Shown: positions 1 through 64,000 of the stretch, piece by piece | How positions within the stretch are numbered: the first letter of the stretch is position 1 | Layout: the number at the start of each line of letters is the position of its first letter | Origin: Mobula birostris | Lineage: Eukaryota | Length of the DNA: 64,000 nucleotides | Direction: 5' to 3' | Assembly: GCF_030028105.1 (NCBI RefSeq) | Contig: NC_092383.1 | Coordinates: 96,805,604 to 96,869,603 of the forward strand | The notes under the pieces: generated by a model | Seen by the model: the letters and a program-made list of their open reading frames with translations, nothing else | Database searches by the model: none | What the model was told of the DNA's origin: nothing | Translations under genes and position numbers: made by a program

Positions 1-39
1 AATCATGGTTAAAGCCATGATGCCCATATTATATGACAC

Positions 40-1022
40 AACACATAGAGTCATAGAGAGGTACGGCACAGAAACCGGCCCTTTGGCTCATCTAATCCAT
101 GCTGAAACTCTTTAAAGTGCATACTCCCATTGACCTGACTGTAGCCCTCCATATCCCTACTATCCATGTACCTATTCAAACTTCTCTTAAATGTTGAAAT
201 CAAGTTTGCATGGACCACTTGATCTGGCAGTTCATTCCACACTCTCATGACCCTCTGAGTAAAGAACTTTCACCTCAGATTCTCCTTGAACTTCTCACCT
301 TTCACCCTTAACCCATGACCTCTGGTTGTCATCCCACCCAACCTAGTAGAAAAAGCTTGCTTGCATTTACCCTATCTATACCCCTCATAAGTTTGTATAC
401 CTCTATAAAATCTACTCTCAATCTTCTACATTTTAAAGACTACAGTCATAACCAATTCAATGTTTCAATAGACAATAGGTGCAGGAGTAGGCCATTCGGC
501 CCTTTGAGCCAGCACCGCCATTCACTGATCATGGCTGATCATCCACAATCAGTACCCTGTTCCTGCTTTCTCCCCATATCCCTTGACTCCGCTATCTTTA
601 AGAGCTCTATCCAACTCTTTCTTGAAAAAATCCAGAGAATTGGCCTCCACTGCCTGCTGAGGCAGAGCATTCCACAGATCCACAACCCTCTGTGTGAAAA
701 AGTTTTTCCTCAACTCTGTTCTAAATTGTCTACTCCTTATTCTTAAACTGTGGCCTCTGGTTCTGGAACATGTTTCCTGCCTCTAGAGTGTCCAATCCCT
801 TAATAATCTTATATGTTTCAATCAGATCCCCTCTCATCCTTCTAAATTCCAGTGTATACAAGCCCAGTCGCTCCAATCTTTCAACATATGACATTCCCTC
901 CATCCCTGGAATTAACCGAGTGAACCTACACTGCACTCCCTCCACAGCACAAATGTCCTTCCTCAAATTTGGAGACCAAAACTGCACACAATAATCCAGG
1001 TGAGGTCTCACCAGGGCCCTGT
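40..1022 (-). mobile_element. Two CR1-LINE 3' fragments
   Basis: ORFs RPHLDYCVQFWSP..RFTRLIPG and ..FKRSLNRYMD, with catagaaac-type tails. Confidence 0.85.
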
Positions 1023-1420
1023 AGATAGATAGATAGATAGATAGATATACTTTATTAATCCCGAGGGAAATTTGGTTTCGTTACAACCGCACCAACCAAG
1101 AATAGAGCGTAAATATAGCAATACAAAAAATTCCAACAATCAAACAACAAAATGCAAACTATGCCAGATGGAAAATAAGTCCAGGACCAGTCTATTGGCT
1201 CAGGGTGTCTGACCCTCCATGGGAGGAGCTGCACATTCGATGGCCATAGGCAGAAACGACCTCCCGTGCCACCAAGTGTTGTATCACAATGGAATGTGGC
1301 CGAAGTCTAACAGTAAAAAGTTCAATATCCAGTCTGCAAACACGTTCCTCGATCGTAATATACTCCGGATTGCACCATCCGTTGTTAACCAGATCAGTAA
1401 GCACGAAACTCCTTTACGCT
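1023..1420 (-). mobile_element. Rex1/Babar-like LINE 3' fragment with (TAGA)n tail
   Basis: (TAGA)6 followed by tactttattaatcccgagggaaattt, then degenerate RT-end sequence. Confidence 0.55.
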
Positions 1421-1839
1421 TACCGCTCTCGGTGCACTTCCGGTCAGCTGGAACGGTATTACCCACCGAAATCCTCTTCTCCAAAAGTCTCTGTTGTCTC
1501 GACCCGGTCCTCTTTCCTCGGCTTTGTGATCCCCCTCTGCATCCTCTGTGTTTTCCTCCAGATTTCAGCAGGGGTGTCCACCGCTCTGTTAGCTAAGCCG
1601 GCCGGTCTTTGTTGGTCCGTGGAATACACAATGCGACCTTGCTTCTGTCCCGCGTGTCGGGATGTAACCATTTCCAGCGCTAAAGAAAACCCATATAAAA
1701 CTCTCTCTATCAGCATGTTAGAGAGGGTGCAGCTTCAACGTGTACCCGTGAGAAAAAAAGACAAAAATAACGTAAAGGACCTCTTTGCTCCTATACTCAA
1801 TTCCCCTTGTAATGAAGGCCAACATGCCATTAGCTTTCT

Positions 1840-2650
1840 TCACTGCCTGTTTTAAGTTATTAAGTTTCTTTATAACTCAGGTCCTCCAGGCCCAGTAACG
1901 TCCTTGTAAATTTTCTCTGTAGTCTTTCCTGTAGATAGGTGATCAAAACTGCACAAAATACTCCAAATTAGGCCTCACCATTGTCTTTCATAGCCTCAAC
2001 ATAACATCCCATCCTCTGTACTCAATACATTGATTCATGAAGGCCAATGTGCCGAAAGCTTTCTTTACGATTCTCTCTACCTGCGACGCCACTTTCAACA
2101 AATTATGTACCAGTATTCCCAGATCATTTTCTTCTCCCACACTCCTCAATGCCCTACCATTCACTGTGTAAGATCTACATTGGTCAGTCCTACCAAAGTG
2201 CAAAACAACGCACCTGTCTGTATTAAGTTCCACCTACCGTTTTTCAGCCCATTTTTCCAGCTGATAATAACGATGATCGACAAAATCTTGTCTGAAGTAC
2301 AGAGTATTAGCTTTCACGGATTGGGTTTTTTTCCCCTGGATTATCAAAGACTGAAGAGTCATCTGACAGAGTTTTATAAAATAACGAGGCACAAACAGGG
2401 CAGATGGTCATAGATTTCTTTCCCAGTGCAAAATATCAAATACCAGACAGGATAGCGTCAAATTGAGTAGGAAAAGTTAAGGAGATTTGAGGCAAGTTTT
2501 TCTGCACAGTGAGTGGTAGATGAAGTGGTGGAAGCAAATTTGATAACAATGTTTAGATAGGCATGGGATCATGCAGGGAATGAAGGGACAGGCACCAGAC
2601 ATAGGTAGGTGGTAATAATTTTGATTGACATGGTCACTGTGGGCCGAAGG
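1840..2650. mobile_element. CR1-LINE fragments
   Basis: ORF 1988-2233 ELNTDRCVVLHFGR..KAFGTLAF..IEYRGWDVMLRL (minus), plus a plus-strand 3' fragment. Confidence 0.75.
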
Positions 2651-2853
2651 GCCTGTTTCTGAGCTGTACAGTTTTATGTTCACCGTTCTTGGGCCCTGTC
2701 CAGTCTCTATATCTGTCAGCATTTCTTACTCTTTCTCTCTGTGTTCCTGTCATTTCCCTTCATTCATGTTGTCTTCTGGCCTTTCAGTACATTTAGTCTC
2801 TCCCTGCTGATCTATCTGTCTCAGCTTATGTGTTTGTTCCTAATTGTGTATCT

Positions 2854-2856
<3 letters not shown>

Positions 2857-2900
<44 letters not shown>
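2857..2900. repeat. (CT)22 microsatellite
   Basis: Direct read. Confidence 0.95.
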
Positions 2901-2910
<10 letters not shown>

Positions 2911-3399
2911 ATCCAACCACCCACCCTGAGCCCAGCTACATTCTCCGCTTCACACATTTCTCCACTTGTTGACCGGACATGTTCTGAGCCTCACTCATTT
3001 CCTGCCACCATTTGGCACCCTGAGCTCCTGTGCAGGACGAGAGCTGCTGTCGAGATGTGATGGCCTGATTGTCACAGGTTAAGGTGTTAGTGAAGCACTT
3101 TGCCCACAGGTGGCAGGAAATGGAAAAGTTCAGAATACTTCTGTTGATCAAGTGAAAAGATTCGTGAGTGGGAGATGAAACAATGTACAACCGGTTAACT
3201 AAATCTTGGGTTCAGTCTTCACGCAGAAGGTATAATTAACTTCCAGATATATTGGGGAAACAAGAGTCTAAAGAAAAAGAGAACTGCAGGACAGTGGTAC
3301 TGGTTAAAAATCCTGTGGAAATGACAGACAATAAATCCCTAGTGGCTGTATCAATTGTCATCCTCGAAGAGTCTCTTCGAGATTGTGGAGAGCCTCATG

Positions 3400-4500
3400 A
3401 ATTGAATTGAACTGACTTTGTTTTTTTACATCCTTCACATACACGACGAGTAAAAATCTTTACGTTATGTCTCCGTCTGAATGTGTAATGTGCAAATTAT
3501 AGTAATTTGTAATAAATAGCATGTAGAGTAAGATGTACAATAGAACAGTAAATATAGCTTAGAAATACAATTGTGTCAGCGTGAATTAATCAGTCTGATG
3601 GCCTGGTGGAAGAAGCTGTCCCGGAGCCTGTTGGTTCAGCCCCGTTTTGCATACCTGTCACTGTAAGTGTCCTGAATAGTGGGGAGTTCACATCCACAGA
3701 TGCGCCAGGCTGTCCGCGCCACTCTCTGTAGAGTCCTGCGATTGAGGGAAGTACAGATTGATAGAAACATAGAAAATAGGTGCAGGAGCAGGGCATTTGG
3801 TCCTTCGAGCCTGCACCGCCATTTATTATGATCATGGCTGATCATCCAACTCAGAACCCTGCCCCAGCCTTCCTTCCATACCCCCTGATCCCCGTAGCCA
3901 CAAGGGCCATATCTAACTCCCTCTTAAATATAGCCAATGAACTGGCCTCAACTGTTTCCTGTGGCAGAGAATTCCACAGATTCACCACTCTGTGTGAAGA
4001 AGTTTTTCCTAATCTCGGTCCTAAAAGGCTTCCCCTTTATCCTCAAACTGTGACCCCTCATTCTGGAAGCCAGTCAGGATGCTCTCAATTGTGCCCCTGT
4101 AGAAAGTCCTTAGGATCTGGGGGCTCATGCTAACCTTCTTCAACCATCTGAGATGAAAGAGGCACTGTTGTGTTTTTTTTCACTACACATCCGCTTTGTA
4201 CAGACCAAGTGAGATCCTCAGTGATGTGTATACCGAGGAACTTGAAGCTGTTCACCCTCACAACCCCAGATCCATTGATGTTAATAGGGGTTGTTAGTCT
4301 GTCTCCATTCCTAGTCCACAACCAGCTCCTTTGTTTTTGCAACATTGAGGGAGAGGTTACTTCTTGACATCACTGTGTCAGAGTGAGGGCTTCTCTGCAG
4401 GCTGCCTCATTATTATTTGAGATAAGGCCAATCAGTGTGGTATCATCTGCAAATTTAATTAGCAGATTGCAGTTGTGGGTGGTGACACAGTTATGGGTAT
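3400..4500 (-). mobile_element. Rex1-like LINE fragment with a nested CR1 (~3758-4072)
   Basis: RT-like text FKFLGIHITEDLTWS is interrupted by a catagaaacatagaaaataggtgcagg CR1 end. Confidence 0.65.
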
Positions 4501-5505
4501 AGAGAGAGTAAAGGTGGGGGGGGTAAGGACAGAGCCCTGGGGGGCTGGGGATCCTGTGGGGAGTGACTCACATCCTTACATCCCAAGCATTTCAGCACTC
4601 CACAAGGTACATCTGGAGCGGGATGGAACAGTCTCCACTTACCTGGGTGAGTGCGGCTCCAACAACTCTCCAGAAGTTCAACACCATCAGGCCAAAGCAA
4701 GTCCCTTCTCCCCGTCCCACCTCATTTTATCTCTCCCCCAGCCCCAGTGCTTCTGTTGCTGGATTGTGCTGTGATGGCTTCTGCCAGTGGAACACCTCAC
4801 CCTCTTCGATGCTGTGCCCCTCCCACAGTTACACCACTGTGGCAGCTTCAGGCGTTCCTGTGGCCCTGTCCCTCTTTAACCTCATCACATCAACGTCTGG
4901 GATGAAAAATTGTCTTCGCGAGACGTAACCGATGAAGTCTGTACACAGGGACTTGTCAAGGTTGTCCCCTTTGGGGGCTGTCACAGCCTCACAGATGTCT
5001 GGTCTTCAAGAAGGTAGAGCGAGTAGTGTCTCTGGTCCATGAATAGGATCTTTCTTGTCGTGGATCCTCAAGATCAGCGTGCAGTGAGTCATCCTTCCCA
5101 GTGTCCTGCTCTTCATTCTTGGTGAGTTTCTTTCCCCCCCCCCCCCCCCCACCTGCACTTTCCGGAGCAGATGAGGCTGGGATCACTCCAGTTCTGCTCG
5201 ATCTCCACTACCTCTCCTCTCTCTGATGCCAGCTGTTCATGCAACTGTTGTGGGAAGAGGAATCTGAGGGACGACCCTCCTCATCCACTGGACCACAGCC
5301 CATGCACAGTACCACACCTGCAAGGCCCAAGATGGTACCGCTACCTCCTCGCCATCCCCCACCAGAGGTGGCGGGTGCAGAGAATATGCTAGGTGCATCC
5401 TCTGGAGGGTCTACATGAGACACCTCAGCTCCACCGGCCATGAAGTTTCCATCCTGTTGGCCCCCTCTTTCCTGCCAGGGAGTTTAAAAGTCCAGAATAT
5501 TGTAT

Positions 5506-5820
5506 ATAGAAACATAGAAAACCTACAGCACATTACAGGCTCTTCAGCCCACAATGCTGTGCTGAACATGTCCTTACTTTAGAAATTACCTAGGGTTACA
5601 CATAGCCCTCTATTTTTCTAAGCTCCATGTACCTATCCAAGAGTCTCTATCATTTCTGCCTCCACCACCATCACCGGCAGCCCATTCCACGCACTCACCA
5701 CTCTCTGCGTAAAAAACTTACCCCTGACATCCCCTCTGTACCTGCTTCCAAGCACCTTAAAACTGTGCCGTCTCCTGCTGGCCATTTCAGCCTTGGGAAA
5801 AAGCCTGGGACCTTCCACTT
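5506..5820 (-). mobile_element. CR1-LINE 3' end
   Basis: FKVLGSRYRGDVRGKFFTQRVVSAWNGLP. Confidence 0.85.
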
Positions 5821-6199
5821 GTACCAGGTTACTCGTTTCACCTCGCCGTGCGCCCGCATAGCGTTCCATCGCAATTTGTGAATCTGTATGCCCCCCCCCC
5901 AGGCCTGATGTGATGAGATAAGATTGTTTCAAGAGGTGTTATCCATGGGGCGGGAGTGGGGATGGGGATATGGGTTTCAATTATAATCTCAAGGAGGGGG
6001 ATGTCTGGAGGAGGAGAAGCTCCCGGATTGATTGTCTATATGCTTCACAGATATGCTTCTCTGTGTCTCGGTGGCCGGTACCACGCTCAGACCAACAACC
6101 TGTTTCCTGCGTGGGTGGCATTCGTGTATTAACGCTTCAACAATGGCTGCTGGAGCATGGAACTGGGCGGGTGCCCTGACCATAAGGCTATGGTGGGAC

Positions 6200-7100
6200 A
6201 TGGGCAAGCCCGCTGTCTGCCTGATTTGTCAGATAAACGATCACGGCAAACAAGGAAGGCGAGGCTGACTTGAGGGTCGAGGCGTGCAGCTGTGATGCAA
6301 ACTCGGAGCGAGGTCGAGGGATGTTCGAGGAGAGGAGGTTGGAGTGAGGTTGAGATATGGTCGGGATGGAGCTGGGGCATGCGAGATGGAGAAAAGTTGG
6401 AGCGGAGGAGCTTTGGAGACTGGCCACCTAAACCAAGAGCGAGGTCTGATCGATCTAAGCACTGGGTCAGTTGGGAAAGGTCAGGTCCGGGCCGGAATGT
6501 GGCGGTGGGATCCAGGCACAGAGCGTATCGATGCAACAGGGCCCCTGCCTAAGAATGAGGAATGATCTGATGTTTGGATGATTTAAATGCCAGGCCAGAT
6601 AGATTGAAGAGGCAGGGGTGTTGGGACTGGAAGTGAGTGTCAGGCCAGTTCTGCTTACAGCTCCGTGACGTTTGCTCCACTCTTCGCTGCACTGAGGCTG
6701 AAGCTGTGGCCTGCTCTGGGTGCTCCGGGCTTCGTGCCTGTGGGCTCTGCAATGATTTGCCCGGCTGTGTGATGAACTGAGGCTGAGGCTGCGGCTGCGG
6801 CCTGCTCTGGCTTCTCAGGGCCTTGTGCCTGTGAGCTCTGCAATGATTTGCCCTGCTGTGTGATGAACTGAGGCTATGGCTGCGGCCTGCTCCAGCTGAT
6901 CCAGACTTTGTATGTGTGGACTCACTTTCATTCTAAATACTGTTGCATCTCCTATTGTTTGCACGATTAGTGTTTTTTTTAATCTCTCTGCACATTTGTT
7001 GGTCTTTTTTTCTTTATGGGTTCTTTTGGGTTCCTTGTTTTGTGGCTGCCTGTAAGGAGATGAATCTCAAGGTTGTATCATGTCTACACACTTTGATAAT
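6200..7100. repeat. Interspersed repeat with internal tandem units; related copies at ~29800-30935 and ~57470-58250
   Basis: Repeated tgtgatgaactgaggctg..ggcctgctc blocks and a shared 3' end gatgaatctcaaggttgtat. Confidence 0.7.
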
Positions 7101-8919
7101 AAATGTAGTTTGAACTGTGAGGTGCTTGTGAAAGGAGTCGAATCCGATGGTGTCACAGACACACAATAAAGAAACACGCCCTTACTATCTGTGATAACCT
7201 ATGAGTACCCGATTACACTTGACTGCAACTGGTCTGTAGTTTTCTATTGCTTGGCAACACAATTGCTTGTCCGGACACTTCTGAAATATTGTGAGCATTT
7301 CTGCCTCCTCCATACCCTCAGGTAGAATGTTACAGATTTTTCACCTCCTGGGTGAAAACCTTCTTCTTAAATGTCCTCCTGAACCTCCTATTCCCCACCT
7401 TTATATCATGTAGGGCCTTAAACAACTAGGCCTTGAGGAAAAATTTACAAACCTCCATGTCTATTCTGCCTACAATATTGTAGATCTCTATCAGGGTCTT
7501 TGGATCTCTCCTACATCCATATGGAAAATTATTAATGTACATTCAAAATTCAAAGTAAATTTATTATCAATTTACATATATGTCACCATATACAAACATG
7601 AGATTAATTCTCTTGAGGGCATACTCAGTAAATCCAAGAAACACAATAGAATCAATGAAACATCGCATCCAATGCACACAGATAGGGTCCAGCAACAACC
7701 CCTATGGGTCGAAACTGGCCATAGGCTTCCAAACACAAAAGCAACAGTCCACTATCACTCTCTGCCTCCTATTACCAATCTCACTTTGTATTTAATGTAC
7801 CAACTTGCCTTGGATCCCAGCAGATTAAACTTTTGGACATGCCTTCCACATCCTAGTGAGGTGTAGAGAGCTCGAATGGTCATGTGGGTGTATGAGATCA
7901 CTGGACCAGATCCTGCACAACGCTGTCGCTCCCCGTCTATGCTGTATTCCTGCATCGTTTATATTAAATCCCTGTCTCTCGTTCTCCTCACTTTCCAACA
8001 ACTCCCTCTCCCTTAAACCCGAGACACATCCATATACTGGGAAACTTGGGCAACACACCCTCCATGGAGGAGGAACTCAGCAGTTCAGGCAGCAGGCAGC
8101 CGAATCGTTGAGTATTATTCTCCTGCAGAGATGCTGTCTGACGTGCTGAGTTCTTCCAGCACTTTGTGTGTGTTGTTGCTCCCTAAATCTTTCCATTTTT
8201 CTCCCTCCCTTAAATCCCTGTTCTCCACTGAGTCCCACCTCATAAACATTCCTCACAAATCCTGAAATCAGCCTGAAATCTTCTCTCCTCCGCCCTCTTC
8301 CTTCCCTTCCTGATTTCTGGCAGAAGGTTGACAGAGTCTCTTGGACCTCCATTTTTCCCCAGTGATAATTCCGTACCCTCGGTGTGAACCAGTGTTTGAC
8401 AGTTGATCGCTCAAGATGGGAGAGTGGTGAGCATTTGGAAACTGTGCACAGGCTCACATCATTCATTTGATTATTGACTACTGTTTGAATAGGATTAATC
8501 AAGGTGATAATCTACAAGGGCACATTCTGACAAAGTCTCTTCCACCAGGCAAAACTGGGGAGTATTATTGAACTAACATTCAACACTTACAAAGCACAGC
8601 AGCAAAGAGCAGCCATGCTGTTGTCCCATAGACCTCACCCCTCACCACGACAGTGGGACACAGAGGAAACCTGCATCTCCAAGCCTCCGTCCCACATGCA
8701 GATCTCCCTGTGAGTCCGTACCCTCCTTGTGCCAGTGCCGAGGGAGAGACGATCCATCCTAGGCTACAGGATACTGTCCAGGGGTTCTGTCCTCAGCCCA
8801 TCCATGGGGGGTCTGGCATGGTGCATCACTGCAGCATACTCAGTGGGATTAGTCTCGGCAACGACCTCCGGACCAGCAAACTACAAAAGAAACAGAACCT
8901 GTCAGCTCTGGGCGATTTA

Positions 8920-9350
8920 AGGGAAACAGAGACAGGACACACTGTGTCAGGAATTTTTGGAGACTGGGAAACACAGACAGGGAAATAGAGTCCAGGACCC
9001 AGTCAGGGAGATAGAGACCAGAACACAGAGACAGGACCTGGAGACAGCACACAGAAACAAGAAGATACAGACCAGGACCCTGGGACAGAGATTTGCAGAG
9101 CATGAACAAGAGACAGAGTGTTACAGACCAGGACCCAGAGACAGGGAGATACAGATGAGGACACAGAGGCATGGAGATTTAGACAAAGACACAGAAGCAA
9201 GGAGATACAGACCAGGACCGGGAGACAAGACACAGAGACAGGGAGATATAGACCAGGATCTAGTGACAGGACATGGAGACTGGATACAGAGACAAGGACT
9301 CTGGAGAGGGGAGACATTGAGACTGGGCACATCGACACGTGACACATGGA
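8920..9350. repeat. GA-rich degenerate minisatellite (gagatacagaccaggacc units); also ~35040-35390 and ~62560-62950
   Basis: Direct read. Produces spurious repetitive ORFs. Confidence 0.85.
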
Positions 9351-9571
9351 CACAAAAGACCTGGACATGCAAAGCGACACACAATGATGGAAACTCAGAT
9401 CACCCAGTCAGCACCAATCAACTAACAAACAATCATACTGACCCAGCATCAACACGGTCTCACTCTCAGTGCATTCTGAATGAACTCACTAACTGCCCAT
9501 CGACACAAATATTAACACCACGACTGATCTTCAGAAATGCACACATTACTGGGCATAACCTCACGTACAGC

Positions 9572-9930
9572 GACAGGGTACCCCAGTGACTGGGAGTGTG
9601 GGGACAGGGTACCCCAGTGACTGGGAGTGTGGGGACAGGGTAACCCAGTGACTGGGAGTGTGGGGACAGGGTACCCCAGTGACTGGGAGAATGAGGGATT
9701 GCATACGCTGGTGACAGGATGTATGAGACAGGGATCCACAGTGACTGGGTGTGTGGGTACTGTACCCCAGTGACAGGGTGTGTGGAGGACAGTGTACCCC
9801 AGTGACTGTGTGTGTGTGTGGGTGCAGTGTATCCCAATGATTGGGTGTGGGGGACAGTGTACCCCAGTGACTGGGAGTGTGTGGGACAGTGAACCTCAGT
9901 AACCGGATTTGTGGGGGACAGTGCACTCAG
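9572..9930. repeat. 31-bp minisatellite gacagggtaccccagtgactgggagtgtggg and degenerate derivatives; also 35633-36090 and 63200-63530
   Basis: About 3.8 near-perfect units here, about 4.8 in unit 2, and a ~61-bp dimer array in unit 3. Confidence 0.9.
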
Positions 9931-10145
9931 TGACTGTGGGGTGTGTACAATTGCTGTTAGATCTGCCTGACCAGGCCTGGAGATCACTGAGGCAGAGTTT
10001 CAATTGACTCCTCAGTGGTACGTGGGATCTTGCTGTGCCCCCGTGTGTGCGCTGCTGAGTTCCGCAGTGGTGGTTGGAACGATCTCTGGTGATGGGGACC
10101 TGTGGTTGATCCTGGGATTGTGCAGATTACATGTAGGCCTTATGT

Positions 10146-10303
10146 TCAGTCTGCCCCAAGGAGGGAGAGTGACCCGGAGTGGCCTCTTTCCAGGGGTAAC
10201 GTGTCTGTCATTACCCTGTCATTCCCCTTGGGGGGCTGCCAGACGCTGTGATTCTTCTTCACCCACTGAAGATCTGTGTAAATGATGCCCGTCTCCGCTT
10301 GGT
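10146..10303 (-). CDS. Gene A exon 5, cytoplasmic tail with ITIM IIYTDL and stop
   Basis: Acceptor ctttctgtcccacAG, then DQAETGIIYTDLQWVKKN...LLGAD*. Exons sum to 951 nt = 316 aa plus stop. Further downstream splicing cannot be excluded. Confidence 0.8.
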
Positions 10304-10461
10304 CTGTGGGACAGAAAGGAGAGGTGACAGGATCTGTACTGAAACCATTCCCCACTTTATCTGAGCCCTCTCTCCCACCCCTGTTGTCACCCCCCTGCCC
10401 ATCCCCTCTCTCTCCCTCCCCCAAATACCAGACTCAACAACAGGGTGTCAGATCCACTCGC

Positions 10462-10596
10462 CTTCAGTCCCTGAAGTTACTTCCCTTCCCTCAGGTCTTC
10501 TCCTCCGTGTGACCATGAGAATCACAGTGAGAGCAAAGATCAGGACGATTCCCACCACTGACAGTACAATCTTCAGGATCACTGCATCTGGCACTG
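10462..10596 (-). CDS. Gene A exon 4, transmembrane plus juxtamembrane segment
   Basis: PVPDAVILKIVLSVVGIVLIFALTVILMVTRRRRPEGREVTSGTE. Polypyrimidine acceptor ttacAG. The donor is non-canonical, AAG|GCGAGT. Confidence 0.88.
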
Positions 10597-11253
10597 CTGT
10601 AACAGAGAGTAGAAGAGGTTTCCTGATGAATCCAGTCCTCATGCTCCCAGTGACACAGGATCGATGAATTCACTCCATCCCTCCTCAGTCGGAGAAAACT
10701 CCCTGTCACCTCAACACGGTCCCTCAGTACCCTACAATCACCATCACATAGCTCCCCTCCAAACCCCACCTCTCCACCCCGCTCCTCTCCCTTCCAACAT
10801 CCCTCAGTCCCTCCACCCCATTCCCTCCAATATCCCTCAGTCCCCTGAGTCCTCATTCTGTCCGATCACCATCACCTCACTGTCCTCCACCCCACCCCTC
10901 CCTTCCAATACCCTTCAATCCCTCCATCCCCATTCCCTCCAATCACCATCAAATCACTCACTTCCAAACCCATCACTTCCCCTCTGATACCTCTCAGTCC
11001 CCTCATCCCCCATTCCCTCTAATCAACATTACATCACTGACCCGCACCCCTCCCCTCCAATACTCCTCAGTCCCCTCATCCCCTATTTCCTCCAGTAACG
11101 ATCACAACACTCCGCTCCAACCCCTCCTACTCCATGGTGCTCCCAGTGGGACACAAAAGAAGAATACTGTTGACAGACACATTTGGAAATGTTTGTGGCA
11201 GGAATTAAGAAAATGGAGGAGGAATCAAAACTGTAATTGCCCATCTTCTCAAA

Positions 11254-11895
11254 CATAGAAACATAGAAAACCTACAGCACAATACAGACCCTTCGGCCCA
11301 CAAAGTTGTGCCGAACATGCCCTTACCTTAGAACTACCAAGACTTACCCATAGCCCTCTATTTTTCTGAGCTCCATGTACCTATCCAGGAGTCTCTTAAA
11401 TGACCCTGTCATATCCGCCTCCAGCACCATCACCGGCAGCCCATTCCACACACTCACCACTCTCTGCGTAAAAAAACTTACCCCTGACATCTCCTCTGTA
11501 CCTACTTCCAAGCACCTTAAAACCGTGCCCTCTTGTGTTAGCCATCTCAGCCCTGGAGGAAAGCCTCTGACTATCCACACGATCAATGCCTGTCATCATC
11601 TTATACACCTCTATCAGGTCACCTCTCATCCTCCGTCACTCCAAGGAGAAAAGGCCGAGTTCACTCAACCTATTCTCTTAAGACATGCTCCCCAATCCAG
11701 GCAACATCCTTGTAAATCTCCTCTGCACCCTTTCTATAGTTTCCACATCCTTCCTGTAGTGAGGTGACCAGAACTGAGCACAGTACTCCAAGTGGGGTCT
11801 GACCAGGGTCCTCTATAGCTGCAACACTTCCTCTCAGCTCTTGAACTCAATCCCATGGTTGAAGAAGGCTAATGTACCATATGCCTTCTCAACAA
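11254..11895 (-). mobile_element. CR1-LINE 3' fragment in gene A intron 3
   Basis: RGDLIEVYKMMTGIDRVDSQRL..FKRLLDRYMELRKIEGYG. Absent in unit 2. Confidence 0.9.
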
Positions 11896-12224
11896 CTCCA
11901 GTCTGTATGTATTCTGTCTGACAGGATACTGTAGAGGACCGTTAACTTTGTAGGTAACCTTCGTTTTTGGATTTTATACTCAGGCCTCCGATCTTATTTG
12001 TCAGCACAGCCTGGGTGAGGAACTGCAGTACATTTTGCAGAAGGTCCACACTGAATCAACTGTGCACTGTTGCTGGAGGGAGGGAGTGATTCGATTGGAG
12101 GGAAGGATTATTTAGGATGGTTGAGATACCGAGTGGTCAGGGAGGTGAAGGCTGAGCTCGAGGAGAGGGGTTACTGAGGGCCAATGTGAGGGAGCTGGAT
12201 TAAAATCAGTGGAGATACACTTAG

Positions 12225-12790
12225 TTAGATCCCACTTGGAGTACTGGGCTCAGTTCTGGTCGCCTCACTCACTACAGGAAGGATGTGGAAACCATAGAAA
12301 GGGTGCAGAGGAGATTTACGAGGATGTTGCCTGGATTGGGGAGCATGCCTTATGAGAATAGGTTGAGTGAACTTGGCCTTTTTTCCTTGGAGTGACGGAG
12401 GATGAGAGGTGACCTGATAGAGGTGTATAAGATGATGAGGGGCATTGATCGTGTGGATAGTCAGAGGCTTTTTTGAAGGACTGAAATGGCTGCCACAAAG
12501 GGACATCGTTTAAGGTGCTTGGAAGTAGGTACAAGGGGGTGTTAGAGGTAAGTGTTCAGACAGAAAGTGGTGGGTGCATGGAACTGCCAGCAATGGTGGT
12601 AGAGGTGAATACAGTAGGGTCTCTTAAGAGATTGTTCGATAGGTGCATGGAGCTTAGAAAAATCGAGGGCTATGCTGTAGGGAATTTCGAGGCAGTTTCT
12701 AGAGTAGGTACATGGTCAGCACAACATTGTGAGTCAAAAGGTCTGTAATCTGCTGTAAATTTTTTATGTTTTTATGAAGCTGTTCTATGC
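12225..12790 (+). mobile_element. CR1-LINE 3' fragment, inverted relative to 11254-11895
   Basis: cccacttggagtactgggctcagttctgg..RCMELRKIEGY. Absent in unit 2. Confidence 0.9.
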
Positions 12791-12856
12791 TGTCCCGTTT
12801 TACACTCCTGGGACAGGAGATCTAACTAAATTGCAACATCTTCGTCGGACACTCAC

Positions 12857-13138
12857 GACATGTGTCCAGATTACAGACGTCCCCCAGCCAGACCTGTGCG
12901 GTGTCCTCACTGATGGGGTTTCTGGCCTCACACCTGTACACAACATCCTCCATCTCTGCTGTGCAATCAACCCGTATCGTCTTTCCGTCTTTCCAGATGT
13001 GATGGCTGCTGTTGTCTCCTGTAACTTCTCTCCACCAACTAAAGTTGGTGGGGTTGCCAGAGGTCACGGAGCAGGTCAGGGCGACGATACAGATTCCAGT
13101 GATGTTCTGAACAGTGATGTTTACTCCTGGCACGGGCT
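12857..13138 (-). CDS. Gene A exon 3, IgC2 domain
   Basis: EPVPGVNITVQNITGICIVALTCSVTSGNP...VDC...YRCEARNPISEDTAQV...VC, the SLAM-type two-disulfide Cys pattern. AG/GT boundaries, 282 nt, phase 1-1. Confidence 0.93.
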
Positions 13139-13749
13139 CTGAGGGTGTGAGAGAGAGATGAAAGATGAGTAAAGGAGATTCTTGAAAACAGCTCAATCCC
13201 CAACTCCCTGGTTCCATCCCCAACAGTCCAGAGTAAACTTCAAGCCAATCCCACCTCATTTTTACCCAACGATCCCTCACCCTTTTGTTCAGTCACTTGT
13301 TGCTGGAGGAAGTTCCCACGTGCTGAGCCCCCTTTCCCAAACACAACCCACAAACGCAATCGACAAACTCTCCATCATGTCCTGTTTATAGCACTCTATT
13401 CCAGGAATTCTCTCTATTCCCATGTCTTTTGTTCCTCCTGTGTGTGGTCCCGGCATCCCTTCGAAACCTGAGTGAGCTCAAGCCCTGACCTGCCCTAATC
13501 TGGTCCAACACAAGACACAGCCCACTCTATTCTGTCAGTCTCTCAATCTCCACTTTGCCTGCCCAGATTACGATGATGTCTTGAGATCCTGAAACCTGTG
13601 CCATTTCTTACGTCTCTGTTCTCACACCCTCTCCCACCGAAAGCAAGGAGAAGATTCCTCTGACCCTTTCCTTCTACCCCACTGGTCTCCACCTTCAGTG
13701 CATCAACATCTATGCTTCCTGGCCCTTTCAATGGGACTCCATTGAATCA

Positions 13750-14330
13750 TAGAGCATTCCAGTGCAAAAACCGGCTCTTCAGTCCATCTAGTCCATACCT
13801 AGTCCCATTGATACACATCTGGATATTGCCTTCCACATCCCTTTCAGTTCTTATCCAAATTTCTGTTGGACATTGAAATCGAACCTGGTTCCAACCCTTC
13901 CACCTGCACCTTGTTCCACCCTCTGAGTGAAGAAGTTTCCCCCACCTTCACCTATAACTCAGGTCCTCGAGTCCTGATACTCTGCACTCTTTCAATCTAA
14001 TTGATACCTTTCCTGTACGTAGGTGACCAGAATTGCACAAATACTGCAAATTAGGCCTCTCCAAGGTCTTATACAATTTCCACATAATATCCCAACTCCT
14101 GTACTCAATAATTTGATTTATGAAGGCCAATGTGCCAAAAGCTTTTTTTAATGACCCTATCGACCTGAGACACCACTTTCAAGAATTTATGGTTCTGTAT
14201 TCCCAGATCTCTCTATTCTACCGCACTCTTCAGTGCCCGACTGCTCATCATGTACGTTCCACGCTGGTTTACTTCCCAAAGGTCAAGGCTTCGTACTCGT
14301 CTGCATGAAATTCAACCTGACAATCTTTGG
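13750..14330 (-). mobile_element. Old CR1 fragment shared with ~38000-38560
   Basis: AFINQIIEYRSWDIMWKLYKTLERPNL. Confidence 0.7.
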
Positions 14331-14559
14331 CTCATTATTCCTGCTAGTTCCAATCCTGCTACAGGCTTTCATTGTCTTCTTCACTGTCCAATATACCCAC
14401 AACTACTGTCATCCGCAAATTTGATGATCCACTTACATTCCACTCCCTTCCCTCTTTCTTACATATTTTGACCAGTTTCTTCCTGAGTAACACCTCTGTC
14501 TGCCCTTCTGCCAAACCCACAACTCCCACCACTCCACGTCCCACTCCACTTTCTGGACA

Positions 14560-14760
14560 TCCAGAGGAGGGGGGCTTCATATGAACTTTCACAGTTTCCC
14601 TTCCCTCCATGCAGGGAACCAAAAGCTGAAACAGAGATTGAGGTGCACTCCCAATGCAGTGAATTGCACTCAGTGTCCACACGGTGGCCTCCTCTCCACT
14701 GAGAAACCAGGCACAGTGTCACTGACCACCTTGAGGGACATCTCAGTTCAGGCACAATTG
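14560..14760 (+). mobile_element. Old Penelope-like GIY-YIG fragment
   Basis: Degenerate match to the YCIRCS.CGLLYIGET-type region. Absent from unit 2. Confidence 0.4.
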
Positions 14761-16561
14761 TAACTCAGAAGTTCTAGTTGCTGTCACTTTGATTCTCCAT
14801 CCTGCTCCCACTCTGACACACTTATTCTGACTTCTGACACTATTCCAGTGAGACCAATGTATAGACAAGGGCCCATCTCCAGCTGGATCTGATGCAGAAC
14901 TTGCAGATCTCCCTCCTTTATAGAGATGATATTCAGAACAGGTTCATTGTCTGAAAGGTTTTGTTGACTACTGTCTGATTCAGAGAGTCATAGACTCCCA
15001 GAATACTACAGAACAGGAACAGGCCCTTCAACCCATCTAGTCCATGCCGATTTCTTAATCTGCCTTGTCACCTCAACCTGCACCCAAAACGTAGCCCCCC
15101 ACAACCATTCCATTCATGTACCTATCCAAATTTCTTTTAAATTTTGAAATCAAACTCACATACATCACTTCTGCTGGCAGATCATACAACATGCTCAGCA
15201 CACGTGGTAAAAGTTCCCCGTCATGTCCTCTTAAACATTTTGCCTTTCGCCCTAAGCCCATGACCTCTAATTCTACTCTGACCCAATCTCAGTGGAAAAA
15301 TCCTGCTTGCATTTATACGATCTGTATCCCTCATAATGTTGTAAACCTCAGTCCCTTTCTTCCCCTACTCGATCCCAGAGGAGGTCTTTGTCTCCAACCC
15401 ATATTCATGATTTTCTATCTTCTGTTTTCTATTTCCCATGTTCTGATGTTCTCCTCCTTCAACTGGTGAACATTAACACTGGGATGGAGGACGTTGTAAC
15501 GTGAAGTCAATGGAGAGACACCAAAGCTGGTGGATATAGAAATGTGTGATTCACCAAAAACAGGCATCATATTGAGACAATCTTGGAGGAAGCAGACTCC
15601 CGATTCAATATTACACAATAATTTGACATGCTAAAGATCAGTGGTAAATGCAGGATAATTGTACCGTTACAATGTACCAACAATGCTTCCTTGGCCCTAC
15701 ATAGATTTTTCACCTACCTTGTCGTTCACACCCACACTCCAGACACACAAAATGAATGTTAATCAGAATTGTCTGGTCTGCAATCAACTCCAGTCCACAG
15801 CTACAGGAAAACTATTGTTCAGAGCTGCATTTTAAATTCAATCTACAATCCACCTTCATGTCTGAAGATGGGTTGTGGTGAGATTAATGTTTGTGTATTC
15901 CCCAACTACACAATACGTCCTAACAGAGGAGAGAAGGTTTCTCAGCCAAACATTGCTGAGTGAGATTATTGTGAATGTGATATTACTGTTGGAGTGAGTC
16001 AGGAACCATATTGCTGTGTGTGAGTGTGCTGTTGTGTCCATGTACTGTGTCACTCACTGGGACACTATATTCAGTGTAATGAACACACAGGGTCTCACTC
16101 AGCACAGCACAGCATGAAGGCTGAGGAATAAACACCTTGCTGAGCTCAGACCTCAGTCTGGGAAATTAACAAGCAGTGTCCCGGGAAACAGACTGGATAA
16201 CTGGGATCCCTGAGCATGACAAACCGGGCCTTTGACTGGAGATACAGTGTGTAACTGTGACCCTCAGATACAGACTGTTCAGGCCATTCACACCAGGTCC
16301 ATTCTCCCTGTGTGCTGAGCTCCCTCTGTCTCAGATACATGAGATACCCCAATGTTGGTTCGATCCCTTCCGGCTCCTGTCTCAGTCTCGGTGGATATGA
16401 CGGGTGTATCCTCCAAACTCACACTGACTCACCCTCACTACACTGGGACCGTGAGCCCAGATCTGGACACGGGTAGTCAGTGGGGTTCAGTAAACAGGGA
16501 AACACACAGGATCTGCCCTCACCCATCCATTAGGGGTGTTTCAGGGACCGGTCTCACTCAC

Positions 16562-16882
16562 CGTACACCTCCAGTCGCACTGTTGTTTTATATTCATTTC
16601 CTGAACTTGCTGCTGTGCAAATCACCTCATAATCACCGGAGTCCTCTCTCCGTAGATCATGGATTTCCAGACTGACGTTCCCAGGATGAAAGGTTATCCT
16701 GTTCTTGTACTGCTCATTACTGAAGTAGCTGATGTTCTCTTTCGAGTACTTCACAATCTTGATTCTGGGCGATACCCGAATCCAATGAACCTCAAAGTCT
16801 GGACTGACTGGGATCCCAAAAAGTAAGGAGACTGACTGTCCCTGAGCTCCGGTCACAGTGGTGGGAGGAGTCCCAGTCCCAG
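16562..16882 (-). CDS. Gene A exon 2, IgV domain (CD2/SLAM type, no B-F disulfide)
   Basis: SGTGTPPTTVTGAQGQSVSL...EVHWIRV...YKNRITFHPGNVSLEIHDLRREDSGDYEV...VRLEVY. Acceptor ctcctcAG, donor G|GTGAGT, 321 nt, phase 1-1. Confidence 0.93.
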
Positions 16883-18289
16883 CTGAGGAGACAAGACAAG
16901 ACAGTCCGTAGGTAAGGTCAGTGATAGGAAGAGGAATCAGACCTGGGAAAATCAAAGACACGGGAGGAAGCCAAGCAGCCCATCATGTTGTTCCCAGCCC
17001 TGTGAGACAGACAGCACAAAGTTAGTGTTGTTTCATGCCGAGACCCTTCATCAGGACTCCAGACTCTCTGCACCCGGCCCTCAGAAATGAAATTGCAGCC
17101 TGCAGACGGATATCAATGGTCAGGTGGGGGGGGGGGGCAGGGATGAGATACTGGGATACCCTCACTGTGTGTGTGCAGGGGTCAGGAGGTTGACTGATCA
17201 GACGAAAGGTGACCACCACTCAGCCAGAATTGTCACTGGATCTGGGTCCCCCAAGCTCTCCTAAAGAGCTGGTTCAGCACAACTTGAGCCGTCTCTGGGA
17301 AATATCCCACAGGATGAACCTCCCGACCCCAGGGGGTTCCTTGCACCGGTTGCTCCTGTACACTCTGCACTGTCCGACTCTCACCTGTTGCCTGGACCTC
17401 CAGTGTCAGGTGGTGAGGGTGGAGTCCCAGTTAGAGTCTGTCTGTGAGGACTCTGCCACTCCTCATCAGACCTTGGAGCAAAGAGGGTGAACAGTCCAAT
17501 GCTACAGTTTCTGTTGTGCGAGAGGGTCAGAATTCCCTGTTTAGATGGATAGAGGTGTCTAGTGAGCTGCTGTCAGCAGCCTGTGCCCCACCAGGGGTGA
17601 TTGGCTTAAGAAGGGTGTAAGAGAATCTAGCTGGATGTGGTAGTGGAGATGGTGTCTAGCCTGACCTACCGGACCAGGCTTCCTGTTGAATAGTTCACGT
17701 CTATACATTGTCGTCAATCTCCTTTTGTCCATGTTCTCCCTGTTCCAACTGCTCCCAGTCACCCATTGACCAGATAATCTTGTAGCCAGCTTATCCCCAT
17801 GGCACCCTGTCAGAGAAACCCCTACACCCGCTTTCCCTATAGTTTTTACTTCTCCACAGTTCTAATGAAGAGTCTTTGACCTGAAATGTTGGCTCTTTTC
17901 TCATTCCACAAATGTGTCCTGAACTGCTGACTGCTTCCACCTCCTGTATCATATGATGGAGACGGAGAGATTTTAAAAAATGGATCAGAGTGTCTTTGGG
18001 GCAGCTTCTCTGGTTCTCACCCATTTCCCAGCCACATGCGGCTGTACAGTGAAGAAAGTGCTAAATACTCCTGCTCGTGGGACCACACAGATCTTTAGTA
18101 CTCGGCCAGGTACGCTGTCTGGACCAGACACGTTAATGTAGGATGAGTGTAAACAGGTGGTTGATGGTTAGCATTGACCTGGTGGGTTGAAGGTACGAGT
18201 TCCCTGCAGTATCTCTCTCTGTCTCACTGTGGATGGCTTCTCCACACTGAGATGCTGGTCACTGAATGCACTGCAGGGCTGTGCCTGGA

Positions 18290-18720
18290 TCACACTCAAT
18301 AGTCACTTTATTCAATACAACCCGACACCTACCCGTTAACAAATACCAAATCAGCCATCATGTGGCAGCAACTCAATGCTGATCTGCTGGGATTTTCACA
18401 CACATCAAACTCTAGATACGACAGATAATGGTGATTGAAACTAAAAAAATCCATTGAGCTGCATTTCTTTGTGCAGACGTGCCTTGTTTATAAGAGAGGC
18501 TGGAGGGGAATAGCCAGAGTGGTCCAAGCTGACAGGAAGGTGACAGAAACTCAAATAACCACAGGTTACAACAGTGCTGTGGAGAAGAACATCTCTGATG
18601 CACAACACCTTGAACCTTGAAGTGGATGGGCGACAGCAGCAGAAGACCATGAACATACCCTGAGTGGCCACTTTATTAGGTACAGGACGTTATCAATAAA
18701 TGGCTGCAGAATGTAAAATC
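18290..18720. mobile_element. Non-autonomous Tc1/mariner-like element
   Basis: cactca(g)tggccactttattaggtac-type termini and internal gctgacaggaaggtgacagaaactcaaataaccac. Missing from unit 2. Confidence 0.55.
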
Positions 18721-19347
18721 TCCCCAGACACTGAGCAACCGGGGTTACATTCGCAAACATGACCACAAACATCTTAATCTTTGTATTATTACCCAACCCA
18801 CAAACACATCCTAACGCGGTTAATGGGATCAGGGAGGAGTGACTCAGAGTCTTTTGTCATGGTGTCAGAACAGCATAGACCTCAACATAATCAAGACAGA
18901 AGATCTAGTTGTTGACCCAAGGAAGTGCGTGTGTGTAGACAACCCTGTCCTGTTCAAAACAGCTACTGTAGAGATGGTTGACAGATTCGAAGCAGACATC
19001 CTTATCAACAGCATAGTCTCCTCGTCTCTCCAACTCTCAGTGACCAAGAAAGCACGTCAACCCAAATTGAATAAAAGTGATCAATACAAAGAGAGTTTAA
19101 CAATCCCTGTGATCCCAAATGAGACACTGCAACACAAATTGAAGACCCACTTTGTTCAAAGACAAACAATTAGACACGAAATGTTCACAGTCGAAGGAAC
19201 ACTACATTCCCATGAGGTGACACTGAGAAAATACAATCCACATACAAACTGATAAAATCCCTTTCTTCTTTAAAAACAACCCATAGCTCTGACACATACA
19301 CCTTACTCAAGTTTCCCATTGTGTGGTACGTGTTCTTTCTCTCTCTC

Positions 19348-19348
19348 G

Positions 19349-19379
<31 letters not shown>

Positions 19380-19410
19380 ACAGACACAGATGCACTTGTA
19401 CACACATGCA
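19348..19410. repeat. (AC)n microsatellite; expanded AC-rich tract at ~47385-47580 in unit 2
   Basis: Direct read. Confidence 0.9.
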
Positions 19411-21386
19411 ACCACTCACTCTCTCTGCTCTGTTGTTCCATTGCTGAGCTCGTGTCAACATGACAAGCAGGAGCAGGGAGCAGACGTGCGACCATTGAAC
19501 CACACAACATATTCAACTGATCCTGACTAAAACATTTTCTTGCCATTTTCCTTGATCTCCTTAATATCTAGAAATATACCACTGAAAGAAGAATTTCTAG
19601 ATCACAGGGGAATCCCAGTGATTTACCACAGTATGCCGGCTGGCTTCGTAATGGCCTGATATGGGAACAACATGTATTTGAGCAGAAAATCCTACAAAAT
19701 GTAGCAAATGCGTTCCAGTACATCATGGATAAAACCTTCCCAGCCACTGAAAGAATCTACATGAAACGTTGCCATAATCAAAGATCCTCACCACCCAGGC
19801 CATGCTCTTTTCTCACTGCTGTCATCAGATAGAAGGTACAAGAGCCTCAGGACTTACACCACCAGGTTCAAGAACAGGTTATTTATTGATATTTATTTAT
19901 ATTTGCATTTGCGCTGTTTGTTGTTCATTGATCCTGTTTACAGTTACTGTTCTATAGATTTGCTAAGTATGCCCACAGAGAAAGAATCTCGGGGTTGTAT
20001 GTACTGACATATCTCTACTCTGATAAAACTTATTTTGAACTTTTTGAATAGAGACCCAGTCTATTACCCACACTAGTGACATGACAGACCCACCACATCA
20101 GAAACCAGTCTGGTGAATCTTTGTGATAATTCCCCTTCAGCTTCCATTTCTCACCCATTATCACAGATTCCAACATTGTCCCCGCTCCCAGTGTCAGCTG
20201 GGGAGATGTGTGGTTCCCAGTTTTCTCTCTCTCCCTCCTTTTTGAAACAGTCTGTAGGAACCATTCCTGAAACTGTAGAGTTTGCCAGATAATAATCAGA
20301 AAGTTGAGTAACTCTACTGACACCTTGCCACAGACTCCGGGATGGAGATCATCAGGCCTGTGTCAATTATCCATTTTCATGATGTTATTTCATCATTGAC
20401 GCTGATTGATTTTATTTCTACACTAGCATTCAACACTTGTCTATCCTGTATTTCTGGCAGGTTTTTGTGTGTTCCACAAAGACACACAAAAAGCCATGGT
20501 TATTTCCTCTACTGTTCCTTCATTCCCCATTACAAAGACCCACGTCTGTCTGTAAGGGAACTACAGTTGTACCTGCTGCTGTGTTTGTTTCATGTCCTGA
20601 TTCTGGCTCTCACAGTCTGTTCTTAATATCCTTCAACTTATCATTTTCGCTTTCTTCAACGATATATCTGTTACCCTTTGCTGTGTTCGTAATCAATCTC
20701 AATCCTCAGGCTTATGACTCATTCTACAGGTTAACAACCATTTCTGGCAATGATATCAGGATTTTCTTTATCATTCTTTCTCACTGCTTGTATGTCCAAT
20801 TTTGTGATTTGGGCTATTGACAGATCGACAGTCTGTCTGCCGACAGAGAGTGAAAACCAGCGCTTGGGTGCCAAAAAGGGAGATGACTTTTAACAATTTC
20901 CACTCTCTTTCTCCATTCCAGTGCCCCTCCACCACTTCCTGCCCCCACCATCCATCATTCCTACAGCGATTCCCCATCAGGATCATTTCCCATGAAACAT
21001 CTCCAGACCAGATCCCAGTTCCTGGGTTCTGAGGGATCCTGGGTCACATGTACTCAATTCCACATCTCTGCCAATCCTTCCCAATCCTGTGAACAACTGA
21101 TACCTGTTTCTCAAGCTCTGTTTCCAGAATTAGAAGCAGGATGGTTCCATGGCTACAGAAAAATCCAATCATCTGTCCCAATACCCACCAGTAACCAAAC
21201 TTTTCTTGCTCTCCATGTCAAACTGGTGTTTTATGAGAGTGTGACAGGAGAGGCAGCTTCACTGCGTCCAATCTACACTCTCCTTGCCCTGGTAGTGTGG
21301 GACCCAGAAATTCCCAAGTCCCGAAAGTAACAGAGAACCGGAGAGAAGGATGTTAAAGACAAAGACTTGCTCTGAATCAAACTTAC

Positions 21387-21441
21387 AGAGTGAGGCGCAG
21401 AGAGTTAGCCAGCAGGAGATCAGCAGATGCCTGGTGTTCAT
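21387..21441 (-). CDS. CD2/SLAM-like gene A exon 1, signal peptide MNTRHLLISCWLTLCASL
   Basis: ATG, 18 codons of hydrophobic leader, then strong phase-1 donor T|GTAAGT. Conserved in unit 2 and in frame with the IgV exon. Confidence 0.85.
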
Positions 21442-21620
21442 TGTTCTCACAGAACAGTATAGACGTTGGTAGCTGCACAAAGCTTCCTCTCCTAGTCGGT
21501 ACGTTGTGAAGAGCAGTCGACAAGAAAGTAGGTGTTGTGCAGAAGGTGAAATACAGAGGTGTGATCACAAGCAGAAAGCCACAGCGCTCGACGTCACGAG
21601 CGGACTGACTGATGTCAGTA
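21442..21620 (-). promoter_or_regulatory. Candidate proximal promoter of gene A
   Basis: GAGGAAG ETS/PU.1-like site ~21482-21490 and a CRE-like TGACGTCG at 21589-21596, just upstream of the leader ATG. Motif match only. Confidence 0.35.
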
Positions 21621-22300
21621 TTTCACCCCACACCAAATAAGAACAATAAAATCAGGAGGATTTTTGGTCCCTTGTTCCTGCTCCACAATCAATGAGACTA
21701 TGACTGATCTTTTATCTCATCACTATAGTCCTGACCAAAAGAACAGAAAAGCCAACATAAAGTGGTGGATATGGCCCAGTCCATCACAAGAAAAACCCTC
21801 CCCACCACTGAGCAGATCTACAAGGAGCACTGCGACAAGAAAGCAACGTGCATCATCAAGGACACCGACCATTCAGTCCATAATCTCCTTTCATTGCTGC
21901 TGTCAGAAAGGAGGTACGGACCTCAGGTTCCACACCACCAGGTTCAGGAACAGTTACACATCAGACTCCTGAACCAGCGTGGATAACTTCACACACCGCC
22001 ACTCTGAATTGATTCCACAACCTATGGACTCACTTTCAAGGATTTCATGTTGTAGAGCATATGAGGAGCATTTGATGGCTCTGGGTCTGTACTCACTGAA
22101 ATTTAGAAGAATGAGTGTAAATTTCAATGAAACCTATCCAATGTTGAAAGACCTCGACAGAGGAGGACATAAGAGAACGCTTCTTATGGTGTAGGGGTGT
22201 AGGACCAGAGGACACAGCCTCCGAATCTGTCAGTCAGTCAGCGGGTGCCATTCGAATCTGGGGTTGGCAGCTATGCACCTCCATCTTCTTCCATCTTGCG

Positions 22301-22478
22301 AAAGCACCGAGTACAGCCTCTCCTCCAGTTTGTTCTCGCTGGCCGCCTTGGCACTGCCCGCCGCCGCCCCTGCCGAACTCGTGCCCGAGGCTGTGTCGGC
22401 CTCCAGCCACGGCTGCTTCTTTGAGCTCGGCCCTTCTTCAGGCGGTGGCCTTGGGCAGGTCCAGGCACACGGTGCAGC
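22301..22478 (-). pseudogene. CYHR1: 178-bp circularly permuted fragment of the CYHR1/ZFTRAF1 coding sequence (unit 1)
   Basis: Encodes [10 protein letters not shown] first, then EEGPSSKK..LEA...[14 protein letters not shown]. The native motif, recalled from CYHR1, is [26 protein letters not shown]. Confidence 0.8.
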
Positions 22479-23447
22479 GCCCAAGCTCATCATGTCTCTT
22501 CTAACTAGGTGCGTAGCAAACGATTCGTAGATACGTGGTGAGGCTTTAATCTCTTCCACGGAAGATGGCCGTTGGCTCACAAGGAGCTCATCCGCCCTTT
22601 GTCAGGTCTTGTCTTTTTTCAGTCCTGCCGGGTGTCCTCACACCCTCCTCACCAGACGAAGTCTGGTGGGGGAGCCGGCCAAGTCCTCTACCCTGTTATA
22701 GTGACAAACAGGTCCCCAGCAGAGCTATACCTCGTTGTTATACAGTGATAGACCCGTGTCATGAGTACAAGTGCCAGGCGCCTGCCCCCAGCCTAATCTC
22801 TCCGAGCATCCAGCACCCGACTAAAAACCAATAGAGGAATAGTTCCTCCGAATAGAAGAACGTCAATTTACCCTGATCCGACACAAACTCCATTTTATTT
22901 TCCATTTGCCTCTTCCTCTGCCCACCTGATCAAACAATCTCATCTCCCCGAAGTCTGAAGATTTCGTACAACAAAGCAAGGAATTGAATGCTGGCCCTGT
23001 GGATTGTCAGTCAGGAGGGGATTAAAAAACTGTAGAACACTGAATGAGCCAGGGACAGGGGAAACAGTAAAAACAAATATATTCTCTGTAGTGGAAGGAA
23101 TGGAGGCAGCCATTTTATGTGTGTTCTCTGCGGCCACCATTTTGTGAGCTGGCTCCTCCCCGGGGACGGTTTGATCAGAGCAGCAAACAGTAGGTGCAGT
23201 GGGGTTGACAATCTGATAAATAAGAGATCATTTCCAAATAAAAAGCTGTTTTTGATTTCGTCAGACTGACAGGCTTATCAAAGAAACAGCCTGTGTGACC
23301 TGAGGAAGACTGAGCTGCGTATTTGGATGAACTGGGTTGAACAAAGGAAGTGACATGGGGCAAGAGCAATAAATTAATACTGTTTGTGGCCTTGTGCCAG
23401 ATCCAGTGAGAGGCTGGCACAGGTCAGTCAGATGAAACAGAGCCACT

Positions 23448-23590
23448 GAAATCGAAACACAACAGTTTAATCGACAAGGCAGAGAATACGAATGAAGGGT
23501 TTCAGCGACACAAGAAGTGTGTGACCTTGGTGAAAGTCTTGCAAAGTTGTAACATGGTGGCAGGAAGTGGTTGAGGCTGTGAAACAGAAA
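23448..23590 (+). promoter_or_regulatory. Candidate upstream enhancer (ISRE-like x2, ETS/RUNX-like)
   Basis: GAAATCGAAAC at 23448-23458, CAGGAAGTGGTT at 23561-23572, GAAACAGAAA at 23581-23590. Conserved at 51521-51663. Confidence 0.3.
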
Positions 23591-24689
23591 ATGGTGCTGG
23601 AGTCCATTTGTCTCTGGAGTGAGAGAGAAAACACATACAGGTGGGCAGCAGGAAGCTCTGCTGTCTCACAACTCCAGCAAACCCAGTTTAAACCTGGTTT
23701 TAGATTCCATCTGTGTGGAGTTTGCATGTTCGCCCAGTGAAGGCTCAGTTTACCCTGGGTGCTCCCATTTCCTCCCAGATTCCAAAGATACAAGGGTGGT
23801 GGGTTAATTGACCACTATAAATTGCCCCCACTGAGAGGGTGCGGGGTAGAATGTGGGGGAGGTGATGGGATGAATGAAATGGTATTGCTGTAAAGTGGTG
23901 TTTGATGATCGGTGTTCACTCATGGATCAAAGGGCCGGTTTCGGTGCTGTTTGACCCCATGGACGGCAGAGGAATTCAGAGAATGGACAAGGCAGCTGAG
24001 AGAGCAGCAGACAGAGACGTTGAAGGAGACAAAGAGCTTCCTGGATGGGAATTCCCAGTGAGAGAGCTCGAGAATGTCTCCGGAGAAGAAAGAAACAGCG
24101 GGAGGGATGGAGTTGTCAGTGCTTTCTGATTCAGGGTGTGGACAAGCAGAGAACCCAGGAGTGACTACGATGATGAAGGGTCTGCACACCCACTCAACAA
24201 GTCTCAAACATATGTTCCAGCTCTCTACTCAGAGTCCCCCATTACAACTGGTCTTGCCCACCAAGCAGACATGAGAGAGCACAGAGGAGGGAGGGGCCCC
24301 ACCACGTACAGACTCTACATCTGCTTCTGGAACAATGGCGGCGTGCTCAGACACAGCGGCCACTCCGGTGTATTTGTTCTTCCTGTACGTCTATTTTACA
24401 TCCACAAGTCACTGCCGGAGACTCAGAACATCAGTTACTGCAGGACTACCCCATCAGCGACTTGCTCGATATTGATGGAGCTGAACTTGTCGTGTACATT
24501 TGTGCCCAGACTGTGCGCGGTCCTAAAAAGGTACGGTCGATTGCCTTGGTCATTTCGTATAGTGATCACAAGACCCTATTGAACAACAATATACTGCAAG
24601 TTTAGTTTACTCATTCTTTGGAGAGACCAATGACGGGGGAGTTGCATTGACTCAGTTGTTACGTGAACAAGATGTGCTGCTGGATCTCC

Positions 24690-27600
24690 AGATGACCATG
24701 AGATCTAGGAGCACAATTAGGCCATTAAGTCTGCTCTGTCATTTCATCATGGCTGATCTATTTTTCCTCTCAGCCTCAATTACTTGCCTTCCCCTTTCAT
24801 GCTCTGCCCAATCAAAAATCTGTCAACCTCTGCCTGAAGTATATATAAAATATTGGCCTCCATGGCCACCTGTTGCAACAAATACCACAGATTCACCACT
24901 CTGTTGCGAAACAAATTCTTCCCCAACTCCATTCGAAAAGGATGCCAATCTATTTCGAGTATGTCCCTTCTGGTCTTCAAAACTCCAACCAGAGAAAAGA
25001 TCTTCTCCATATCCACTCTATCAAGGCCTTTTACCATTTGGTGGGATTTAATTAGGTCATCCCTCATTGTTCTAAATTCCATTAACTACAGGAACAGATC
25101 CATCAAACACTCTTCATATGATAAAGCTGATTTATCCTGGAACAATTTTCATGAACCTCCTTTGTTCCCTCTCCAGTTTCAGCACATCCTTTTTAAGATA
25201 AAGGCCCCAAAACTGCTCACAATACTCCAGGTGTGGTCTCACCAGGGCTTTATGAAGACTAAACATTTTATCCTTGCTTTTATATTGTAGTCCTCTTAAC
25301 GTGAATGCTGACAGACTTAACCTGCAAATTAACCTTTAGGGAATGCTATACAAGGACTCATAAATCTCTCAGCACCTCAGATTTTTGTATTTTCTCTCCA
25401 TTTAGAAAATCGTCAGCCCATTCATTTCTCCTACCAAAGTGCATGACCATGCACGTACCAACACTGTACGCTATCTACCACTTCTTTGCCCATTCTCCTA
25501 ATCTGAGTTCTTCTGTAACTCTATAGTTCCTCAAAACTACCTGCCCTACAGCTATCTTCATATCATATTCAATCTTTGCAACAAAGCCATCAATTCCACC
25601 ATCCAAATCATTGACATATAATGTAAGAAGAATTAGTCCCAACATAGGTCCCTGTGGAAAACCGATAGTCGCTGGCCGCCACCCAGAAAAGGCTCTCTTT
25701 ACTCCCACTTTTTGCCACCTGCCTATCAGCCATTGCTTTCAACATGCACGAATCTTTCTTGTAATACCATGGGCTCATACCTTGTTAAGCAGCCAGATGT
25801 GTGGCACCTTGTCAAAGGCCTTCTGAAAATCCGCGTGAAACACTTTGGTTCCGTCGGCTACGTAAGTCTAGGGAAGACAATCTCCAGCCCCACCAAACGT
25901 GTGAGATTGAGGTGCATGCCGACCCCAAAACCCCGTTTGAGTGGATGCTGCGTGAGCTGTTACCCTGTTACAAATAAGTACCACGAAATAACAGACAGTA
26001 CACTGCATACAATTAAATGATTTAAATTTATATTTTCTTAATTGACTAAAGGGTTCGTAAAGAAAAAGCAAAAAAAAAGAGACGACCCATTTTATTGAAC
26101 AGCCTAATGTGCACAAGTTGGAGCTCACGGTTTCCCCTTCGCTGATCTTCCTTCGATCTCCCTGGGTTTCATCGAATCATGGCCCCGCTCCAGGTCGAGT
26201 CCTACGACCTTTTCTCTCCAGTGTCTTCTCCCTTCATCTCCACCAAACCAAAGACCCAGCTCACACTGGTGTCAGGCACACAACACGAAAACTCACTCCC
26301 TTCATTGGACGGCTCAGATTCCAAAACACCCGTTATCACTAACCATAACCCAAACACTGCTTCTACAGAAAGACCATTACGTGAGCAGTGAACCCTTTCC
26401 CAGGGTGTTACACAAGTTTACAGCATCAACCAATTCTCCCTTGTCTGTCCTGCTCGTTATTTTTTCAAAGAATTCCAACAGATATGTCAGGCCAAAGTTT
26501 TCTTTGAGAAAACTATGCTGACTATGGCATATTTTATTATCTGCCTCCGAGTACCTCGAAAACACATCCTTAACAATCGAATCCAACATCTTCCCAACCA
26601 CTGAGGTCAGACTAATCGGCCTATAATTTTCTTTCTTCTGCTTCTCTCCTTTCTTGAAGAATGAAGTGTCATTTGCAATTTTCCTGTCTTCTGGAACCCT
26701 TAGAGAATCCAGTGATTTTTGAAAGATCATTACTAATGTCTCCACAATCGCTTCAGCTACCTCTATCAGAAACCTGGCGTGTAGACCATCTGTTCCAGGT
26801 GTCTTATCTACCATCAGACCTTTCAGTTTCCCAAGGACTTTTTCTCTACTCGTGGTAACTTTGCACATTACATGACCCCTGATACCTGGAACTTCCACCA
26901 CACTGCTAGATTCTTCCACAGTAAGACTGATGCAAAATACAGTTTGTCTGCCATTTCCTTGTCCCCAATTACAGTATCATTATTCAGTGGTCAATATCCA
27001 CTCTCACCTCTCTTTTACACTTTACGTATCTATATTATGATAACTTTGCCCTTAGGTTTCTTTTACCTTAAGCTCTCTGATCAATTCTGGTTCATTGCAC
27101 AACACCTAATCCGGAATAGCTGATCCCCTACTGGACTCAAACACAAGCTGCTCTAAAAAGCCATCTCGTATGCTAGAAATTCCCCCTCTTGGAATCCTGA
27201 TTTTCCCAATCTACTTGCATATTGAAATCCCTCATGACGACTGTAACATTGCCCTTTTGGCAACCATTTCCCATCTCCCATTATAACTTGTAGACCACAT
27301 CCTTACTGCTGTTTGGATGTCTGTAGATCACACCCATCAGGGTCTTTTTAACCTTGCGGTTCCTTAGCTCTATCCACAATGATTCATTGTCTTCTGAACC
27401 TAAATCACTTCTTTCTCATGATTTAATTTCATTTTTTGCCAACGGAGCCTCGCCACCACCTCTGCCTTCCTGCCTATTCTTTCAATGCATTGTGTAACCT
27501 TCGACATAAATGCAGCTATAATCATCATTCAGCCTGAATTCAGTGATGCCTACAACATCATATTTACCAATCTGTAACTGTGCTACAAGATTATCAACCT

Positions 27601-27760
27601 TATTCCATATTCTGCCTGCATTTAAATATGACACCTTTCGTTCTGTTCCTTAATATATTCTCTCAGGAGCTGAAACTCGTGCACCTGGTGCAGTTGTGTT
27701 TATCTGGGAGACTGGAGGTGTCCCAGACTTCCCACATACCACACAGAATACACTGTCCCT
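24690..27760 (-). mobile_element. Fragmented long CR1-LINE (ORF1 zinc-finger start to ORF2 RT)
   Basis: RT segments KTPGTDGLH..YRPISLTSVVGKML and PQGPMLGLILLTLYVNDLD. ORF1 start TGTGGTATGTGGGAAGTCTGGGAC at ~27740. Confidence 0.85.
25836..26412 (-). mobile_element. Probable solo LTR inserted in a CR1
   Basis: Minus strand TGTAACACCC...GTGTTTCA interrupts CR1 sequence. TSD not clear. Confidence 0.45.
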
Positions 27761-28175
27761 GCAACCATTCTCACTACACTATGTGGATTGTCCAAATCAG
27801 ATTTCATTCTCGGTTGGGGTCTGAGACCTCCTGTCTGTGCTGCCCTCCAGTGTTCACTTGGTGGAAGAACAAGCTGGACCAAGACATCTCAAACACTTTG
27901 GCTATGTTTTTGTTTCTGGCTCCAGTGCAGCAGAACTGCTGAGAATCAGTAACTCAGCTCAATCCTTTGATGGGGGTTTGGAAAGAGAGTACGTACTGTT
28001 CACTGGCACCTTGGATGTGTTCAGGTATCAGTGGACATTACAAGGGCTGGATTGCATCCTGGGCAAGGATGATCATAATTTAATTTGATGTTTTAATTGC
28101 ATAAATATTTGTAAGGAGTGAACTGTGAGCAGTGTAATTATTGTAAATAAACCATTCTTTGCAAAATAAATGTGC

Positions 28176-28486
28176 ACATGTTTGACATAAGGTGAAGCTC
28201 CATCTATGCTGTCCCATCATATTACCAATGCATGGGTTAAGCTGTGTGATGAACTTCTTCCATCGCTCCATGATTCCAGAAGTGGTGTATGCTGGAGCCT
28301 CTCACAGATTCTCCTCCCCTTCACCACCTGAAGCTGGTGGGACGCCCAAGGTCAAGGAGCAGATCCAGCTGAGGTCAAAGGTCTCGGTAATGTTCAGAAC
28401 CATGAGCAACACACACAAGATGCTGTAGGATCTCGAAGGTGTCTATGAAAATGAATAAACCATGATGTATCTTCCTGACACGGGGT
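28176..28486 (-). pseudogene. Degenerate SLAM-type IgC2 pseudo-exon (unit 1)
   Basis: Acceptor cctcAG|ACCCCGTGTCAGGA matches the real exon 3 start. Frames give VLNIT..FDLSWICSLTLG.P / TSFSW / IHHFWNHGAM with stops and frameshifts. The upstream intron (28500-29260) matches 13150-13520. Confidence 0.75.
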
Positions 28487-30198
28487 CTGAGGTTGAGCAG
28501 GAACAATGAAAGATGAGTTAAGCAGATCCTCATGGACACCTCGATTCCCGATTTCTGCATTCCATCCCCAACATTCCCAAGTGAACTTTAAGCCAGTCCC
28601 AGTTCATTTCACCCATCACTTTAACTCTTCCCTCAACCTTCATTTCAGCAGTTGTTGCTGGAGTAAGTTCCCACTTTCCCAACCACGGCCCGCAAACATC
28701 CATAAAAAATCCACAGTGCCTGTTTATGGCTTTGATTCCCAGCGATCTTCTCCGGCCCACATCTGTTGTCACTATTGTAAGTGCAACCTCCAGGTTGAGC
28801 CGGTTGTGAAGAAGGTGAAAGCATTGTTGGTGTTCATTTCTAGAGGTATAGAATATAAGAGCAGGGATGTGATATTGAGGCTCTATAAGGCATTCATGAG
28901 ACCACACTTGGAGTATTGTGTGCGGTTTTGGTCTCCTTCTTTTAGAAAGAATATACTGACATAGGAGAGGGTTCAGAGAAGATTCACGAGAATGATTCCA
29001 GGAATGAAATGGTTACCATATGAGGACCATTGGCAGCACTTGGGCTGTATTCCCTGGTGTTCAGGAGAATGAGGGGGGGATCTCATCGAAACATTGCCTA
29101 CATAAAAAAATCCACAGTGCCCTGTTTATGGCTTTGATTCCCAGCAATCCACTCCAGGCCCACATCGGTTGTCACCATCATAAGTGGTCCCAGTTTCCCT
29201 TCTACACTCAGGTGTGACCCAGCCCAAACCGTGTCTGAATCTGGTCCAGGAGCAGCAGACCCAGGACTGTGATCAGCACCGACTGTGACCAGGACTGTGT
29301 GCAATGCTTCAGTGTGAACCTGGCACTGAGTCACACACCCTCTCCCCTACAGGGACATTCATCTGCTCACAGATTGGGGGTGGAATCAGGAAGTTAATTC
29401 CGATCTGGTGATGTGACACATTCTGAGACGGGAAACAAGGAGCGGAATAGGGGATCAGTCACAGGGACAGGGGCAGGGATGTGGGACAGAGGAGTTAAAC
29501 ATTTACTTTGTGTCTGTTTTAAGGGTAAAGACAAATTAAAACCTGCAAGTATCAGAGAACCAAGAGTCACATGAGAATGAAAAATTGATGGGAATAGGTA
29601 TGATTCAATAAGTCCATTGAAACAGGTTGATGTCGATAAATCCCAAGGACACAATGATCTACATCCCTGTGCTTTAGGAGGAGATGGCAACAGAAATGGG
29701 GTGCTACAGTTATCATCATATGAAGTTCCATAAATTGTGGAATGTTTGTTCTGCATTGGAACAGGAGGGTTTCCCAGACATGAGGCTATGGACAAGAATG
29801 ACAGCTGTCTTATTTGTCAGGCGATTGTGGTAAATGATCTCCACACACAAGGAAGACGAAGCTGACTCGAGGGTCGAGGCGTGTAGGTGTGAGAAGTTGG
29901 AGTGAGGTGGAAACATGGTTGAGATGGAGTTGGGGTTGGCAAAACAGAGAAAAGTTGGAGTGGAGAGGATTCACAGCCACCCACCTCAGCCAAGAGCGAT
30001 GTCTGATCCATCTAGCACTGGGCCAACGTTGAAAGCTCGGGTACGAGCTGAGACATGGCGGCAGGGTCCAGGCTACATCATGTTGATGTGACAGGGCCTG
30101 GTCATCGAGCGATGTTTGGATGATTTAAACACTGAGCCAGATGGATTGAAAAGGCCGTGCGTTGGGTCTGGAGGTGAGTGTCACATGTTTTGTTGCAT

Positions 30199-30573
30199 CA
30201 CTATAGGAAGGATGTGGAAACATTGGAAAGGGTACAGAGGAGATTTACCAGGATGCTGCCTGGTTTGGAGAGTATGGATTATGATCAGAGATTAAGGGAG
30301 CTAGGGCTTTACTCTTTGGCGAGAAGGAGGATGAGAGGAGACATGATAGTGGTGTATAAGATATTATGAGTAATAGATAGAATGGATGGCCAATGCCTGT
30401 TCCCCAGGGCACCACTTCTCAATACAAGAGGACATGAATTTAAGGTAAGAGGTGGGAAGTTCAAGGGGGATATTAGAGGAAGGTTTTTTTACTTGGGGAG
30501 TGGTTGGTGCATGGAATGCACTGCCTGAGTCAGTGGTGGAGCCAGATACACTAGTGAAGTTTGAGAAACAACT
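30199..30573 (+). mobile_element. CR1 internal fragment, unit 1 only
   Basis: YRKDVETLERVQRRFTRMLPG. 22-bp flanking duplication; empty site at ~57894-57915. Confidence 0.85.
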
Positions 30574-30942
30574 AGTGTCGCATGTTTTGTTGCATATTGA
30601 GACTGAGGCTTGGGCCTGCTCCGAGTGGTCCAGGGTTCATGTATGCCAGCTCCGTGACGTTTTGCCCTGCTGTGTGATGAACTGAGGCTGAGGCTGTGGC
30701 CTGCTCCGGATGCTCTCTGGGCTCACTTTCATTCTGAACGCTTTGGCTGCCTTTTATTGTTTGCACGATTGGTGTGTTGTTTCTCTGTCTCTCTCTGCAC
30801 ATTGGGTGTTTGTTGTCGTTCTGTTTTCATGGGTTCTTTTGAGATTCTTGTTTTGTGACTGTCCATAAAGAGATGAATCTCAAGGTTATATAACGTATGC
30901 ACACTTTGATCATACATGTGCTTTGAACTTTGAGGTGTTTGT

Positions 30943-32160
30943 TGTTATGAACCAGCAGCAATGGAGATGAATTTGAGTCGAGTTTTCACAAAATAAACAA
31001 CGACATTTATTAACCAACACACATCAAAGTTGCTGGTGAATGCAGCAGGCCAGGCAGCATCTCTAGGAAGAGGTACAGTCGACGTTTCAGGCCGAGACCC
31101 TTTGTCAGGACTAACTGAAGGAAGAGTTAGTAAGAGATTTGAAAGTGGGAGGGGGAGATCCAAAATGATAGGAGAAGACAGGAGTGGGAGGGATGGAGCC
31201 AAGAGCTGGACAGGTGATAGGCAAAAGGGATACGAGAGGATCACGGGACAGGAGGTCCAGGAAGAAAGACAAGGGGGGGGGCGGAACCCAGAGGATGGGC
31301 AAGAGGTATATTCAGAGGGACAGGGGGAGAAAAAGGAGAGTGAGAGAAAGAATGTGTGTATAAAAATAAATAACAGATGGGGTACAAGGGGGAGGTGGAG
31401 CATTAGCGAAAGCTAGAGAAGACGATGTTCATGCCATCAGGACATTTATTAACCTATGCTCAAAACATCGAAAAGTAAATGAACGACTAACTTAACGGGA
31501 AGTTAACAGTTAGGCGACTGTATCGAACAAACAGTCAAACTTATAAACTGTTCTGAACGAGTTCCCATCCAAGCACAGACTTAAAGTGGTAAATTTAAAA
31601 GTCCATATGATTTATGCAGTCATTAAGGAGAGACTTCCCCGAAACAACGATTCCTTCAAAGTAATGACGAACCTGCCGATCACAGCCGAGAGATGCCTTG
31701 TAAAAAGAAATCACGAAGAAATAAAGGAACTGACCTTTTGACTGGAGGGTGGTCACTACAGAAACCGTCCGGACCTTGTAGGGGTTTCACTCAAATGTGC
31801 ATGTCATAATTCCCGGACAAAAATTCAAAAAGGTCGAACATTCCCAAGACGCTGAACGACATTAACTTTACCCAATCCTTTGAACTTGGATAACTCTGGT
31901 AATGCCTTTAGTCTCTGACACTGGACAGTAAGGGAAAAATAAATCTGCAACAAACATCCGACCAGCAACAACAACGTTGCACTAAAAGTAAAAATGAGAA
32001 CTGCGTCACACTGGCGGACTATGTTTAAATACCGTTTGGAGCATGCTATCACGTGACATCACATCACCCCGCTATCATGAGACCATTAAATCATGACCAT
32101 CACGAGATAATGACATAATGCTTACGAGGTAATTACATCAAGCTCACGGGATGTGTAACA
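30943..32160 (-). mobile_element. Probable solo LTR shared by units 1 and 2 (also 58259-59036)
   Basis: TGTTA...TAACA inverted termini and AATAAA near the minus-strand end. No clear TSD. Confidence 0.45.
31016..31440 (-). mobile_element. Penelope-like element 3' fragment, unit 1 only
   Basis: Same family as 61791-62408. 14-bp TSD gacatttattaacc; empty site at ~58318-58331. Confidence 0.8.
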
Positions 32161-32959
32161 TCGTGAAAGGAGTCAAATAGGGTGGAGTCATAGAGACACA
32201 CAGCACAGAAACAGGCCTTTCGGCCCATCATATCCATGATCACCATCCAACACCTGATCGCACTCGACATGTTTACTTGTGTAATGTCCAGGCTAAGGCC
32301 CTATTTTACTATATTTCTACTGCTATGCTGTGACATATCTTAATTTTAGTAGTTCTTCTACGAGTGTCAAAGTTGTAGTTTCTGCTGAAACCAAATCATA
32401 TTGACCTTAGGCGTATGAAACATATTGAGGGTGGCTTTCTCACCGTTACTCATGCAAAGCTGAGTCACGTGGCTACTAGCCAGAGTTAGCTAACCAGCCA
32501 AGTTTGTTACAACTCACATTTCTGGGGGCTCTTCCGGGATTGGAATGCTGTATGAATGCTGTGTAAGGATTGATTAAGCTGCTTAATTGTCTGTCAAGGA
32601 CAGTGGTTTTTGGTGTGAGATATTTTATTATGGATGCCAAAGAGATTAAGGTCAGGTGCAATGCGATACCAGTGACGCGATTGAAGTCACGTTGGCCGAT
32701 AGAATAGGGGTACCTAGAAAGGCAGGCCATGGCCAGCTCATATCTATAGACATGGAGGGTGAATACTTTAATGGCAAGATGCTGTATTTTCTGTGAAGTG
32801 AGTTGAAGATTTTGTCTGATGTGAAAAGTCTAATAGTTCATTCAGCTGTTAATTTAAGTTCTGAGCTGGTTTCGGCTCTTACATCACTGGTTGCTGAACG
32901 CTAAAGTGTACCTGTGGAGAGCCAAAGTTATTGTAGGCTGAGAATGTTCCCTGTAGTCA

Positions 32960-33558
32960 AACCCACACCCAAGAGGTAATGTTACAGCTATATAGGACCC
33001 TGGTCAGACCCCACTTGGAGTACTGGGCTAGGATCTGGTCTCCTCACTACAGGAAGGATGTGGAAACTATAGAAAGGGTGTAGAGGAGATTTACAAGGAT
33101 GTTGCCTGGATTGGGGAGCATGCCTTATGAGAATAGGTTGAGTGAACCTGGCCCTTTCTCCTTGGAGTGACGGAGGATGAGAGGTGACCTGAAAGAGGTA
33201 TATAAGATGATAAGAGGCTTTGATCGTGTGGATAATCAGAGGCTTTTTCCCAGGGATGAAATGGCTAACACGAGAGGACACAGTTTTAATGTGTTTGGAA
33301 GTAGGTACAGAGGAGATGTCAGGGGTAGTTTTTTACGCAGAGAGTGGTGAGTGCGTGGAATGGGCTGCCGGCGATGGTGCTGGAGGGAGATACGATAGGA
33401 TCTTTTAAGAGGCTCCTGAAAAGGTACATGGAGCTCAGAAAAATAGAGGGCTATAGGTAACCCTAGATAATTTCTAAAGTTAGTACCTGTTCGGCACAGC
33501 ATTGTGGGCTGAAGGGCCTGTATTGTGTTGTAGATTTTCTATGTTTCAATGGTTCTAT
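32960..33558 (+). mobile_element. CR1 3' end at the unit 1/2 junction (again ~59860-60458 at the unit 2/3 junction)
   Basis: RGDLKEVYKMIRGFDRVDNQRL...; the tail abuts the unit start. Confidence 0.9.
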
Positions 33559-35866
33559 GAAAAATTTACAAACCTCCATGTCTATTCTGCTGCCCTATTG
33601 TAGATCTCCATCAGTGTCTTTGGATCTCTCCTACATCCATATCGAAAATCATTAATGTACGTTCAAAATTCAAAGTAAATTTATTATCAATTTACATATA
33701 TGTCACCGTATACAAACATGAGATTAATTCTCTTGAGGGCACACACAGTAAATCCAAGAAACACAATTGAATCAAAGAAACATCGCATCCAACGCACACA
33801 AATAGTGTCCAGCAACAACCCCTATTGGTCAAAACTGGCCATAGGCTTCCAAACACAAAAGCAACAGCCCACTATCACTCTCTGCCTCCTATTACCAAGC
33901 TCACTTTGTAATTAATGTACCAACTTGCTTGGATCCTAGGAGTTTAAACATTTGGACATGCCTTCCACATCCTAGTGAGGTGTAGAAAGCTCGAATGGTC
34001 ATGTGGGTGTATGAGATCACTGGACCAGATCCTGCACAACATGGTCGCTCCCCGTCTATGCTGTATTCCTGCATCGTTTATATTAAATCCCTGTCTCTCG
34101 TTCTCCTCACTTTCCAACAACTCCCTCTCCCTTAAACCCGAGACACATCCATATACTGGGAATCTTGGTCAACACACACTCCATGCTGGAGAAACTCAGC
34201 AGTTCAGGCAGCAGGCAGCCGATTCGTTGACTATTATTCTCCTGCAGAGATGCTGTCTGACGTGCTGAATACTTCCAGCACGTTGTGTGTGTTGTTGCTC
34301 CCTTACACCTTTCCATTTTTCTCCCTCCCTTAAATCCCTGTTCTCCACTGAGTCCCACCTCATAAACATTCCTCATAAATCCAATACCACCCTGAAATCT
34401 TCTCCCCTCCGCCCTCTTCCATCCCTTCCTGATTTCTGGCAGAAGGTTGACAGATTCTCTTGGATCCCCATCTTTCCCCAGTGATAATTCCGCACCCTCG
34501 GTGTGAACCAGTGTTTGAGAACTATTCACTCCAGATGGGAGAGTGGTGAGCATTTGGAAACTGGGCACAGGCTCACATTATTCATTTAATTATTAACTAC
34601 TGTTTGAGTAGCATTAATCAAGGTGATAATCTACAGGGGAACATTCTGACAAAATCTCTTCCACCAGACAAAACTGGAGAGTATTTTTGAACTAACATTC
34701 AACACTTACAAAGCACAGCAGCAAAGAGCAGCCATGCTGTTGTCCCATAGACCTCACCCCTCACTACGACAGTGGGACACAGAGGAAACCTGCATCTCCA
34801 AGCCACCGTCCCACATTCAGATCTCCCTGAGAGTCCGCACCCTCCTTGTGCTGGTGCTGAGGGAGGGACGATCCATCCTAGGCTACAGGATACTGTCCAG
34901 GGGTTCTGTCCTCAGCCCATCCATGGGGGGTCTGGCATGTTGCATCACTGCAGCATACTCAGTGGGATTAGTCTCGGCAACGACCTCCGGACCAGCAAAC
35001 TACAAAAGAAACAGAACCTGTCAGCTCTGGGCGATTTAAGGGAAACAGGGACAGGACACACTGTGTCAGGAATTCTTGGAGACTGGGAAACACAGACAGG
35101 GAAATAGAGTCCAGGACCCATTCAGGGAGATAGAGACCAGAACACAGAGACAGGACCTGGAGACAGCACACAGAGACAAGGAGATACAGACCAGGACCGT
35201 GGGACAGGGAGATACAGATGAGGACACAGAGGCATGGAGATTTAGACAAGGACACAGAAGCAAGGAGATACAGACCAGGACCGGGAGACAAGACACAGAC
35301 AGGGAGATATAGACCAGGACCTAGTAACAGGACATGGAGACTGGAGACAGAGACAAGGACTCTGGAGAGGGGAGACATTGAGACTGGGCACATCGACACG
35401 TGACACATGGACACAAAAGACCTGGACATGCAAAGCGACACACAATGATGGAAACTCAGATCACCCAGTCAGCACCAATCAACTGACAAACAATCATACT
35501 GACCCGGCATCAACACGGTCACACTCTCAGTGCATTCGGAATGAACTCACACACCGCCCATCGACACAAATATTAACACCACGACTGATCATCAGAAATG
35601 CACATACTACTGGGCATAACCTCATGTACAGCGACAGGGTAACCCAGTGACTGGGAGTGTGGGGACAGGGTACCCCAGTGACTGGGAGTGTGGGGACAGG
35701 GTAACCCAGTGACTGGGAGTGTGGGGACAGGGTACCCCAGTGACTGGGAGTGTGGGGACAGGGTAACCCAGTGACTGGGAGAATGAGGGATTGCGTACTC
35801 TGGTGACAGGATGTATGAGACAGGGATCCACAGTGACTGGGTGTGTGGGTACTGTACCCCAGTGAC

Positions 35867-35870
<4 letters not shown>

Positions 35871-35914
<44 letters not shown>
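35871..35914. repeat. (TG)22 microsatellite, unit 2 only
   Basis: Direct read. Confidence 0.95.
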
Positions 35915-35916
<2 letters not shown>

Positions 35917-36300
35917 GCAGTGTATCCTAGTGATTGGATGTGTGGGATATTGTACCCCAGTGACTGGGTGTGTGTGGGACAGTGAACCCCAGTGCTATGT
36001 GTGTGGGGAACAGTGTACCCCAGTGACTGGGAGTATGCGGGACATGAACCTCAGTAACCGGATTTGTGGGGGACAGTGCACTCAGTGACTGTGCGGAGAG
36101 TACAATTGCTGTTAGATCTGCCTGACCAGGCCTGGAGATCACTGAGGCAAAGTTTCAATTGACTCCTCAGTGGTACGTGGGATCTTGCTGTGCCTCCGTG
36201 TGTGCGCTGCTGAGTCCCGCAGTGGTGGTTGGAACGATCTCTGGTGATGGGGACCTGTGGTTGATCCTGGGATTGTGCAGATTACATGTAGGCCTTATGT

Positions 36301-36458
36301 TCAGTCTGCCCCGAGGAGGGTGAGTGACCAGGAGTGGCCTCTTCCCAGGGGTAATGTGTCTGTCATTACCCTGTCATTCCCCTTGGGGGGCTGCCAGACA
36401 CTGCGATTCTTCTGCATCCTCTGAAGATCTGTGTAAATGATGCCTGTCTCCGCTTGGT
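36301..36458 (-). CDS. Gene B exon 5, cytoplasmic tail with ITIM IIYTDL
   Basis: DQAETGIIYTDLQRMQKN...LLGAD*. Total CDS 951 nt, in frame. Confidence 0.8.
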
Positions 36459-36616
36459 CTGTGGGACAGAAAGGAGAGGTGACAGGGTCTGTACTAAAAC
36501 CATTCCCCACTTTATCTGAGCCCTCTTTCCCACCCCTGTTGTCACCTCCCTGCCCAGCCCCTCTCTCTCCCTCCCCCAAATACCAGACTCAACGACAGGG
36601 TGTCAGATCCACTTGC

Positions 36617-36748
36617 CTTCAGTCCCTGAAGTTACTTCCCTTTCCTCAGGTCTTCTCCTCCATGTGAGAGCAAAGATCAGGAGTGTCCCCACCGCTGACA
36701 GTACGATCACCAGGGTCACTGCATCTCCTGCTGCTCTTGTGTTAGGTG
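36617..36748 (-). CDS. Gene B exon 4, stalk plus transmembrane segment
   Basis: PPNTRAAGDAVTLVIVLSAVGTLLIFALTWRRRPEEREVTSGTE. Acceptor cattatAG, donor AAG|GCAAGT, 132 nt. Not in the ORF track; translated by hand. Confidence 0.85.
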
Positions 36749-37150
36749 CTATAATGCAGAGGAGAAAATATTTCCTAATGAGTAAACAGTCTCCTCAAGC
36801 TCAGCCTCCACCTCCCTGACCACTCGATGCCTCAGCCATCCGAAATAATCCTTCCATCCAATCTAATCACTCCCTCCCTCCAGCAACAGTGCACAGTTGA
36901 TTCAGTGTGGACCTTCTGCAAAATGTACTGCAGTTCTTCACCCAGTCTGTGCTGACAAATATGAGCAGAGGCCTGAGTATAAAATACAAAAAATGAAGGT
37001 TGCCGATAAAGTAAATGGTTCTCTACAGTATCCTCTCAAACAGTGTCAGAGTGCTGAATAGATACAAACTGAAGCTCCTCTGTGCTGCCCCATCTCACAC
37101 TCCTGAGACGGGGAGATAACTAAATCCAAACTTCATCCTCTGACACTCAC

Positions 37151-37435
37151 GACGTGTGTCCAGATTACAGACGTCCCCCAGCCGGACCTGTGCGGTGTCC
37201 TCATTGATGGGGTTGCTGGCCTCACACCTGTACACAACATCCTCCATCTCTGCTGTGCAATCAACCTGTATCATCTTTCCGTCTTTCCAGATGTGATGGC
37301 TGCTGTTGTCTCCTGTAACTTCTCCTCTCCACCAATTGAATCTGGAGGGGTTGCCAGAGGTCATGGAGCAGGTCAGGGTGAGGTTACAAGTCCCAGTGAT
37401 GTTCTGAACTGTGATGTTTGCTCCTGACACGGGCT
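37151..37435 (-). CDS. Gene B exon 3, IgC2 domain
   Basis: EPVSGANITVQNITGTCNLTLTCSMTSGNP...YRCEASNPINEDTAQVRLGDVC. 285 nt, phase 1-1. Confidence 0.93.
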
Positions 37436-38797
37436 CTGAGGGTGTGAGGGAGAGATGAAAGATGAATAAAGAAGATCCTTGTGGACACCTCGATCCCCAA
37501 CTCCCCCATCCCACCCCCAACACTCCAGAGTGAACTTCAAGCCAATCTCACCTCATTTTTACCCAACGGTTTAACCCTTCCCTCACCAGTCACTTGCTGC
37601 TGGAGGAAGTTCCCACGTGCACTACCCACACTCATCGACAAACTCTCCTCCATTTCCTGTTTATAGCTCTCTATTCCAGGAATTCTCTCCATTTCCATGT
37701 CGTTAGTTACTCCTGTGTGTGGTCCCAGCATCCCTTCGAAACCTGAGTGAGTCCCAGCCCCAACCTGCCCTGAATCTGGTCCAACACAAAACACAGCCCA
37801 GTCTATTCTGTCATTCTCTCCATCTCCACTCTGCCTGCCCAGATTATGATGAAGGCTTGAGTCTGTGTCATTTCTTTCATCTCTGTTCTCACACCCTCTC
37901 CGACCAAAAGCACCAATACGGTTCCTCTGGCCGTCTCCTTCTACCCCACTCTCCTCCCCATTCAGTGCATCAACATCTATGATTCCTGGCCTTTCAATGA
38001 GACTCCATTGAAACATAGAGCATTGCAGTGTCAAAACAAACCCTTCAGTCCATCTAGCCCATTCCTAGTCCCATTGTTACACATCTGGACATCACCTTCC
38101 ACATCCCTCCCAGTATTTATCCAAATTTCTGTTAGACATTGAAAACAAACCTGGTTCCAACCCTTCCACGTGCAACTTGTTCCACCCCGAGTGAAGAAAT
38201 TCCCCCACCTTCCCCTATAACTCTGGTCCTCAAGTCCTGATACTCTGCACTCTTTCAATCTTATTGATACTTTTCCCGTAAGTAGGTGACCAGAATTGCA
38301 CAAATACTCCAAATTAGGCCTCTCCAAGGTCTTATACAATTTCAACATAACATCCCAACTCCTATACTCAATACGTTGATTTATGAAGCTTTTTCATGAT
38401 GACCCGATCTACCTGTGACACCACTTTCAAGAAATTATGGTTTTCCATTCCCAGATCTCTCTACTCTACTACACTCTTCAGTGCCCAATTGCTCCTCATT
38501 TAAGTCCCACCCTGGTTTAGTTCCCAAAGGTCAAGGCTTCATACTCGTCTGCATTAAATTCCATTTGCCAATTCTGAGTCAGTAGTTCGAGTTGCTGTCA
38601 CTTTGATTCTCTATCCTGCTCCCACTCTGACACACTGATTCTGATTTCTGACATTGCTCCAGTGGAGATCATTGAATGGACGAGGGCCCGTCTCCAGCAG
38701 GATCTGATGCAGTACGTGGGGCTCTCTCTCCTTTTATAGAGCTGATGTTCAGAACAGTTTAACCAGCTGAAGGGTTTCTTTGACAACTGTCTGATTC

Positions 38798-41700
38798 TGT
38801 CAATACCTCCAGTTGAACTGTCTTTTTGTGTGTTTCCCCCTAGCCGTCAGTCTGTGGTTTTGTATTTCCATGTGCTCTTGTTTGTTTTCATGCCTCATGT
38901 GTTCCTGTCCCCGCTCCTGCTCTACCTGGCCCCGGTATTACTGAGTACTCCGTCTCTCACCTGTTTCTCATTATTACCTGTATTGCTGCCCCCTGTGTCT
39001 CATTGTGCTCCACCTATCATCTGCCTCTCTGTTTATTGCTCAGTGTATTTCAGTCCTGTGTTTTCACCTGTTTATGGCCAGATTGTGCCAATGAATTTTC
39101 CTGAGCCTTTCCAGCATTTGTATCTGTACTCTGTCTGTCTGAATATCAACTCTGCCTGTTTGCTGATTCTGGTTTTTGGATTTCTCTGGAACTTCTGATC
39201 AATGCATGAACTTTGACACTGACCTTGTTTGCACCTTGGGATTTGTAACTCAATAATATCACTGTGTGCACAGTACTGGGTCTGTGATTGGATCCCTGCT
39301 CCAGTGTCCCGACAGTACAATCTGGACAGAATGGAACCAACAGACCCTGGTTGTCTGAGAGCTGCCCTGGAACAATTGGGAGTGATGCTGGTGAGACCCC
39401 AGAACCAGCTGGAGTCGGTGTTCAGGGCAGCGGAGTCGGTTTCTGCTGATGTAGCCCCCCTTGTGGCCCAGGCTCAGTCACTCCAGCTGCCCCAGAGCAT
39501 CCATCAACATTCTGTCACTGCATCTTCTACCCCACCCTCTGTGTCCCCGCGTGCTCCTCCTGTCCAAAAGCCCTGTCTGCCTCCTCCAGAAAGGTACTCA
39601 GGTGAGCCCGGTACCTGTCGCTCTTTACTTTCCCAGTGCACCCTCATTTTTGAATTACAACCAACAACATTTCTGACTGATCGAGCCAAGGTAGCCTACA
39701 TCATCACCCAACTGTCTGGTTGGGCGAGAGAATGGAGAACAGCTGTCTGGGAGGCAGGTTCCCCTTTCTGCTATAGTTTTCAGTTATTTTCTGAGGAGAT
39801 GAGAAAAAGTGTTTGATTACTCCAAATATGGGAGAGACACTGCCCATGAAATGCTGCACATGCATCAGGGGTGCAGATCTGTGTCAGATTACGCCATAGA
39901 GTTCCACCTCCAGTGGCTGGAACTCGGAGGCACAGTACGACACCTTCCTGAACGGCCTCTCCGAAGACATCAAAGATGAGCTGGTCACCCAGGAGCTTCC
40001 TGTGACCTTTGAAGCCCTGGCGAATTTGGCCATCCGTATTGATGTTCGCTTTCAGCAGCGCTGCAGAGCGAGGGGTTCCAAGCTCCTCGTCAGTCTACGT
40101 TACCCTGCTGTTTGACCTCATCTACAATTCCCGTACCAGAGCCCGAGGCTCTGCACGTTGACTGTACCCGCCTGAGGCCGACTGAAAGACAAAGGAGAAT
40201 CAGCACCCGCTCCTGTCTGTACTGTGGCCAACCAGGACATTTCATCTCCACCTCATCTCCATTGAATCTCCATTTCATCTCCAAGTGCTCACCAGTAGGA
40301 TGAGGAGTATTGGTGAGCGTGACCCCTGTCTGGCCCTCCTTGATGCCACTCACTCTCATACCTGCTTCTCTGGAGTGGGACACCCAACAGCGAGCAGTCT
40401 CCATCCTGGTCAACTCTGGTGTGGAGGGGTGTTTTATCGATTCTGGGTTGGCTGCCCAGTGGGGATTATCCACATCTGCTCTCCAGTCACCATTGATGAA
40501 CAATGCCTTGAACGGTCAGAGACCGGCTGATATCACCCATGTCACGGCCCCAGTGAGTCTCAGTTTATCTGGCAACCATCATGAACAGTTAACCCTTTAT
40601 GTTATTGACTCCTCAAACTCCTATTGTCCTGGACATCCCTGGTTAGTTAAACACAACCCCCACATTGACTGTCCCAGTCACAGGTTTGTAGGCTGGAGCC
40701 CATTCTGTCACTCCCACTGTCTCCGCCATGCTCAGATCCCCTTGTCTCCAAGCCCAGATCCCCCTCGAGGAATTCCGGACCTTAATGCCATCCCTCCTCA
40801 AGGCTGTATTCAGCAAGTCCCGGGCACTTCCCTGCCGCCTCATCGTCCATATGATTGTGCCACTGACCCCTTGCCTGACACATCTTCCCCAAGGGGAGCC
40901 TGTATTCCCTGTCTGTACCTGAAACAGAAGCCATGAATAAGTACATTCAACAGTCCCTGGCTGCAGGCATCATCCAGCCGTCTTCCTCCCCTGCTGGTGC
41001 CGGTTTGTTCTTTCTTGAAAAGAAGGACGGCTCCTTGCGTCCATGCATTGATTACCGGGGACTGAATGAAGTCACTGTTAAGAACCGTTTCCCTCTTCCA
41101 CTCATGACCTCGGTGTTTGAACTACTGCAAGGAGACTCAGTTTTCACCAAGCTTGATCTCCGTAACGCCGACCATCTTGTCCGCATGCGCAAAGTGGACA
41201 AGTGGAAGAGAGCCTTCAACACCACCTCAGGCCATTACGAGTATCTGGTTATGCCATTTGGTCTCACCAATGCCCTGGCCGTCTTCCAAGCCCTGGTAAA
41301 TGACGTTCTCAGGGACGTGCTGAACCAATTTGTTTTTGTGTATCTCGACAACATTTTGATTTATTTTCTAAGGCCCTTGCTGAGCACACAGGTCATGTCC
41401 ACAGTGTTTTCCAGCCCCTTCTGGAGAATCAGATCTTTGTGAAGGCTGAGAAATGTGAGCTTCATCGCAATACAGTCTCCTTTCTGGGGTATGTAATTCC
41501 AGGCGGTTCCATTCAGATGGACCAACAGAAGGTCAAGGCAGTGGTCAAAAGGCCTCCATCTTTGACTTGTCAGGAGTTGCAACGCTTCTTGATTTTGGTA
41601 ACTTCTATTGCCGCTTCATCAGAAATTACAGTACACTGGCTGTATCCCTCACTGCTTTACGTCATTGCCTGTCAGATTACCTGATCCCCTGCTGCTGAAA

Positions 41701-42998
41701 AAGCATTCTCTGACCTGAATGAATGTTTCTCCTCTGCCCCCATCCTGATTCAACACGAAACCAACTGGCAGTTCATTCTGGAGGTGGACACATCTGACAT
41801 TGGTGTAGGAGTTGTTCTCTCTCAGCGTTCGGCCAAGGATGAGAAGGTACACCTCTGCACATTCTTCTCTCACCGCTTCACTCCCACCGAGCGGAATTAC
41901 GATGTTGGAAACCGGGAACTGCTGGCTGTGAAGCTCGCTCTGGAGGAGTGGAGGCATTGGCTGGAGGGAGCCAAGGTGCCATTCTTAGTCTGGACTGATC
42001 ACAAGAATCTGGAATATATCCATATGGCCAAGCACCTCAACTCCCGTCAAACTTGTTGGTCCCAGTTTTTCTCAAGATTCAATTTTACTCTGTCCTTCTG
42101 CCCCGATTCCAAGGATGGAAAACCTGATGCCCTCTCCTGAAGATTTCCTTCCACTAAGACCCCTGAGGTACCTGATGTCATCCTCCCTGCTCACTGTCTC
42201 ATGGGTGCAGTGCAAAGGGACATTGAATCCATTGTGTAAGTTGCTCAACAGATCAAGGCAGCCCCTAGTCAATGCCCCACTAATCGTGTTGATGTTCCCA
42301 GCTCTGTCCGCTCACAGGTATTGCAGTGGGGTCATTGATCCCAGTTATCCTGTCACCCTGGAACCAAGCGTACTCAGGCCTTCATCAGTCGGCGGTTTGT
42401 ATGGATTCCACCCACAGACCAACGGCCAGACCGAGTGGGCAAACCAACAGCTGGAGACTGTATTGCGGTGCCTGGCCTCCCAGAACCCCTCCACGTGGAG
42501 TCAGCAGCTACCCTGGGACGAGTACGCCATAAACTCTCATCCGTCCTCTTCCACTGGTCTGTCCCCCTTCGAGTGCTGCCTTGGCTAGCAACCTCCACTG
42601 TTTCCTGCCCAGGAGGAGGAGGTTGGCGTTCCATCTGCCGAGGCATTCATCCGCTGTTGTCAGTGGACATGGAGGCACACTCGCTCTGCCCTTCTCCGTG
42701 CCTCCGCTAGGATCAAGCGTCAAGCTGACCGCCATCGCTGCAAGGCCCCACGTTACCATGAGGGACAGCGTATGTGGCTTTCAACCCGAGACCTGCCCCT
42801 CCAGGTGGATTCCTGAAAGTTCACCCCCCTGTAACATCCTGGACCTCTCTCTCATCACCCCACCTGTAACATCCTGGACCTCTCTCTCATCAGGGACTTT
42901 TGACGTCAGCACCCAGCTCTACCTGTTGTGATGCCAGGAGGTGTATGTAGAGGTGAGGGAACTGTCAGTACCTCCAATTGAACTGTGTATTTGTGTGT
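38798..42998 (+). mobile_element. Degenerate Ty3/Gypsy (Sushi-like) LTR retrotransposon, unit 2 only
   Basis: 5' LTR TGT...ACA at 38798-39314. gag from 39331 (PPERYSGEPGTCR..AKVAYIITQLSG; knuckle CLYCGQPGH), protease LVNSG, RT VYLDNIL, RNase [15 protein letters not shown], integrase HPQTNGQTE. Many frameshifts. Purine tract, then a 36-bp 3' LTR stub at 42963. Confidence 0.92.
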
Positions 42999-44183
42999 CC
43001 TTTCACCCTTAACCCATGACCTCTAATTCTACTCTGACCCAACGTCAGAGGGAAAAGCCTACTTGCAATTACATTATAAATATCCCTCAATTTTGTAAAC
43101 CTCAATCCCTTTCTTCCCCTACTCGATCCCAGAGGAGGTCTCTGTCTCCAACCCATGTTCATGATTTTCTATCTTCTGTTTTCTATTTCTCATCTTCTGA
43201 TGTTCTCCTCCTTCAAATGGTGAATATTAACATGAGGATGAAGAATGTTGTAAGGTGAAGTCACCAGAGAGACACCAAAGCTGCTGGATATAGAAATGTC
43301 TGATTTCCAAAAACAGGCATCATATTGAGACAATCTTGAAAGAAACGGCCTCCTGACCCAATATTACATAATACTGTGACATGCTAAAGGTCAAAGGTTA
43401 ATGCAGGATTATTGTAAAGTTACAATGTACCAACAATGCTTCCTTGGCCTTACATATATTTTTCACCTACTTTGTCATTCACACCCACACTCCAGACGCA
43501 CAAAATGAATGTTCATCAGAATTGTCTGGTTTGCAATCAACTCCAGTCCACAGCTACAGGAAAACTACTGTTCAGAGCTGCATTTTAAATTCAATCTACA
43601 ATCCACCTTCATGTCTGAAGATGGGTTGTGGTGAGATTAATATTTGTAATTCCTTAACTGCACAATGTGCCCTAACAGAGGAGTAATTCAGTGTAATGAA
43701 CACACAGGGTCTCACTCAGCACAGCACAGCACAGCATGAAGGCTGAGGAATAAACACCTTGCTGAGCTCAGACCTCAGTCTGGGCAATTAACAGGCAGTG
43801 CCTTCTGAAAATGGGATCACTGAGCATGACAGACCAGGCCTTTGACTGGAGATACAGTGTGTAACTGTGACCCACAGATACAGACTGTTCAGGCCACTCA
43901 CACCAGGTCCATTCTCCCTGTGTGCTGAGCTCCCTCCGTTTCAGATACATGAGATTCCCCAATGTTGGTTCAATCCCTTCCGGCTCCTGTCTCAGTCTCA
44001 GTGAATGTGACGGGTGTATCACACTGACTCAGCCTCACTACACTGGGACCGTGAGCCCAGCTCTGGACACGGGTAGTTAGTGGGGTTCAATAAACAGGGA
44101 AACACAGAATCTGCCCTCACCCATCCATTAGGGGTGCTTCAGGAACTGGTGAAACCCAGGCCCCTCCGCGGTGTCTCACTCAC

Positions 44184-44504
44184 CATACACCTCCAGTCGC
44201 ACTGTTGTTTTATTTCCAGCTCCTGAACTTGCAGCTGTAAAAATCAGCTCATAATCACCAGAATCCTCTCTCCGTAGATTATGGATTTCCAGACTGACGT
44301 TCCCAGGATGAAAGGTTATCCTGTTCTTGTACCGCTCATTACTGTAGTAGCTGATGTTCCCATTCGAGTACTTCACAATCCTGATTCTGGGCGATACCCG
44401 AATCCAATGAACCTCATCGTCCGGTCTGACTGGGATCCCAGAAGGTAAGGAGACTGAGTGTCCCTGAGTTCCGGTCACAGTGGTAGAGGGAGCCCCAGTC
44501 CCAG
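44184..44504 (-). CDS. Gene B exon 2, IgV domain
   Basis: SGTGAPSTTVTGTQGHSVSLPSGIPVRPDDEVHW...REDSGDYELIF...VRLEVY. No Cys, 321 nt, AG/GT intact. Confidence 0.93.
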
Positions 44505-44781
44505 CTGAGGAGACGAGACAAGACAGTCCGTAGGTGAGGTCAGTGATAGGAAGAGGAATCAGACCTGGGAAAATCAAAGACACGGGAGGAAGCCAAGCGG
44601 CCCATTATGTTGTTCCCAGCCCTGTGAGACAGACAGCACAAAGTTAGTGTTGTTTCATGCCGAGACCCTTCATCGGGACTCCAGACTCTCTGTACCCAGC
44701 ACTCAGAAATGAAGTTGCAGCCTGCAGCCCGATATCAATGGTCAGGTGGGGGGGGGGGGGGAGGTCACAGATATTTTCTAG

Positions 44782-45760
44782 TGTCACGAACTCCGTGACA
44801 GGAATCAAGAACCAGCAGAGATGGAAAACACTTTGGAGTCAAGTATTACTATAAAGTAATAATATTTATTAGTAACTATGCAATACAGTAATATAAATGT
44901 AAATAGATCAAACAGGTTAGCAATGATTTTATATATATAAGTAAGTATCGGTAAGTGTGGAAATATATGTATGAAAAACCAAGCTTCTTTAAGTCTAGGG
45001 GTAAATAGATTAATCTTACGATGATGAGTAAAGTTCAGTTCAGTTCAGTTCGTGGTATTGATTTGAGTAGTGATGGAGAGAGAGAGAGAGAGGGAGAGAT
45101 TTGAATCTTCAGGTGAGCTGACGCCGTCGATCTTCTCGTTGTCCTTTGAAATCCTTTAAAGGTCACCGACTGTGACTTTAACAAAGGGGACTGGTTTTCT
45201 GTGGTGGAGCTATGCCCCAGGCCAGGGTGGACACATGGACAACTACACACCAGTCAACCCCTTTCCTCTTTTCACTGCAAGAGCGATGGATCGATCCGCC
45301 TGATCGATCCTCCAACACCCACTTTTTCTGCAGGCACAACAATGCTCATTCAGTGTCCAAACATGTGTCTGAGGTCTGTATCATCTGACCTCCTATTTAT
45401 CTTCTCGTGCTGAGCATCAATTGTCACTCAAATAACTCCTCCTTCCTCTCTCTGTGAAGAAATGCAAGCAGGCAAAAAGTCCTTGAAGAAGTATCAACAA
45501 CCTGCCAAAAATCATAACATCGAGTATCCATTAAATAACACTGCCTTCGGTCACCATAGCAACTTACGAACTGCTTGGTGCTGTCTCCAACTCCAGCAGA
45601 AATCCAACAGTTAACCAGTTCTTTCACGTTCCTTAAAGTGACAGTCCCACAGAGAGTCTTTGTCTCTCTCTCTTTTACAAAGAAGCTATCGGTGGTAAAT
45701 AACTCTCTCTCTCTCTTTTCAAAAGCACAGTTCATAGGGGTACTTCAGGGTCCCGTCACA
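44782..45760 (-). mobile_element. Solo LTR (979 bp), unit 2 only
   Basis: TGT...ACA termini, 4-bp TSD CTAG on both sides, minus-strand AATAAA ~85 bp from the 3' end. Absent at 17130-17150. Confidence 0.8.
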
Positions 45761-48700
45761 CTAGGAAGTTTGGGGTGAGATACTGCGATACCCTCACTGT
45801 GAGTGTGCAGGCGTCAGGAAGTTGATTGATCAGACTCAAGGTGACAACCACTCAGCCGGAATTGTCACTGAATCTGGGACCCCCAAGCTCTCCTCCAGAG
45901 CTGGTCCAGCACAACTTGAGCCGTCTCTGGGAAATGTCCCACAGGCTGCACCTCCCGTCCCCAGGGGGTTCCTTGCACCGGCTGCTCCTGTACACTCTGC
46001 ACTGTCCGACCCTCACCTGTTGCCTGGACCTCCAGTGTCAGGTGGTGAGGGTGGAGTCCCAGTTAGAGTCTGTCTGTGAGGACTCTGCCACTCCTCATCA
46101 GACCTTGGAGCAAAGAGGGTGAACAGTCCAATGCTACAGTTTCTGTTGTGCGAGAGGGTCAGAATTCCCTGTTTAGATGGATAGAGGTGTCTAGTGAGCT
46201 GCTGTCAGCAGCCTGTGCCCCACCAGGGGTGATTGGCTTAAGAAGGGTGTAAGAGAATCTAGCTGGATGTGGTAGTGGAGATGGTGTCTAGCCTGACCTA
46301 CCGGACCAGGCTTCCTGTTGAATAGTTCACGTCTATACATTGTCGTCAATCTCCTTTTGTCCATGTTCTCCCTGTTCCAACTGCTCCCAATCATCCATTG
46401 ACCAGATAATCTTGTAGCCAGCTTATCCCTATTGGAGACATGCCCACAGCTGCTTTCCCCACAGTTTCTTCTTCTCCACAAACGTCTTAATCTTTGTATT
46501 ATTACCCAACCCACAAACACATCCTAATGCAGTTAATGGGATCAGGGAGGAGTGACTCAGAGCCTGGTGTGGCTTTCAGTTCCTGTGGCACTGGCATTAG
46601 TACTGGAGAAGGAGAGCACTGTTCCACTGGGACAGACTGTGATCAGAATTCCACTGAATCCAATCACGAGGGAGGTAGACTGAGTTTAAATTCCACAAAA
46701 CTGTGTTGGGAGGAGGACCCCAATGCTGGGAAATCTGGAAGGTTGAAGAGGAGCAACAAGGAAGGGGAGAAGGGTCTCGATAACCAGGAGGAGAACAAAC
46801 TGAATTTGTCTAAATCTAAACAAACTACTGAAGATCATATGTGTGAGTTCACTCTGCAGGTAAGTGATCATGATGCTTTTGTCATGGTGTCAGAACAGCA
46901 TAGACCTCAACATAATCAAGACAGAAGATCTAGTTTTTGACCCAAGGAAGTGTGTGTGTGTAGACAACCCTGCTCTGACCAAAACAGCTACTGTAGAGAT
47001 GGTTGACAGATTCGAAGCAGACATCCTTATCAACAGCATAGTCTCTTGGTCTCTCCAACTCAGACAGTGGCCAAGAAAGCACGTCAACCCAAATTGAATA
47101 AAAGTGATCAATACAAACAGAGCTTAAAAATCCCCGTGACCCCAAATGAGACACTGAACACAAAGTGAAAACCCACTTTGTTCAAAGATAAGCCATTAGA
47201 CATGAAAAGTTCACAATCGAAGGAACACTACATACCCATGAGGTGACACTGAGAAAATACAATCCACATACAAACTGATAAAATCCCTTTCTTCTTGAAA
47301 ACAACCCATAGTTCTGACACAGACACCTTACTCAAGTTTCCCATTGTGTGATACATGTTCTTTCTCTCACTCTCTCACACACACATTCAGACACAGAAAC
47401 ACACACAAACTGACACACAGAAACACACGCACACAGACACACAGAAACACACACACACAGACAATTGCGTATGCTTAGACACGTGCGCACTCACACACGC
47501 ACAAACACACACACAAGTGCGCACAGGTGCACACACACAGACACAGAGATGCAGACACACTCTCATGCAAACACTCACACTCTCTTCTCTGTTGTTCCAT
47601 TGTGTGATCCGGGTTCACAAACACTTTGCTGAGCTCGTGTCAACACGACGAGCAGGAGCAGGAAGCGGACGTGCTACCATTGAACCATACAACATATTCA
47701 ACTGTTCCTGACTAAAACATTTTCTTGACATTTTCCTTGATCTCCTTAATATCTAGAAATCTATCAATGAAAGAAGAATTTCCGGATCACCGGAGAATCC
47801 CAGTGATTTACCACAGTATGCCGGCTGGCTTCGTAATGGCCTGGTATGGGAACACCACGTATTTGAGTGGAAAATCCTACAAAATGTAATGAATTCGGTC
47901 CAGTACATTGCGGATAAAACCTTCCCAGCCACTGAAAGAATCTACATGAAACATTGCCATAATCAAAGATCCTCACCACCCAGGCCATGCTCTTTTCTCA
48001 CTGCTGTCATCAGATAGAAGGTACAAGTGCCTCAGGACCTACACCATCAGGTTCAAGAACAGGTTATTTATTGATATTTATTTATATTTACATTTTCACA
48101 GTTTGTTGTGTATTGATCCTGTTTACAGTTACTGTTCTATAGATTTGCTCAGTATGCCCGCAGAGAAAGAATCTCAGGGTTGTATGAGGTGACATCTCTA
48201 CTCTGATAATAAAACTTATTTTGAACTTTTTGAATAGAGGCCTAGTCTATTACCCACACTAGTGACATGTCAGACCCACCACATCAGAAACCAGTCTGGT
48301 GAATCTTTGTGATAATTCCCCTTCAGCTTCCATTTCTCACCCATTATCACAGATTCCAACATTGTCCCCGCTCCCAGTGTCAGCTGGGGAGATGTGTGGT
48401 TCCCAGCTGTCTCTCTCTCCCTCCTTTTTGAAACAGTCTGTAGGAACCATTCCTGAAACTGTAGAGTTTGCCAGATGATAACCAGGAAGTTGAGTAACTC
48501 TACTGACACCTTGCCACAGACTCCGGGATGGAGATCATCAGGCCTGTGTCAATTATCCATTTTCATGATGTTATTTCATCATTGACGCTGATTGATTTTA
48601 TTTCTACACTAGCATTCAACACTTGTCTATCCTGTATTTCTGGCAGGTTTTTGTGTGTTCCACAAAGACACACAAAAAGCCATGGTTATTTCCTCTACTG

Positions 48701-49517
48701 TTCCTTCATTCCCCATTACAAAGACCCACGTCTGTCTGTAAGGGAACTACAGTTGTACCTGCTGCTGTGTTTGTTTCATGTCCTGATTCTGGCTCTCACA
48801 GTCTGTTTTTAATATCCTTCAACTTTCCATTTTCGCTTTCTTCAACGATATATCTGTTACCCTTTGCTGTGTTCATAATCAGTCTCAATCCTCAGGCTTA
48901 CGACTCATTCTACAGGTTAACAACTGTTTCTGGCAATGATATCAGGATTTTATTTATCATTCTCTCTCACTGCTTCTATGTCCAATATTGTGATTTGGGC
49001 TATTGACAGATCGACAGTCTGTCTGCCGAGAGAGAGTGAAAACCAGCACTTGGGACCAAAAAGGGAGATGACTGTTAACAATTTCCATTCTCTTTCTCCA
49101 TTCCAGTGCCCCTCCACCACTTCCTGCCCCCACCATCCACCATTCCTACAGCGATTCCCCATGAGGAGCTTTTCCCATGAAACATCTCCAGACCAGATCC
49201 CAGTTTCTGGGTTCTGGGTCACATGTACTGAATTCCACATCTCTGCCAATCCTTCTCAATCCTGTGAACAACTGATACGTGTTTCTCAAGCTCCATTTCC
49301 AGAATTAGAAGCAGGGTGGTTCTACGGCTACAGAAAGAGCCAATCCTCTGTCCCAATACCCACCAGTAACCAAACTTTTCTTGCTCTCTATGTCAAACTC
49401 GTGTTTTATGAGAGTGTGACAGGAGAAGCAGCTTCACTGCGTCCAACCTACACTCTCCTTGCCCTGGTAGTGTGGGACCCAGAAATGCCCAAGTCCAGAA
49501 AGTAACATCAAACTTAC

Positions 49518-49572
49518 AGAGTGAGGCACAGAGAGTTAGCCAGCAGGAGATCAGCCGTTGCCTGGTGTTCAT
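49518..49572 (-). CDS. CD2/SLAM-like gene B exon 1, signal peptide MNTRQRLISCWLTLCASL
   Basis: Paralog of 21387-21441 with the GTAAGT donor intact. Confidence 0.85.
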
Positions 49573-49760
49573 TGTTCTCACAGAACAGTATAGACGTTGG
49601 TGGGTTGCACAAAGCTTCCTCTCCTAGTGGGTACGTTGTGAAGAGCAGTCTACAAGAGAGTACGTGCTGTGATATACAGAGGTGTGATCAGAAGCAGAAA
49701 ACCATAGCGCTTGACGTCATGAGCGGACTGACTGATGTCAGTATTTCACCACACACCAAA
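49573..49760 (-). promoter_or_regulatory. Candidate proximal promoter of gene B
   Basis: Perfect CRE TGACGTCA at 49712-49719 and an ETS core at 49615-49620. Confidence 0.35.
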
Positions 49761-50420
49761 TAAGAACAATAAAATCAGGAGGATTTTTGGCCCCTTGTTC
49801 CTGCTCCACAATCAATGAGACTATGACTGATCTTTTATCTCATCACCACAGTCCTGACCAGAAGAATAAAAAAGCCAACATAGAGTGGTGGATATGGCCC
49901 AGTCCATCAGAAGAAAAACCCTCCCCACCACTGAGCAGATCTACAAGGAGCACTGCGACAAGAAAGCAACGTGCATCATCAAGGACCCCGACCATCCAGT
50001 CCATAATCTCCTTTCATTGCTGCTGTCAGAAAGGAGGTACGGACCTCAGGTTCCACACCACCAGGTTCAGGAACAGTTACACATCAGACTCCTGAACCAG
50101 TGTGGATAACTTCACACACCGCCACTCTGAATTGATTCCACAACCTATGGACTCACTTTCAAGGATTTCATGTTGTAGAGCATATGAGGAGCATTTGATG
50201 GCTCTGGGTCTGTACTCACTGAAATTTAGAAGAATGAGTGGAAATTTCATTGAAACCTATCGCATGTTGAAAGACCTCGACAGAGGACATAAGAGAACGC
50301 TTCTTATGGTGTAGGGGTGTAGGACCAGAGGACACAGCCTCCGAATCTGTCAGTCAGTCAGCGGGTGCCATTCGAATCTGGGGTTGGGGGCTATGCACCT
50401 CCATCTTCTTCCATCTTGCG

Positions 50421-50598
50421 ACAGCACTGAGTACAGCCTCTCCTCCAGTTTGTTCTCACTGGCCGCCTTGGCACTGCCCTGCGCCGCCCCTGCCGAACTT
50501 GAGCCCGAGACAATGTTGGCCTCCAGCCGCGGCCGCTTCTTCGAGCTCAGCCCTTCCTTAGGCGGAGGCCTTGGGCAGGTCCGGGCATACGGTGCAGC
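50421..50598 (-). pseudogene. CYHR1: 178-bp circularly permuted CYHR1/ZFTRAF1 fragment (unit 2)
   Basis: CTVCPDLPKAS, then KEGLSSKKRPRLEA...KLEERLYSVL. The end GTGCTGT plus the start GCTGCACC restores VLCCT exactly. Confidence 0.8.
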
Positions 50599-52779
50599 GC
50601 CCAAGTTCATCATGTCTCTTCTAACTAGGTGCATAGCATACGATTCGTAGATACGTGGTGAGGCTTTAATCTCTTCCACGGAAGATGGCCGTTGGCTCAC
50701 AAGGAGCTCATCCGCCCTTTATCAGGTCTTGTTTTTTTTTAGTCCTGCCGGGTGTCCTCACACCCTCCTGAACAGTCCAAATCCAGTGTGGGAGCCGGCC
50801 AAGTCGCTGATCAATTGACCACAGCGCCCGATCGAATGTCGGGCACCCATCCCCAGCCGAATCTCTCCGAGCGTCCAGCGCCCTACCGAAAACCAATAGA
50901 GGAATAGAGGAATAGTTCCTCCGAAAAGAAGAACGTCAATTTACCCTGATCCAACACAAACTCCATTTTATTCGCCATTTGCCTCTTCCTTTGCCCACCT
51001 GATCAAACAATCTCATCTCCCGGAAGTCTGAAGCTTTCTTACAACAACCCAAGGGATTGAATATAGACCCTGTGGATTGTCAGTCATGAAGGAAATAAAA
51101 AACTGTAGAACACTGAAAGAGCCAGGGACAGGGGAAACAGTAAAAACAAATATATTCTTTGTAGTGGAAGGAATGGAGGCTGCCATTTTATGTGTGTTCT
51201 CTGTGGCCACCATTTTGTGAGCTGGCTCCCTCCTGGGGTCGGTTTGATCAGAGCAGCAAATAGTAGATGCAGTGGGGTCGAAAATCTGATAAATAAGAGA
51301 TCATTTCCAAATAAAAAGCTGTTTTTGATTTCATCAGACTGACAGGCTTATCAAAGAAACAGCCTGTGTGACCTGAGGAAGACTGAGCTGCGTATTTGGA
51401 TGAACTGGGTTGAACAAAGGAAGTGACATGGGGCAAGAGCAATAAATTAATACTGTTTGTGGCCTTGTGCCAGATCCAGGGAGAGGCTGGCACAGGTCAG
51501 TCAGATGAAACAGAGCCACTGAAATCGAAACACAACAGTTTAATCGACAAGGCAGAGAATATGAATGAAGGGTTTCAGCGACACAAGAAGTGTGTGACCT
51601 TGGTGAAAGTCTTGCAAAGTTGTAACATGGTGGCAGGAAGTGGTTGAGGCTGTGAAACAGAAAATGGTGCTGGAGTCCAGCTGTCTCTGGAGTGAGAGAG
51701 AAAACACATACAGATGGGCAGCAGGAAGCTCTGCTGTCTCACAACTCCAGCAAACCCAGTTTAAACCTGGTTTTAGATTCCATCTGTGTGGAGTTTGCAT
51801 GTTCTCCCAGTGAAGGCTCAGTTTACCCCGGGTGATCCCATTTCCTCCCAGATTCCAAAGAGACAAGGGCGGTGGGTTAATTGGCCACTATAAATTGCCC
51901 CCACTGAGAGGGTGTGGGGTAGAATGTGGGGGAGGTGATGGGATGAATGAAATGGTATTGCTGTAAAGTGGTGTTTGATGATCGGTGTTCACTCATGGAT
52001 CAAAGGGCCGGTTTCGGTGCTGTTTGACCCCATGGACGGCAGAGGAATTCAGAGAATGGACAAGGCAGCTGAGAGAGCAGCAGACAGAGACGTTGAAGGA
52101 GACAAAGAGCTTCCTGGATGGGAATTCCCAGTGAGAGAGCTCGAGAATGTCTCCGGAGAAGAAAGAAACAGCGGGAGGGATGGAGTTGTCAGTGCTTTCT
52201 GATTCAGGGTGTGGACAAGCAGAGAACCCAGGAGTGACTACAATGATGATGGGTCTGCTCACCCACTCAACAAGTCTCAAACATATGTTCCAGCTCTCTA
52301 CTCAGAGTCCCCCATTACAACTGGTCTTGCCCACCAAGCAGACATGAGAGAGCACAGAGGAGGGAGGGGCCCCACCACGTACAGACTCTACATCTGCTTC
52401 TGGAACAATGGCGGCGTGCTCAGACACAGCGGCCACTCCGGTGTATTTGTTCATCCTGTACGTCTATTTTACATCCACAAGTCAATGCCGGAGACTCAGG
52501 ACATCAGTTACTGCTGGACTACCCCATTAGCGACTTGCTTGATATTGATGGAGCTGGACTTGTTGCGTAAATTTGTGCCCAGACTGTGCGCAGTCCTAAA
52601 AAGGTATGGTTGATTGCCTTGGACATTTAGTATAGTGATAGCAAGACCCTGTTGGACAACAAATACTGCAAGTTTAGTTTACTCATTCTTTGGAGAGACC
52701 AATGGCGGGGGAGTTGCATTGACTTAGTTGTTACGTGAACAAGATGTGCTGCTGGATCTCCAGATGACCATAAGATCTA

Positions 52780-55420
52780 GGAGCAGAATTAGACCATTAA
52801 GTCTGCTCTGTCATTTCATCATGGCTGATCCATTTTTCCTCTCAGCCTCAATTACTTGCCTTCCCCTTTCATGCTCTGACCAATCAAAAATCTATCAACC
52901 TCTGCCTTAAATATACATAGAGAAATGGCCTCCATGGCCAACTGTTGCAACAAATACCACAGATTCACCACACTCTAGCTAAACAAATTCATCCTCAACT
53001 CCATTCGAAAGTGATGCCAATCTATTCTGAGTTGTACTGTCTGGTCTTCAAAACTCCAACGATAGAAAAGATCCTCTCCATATCCACTCTATCAAGTACT
53101 TTTACCATTTCGTAGGATTCAATTAGGTCATCCCTCATTCATTCTGTCCTGCTTGTTATTTTTCAAAGAATTCCAACAGATACGTCAGGCCAAATTTTCC
53201 TTCGAGAAAACTATGCTGACTATGGCATATTTTATCATGCGCCTCTGAGTACCTCAAAAACACATCCGTAACAACCGAAACCAACATCTTCGCAACCACT
53301 GAGGTCAGACTAATTGGCCTATAACTTCCTTTCTTCTGCTTCTCTCCTTTCCTGAAGAATGAAGTGTCATTTGCAATTTTCCAGTCTTCTGGAACCCTTA
53401 GAGAATCCAGTGATTTTTGAAAGATCATTACTAATTTCTCCACAATCGCTTCAGCCACCTCTATCAGAAACCCGGGGTGTAGACCATCTGTTCCAGCTGT
53501 CTTATCTACCACCAGACCTTTCAGTTTCCCAAGGACCTTTTCTCTACTCATGGTAACTTCACACATTACATGACCCCTGATACCTGGAACTTCTACCACA
53601 CTGCTAGATTCTTCCACAGTAAGACTGATGCAAAATACAGTTTGTCTGCCATTTCCTTGTCCCCAATTACAGTATCATTATTCAGTGGTCAATATCCACT
53701 CTCACCTCTCTTTTACACTTTATGTATCTATATTATGATAACTTTCCCCTTAGGTTTCTTTTACCTTAAGCTCTCTGATCAATTCTGGTTCATTGCACAA
53801 CACGTAATCCAGAATAGCTGATCCCCTACTGGGCTCAAACACAAGCTGATGTAAAAAGCCATCTCATATGCTAGGAACTCCCCCACTTGGAATCCTGATT
53901 TTCCCAATCTACCTGCATATTGAAATCCCTCATGACGACTGTAGCATTGCCCTTTTGGCAACCATTTCCCATCTCCCATTGTAAATTGTAGACCACATCC
54001 TTACTGCTGTTTGGGCATCTGTAGATAACACCCATCAGGGTCTTTTTACCCTTGCAGCTCCTTAGCTCTATCCACAATGAGTCATTGTCTTCTGACCCTA
54101 AATCACTTCTTTCTCATGATTTAATTTCTTTTTTGCCAACAGAGCAACGCCACCACCTCTGCCTTCCTGCCTATTCTTTCAATGCATTGTGTATCCTTGG
54201 ACATAAATGCAGCTATAATCATCGTTCAGCCTGAATTCAGTGATGCCTACAACATCATATTTGCCAATCTGTAACTGTGCTACAAGATTATCAACCTTAT
54301 TCCATATTCTGCCCGCATTTAAATATAACACCTTTAGTTCCATATTCACGGTTCTCAATTTTGAACACCTTTTAGATTACAACTCTTCCTGTTGTTTGCA
54401 ATTATTCCCTATCATGTAGCTCTCCCTGCTAGGAGTCTCACTACACATTGCATCTGTTTGCATCTGATAGGGCTTATCTTCAGCACTATCATTCCAGTTC
54501 CCAGCCCCCTGCTGAACTTGTTTAAACCCACCCAAACAATTCTAGCCAACCTGCCCACGAGGATATTGGAGACCCTCGGGATTAGGTGTTACCTGTCCTT
54601 TTTGTACAGGTCATAGCTGCCCCAGGAGAGATCACAAAGACCCATAAATCTGAACCCTTACCTCATGCCCCAGTTCCTCAGCTACATATTCACCTGCCAA
54701 ATCATCCTATTCTTACCCTCACTGGCACATGGCACAGGCAGCAATCCAGTGATTACCATCCTGATGGTCCTGTTTCTCAGCTTTCTACCCAGCTCCATAA
54801 AATCTCTCTTCAGGACCTCCTCACCTTATCTACCTATGTCATTGCTTCCAACATGTATCAATACCTACCTGCTCAACCTTGCTCTTGCGAATGTCATGGA
54901 CACAAAGCAAGTCATCACTGATCCTGGCATCAGGGAGGCAATATTCCATTCGTGTGTCTCTATCTCACCGACAGAATCTCATCTCTGTTCCTCTGACGAA
55001 GGAATCTCCTATCAGTACTGCAGCTCTCTTCACCTCTCTGCTCATCTGAGCCACAGCACCAGACTCAGTGACACAGACCCGGTCATTGTGGCTCCTCCCT
55101 GGTAAGTCATCCCCCTCAAGAGTATCTGAAGTTATTATTGAGGGGAATGGCCACAGGTGTACTCTGCACTGGCTGTGCATTTCCCCTCCTTCTCCTGGCA
55201 GTTCTCAGTTACCTCACTCCTGCAATCCGGGGGTAACTACCTCCCTCTAGTTCTTTTCTATCTCCTCTTCACTCTCCCGTGTGAGTGAAAGGACATCGAG
55301 CTGAACTCCTGTTTCTTAATATATTCTCTCAGGAGCTGAAACTCGGTGCACCTGATGCAGTTGTGTTTATCTGGGAGACTGGAGGTGTCCCACACTTCCC
55401 ACATACCACACAGAATACAC
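52780..55420 (-). mobile_element. Paralogous CR1-LINE retaining the ORF1 esterase segment
   Basis: VLIGDSFVRGTEMRFC (SGNH/GDS esterase of CR1 ORF1) and YRPISLTSVVAKML. Confidence 0.85.
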
Positions 55421-55842
55421 TGTCCCTGCAACCATTCTCACTACACTATGTGGATTGTCCAAATCAGATTTCATACTGGGTTGGGGTCTGAGACCTCCTG
55501 TCTGTGCTTCCCTCCAGTGTTCACTTGGTGGAAGAACAAGCTGGACCAGGACAACTCAAAGACTTGGGCTATATTTTTGTTTCTGGCTCCAGTGCAGCAG
55601 ATCTGCTGAGAATCAGTAACTCAGCTCAATCCTTTGATGGGGGTTTGGAAAGAGAGTACGTACTGTTCACTGGCACGTTGGATGCGTTCAGGTATCAGTG
55701 GACATTACAAAGGCTGGATTGCATCCTGGGCAAGGATGATCATAATTTAATTTGATGTTTTAATTGCATGAATATTTGTAAGGAGTGAACTGTGAGCAGC
55801 GTAATTATTGTAAATAAACCATTCTTTGGAAAATAAATGAGC

Positions 55843-56162
55843 ACATGTTTGACATAAAGTGAAGCTCCATCTATACTGTCCGATCACATTGTCAATGCAT
55901 GGGTTAAGCTGTGTGATGAACTTCTTCCATCGCTCCATGATTCCAGAAGTGGTGTATGCTGGCATCTCTCACAGATTCTCCTCCCCTTCACCAGCTGAAG
56001 CTGGTGGGATGCCCAAGGTCAAGGAGCAGATCCAGCTGAGGTCAAAGGTCTTGGTAATGTTCAGAACCATGAGAAACACGCACAAACTACTGTAGGATCT
56101 CAGCATGTCAGGCAGTCTCCATGAAAATGAATAAACCATGATGTATCTTTCTGACACGGGGT
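55843..56162 (-). pseudogene. Degenerate IgC2 pseudo-exon (unit 2)
   Basis: Paralog of 28176-28486. ORF 55969-56157 shows VLNITKTFDLSWICSLTLGIP. Confidence 0.75.
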
Positions 56163-59100
56163 CTGAGGTTGAGCAGGAACAATGAAAGATGAGTTAAGCA
56201 TATCCTCATGGACACCTCGATTCCCGATTCCTGCATTCCATCCCCAACATTCCCAAGTGAACTTTAAGCCAATCCCAGTTCATTTCACCCATCACTTTAA
56301 CTCTTCCCTCAACCTTCATTTCAGCATTTGTTGCTGGAGTAAGTTCCCACTTTCCCAAACACTGCCCGCAAACATCCATAAAAAATCCACAGTGCCCTGT
56401 TTATGGCTTTGATTCCCAGCGAGCCTCTCCGGCCCACATCTGTTGTCACTATTGTAAATGCAACCTCCAGGTTGAGCCGGTTGTGAAGAAGGTGAAAGCA
56501 TTGTTGGTGTTCATTTCTAGAGGTATAGAATATAAGAGCAGGGATGTGATATTGAGGCTCTATAAGGCATTCATGAGACCACACTTGGAGTATTGTGTGC
56601 GGTTTTGGTCTCCTTCTTTTAGAAAGAATATACTGACATAGGAGAGGGTTCAGAGAAGATTCACGAGAATGATTCCAGGAATGAAATGGTTACCATATGA
56701 GGACCATTGGCAGCACTTGGGCTGTATTCCTTGGAGTTCAGGAGAATGAGGGGGGATCTCATTGAAAAATTGCCTACATAAAAAATCCACAGTGCCCTGT
56801 TTATGGCTTTGATTCCCAGCAATCCCAGCTGTCCAGGCCCACATCGGTTGTCACCATCATAAGTGGTCCCAGTTTCCCTTCTACACCCAGGTGTGACCCA
56901 GCCCAGACCGTGTCTGAATCTGGTCCAAGAGCAGCAGACCCAGAACTGTGATCAGCACCGACTGTGACCAGGACTGTGTGCAATGCTTCAGTGTGAACCT
57001 GGCACTGAGTCACACACCCTCTCCCCTACAGGGACATTCATCGGCTCACAGATCGGGGGTGGAATCAGGAAGTTAATTCCAATCTGGTGATGTGACACAT
57101 TCTGAGACGGGAAACAAGGAGCGGAATAGGGGATCAGTCACAGGGATAGGGGCAGGGATGTGGGACAGAGGAGTTAAACATTTACTTTGTATCTGTTTTA
57201 AGGGTAAGGGCAAAATCAAACCTGCAAGTATCAGAGAACCAAGAGTCACATGAGAATGAAAAATTGATGGGAATAGGTATGATTCAATAAGTCCATTGAA
57301 ACAGGTTGATGTCGATAAATCCCAAGGACCCAATGATCTACATCCCTGTGCTTTAGGAGGAGATGGCAACAGAAATGAGGTGCTACAGTTATCATCATAT
57401 AAAGTTCCATAAATTGTGGAATGTTTGTTCTGCATTGGAACAGGAGGGTTTCCCAGACATGAGGCTATGGACAAGAATGACAGCTGTCTTATTTGTCAGG
57501 TGAGTGTGGTAAATGATCTCCGCAAACATGGAAGACGAGGCTGACTCGAGGGTCGAGGCGTGCAGGAGTGAGAAGTTGGAGTGAGGTGGAGACATGGTTG
57601 GGGAGAGGTGGTTGGAGCGAGGTTGAGACATGGTTGAGATGGAGTTGGGGTTGGCAAAACAGAGAAAAGTTGGAGTGAAGAGGGATCAGAACCCGCCCAC
57701 CTCAGCCAAGAGCGATGTCTGATCGATCTAGCACTGGGCCAACGTTGAAAGCTCGGGTACGAGCTGAGACATGGTGGCAGGGTCCAGGCTACATCATGTT
57801 GACGTGACAGGGCCTGGTCGTCGAGCGATGTTTGGATGATTTAAACACTGAGCCAGATGGATTGAAAAGGCCGTGCGTTGGGTCTGGAGGTGAGTGTCGC
57901 ATGTTTTGTTACATATTGAGACTGAGGCTTGGGCCTGCTCCGAGTGGTCCAGGGTTCATGTATGCCAGCTCCGTGACGTTTTGCCCTGCTGTGTGATGAA
58001 CTGAGGCTGAGACTGTGGCCTGCTCCGGATGCTCTCTGGGCTCACTTTCATTCTGAACGCTTTGGCTGCCTTTTATTGTTTGCACGATTGGTGTGTTGTT
58101 TCTCTGTCTCTATGCACATTGGGTGTTCGTTGTCATTCTTTTTTCATGGGTTCTTTTGAGATTCTTGTTTTGTGACTGTCCATAAAAAGATGAATCTCAA
58201 CGTTATATAACGTATGCACACTTTGATCATACATGTACTTTGAAATTGGAGGTGTTGCTGTTATGATCCAGCAGCAATGGAGATGAATTTGAGTCGAGTT
58301 TTTACAAAATAAACAATGATATTTATTAACCTATGCTCAAAACATCGAAAAGTAAATGAATGACTAACTTAACCGGAAGTTAACAGTTAGGCGACTGTAT
58401 CGAACAAACAGTCAAACTTATAAACTGTTCTTAAAGAGTTCTCAACCAAGCACAGACTTAAAGTGTTAAATTCAAAAGTCCATGTGATTTATACAGTCAT
58501 TAAGGAGAGACTTCCCCAAAACAACGGTTCCTTCGAAGTAATGACGAACCTGCCGATCATAGACGAGAGATGCCTTCTCCAAAGAAATCACGAAGAAATA
58601 AAGGAACTGACCTTTTGACTGGAGGGTGGACTCTGCAGAAACCGTCCAGACCTTGCAGGGGTTTCACTCAAATGTGCATGTCATAATTCTCGAACAAAAA
58701 TTCAAAAAGGTTGATCATACCCAAGACGCTGAATGACATTATCTATACCCAATCCTTTGAACTTGGATAACTCTGGTAATGCCTTTACTCTCTGATACTG
58801 GACAGTAAGGGAAAAATAAATGTGCAACAAACATCCGACCAGCAACAACAACGTTGCACTAAAAGTAAAAATGAGAACTGCGTCACACTGGCGGACTATG
58901 TTTAAATACCGTTTGGAGCATGCTATCACGTGACATCACATCACCCCGCTATCATGAGACCATTAAATCATGACCATCACGAGATAATGACATAATGCTT
59001 ACGAGGTAATTACATCAAGCTCACGGGATGTGTAACATCGTGAAAGAAGTCAAGGAGGATGGAGTCATAGAGACACACAGCACAGAAGCAGGCTTTTCGG

Positions 59101-61790
59101 CCCATCATATCCATGATCACCATCCAACACCTGATCGCACTCGACATATTTACCTGTGTAATGTCCAGGCTAAGGCCCTATTTTATTTTATTTCTACTGC
59201 TATGATGTGATATATTTTAATTTTAGTAGTTCTTCTGCGATTGTCAAAGTTGTGGTATCTGCTGAAACCAAATCATATCGACCTTAGTCGTATGAAACTT
59301 ACTGAGGGTGGCTTTCTCACCGTTACCCATGCAAAGCTGAGTCACGTAGTTATTAGCCAGAGTTAGTTAACCAGCCAAGTTTGTTACAAGTCACAGTGAG
59401 AGGGTTCCATTTTTGGGGGCTCTTCCGGGATTGGAATGCTGTATGAATGCTGTGTAAGGATTGATTAAGCTGCTTAATTGTCTGTCTAGGGCAGTGCTTT
59501 TTGGTGTGAGATATTTTATTATGGATGCCAAAGAGATTAAGGTCAGGAGCAATGCGATACCAGTGATGTAACTGAAGTCACGCTGACCGATAGAATAGGG
59601 GTACCTAGAAAGGCAGGCCCTGGCCAGTTCATATCTTTAGACATAGAGGATGAATATTTTAATGGCAAGATGCTCTATTTTCTGCGAAGTGAGTTGAAGA
59701 TTTTGTCTGATATGAAAAGTGTAATAGGTCATTCAGCTGTTAATTTACCTTTGTAAGTTCTGAGCTGGTTTTGGCTCTTACATCACTGGTTGCTCAACAC
59801 TAAAGTGTACTTGTGAAGAGCCAAAGTTATTGTAGGCTGAGAATGTTCCCTGTAGTCAAACCCACACCCGAGAGGTAAAGTTACAGCTATATAGGGCCCT
59901 GGTCAGACCCCACTTGGAGTACTGGGCTCAGTTCTGGACACTTCACTACAGGAAGGATGTGGAGACTACAGAAAAGGTGCAGAGGAGATTTACAAGGATG
60001 TTGTCTGGATTGGGGAGCATGCCTTATGAGAATAGGTTGAGTGAACATGGCTCTTTCTCCTTGGACTGACGGAGGATGAGAGGTGACCTGAAAGAGGTAT
60101 ATAAGATGATAAGAGGCTTTGATCGTGTGGATAATCAGAGGCTTTTTCCCAGGGATGAAATGGCTAACACGAGAGAACACAGTTTTAAGGTCCTTGGAAG
60201 TAGGTACAGAGGAGATGTCAGGGGTAAGTTTTTTACGCACAGAGCGGTGAGTGCGTGGAATGGGCTGCCGGCGATGGTGGTGGAGCTGGATACAATAGGG
60301 TCTTTTAAGAGGCTCCTGGATAGGTACATGGAGCTCAGAAAAATAGAGGGCTATGGGTAACCCTAGATAATTTCTAAATTAAGGATATGTTTGGCACAGC
60401 ATTGTGGGCTGAAGGGCCTGTATTGTGTTGCAGATTTTCTATGTTTCAATGGTTCTATGAAAAATTTACAAACCTCCATGTCTATTCTGCTGCCCTATTG
60501 TAGATCTCCATCAGTGTCTTTGGATCTCTCCTACATCCATATCGAAAATCATTAATGTACGTTCAAAATTCAAAGTAAATTTATTATCAATGTACATATA
60601 TGTCACCGTATAGAAACATGAGATTAATTCTCTTGAGGGCACACACAGTAAATCTAAGAAACACAATAGAATCAATGAAACATCGCATCCAACGCACACA
60701 AATAGTGTCCAGCAACAACCCCTATTGGTCAAAACTGGCCATAGGCTTCCAAACACAAAAGCAACAGCCCACTATCACTCTCTGCCTCCTATTACCAAGC
60801 TCACTTTGTAATTAATGTACCAACTTGCTTGGATCCTAGGAGTTTAAACATTTAGACATGCCTTCCACATCCTAGTGAGGTGTAGAGAGCTCGAATGGTC
60901 ATGTGGCAGTATGAGATCACTGGCCCAGATCCTGCACAACATAGTCGCTCCCCGTCTATGCTGTATTCCTGCATCGTTTATATTAAATCCCTGTCTCTCG
61001 TTCTCCTCACTTTCCAACAACTCCCTCTCCCTTAAACCCGAGACACATCCATATACTGGGAATCTTGCGCAACACACTCTCCATGCTGGAGGAACTCAGC
61101 AGTTCAGGCAGCAGGCAGCCGAATTGTTGACTATTATTCTCCTGCAGAGATGCTGTCTGACGTGCTGAGTTCTTCCAGCACTTTGTGTGTGTTGTTGCTC
61201 CCTTAAACCTTTCCATTTTCCTCCGTCCCTTAAATCCCTGTTCTCCACTGAGTCCCACCTCATAAACATTCCTCATAAATCCAATACCAGTCTGAAATCT
61301 TCTCCCCTCCGCCCTCTTCCTTCCCTTCCTGATTTCTGGCAGAAGGTTGACAGAGTCTCTTGGATCCCCATCTTTCCCCAGTGATAATTCCGCACCCTCG
61401 GTGTGAACCAGTGTTTGACAGTTGATCACTCAAGATGGGAGAGTGGTGAGCATTTGGAAACTGGGCACAGGCTCACATTATTCATTTAATTATTGACTAC
61501 TGTTTGAGTAAGATTAATCAAGGTGATAATCTACAGGGGAACATTCTGACAAAATCTCTTCCACCAGATAAAACTGGAGACTATTTTTGAACTAACATTC
61601 AACACTTACAAAGCACAGCAGCAAAGAGCAGCCATGCTTTTGTCCCATAGACCTCACCCCTCACTACGACAGTGGGACACAGAGGAAACCTGCATCTCCA
61701 AGCCACCGTTCCACATGCAGATCTCCCTGAGAGTCCGTATCCTCCGTGTGCCAGTGCCGAGGGAGGGACGATCCATCCTAGGCTACAGGA

Positions 61791-62408
61791 ACACGAGGAG
61801 ATCTGCAGATGCTGGAATTTCAAGCAACACATATAAAAGTTGCTGGTGAACGCAGCAGGCCAGGCAGCATCTCTAGGAAGAGGTACAGTCGACATTTCGG
61901 GCCGAGATCCTTCGTCAGGACTAACTGAAAGTAGAGCTAGTAAGAGATTTGAAAGTGGGAGGGGGAGGGGGAGATCCAAAATGATAGGAAAAGACAGGAG
62001 GGGGAGGGATGGAGCCAAGAGCTGGACAGGTGATTGGCAAAGGGGGTATGAGAGGATCATGGAACAGGAGGCCTAGGGAGAAAGAAAGGGGGAGAGGTGA
62101 AGCCCAGAGGATGGACAAGGGGTATAGTGAGAGGGATAGAGGGAGAAAAAGGAGAGAGAGAAAAAGAATATGTATATATATATATAATAAATAATGGACG
62201 GGGTACGAGGGGGAGGAGGGGCATTAACGGAAGTTTGAGAAATCAATGCTCATGCCATCAGGTTGGAGGCTACCCAGACGGAATATAAGGTGTTGTTCCT
62301 CCAACCTGAGTGTGGCTTCATCTTGACAGTACAGGAGGCCGTGGATAGACGTATCAGAATGGGAATGGGATGTGCAATTAAAATGTGTGGCCACTGGGAG
62401 ATCCTGCC
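61791..62408 (-). mobile_element. Penelope-like element fragment (GIY-YIG C-terminus), unit 3 only
   Basis: ORF 62224-62472 PVATHFN...LEEQHLIFRLGSLQPDGMSIDFSNF. 6-bp TSD acagga. Empty sites near 8766 and 34885. Confidence 0.82.
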
Positions 62409-63722
62409 ACAGGATACTGTCCAGGGGTTCTGTCCTCAGCCCATCCATGGGGGGTCTGGCATGGTGCATCACTGCAGCATACTCAGTGGGATTAGTCTCC
62501 GCAACGACCTCCGGACCAGCAAACTACAAAAGAAACAGAACCTGTCAGCTCTGGCCGATTTAAGGGAAACAGGGACAGGACACACTGTGTCAGGAATTCT
62601 TGGAGACTGGGAAACATAGCCAGGGAAATAGAGTCCAGGACCCATTCAGGGAGATAGAGACCAGAACACAGAGACAGGACCTGGAGACAGCACACAGAAA
62701 CAAGGAGATACAGACTGGGAGCCGTAGACAGGACATCGAGATAGGAAGATACAGACCAGGACCCTGGGACAGGGAGATACAGATGAGGACACAGAGGCAT
62801 GGAGATTTAGACAAGGACACGGAAGCAAGGAGATACAGACCAGGACCGGGAGACAAGACACAGAGACAGGGAGATATAGATCAGGACCTAGTGACAGGAC
62901 ATGGAGACTGGATACAGAGATAAGGACTCTGGAGAGGGGAGACATTGAGACTGGGCACATCGACACGTGACACATGGACACAAAAGACCTGGACATGCAA
63001 AGCGACACACAATGATGGAAACTCAGATCACACAGTCAGCACCAATCAACTGACAAACAATCATACTGACCCAGCATCAACACGGTCTCACTCTCAGTGC
63101 ATTCGGAATGAACTCACTAACTGCCCATCGACACAAATATTAAATCCGCGACTAATCATCGGAAATGTACACACTGGGTGGACCGGGTGTGTGGCGGCAG
63201 AGTACCTCAGTCACTGGATGTGTGTGATGGACAGTGTACCCTAGTGACTGTGTGTGTGAGGGACAGTGTTCCCCAGTGACTGTGTGTGGGGTGACAGTGT
63301 ACCCCAGTAACCGGATGTGTGAGGGACAGTGAACCCCAGTGACTGTGTGTGGGGTGACAGTGTACCCCAGTAACCGGGTGTGTGAGGGACAGTGAACCCC
63401 AGTGACTGGGTGTGGGGTGTCAGTGTGCCCCAGTAACCGGGTGTGTGAGGGACAGTGAACCCCAGTGACTGTGTGTGGGGTGACAGTGTACCCCAGTAAC
63501 CGGATGTGTGGGGACAGTGCACTCAGTGACTGTGCGGTGTGTACAATCCAGGCCTGGAGATCACTGAGGCAAAGTTTCAATTGACTCCTCAGTGGTATGT
63601 GGGATCTTGCTGTGCCCCCGTGTGTGCGCTGCTGAGTTCCGCAGTGGTGGTTGGAATGATCTCCGGTGACGGGGACCTGTGGTTGATCCTGGGATTGTGC
63701 AGATTACATGTAGGCCTTATGT

Positions 63723-63880
63723 TCAGTCTGCCCCAAGGAGGGAGAGTGACCCGGAGTGACCTCTTTCCAGGGGTAACGTGTCTGTCATTACCCTGTCATT
63801 CCCCTTGGGGGGCTGCCAGACACTGTGATTCTTCTGCATTCTCTGAAGATTTGTGTAAATGATGCCTGTCTCCGCTTGGT
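63723..63880 (-). CDS. Gene C last exon (ITIM IIYTNL); the rest of the gene lies beyond the window
   Basis: DQAETGIIYTNLQRMQKNHSVW...LLGAD*, with the same acceptor as genes A and B. Confidence 0.78.
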
Positions 63881-64000
63881 CTGTGGGACAGAAAGGAGAG
63901 GTGACAGGATCTGTACTGAAACCATTCCCCACTTTATCTGAGCCCTCTCTCCCACCCCTGTTGTCACCTCCCTGCCCAGCCCCTCTCCCTCCCTCCCCCA

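What the first reader, a model, noticed from the sequence alone, without database searches (positions are those of the whole stretch)
10146..64000. Expanding tandem family of ITIM-bearing CD2/SLAM-like receptors in a probable cartilaginous fish
Seen: at least three head-to-tail copies, two fully intact (316 aa), with architecture leader-IgV(no disulfide)-IgC2(CxxxLxC...YxC...C)-TM-tail. Known: this is the CD2/SLAM ectodomain signature, and mammalian SLAMs signal through TxYxx(V/I) ITSMs. Here the single tyrosine motif is IxYxxL (ITIM), not an ITSM. Inference: a lineage-specific inhibitory receptor cluster evolving by birth-and-death, possibly SAP-independent. Orthology to any named SLAMF gene cannot be assigned from this sequence.
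Basis: partly seen in the sequence, partly recalled or inferred. Interest (0 to 1): 0.72.

Follow-up and report, generated by a model that had tools for sequence, protein, structure and literature searches.

The report
Manta ray SLAM-like receptor gene cluster
Three tandem copies of a CD2/SLAM-type immune receptor gene from the giant manta ray are real and expressed, but the main transcript has a sixth exon that adds a classical SLAM switch motif, so these are not the ITIM-only receptors proposed, and the genes are already in the public annotation.

Summary
The minus strand carries three head-to-tail copies of one gene.

The gene model is incomplete, however. RNA contigs matching copy 1 without a mismatch splice from a donor inside exon 5 to a sixth exon 1.3 kb downstream. 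That exon encodes a canonical ITSM, TEYAAV. The main product is 332 aa and identical to Mobula birostris XP_072135114.1 ("CD48 antigen-like isoform X1"). Its tail carries an ITIM-like IIYTDL and, 36 residues later, the ITSM.

CD2/SLAM affiliation is supported by fold search, profile searches, the cysteine pattern and ITSM-rich tails in relatives. No orthology to a named SLAMF gene can be assigned.

The family is much larger than three copies. The genome holds at least 45 V exons, 38 of them within 1.9 Mb of this chromosome. That chromosome is not the one carrying the COPA-NCSTN-PEX19 block. Seven paralogs share the IIYT(D/N)L motif, which also occurs in other stingrays.

Notes on the adjacent window by the scan's first readers already touch copy 3.

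Verdict: a new member of a known kind, of modest interest.

The parts
21387..21441 (-). Copy 1 exon 1 (coding part): start codon and 18 residues of the signal peptide, phase-1 GT donor
   Evidence: Found by a leader-motif scan. Donor GTAAGT. The resulting protein is identical to XP_072135114.1.
16562..16882 (-). Copy 1 exon 2: V-set Ig domain lacking the canonical B-F disulfide
   Evidence: Pfam V-set 1.1e-12. Best PDB sequence match is CD48. Splice sites.
12857..13138 (-). Copy 1 exon 3: C2-set Ig domain with the CxxxLxC...YxC...C pattern
   Evidence: The pattern aligns to SLAMF6 chain 2if7. RNA contigs cover it with 0 mismatches.
10462..10596 (-). Copy 1 exon 4: stalk, TM segment (with one Lys) and juxtamembrane RRRR. 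It ends in a GC donor, with an in-frame stop 4 codons into the intron.
   Evidence: RNA joints 12857|10596 (GT..AG) and 10462|10303 (GC..AG) in runs X1-X3. DNA.
10215..10303 (-). Copy 1 exon 5 as spliced in the main mRNA: ITIM-like IIYTDL, ending at the internal donor AGG|GTAATG
   Evidence: RNA joint 10215|8880 in X1, X2 and X3. Sequence.
10146..10214 (-).
   Evidence: The only support is one X1 contig (9845-10244) at depth 40, against about 300 for the spliced form.
8764..8880 (-). Copy 1 exon 6 coding part: 38 residues with the canonical ITSM TEYAAV, then the stop. The 3' UTR runs on below 8600.
   Evidence: RNA contigs chain exons 3-4-5-6 (records 17 and 22).
49518..49572 (-). Copy 2 exon 1 (leader)
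44184..44504 (-). Copy 2 exon 2 (V-set domain, no cysteine at all)
   Evidence: Pfam Receptor_2B4 scores 23.8 bits, above its 21-bit cut-off.
37151..37435 (-). Copy 2 exon 3 (C2-set domain)
36617..36748 (-). Copy 2 exon 4 (TM segment, uncharged and 6 residues shorter; GC donor GCAAGT)
36301..36458 (-). Copy 2 exon 5 (IIYTDL). The internal donor follows 36370; the read-through stop is at 36301.
34883..34999 (-). Copy 2 exon 6 (TEYAAV, stop)
   Evidence: Matches XP_072133947.1.
63723..63880 (-). Copy 3 exon 5 (IIYTNL). The internal donor follows 63792. The upstream exons lie beyond the window end.
62224..62523 (-). Copy 3 exon 6 reading frame: TEYAAV is present, the stop of copies 1 and 2 is lost, and the frame runs 62 codons further into repeat-derived sequence
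   Evidence: Pfam finds nothing in the extension.
28240..28410 (-). Relic C2 exon of a dead family member, with an in-frame stop, in the spacer after copy 1
   Evidence: tblastn with family proteins, E 1e-11
55907..56080 (-). The same relic C2 exon in the next repeat unit
39229..42588 (+). Degraded Ty3/gypsy-type retroelement inside intron 2 of copy 2, antisense to the gene. It accounts for the longer intron.
   Evidence: Pfam DUF4939 (gag-like), Asp_protease_2, RVT_1 and RT_RNaseH

Best explanation
The window holds three tandem paralogs of a type I membrane receptor of the CD2/SLAM branch of the Ig superfamily, from the giant manta ray Mobula birostris. Public annotation already lists them as 'CD48 antigen-like' or 'SLAM family member 7-like'.

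Each gene has six coding exons: leader, V-set domain, C2-set domain, TM, tail 1 and tail 2. The main mRNA of copy 1 encodes 332 aa. Its cytoplasmic tail carries a membrane-proximal ITIM-type motif (IIYTDL, Tyr273) and a distal canonical ITSM (TEYAAV, Tyr309), 36 residues apart.

Shown: the exon chain, the GC-AG intron 4, the exon 5 to exon 6 splice, expression, the fold class and the family size.

Inferred: the V domain binds a ligand on another cell, either itself or a family member. Src-family kinases then phosphorylate both tyrosines. The pair recruits tandem-SH2 phosphatases (SHP-1/SHP-2), as ITIM-ITSM and ITIM-ITIM pairs do in SIRP-alpha, PD-1 or CD244. The distal ITSM keeps the capacity to bind SAP/EAT-2-type adaptors. 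The receptor would therefore be biased toward inhibition but still switchable, not SAP-independent.

The proximal motif is a derived ITSM. Sister genes have TVYANI or TVYADI at the same position, sawfish has TVYADL and Hemitrygon has IVYADI.

The three copies belong to a subfamily of 7-8 genes, inside a cluster of at least 38 V exons that evolves by duplication, gene conversion and decay.
For: Gene models and splice signals. RNA contigs of three runs match copy 1 with 0 mismatches and chain exons 3-4-5-6, with joints 12857|10596, 10462|10303 (GC..AG) and 10215|8880. My six-exon protein is identical to XP_072135114.1, and copy 2 matches XP_072133947.1 apart from one acceptor choice. Exon 6 with TEYAAV is conserved in all three copies and in paralogs.

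CD2/SLAM affiliation. The AF2 model has Ig domains at pLDDT above 90. Its top Foldseek hits are CD48/CD2 (2dru), NTB-A/SLAMF6 (2if7), CD2 (1hng, 1hnf) and CD58 (1ccz), with TM-scores by target of 0.71-0.77; CEACAM1b ranks 32nd. The family profile matches SLAMF6 at 5.9e-17 in one stretch across both domains, including the cysteine pattern. The nearest non-elasmobranch proteins are Ly-9 (3e-44), SLAMF5-like (9e-28) and SLAMF6 (7e-19). Tails of relatives are rich in TxYxx(V/I) motifs.

Motif definitions, the failure of a motif without Thr at -2 to bind EAT-2, and tandem-SH2 binding of tyrosine pairs come from PMC3958483.

Family size and subfamily.
Against: No binding or signalling was measured, so every step after 'the protein exists' is inferred. 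The 36-residue spacing is longer than the 23-30 residues cited for tandem SH2 engagement in PMC3958483. The deep node joining the elasmobranch family to tetrapod SLAMF is weak (76/10), and profile E-values for CEA/CEACAM1 in PDB are close to those for SLAMF6 and CD2. The cluster does not lie at the conserved COPA-NCSTN-PEX19 block. dN/dS between copies 1 and 2 is about 0.9, so constraint is weak. The exon 5-6 splice was seen in RNA only for copy 1. Tissue and cell type of the RNA runs are unknown. Presence of SAP/EAT-2 genes in this genome was not tested.
Confidence: 0.75

Rival explanations
1. One reading: the main products are 316-aa receptors whose only tyrosine motif is an ITIM, so they signal purely through phosphatases and independently of SAP.
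For: The 316-aa frame is intact in copies 1 and 2. The 22-codon read-through extension stays open in all seven paralogs, and a sawfish model ends in a similar peptide (P0004). One paralog is annotated with this ending (P0215), and the spliced isoform of the same gene (P0162) lacks the ITSM. One X1 contig (9845-10244) runs unspliced across the internal donor at about 12% of the spliced depth.
Against: In three RNA runs the dominant contigs of copy 1 splice to exon 6; in X2 and X3 no contig matching copy 1 crosses the internal donor. Exon 6 with TEYAAV, its acceptor and the internal donor are conserved in all copies examined. The public models for copies 1 and 2 include exon 6.
Confidence: 0.1
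2. A paired-receptor switch. Retention of intron 4 (weak GC donor, in-frame stop four codons in) makes tail-less isoforms. In paralogs with Arg or Lys in the TM segment, these would pair with ITAM adaptors and activate, while the spliced form inhibits.
For: The GC donor is conserved in 4 of the 6 paralogs where this site could be read, and the stop just after it in 5 of them. TM segments carry K (copy 1), R and K (copy 3), R and E, or E in paralogs. Public models for copy 3 (XP_072133949.1) and for several paralogs and orthologs in three species end exactly at that stop.
Against: RNA contigs of copy 1 use the GC donor, and nothing covers 10400-10461. No indexed run held the intron 4 words of copy 3, though that test used only 10 words. 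The truncated public models may only reflect a gene predictor avoiding a GC donor. The alternative GT donor 19 nt upstream shows no joint. No adaptor association was tested.
Confidence: 0.15
3. The genes belong to the CEACAM family (or another V-C2 IgSF family such as HEPACAM), not to CD2/SLAM.
For: CEA and CEACAM1 score 1e-16 to 2e-16 against the family profile, close to SLAMF6 and CD2. CEACAM N domains also lack the disulfide, and CEACAM1 carries tyrosine inhibitory motifs (my own knowledge). A few relatives are auto-named CEACAM-like or HEPACAM2-like. The deep tree node is unresolved.
Against: Fold search ranks CD48, SLAMF6, CD2 and CD58 first and CEACAM1b only 32nd. The double-disulfide C2 pattern aligns with SLAMF6. 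Single V-C2 SLAMF5-like proteins score 9e-28 against 2e-17 or worse for CEACAMs. Amphibian CEACAMs form a separate clade (100/100), and a sawfish CEACAM3-like protein falls outside the family. Tails of relatives carry multiple TxYxx(V/I) motifs.
Confidence: 0.07
4. The copies are drifting toward pseudogenes and have no conserved function.
For: dN/dS is 0.90 overall (V 0.82, C2 1.19, TM 1.11) between copies 1 and 2. The unit contains relic exons. One paralog lost the exon 4 donor and another lacks the ITSM in its spliced isoform. Copy 3 lost its exon 6 stop.
Against: Copies 1 and 2 have intact frames, intact splice sites and conserved motifs. Copy 1 is expressed and correctly spliced. The same tail design (IIYTDL plus TEYAAV) is kept in Hypanus sabinus and Mobula hypostoma. 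The tail exons show the lowest dN.
Confidence: 0.05

Closest known systems
Mammalian SLAM family receptors (SLAMF3/Ly-9, SLAMF5/CD84, SLAMF6/NTB-A)
   Same: Leader, V domain without disulfide, C2 domain with two disulfides, TM segment, and a tail with TxYxx(V/I). The tail is split over several small exons. The genes sit in tandem arrays. These are the best fold and profile matches.
   Different: There is no one-to-one orthology: the elasmobranch genes form their own clade. The cluster is not next to COPA-NCSTN-PEX19. The proximal motif has Ile instead of Thr at -2 and Leu at +3, so it reads as an ITIM. The copy number is far higher, and some paralogs have charged TM residues.
CD48 / CD2 / CD58
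   Same: Top structural matches for the two-domain ectodomain (2dru, 1hng/1hnf, 1ccz). CD48 is the best single-sequence PDB hit for the V domain and gives the genes their automatic name.
   Different: By my own knowledge, CD48 and CD58 are GPI-anchored or short-tailed and carry no ITSM, and CD2 has a proline-rich tail. The manta genes have a TM segment and an ITIM plus ITSM tail, so 'CD48 antigen-like' is a misleading name.
ITIM-ITSM / ITIM-ITIM inhibitory receptors (SIRP-alpha, PD-1, CD244 ITSM pairs)
   Same: Two tyrosine motifs in tandem that could engage the two SH2 domains of SHP-2. The first SIRP-alpha pair quoted in PMC3958483 (ITYADL ... TEYASI) is very close to IIYTDL ... TEYAAV.
   Different: The ectodomain family is unrelated. 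The spacing is 36 residues, against 23-30. The resemblance is functional only, and no binding was tested.
CEACAM1-type receptors
   Same: N-terminal V domain without disulfide followed by C2 domains; paired activating and inhibitory members in a rapidly evolving tandem family (PMC2832619, found).
   Different: Lower fold rank (32nd), single-disulfide C2 domains, and a separate clade in the tree.

Membership tests
CD2/SLAM family (IgSF) | N-terminal V-set domain lacking the canonical B-F intrachain disulfide | tested here: met
   Pfam V-set 1e-12 and 2e-10. There is no B-strand Cys in either copy, and copy 2 has no Cys in the domain at all. No V-domain Cys is conserved across 26 relatives.
CD2/SLAM family (IgSF) | Membrane-proximal C2-set domain with a second disulfide (Cys before the B-strand Cys paired with a Cys after the G strand) | tested here: met
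   C142, C148, C195 and C214 are nearly invariant in the family. They align with the corresponding cysteines of SLAMF6 chain 2if7 in one HMM stretch. Disulfide pairing itself was not measured.
CD2/SLAM family (IgSF) | Two-domain ectodomain fold closest to solved CD2/CD48/SLAMF structures | tested here: met
   Foldseek against PDB: ranks 1-4, 6, 7, 9 and 10 are CD48/CD2, NTB-A, CD2 and CD58, with TM by target 0.71-0.77. CEACAM1b ranks 32nd at 0.68.
SLAM subfamily | Cytoplasmic ITSM, TxYxx(V/I) | tested here: met
   TEYAAV is in exon 6 of all three copies, and RNA shows it in the mRNA of copy 1. Relatives carry one to three ITSMs.
SLAM subfamily | Location in the conserved SLAM locus (next to COPA, NCSTN and PEX19, as on human 1q23; gene order from my own knowledge) | tested here: not met
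   COPA, NCSTN and PEX19 exons lie on C4 at 115.15-115.44 Mb, near other family V exons at C4 116.0-116.25 Mb. The window is on C18. Family membership by structure is unaffected, but positional orthology is not supported.
SLAM subfamily | Orthology to a named SLAMF gene | tested here: not met
   All sampled elasmobranch members form one clade (97/99), separate from the tetrapod SLAMF clade (100/99).
SLAM subfamily | Binding of SAP/EAT-2 to the phosphorylated ITSM; homophilic or intra-family ligand binding | not testable with these tools
   This needs biochemistry. A V-V homodimer prediction gave no verdict. SAP/EAT-2 genes were not searched for in this genome.
SLAM subfamily | Match to the curated Pfam models SLAM (PF06214) or Receptor_2B4 (PF11465) | tested here: inconclusive
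   The copy 2 V domain passes Receptor_2B4 (23.8 bits, cut-off 21). Copy 1 does not (16.5 bits). The SLAM model scores below its cut-off in both. 15 of 26 relatives hit Receptor_2B4 at E below 0.01.
ITIM-bearing inhibitory receptors (functional class) | (I/V/L/S)xYxx(L/V/I) in the cytoplasmic tail | tested here: met
   IIYTDL in copies 1 and 2 and IIYTNL in copy 3; all seven subfamily members have IIYT(D/N)L. Phosphatase recruitment was not tested.
CEACAM family | Closest sequence and fold relatives are CEACAM/PSG proteins | tested here: not met
   CEACAMs rank below SLAMF and CD2 in the fold search and in the large-database profile search, and form a separate clade. The PDB profile E-values are close, however.

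The most novel reading that the evidence does not exclude
Each gene may make three receptor forms by choices at two unusual splice sites. The forms would be ITIM plus ITSM (main form), ITIM-only (read-through of the internal donor in exon 5) and tail-less (retention of the GC-AG intron 4, which has a conserved stop four codons in). Several paralogs carry Lys or Arg in the TM segment. Their tail-less form could couple to ITAM adaptors. That would make this a paired inhibitory/activating receptor system built on a SLAM scaffold in rays, encoded by splicing rather than by separate genes.
Probability: 0.15. Interest if true: 0.6.

Novelty: new member of a known kind. Interest (0 to 1): 0.33.

Why it matters
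SLAM receptors tune lymphocyte and NK-cell activation through a tyrosine 'switch' motif. Little has been written about them outside mammals: my literature searches found only a passing mention of slamf genes in elasmobranch MHC maps (PMC10751288).

This locus shows three things about rays:
- They hold a very large, fast-evolving SLAM-like family on a chromosome other than the one carrying the COPA-NCSTN-PEX19 block that flanks the human SLAM locus.
- One subfamily has turned its first switch motif into an ITIM while keeping the second.
- The automatic names ('CD48 antigen-like') hide this.

That makes it a useful lead for comparative immunology of inhibitory signalling. It is not a new kind of system, and the headline claim of an ITIM-only, SAP-independent receptor does not hold for the main transcript.

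Tried and rejected
1. An ATG (MMGCLASS...) just upstream of the V exon was considered as the leader and rejected. No donor there fits the phase-1 acceptor and still leaves a usable signal peptide. The real leader lies 4.5 kb upstream.

2. The alternative GT donor 19 nt upstream of the GC donor of exon 4 shows no joint in any of four runs.

3. Intron 4 retention in copy 3: none of the 10 sampled words was held by any indexed run. This is a weak test.

4. The V-domain homodimer prediction (complex prediction) gave no verdict: score 0.19 against a mark of 0.32. It is not evidence either way.

The upstream exons of copy 3 and of four paralogs were therefore not read as DNA. Copy 3 is known from L001, L024 and XP_072133949.1.

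6. The look-up of encoding contigs for the Hypanus homologue returned no DNA.

7. MHC linkage: VPS52 lies on C6, not on C18. VANGL and CASQ lie on C7.

8. Positive selection: per-domain dN/dS is 0.7-1.2 with small counts, which gives no case for or against.

9. The 'Penelope GIY-YIG' label for the frame extension of copy 3 exon 6 could not be confirmed; Pfam finds nothing there.

10. One sequencing-run run failed because the server was busy.


Full report
**What is in the window**

A self-comparison of the 64-kb window shows a tandem unit of about 26.5-27.6 kb present three times: 7438-, 33559- and 60459-. The window has no N runs.

All family exons lie on the minus strand. Open frames with Ig-like translations are visible at 16.6, 12.9 and 10.2 kb, and again at 44.2, 37.2 and 36.4 kb.

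Reading the DNA at the exon borders and scanning for the leader peptide typical of relatives gave two complete five-exon models. Each has a 951-nt reading frame of exactly 316 aa.

Only the last two exons of the third copy are inside the window.

**The gene model is one exon short**

Relatives found in the large protein libraries have tails that continue past the point where the 316-aa model reads on into intron sequence.

A scan for TxYxx(V/I) on the minus strand found the same conserved frame about 1.3 kb downstream of exon 5 in all three units, with the Thr codon at 8844, 34963 and 62487. It is preceded by a good acceptor and encodes TEYAAV. Exon 5 contains an internal donor, AGG|GTAATG, in the right phase.

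Contigs of three public runs of one organism were laid on 8600-14599. They match copy 1 with 0 mismatches and are spliced, so the runs hold RNA. The joints are:
- 12857|10596 (GT..AG)
- 10462|10303 (GC..AG)
- 10215|8880 (GT..AG)

Two contigs of 1.2-1.3 kb chain exons 3-4-5-6 and run on into a 3' UTR.

The six-exon product is 332 aa. It is identical, residue for residue, to XP_072135114.1, "CD48 antigen-like isoform X1 [Mobula birostris]". Isoform X2 differs by a NAGNAG acceptor choice at exon 4.

Copy 2 equals XP_072133947.1 apart from one acceptor choice at the V exon. Copy 3 corresponds to XP_072133949.1.

The contig length reported for the window's chromosome (99,800,974 bp) is the same as that of the contig carrying these proteins. 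The window therefore comes from the giant manta ray assembly. This confirms 'cartilaginous fish'.

**Consequence for the interpretation**

The tail of the main product has two tyrosine motifs. IIYTDL (Tyr273) fits the ITIM pattern. TEYAAV (Tyr309) is a canonical ITSM. They lie 36 residues apart.

The 316-aa read-through form is not excluded as a minor isoform:
- In run X1 one contig (9845-10244) crosses the internal donor unspliced, at depth 40 against about 300 for the spliced form. Introns 3 and 4 have no cover.
- The 22-codon extension is open in all seven paralogs.
- One paralog is annotated with that ending, and the spliced isoform of that gene lacks the ITSM (P0215 and P0162).

**Family assignment**

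Single-sequence searches are weak but point the right way. CD48 is the best PDB hit for the V exon, and Receptor_2B4 passes its cut-off for copy 2.

A profile of 26 elasmobranch relatives matches SLAMF6 (2if7) at 5.9e-17 in a single stretch across both domains. That stretch includes CxxxLxC, YxC and the terminal Cys. CEA (1.1e-16) and CD2 (2.2e-16) are close behind.

An AlphaFold model of the copy 1 protein has Ig domains at pLDDT above 90. Its best structural matches are the CD48/CD2 chimera, NTB-A, CD2 and CD58 (TM by target 0.71-0.77). CEACAM1b ranks 32nd.

Against 5.8 billion proteins, the nearest non-elasmobranch hits to the profile are Ly-9 (3e-44), SLAMF5-like (9e-28) and SLAMF6 (7e-19). 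These come ahead of proteins named CEACAM or HEPACAM2.

Tails of relatives are full of TxYxx(V/I) motifs.

In a maximum-likelihood tree of V-C2 units:
- the elasmobranch proteins form one clade (97/99);
- tetrapod SLAMF forms another (100/99);
- amphibian CEACAMs form a third (100/100);
- the node joining the first two is weak (76/10).

So the proteins do not cluster with CEACAM. Membership of the CD2/SLAM branch rests mainly on fold, cysteine pattern and tail motifs.

**Size and place of the family**

The V exon finds at least 45 matches in the 4.0-Gb genome. Thirty-eight lie on this chromosome between 96.82 and 98.70 Mb, and the rest on C4 and C13. Copy 1 is the first gene of the cluster on the low-coordinate side.

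Exon 5 finds seven matches within 320 kb. All carry IIYT(D/N)L, and exon 6 with TEYAAV is present wherever the fetched DNA reaches it.

COPA, NCSTN and PEX19 flank the human SLAM locus (my own knowledge of 1q23). Here they lie together on C4 at 115.15-115.44 Mb, within 1 Mb of two other family V exons. VANGL and CASQ lie on C7, and VPS52 on C6.

The window's cluster is thus a secondary, expanded locus. It is not the positional counterpart of the mammalian SLAM locus.

Relatives from skates, sawfish, stingrays and mobulids sit on a mid-sized chromosome in each species (contig lengths). This suggests the secondary locus is old within batoids. That is an inference.

**Evolution of the motif and of the copies**

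At the proximal position:
- sister genes have TVYANI or TVYADI (ITSM);
- sawfish has TVYADL;
- Hemitrygon has IVYADI;
- Mobula and Hypanus have IIYTDL.

The ITIM-like motif is therefore a derived ITSM, shared by myliobatiform rays. It is not a peculiarity of these three copies.

Copies 1 and 2 differ by dS 0.087 and dN 0.079, giving dN/dS 0.90. The tail exons are the most constrained, but the counts are small.

The gene body of copy 3 is 91-94.5% identical to copy 1 but only 85-90% identical to copy 2. The spacers of units 1 and 2 are 94-96% identical. This mosaic fits unequal crossing-over and gene conversion.

Several features fit birth-and-death evolution:
- each unit holds a relic C2 exon with a stop;
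- copy 2 carries a degraded gypsy-type element in intron 2;
- copy 3 has lost the exon 6 stop;
- one paralog has lost the exon 4 donor, and the spliced isoform of another lacks the ITSM.

**How it most likely works**

Shown: expressed type I receptors with a SLAM-type ectodomain and an ITIM plus ITSM tail.

Inferred from established knowledge of such motifs (PMC3958483):
- ITSMs bind SAP/EAT-2 and, in competition, SHP-1, SHP-2 and SHIP.
- A motif without Thr at -2 (mouse CRACC ADYDTI) did not bind EAT-2.
- The SIRP-alpha pair ITYADL ... TEYASI is nearly the same as the pair found here.

I therefore expect the proximal motif to have lost adaptor binding and the pair to favour phosphatase recruitment. 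The distal ITSM would keep the receptor switchable. The 36-residue spacing is longer than the 23-30 cited, which is a caveat.

The ligand is unknown. A homodimer prediction gave no verdict.

**Open lead**

Exon 4 ends in a GC donor that RNA confirms. The GC donor is present in 4 of the 6 paralogs where this site could be read, and an in-frame stop lies four codons into the intron in 5 of them. Several public models, including that of copy 3, stop there.

TM segments of the subfamily carry K, R and K, R and E, or E. A splice switch between inhibitory and tail-less, adaptor-coupled forms is conceivable. Neither of my two tests supports it.

**Novelty**

The genes and their six-exon products are already in the public annotation under automatic names. 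My literature searches found no study of this family in cartilaginous fish beyond a mention of slamf genes in elasmobranch MHC maps.

I rate it a new member of a known kind, with modest interest.

Noticed in passing
window 10593-10596 (exon 4 acceptor of copy 1): Tandem CAGCAG (NAGNAG) acceptor. RNA contigs use 10596. Public isoform X2 uses the acceptor 3 nt downstream, which replaces Pro-Val by Leu.
   Followed up: partly
window 9466-9987, 35660-36030, 63180-63545: A tandem array with a period of about 31 bp inside intron 5 of every copy. It produces long spurious reading frames on the minus strand.
   Followed up: no
window 39229-42588 (+): Degraded Ty3/gypsy-type retroelement (gag-like, protease, RT and RNase H pieces in several frames) inserted antisense in intron 2 of copy 2. 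It is absent from copy 1.
   Followed up: partly
Pfam finds no domain there.
   Followed up: partly
window 28240-28410 and 55907-56080 (-): Relic C2-domain exons of a more distant family member, each with an in-frame stop. One sits in each spacer, at the same relative place.
   Followed up: partly
L024 (G000:C18:96867895-96870981), L026, L023: TM segments of subfamily members carry charged residues: R and K in copy 3, R and E in the gene at 97.136 Mb, and E in the gene at 96.984 Mb. All still have ITIM and ITSM exons downstream.
   Followed up: partly
L026 (G000:C18:97135139-97138225): In this paralog a deletion removes the exon 4 GC donor and the stop behind it. Only the upstream GT donor remains, and using it would shift the tail frame.
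   Followed up: no
G000:C4:115.15-116.25 Mb: COPA, NCSTN and PEX19 exons lie together, within 1 Mb of two family V exons. This is probably the positional counterpart of the mammalian SLAM locus.
   Followed up: partly
window 11200-12600 and 14000-14200: Very high RNA-contig depth (10^4-10^5) over repeat copies in introns 2 and 3 (a LINE-like fragment with copies at several places in the window). This reflects expressed repeats elsewhere in the genome, not this gene.
   Followed up: no
window 4072-4566 (-) and 730-1011 (-): Fragments of LINE-type reverse transcriptase with internal stops, downstream of copy 1, at the low-coordinate edge of the cluster.
   Followed up: no

What the first reader, a model, noticed from the sequence alone, without database searches (positions are those of the whole stretch)
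22301..22478. Exactly circularly permuted 178-bp CYHR1 exon fragment: a possible fossil microDNA integration
Seen: on the minus strand the fragment reads [10 protein letters not shown](S/T) (36 nt) and then jumps back to PEEGPSSKK..LEA...[10 protein letters not shown] (142 nt). In the unit-2 copy (50421-50598), joining the 3' end GTGCTGT to the 5' start GCTGCACC rebuilds GTG CTG TGC TGC ACC (VLCCT) with no base lost or gained. Known (recalled): CYHR1/ZFTRAF1 contains [26 protein letters not shown], and microDNAs are ~100-400 bp GC-rich circles enriched from exons and CpG islands. Inference: a nucleosome-sized DNA circle excised from the CYHR1 exon was opened at a new point and integrated in the germline before the tandem duplication. 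The internal junction falls mid-exon, ~8 nt before the expected YQ end, which argues against a back-spliced circRNA. No TSD or poly(A) is visible.
Basis: partly seen in the sequence, partly recalled or inferred. Interest (0 to 1): 0.85.

Follow-up and report, generated by a model that had tools for sequence, protein, structure and literature searches.

The report
Order-swapped host exon piece inside retroposon
A 178-base piece of a host gene's first coding exon, with its two halves exactly swapped as if copied once around a small circle, is real, but it reached this site as cargo inside an ordinary jumping-gene copy, not as a free DNA circle.

Summary
On the minus strand, 22301-22478 and its copy at 50421-50598 read [10 protein letters not shown](T/S) and then PEEG...[10 protein letters not shown]. 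Rotating the fragment gives one ungapped match to the first coding exon of a conserved vertebrate RING gene. In more than 50 orthologues this exon runs on to VYQ|GT, so the internal join lies 8 nt short of the conserved splice donor.

The claim that a microDNA integrated at this site is not supported. The fragment is internal to a ~604-bp retroposon (22229-22832, minus strand). Its reading frame ends inside a (CTGA)3 tail, which is an RTE hallmark. It has a candidate target-site duplication, and it interrupts a CR1-like element on the other strand. That single insertion was later copied with the ~28-kb tandem unit.

The swap therefore predates arrival here. It most likely records one full turn of a closed 178-nt template taken into the retroposon lineage. 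The opening point sits in the loop of the circle's strongest hairpin. Whether the circle was RNA or DNA is unresolved.

The scan had already noted the same swapped fragment on other pieces of this genome (s1-145109, s1-145151, s1-145244) and 68.7 kb downstream (s1-145736). I could not read those copies.

The parts
22301..22478 (-). Permuted 178-nt host exon fragment, unit 1. Short piece B is 22443-22478 (Cys-Cys...KAT plus G, 36 nt). Long piece A is 22301-22442 (PEEG...LYSVL plus T, 142 nt).
50421..50598 (-). The same fragment in tandem unit 2. It differs from unit 1 at 20 of 178 positions, 10 of them in CpG context.
22229..22832 (-). Retroposon insertion carrying the fragment (RTE-like LINE 3' portion, about 604 bp). 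The 5' end could lie at 22844 if only the 9-nt core CCTCCGAAT is duplicated.
50349..50905 (-). The same retroposon insertion in unit 2. It is shorter because of indels in its 5' part.
22230..22580 (-). 116-codon open frame running from retroposon sequence (..SVEEI..HLVRRDMMSLG) through the fragment into ..SQDGRRWRCIAANPRFEWHPLTD*. Its stop codon lies inside the terminal repeat. The frame is also open in unit 2 (50350-50700).
22229..22241 (-). (CTGA)3C terminal simple repeat, the 3' end of the retroposon. The 3' UTR is at most 3 nt.
   Evidence: RTE features in PMC2887409
22207..22226 (+). Left copy of the candidate target-site duplication (AGAGGACACAGCCTCCGAAT). It is also the end of the host CR1-like reading ..RTRGHSLRI.
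22833..22853 (+). Right copy of the candidate target-site duplication (AGAGGAATAGTTCCTCCGAAT). The host CR1-like reading resumes after it (FLRI-EERQF..).
21979..22228 (+). Host element that was hit: a CR1-like LINE ORF2 C-terminal remnant (..LGLYSLKFRR..RTRGHSLRI), cut off exactly at the retroposon tail.
22470..22475 (-). Hairpin arm GCACCG. It pairs with CGGTGC at 22304-22309. In native order these arms form a 6-bp stem with a 6-nt loop, and the circle's opening point lies at the centre of that loop.

Best explanation
The 178-nt fragment is passenger sequence inside a 5'-truncated RTE-like retroposon copy. That copy inserted once, by ordinary target-primed reverse transcription, into a CR1-like remnant. 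It was later duplicated along with the ~28-kb tandem unit. These steps are shown by the anatomy. The order swap happened earlier, in the retroposon's RNA lineage; this step is inferred. A closed 178-nt template from the middle of the host gene's first coding exon was read or ligated in for exactly one turn. It was entered or opened in the loop of its strongest hairpin, in sense orientation, and it took the place of a similar length of the retroposon's 3' coding region. I favour an RNA-level event. One route is the retroposon's reverse transcriptase switching onto a small RNA circle and stopping when it meets its own cDNA. Another is RtcB-type ligation of a re-opened RNA circle into cleaved retroposon RNA. 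The RNA circle would have formed by cryptic back-splicing or by ligation of a cleavage fragment. The fragment has no expected function here and is decaying as methylated CpG-rich DNA.
For: Exact permutation. Retroposon anatomy: the reading frame ends inside the (CTGA)3 tail, which matches the RTE description of an extremely short simple-repeat 3' UTR, truncated 3' copies and TSDs up to 20 bp (PMC2887409). Candidate TSD: only 6 of 500 shuffles score as well. CR1-like homology on the other strand stops at 22227, next to the tail (E = 7.5e-7). It aligns across the junction once the insert plus one TSD copy is removed (E = 0.014). Both tandem units share the same insertion and flanks. The fragment is in sense orientation and keeps the frame between upstream and downstream retroposon coding sequence. 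The opening point lies at the centre of a perfect 6-bp stem with a 6-nt loop; only 5 of 178 positions do as well, and 38 of 5000 shuffles. Precedents: circRNA-derived pseudogenes amplified with retroelements (PMC4897178), and RtcB-made U6/L1 chimeric RNAs that retrotranspose (PMC6789731). Scan notes report the same fragment in an RTE context on other pieces of the genome and another RTE-host mRNA chimera; I did not verify these.
Against: No significant sequence match ties the flanks to any LINE family. Only motif-level resemblance to RTE/Rex3 C-termini printed in a paper supplement was seen. The two TSD copies differ at about 5 of 21 positions. DNA continuity of the host element on the right side is not significant. 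No second copy of the retroposon family is in the window, so spread by retrotransposition rests on unverified scan notes. The join is not at a conserved splice site, which weakens the circRNA route. LINE reverse transcriptases normally jump onto 3' ends, and a circle has none. The replaced region includes the G.RPRGRP..RW motif that is conserved in the RTE/Rex3 C-termini, so the chimera was probably not autonomous.
Confidence: 0.55

Rival explanations
1. A double-stranded DNA microcircle (microDNA) was excised from the CpG-rich first exon, linearised, and captured by end joining at a break inside a genomic RTE copy. That copy was then transcribed and retrotransposed, and one daughter landed here.
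For: The fragment is 178 bp, 66-67% GC, carries 14 CpG and derives from a 5' exon. This fits the published microDNA profile of 100-400 bp, GC-rich, enriched in 5' UTRs, exons and CpG islands (PMC8194206). Both circle ends lie mid-exon. A single cut of a circle gives exactly one unit length without further assumptions. A hairpin or cruciform loop is a plausible nuclease target.
Against: This route needs a deletion of similar size in the RTE copy, plus sense orientation (1 in 2) and frame retention (1 in 3) by chance. It also needs that particular copy to be expressed and mobilised. Germline reintegration of microDNA is not documented in the papers I read.
Confidence: 0.2
2. One reading: a DNA circle integrated directly at this chromosomal site, into an RTE fragment already resident here, before the tandem duplication. 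Copies elsewhere would then be segmental duplicates of this region.
For: The circle-like features are the same as for the first rival. The window holds only this one insertion, in two tandem copies.
Against: The fragment has no junction features of its own. It exactly replaces a stretch of coding frame inside the retroposon and stays in frame. Three scan notes place it on other pieces of the genome, two of them described as inside an RTE LINE and with a different length of 166 nt.
Confidence: 0.1
3. No circle was involved. One version is that two adjacent cleavage products of the exon RNA, still held together by the hairpin stem, were copied in the wrong order by serial end-to-end template jumps. 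Another is that the source exon carried a tandem duplication from which a B-A stretch was captured.
For: The break lies in a hairpin loop whose stem could keep the two pieces together. Dong et al. warn that structured open-ended RNAs with apposed ends can mimic circle junctions (PMC4897178).
Against: This needs three specific cleavages and three ordered jumps. The tandem-duplication version needs entry and exit points exactly one unit apart, roughly 1 in 178 by chance. None of 56 orthologous exons shows such a duplication.
Confidence: 0.12
4. The resemblance to the host exon is chance, or the 110-nt lineage-specific part is not from the same exon.
For: Only about 65 of the 178 nt can be verified against orthologues. 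The remainder gives no significant alignment.
Against: There is a 22-residue contiguous match after rotation, E = 4.4e-5 against 5.8 billion sequences. The DNA match is ungapped at 55/62 and 57/65. The motif order is colinear with orthologues.
Confidence: 0.02

Closest known systems
circRNA-derived pseudogenes (Dong et al. 2016, PMC4897178)
   Same: Both are genomic copies with a non-colinear junction in reversed order and no poly(A) of their own. The mouse circRFWD2 copies are multi-copy and associated with retrotransposon sequence.
   Different: There the junction is an exon-exon back-splice. Here both junction ends lie inside the first coding exon, 8 nt short of the conserved donor. The copy is exactly one turn and is embedded in the coding 3' end of a LINE-type element.
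LINE chimeric retrocopies (U6/L1 chimeras made by RtcB ligation, PMC6789731; template-switch chimeras, from my own knowledge)
   Same: In both, host RNA is joined in sense orientation to LINE RNA and inserted by the LINE machinery with a TSD.
   Different: Known chimeras join the host RNA to the 5' side of a truncated LINE and are colinear. Here the host piece is internal, flanked on both sides by retroposon sequence, and circularly permuted.
microDNA / small eccDNA (Shibata et al. 2012, as summarised in PMC8194206)
   Same: Size (178 bp), high GC content, and origin in a 5' exon or CpG island.
   Different: microDNAs are known as extrachromosomal molecules. This is a chromosomal copy inside a retroposon with TPRT hallmarks. 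The microhomology at the source junction cannot be checked here.
5'-truncated RTE-clade LINE copies (PMC2887409)
   Same: The reading frame runs into a very short simple-repeat 3' UTR, only the 3' end of the coding region is present, and the copy is flanked by a TSD.
   Different: No significant sequence match to RTE proteins was obtained. The usual conserved C-terminal stretch is replaced by host exon sequence.

Membership tests
First coding exon of ZFTRAF1/CYHR1 (source of the fragment) | Contiguous match to the exon sequence ..[22 protein letters not shown].. after rotation | tested here: met
   E = 4.4e-5; 55/62 and 57/65 nt, ungapped across the join
First coding exon of ZFTRAF1/CYHR1 (source of the fragment) | All 178 nt colinear with the same species' exon | not testable with these tools
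Comparison with teleost exons was not significant for the first 110 nt.
First coding exon of ZFTRAF1/CYHR1 (source of the fragment) | Gene name confirmed by an annotated database entry | tested here: inconclusive
   The hits are unnamed or labelled 'hypothetical protein'. A spliced relative has Sina_RING PF21362. The name rests on recall.
RTE-clade LINE, 5'-truncated copy | Single reading frame ending in an extremely short 3' UTR made of simple repeats | tested here: met
   The stop codon lies inside (CTGA)3, at most 3 nt before the flank. Criterion taken from PMC2887409.
RTE-clade LINE, 5'-truncated copy | Target-site duplication flanking the copy | tested here: inconclusive
   A 20-21-nt match with a 9-nt perfect core; 6 of 500 shuffles score as well. 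The two copies differ at about 5 positions. The host reading aligns across the reconstructed empty site at E = 0.014, but DNA continuity is not significant.
RTE-clade LINE, 5'-truncated copy | Sequence homology of the coding flanks to RTE-clade ORF C-termini | tested here: not met
   No hits. BLASTP against Rex3 C-terminal segments gave nothing. Only colinear short motifs seen by eye against (L.Y..E, L.RRV.G, HLVR, D.RRW).
RTE-clade LINE, 5'-truncated copy | Many dispersed copies with different flanks | not testable with these tools
   Only scan notes are available. No other copy is in the window. Public scans found nothing.
circRNA-derived pseudogene | Non-colinear junction in reversed order | tested here: met
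circRNA-derived pseudogene | Junction coincides with exon boundaries (back-splice donor joined to acceptor) | tested here: not met
   In 56 orthologues the exon runs 8 nt further to VYQ|GT and begins at the start codon well upstream of PEEG. A cryptic GT/AG pair cannot be excluded without the source locus.
microDNA-derived insertion | 100-400 bp, GC-rich, from a 5' exon or CpG island | tested here: met
   178 bp, 67% GC, 14 CpG. Criterion taken from PMC8194206.
microDNA-derived insertion | Short direct repeat or microhomology at the source junction | not testable with these tools
   Source locus unavailable. An imperfect repeat, CCTGAAGAAGGGCC and CCTGCCCAAGGCC, lies near the two circle ends, but both copies are inside the circle (and my reading).
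microDNA-derived insertion | Free fragment joined directly to chromosomal DNA at this site | tested here: not met
   Both sides of the fragment are retroposon sequence within one open frame. The whole unit carries a tail and a TSD.

The most novel reading that the evidence does not exclude
The fragment is a germline fossil of a small circle that was not made by splicing. It would be either a nucleosome-sized DNA microcircle or a ligase-closed RNA circle from a CpG-island first exon. The circle was opened in a hairpin loop, copied or ligated for exactly one turn into a LINE-type element, and then carried around the genome by it. That would be natural evidence that such circles can re-enter the germline, with a retroposon as the vehicle.
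Probability: 0.3. Interest if true: 0.7.

Novelty: new variant of a known kind. Interest (0 to 1): 0.4.

Why it matters
At this site the finding is ordinary: one retroposon insertion that was later duplicated. The cargo is the unusual part. Known circle-derived retrocopies carry back-splice junctions, and known LINE chimeras are colinear 5' fusions. Here there is an exactly one-turn, mid-exon circle junction embedded in the coding 3' end of a LINE-type element. If the source locus and other copies confirm it, this gives a testable natural case. It bears on how a reverse transcriptase or RNA ligase handles a small circle, and on whether microDNA-like circles ever return to the germline.

Tried and rejected
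- **Protein searches on the 116-aa frame:** the word-index search and the exhaustive representative search both found nothing.
- **Atlas look-alikes:** searches with piece A and with the upstream flank returned only chance bacterial and viral clusters.
- **Other library searches:** PDB and Pfam on the frame gave nothing. Rfam on 21800-23200 gave only a sub-threshold archaeal snoRNA hit, taken as chance, and no HDV-like ribozyme.
- **First TSD guess:** AGATTCGG..GCTG at 22789-22800 scores below the shuffle mean, so I dropped it in favour of 22833-22853.
- **Host CR1 continuity to the right of the insert:** not significant by DNA alignment.
- **Other copies in the window:** none of the retroposon or its flanks.
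- **Public scans:** searches for the tail and for the fragment/retroposon junction found no matches in metagenome contigs or viral contigs.
- **Scan look-up by sequence:** blank.
- **Folding of the 178-nt RNA:** linear and circular folds show no exceptional overall stability, z = -1 to -2.
- **BLASTP of the flanks against Rex3 C-terminal segments from a paper supplement:** no alignment.
- I did not build a profile from the RTE sequences in that supplement, because it would have required typing long sequences into a call.

Full report
**The observation**

One frame gives [10 protein letters not shown](T/S)A and another gives (PP)PEEGPSS...[10 protein letters not shown]. Joining the fragment's 3' end to its 5' start gives ..[16 protein letters not shown].. 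in frame.

It returned three natural ORFs (E = 4.4e-5 to 3e-4). Each starts with Met and reads ..[26 protein letters not shown], followed by V and then junk. These are first coding exons read through into the intron.

A second search seeded with one of them gave 56 such ORFs, teleost-like and mammal-like. All end VYQ followed by V, which is the GT of the donor. One genomic locus shows CAG|GTAAAC and, further on, an exon encoding MCAGCFIHLLAD..CPNCRC. A spliced relative carries a Sina-type RING domain.

At DNA level the rotated fragment aligns to that locus as one ungapped block of 62-65 nt across the join (55/62 and 57/65). Unrotated it aligns over only 31 nt. So the permutation is real and exact at the join, and the internal junction lies 8 nt short of the conserved donor.

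There are three limits:
- Only about 65 of the 178 nt can be verified. The first ~110 nt of the long piece are lineage-specific, and one search found no significant alignment to teleost exons. The motif order is still colinear with orthologues.

**What surrounds the fragment**

The window is a tandem array with units of ~27-28 kb at about 94% identity. The fragment and at least 200 bp on either side are shared by two units at the same relative position. This is therefore one insertion that was later duplicated.

The fragment is a GC spike of 66% in a ~45% background. It lies inside a 116-codon open frame on the minus strand (22230-22580), which is also open in unit 2. That frame reads ..SVEEIKASPRIYESFATHLVRRDMMSLG, then the 178 nt, then SQDGRRWRCIAANPRFEWHPLTD*. 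The stop codon lies inside a terminal (CTGA)3 repeat. The same frame, with two stops, continues upstream.

Right after the repeat, the opposite strand carries the C-terminal coding remnant of a CR1-like LINE (..LGLYSLKFRR..RTRGHSLRI). Its homology to another CR1-like copy in the window stops at 22227, next to the tail (E = 7.5e-7).

I searched the 820 nt upstream for the 24 nt that follow the tail. The best match was ATTCGGAGG..CT.T.TCCTCT at 22833-22853, and at the matching place in unit 2. Only 6 of 500 shuffles scored as well. When the 604-bp insert and one repeat copy are removed, a CR1 peptide aligns across the junction (GHSLRIKGKPFRTEIR against GHSLRIEERQF-TLIR, E = 0.014). DNA-level continuity on that side is not significant, and the two repeat copies differ at about 5 of 21 positions. 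I therefore call the TSD a candidate.

The combination seen here is a frame running into a near-zero simple-repeat 3' UTR, only the 3' part of a coding region, and a flanking duplication. That is how truncated RTE-clade copies are described (PMC2887409).

Sequence-level membership failed. There were no hits for the frame or its flanks and no BLASTP alignment to Rex3 C-terminal segments. By eye there is only a colinear series of short motifs (L.Y..E, L.RRV.G, HLVR, D.RRW) shared with the RTE and Rex3 C-termini printed in that paper's supplement.

In those sequences the stretch between GH..R and DR..W holds a conserved G.RPRGRP..RW motif. In the window that stretch is replaced by the host fragment. 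The chimera was therefore probably not autonomous.

**How it got here and how the swap arose**

Arrival at this site is best read as ordinary target-primed reverse transcription of a retroposon RNA that already carried the fragment. The fragment has retroposon sequence on both sides, lies in sense orientation, and keeps the frame.

Scan notes report the same swapped fragment on three other pieces of this genome (a manta ray, according to a follow-up note). Two of those notes describe it as inside an RTE LINE, with a length of 166 nt. A further note lies 68.7 kb beyond this window. The last position fits four more tandem periods of ~27.6 kb, so it is probably this same insertion. I could not read any of these copies, so spread by retrotransposition remains unverified.

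The exactness is the informative feature. Entry and exit points on a repeated or circular template would coincide to the base only about once in 178 by chance. A mechanism that enforces unit length is therefore needed. Three candidates are:
- a single cut of a closed circle followed by joining;
- a reverse transcriptase that goes once around an RNA circle and stops at its own cDNA;
- re-ligation of cleavage products.

One new detail bears on this. In native order the opening point lies at the centre of the 6-nt loop of a perfect 6-bp hairpin (CGGTGC / GCACCG), the strongest local stem in the circle. Only 5 of 178 positions do as well, and 38 of 5000 shuffles. This test was post hoc. A loop is where a nuclease would cut, or where a primer end could anneal. 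Overall folding is unremarkable.

I favour an RNA-level event for two reasons. The fragment is in sense orientation within a retroposon lineage. LINE chimeras by RNA ligation and template switching are established (PMC6789731), as are circle-derived retrocopies amplified with retroelements (PMC4897178).

A DNA microcircle captured in an RTE copy remains a serious rival. The junction is mid-exon, and the size, GC content and 5'-exon origin fit microDNA (PMC8194206). A cryptic back-splice is still possible: GT follows ..CC in orthologues, and AGG-CCT would fit an Arg-Pro reading upstream. The source locus would settle it.

**State of the copies**

The two tandem copies of the fragment differ at 20 of 178 positions (11.2%). 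Ten of these are in CpG context. The flanks differ by 2.7-7.4%. This is the decay expected of methylated CpG-rich neutral DNA, not of a conserved element.

**Verdict**

The site-specific microDNA reading is not supported. The circle-like origin of the cargo stands, but RNA versus DNA is unresolved. This is a new variant of known kinds (chimeric LINE retrocopies and circle-derived retrocopies) and of moderate interest. The scan had already noted it on other DNA of this genome.

Noticed in passing
window 38797-42999 (+): About 4.2 kb is present in tandem unit 2 but absent at the matching place in unit 1 (14981-15243). Its ORFs carry a gag-like DUF4939, an aspartyl protease and RVT_1. It looks like an LTR-retrotransposon fragment inserted after the duplication, or lost from unit 1.
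   Followed up: partly
window 22695-22788 vs 50806-50853: The 5' part of the retroposon differs sharply between the two otherwise ~94% identical units. Unit 1 has about 50 extra bases with an internal direct repeat (CACTGTATAACAA / CACTATAACAGG). Unit 2 has mostly unalignable sequence. This is unexplained.
   Followed up: no
window 22387-22397 vs 22211-22221: An 11-nt perfect inverted repeat (GACACAGCCTC) links the inside of the host-exon fragment in unit 1 to the target-site flank 165 nt away. Unit 2 differs there by a cluster of 4 changes within 8 nt. It could be chance (about 0.05 expected) or a templated multi-base change.
   Followed up: no
window 9572-9945, 35633-36044, 63181-63534: A 31-bp-period minisatellite of about 12 copies at 75% match recurs once per tandem unit.
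   Followed up: partly
window 12825-13280 (-) and 37095-37523 (-): ORFs with immunoglobulin-domain matches (Ig_3 / ig) recur in each unit at only ~85% identity. This fits the scan's notes of an immune-receptor gene array.
   Followed up: no
window 24700-25200 (-), 26380-26919 (-), 3850-4085 (-): Further CR1-like LINE remnants are present (..RGHSLRIKGKPFRTEIRKNFFTQ / RVVNLWNSLPQETVEA..), with a weak RVT_1 match upstream of one. One is nested against another LINE type.
   Followed up: partly
window 22427-22461 vs 22591-22608: The sequences on either side of the circle junction (CCTGAAGAAGGGCC and GACCTGCCCAAGG) both resemble one upstream retroposon site (GACCTGACAAAGGGCGGA), at 13/16 and 11/13. 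This is possibly chance, or possibly a homology patch relevant to template switching.
   Followed up: no
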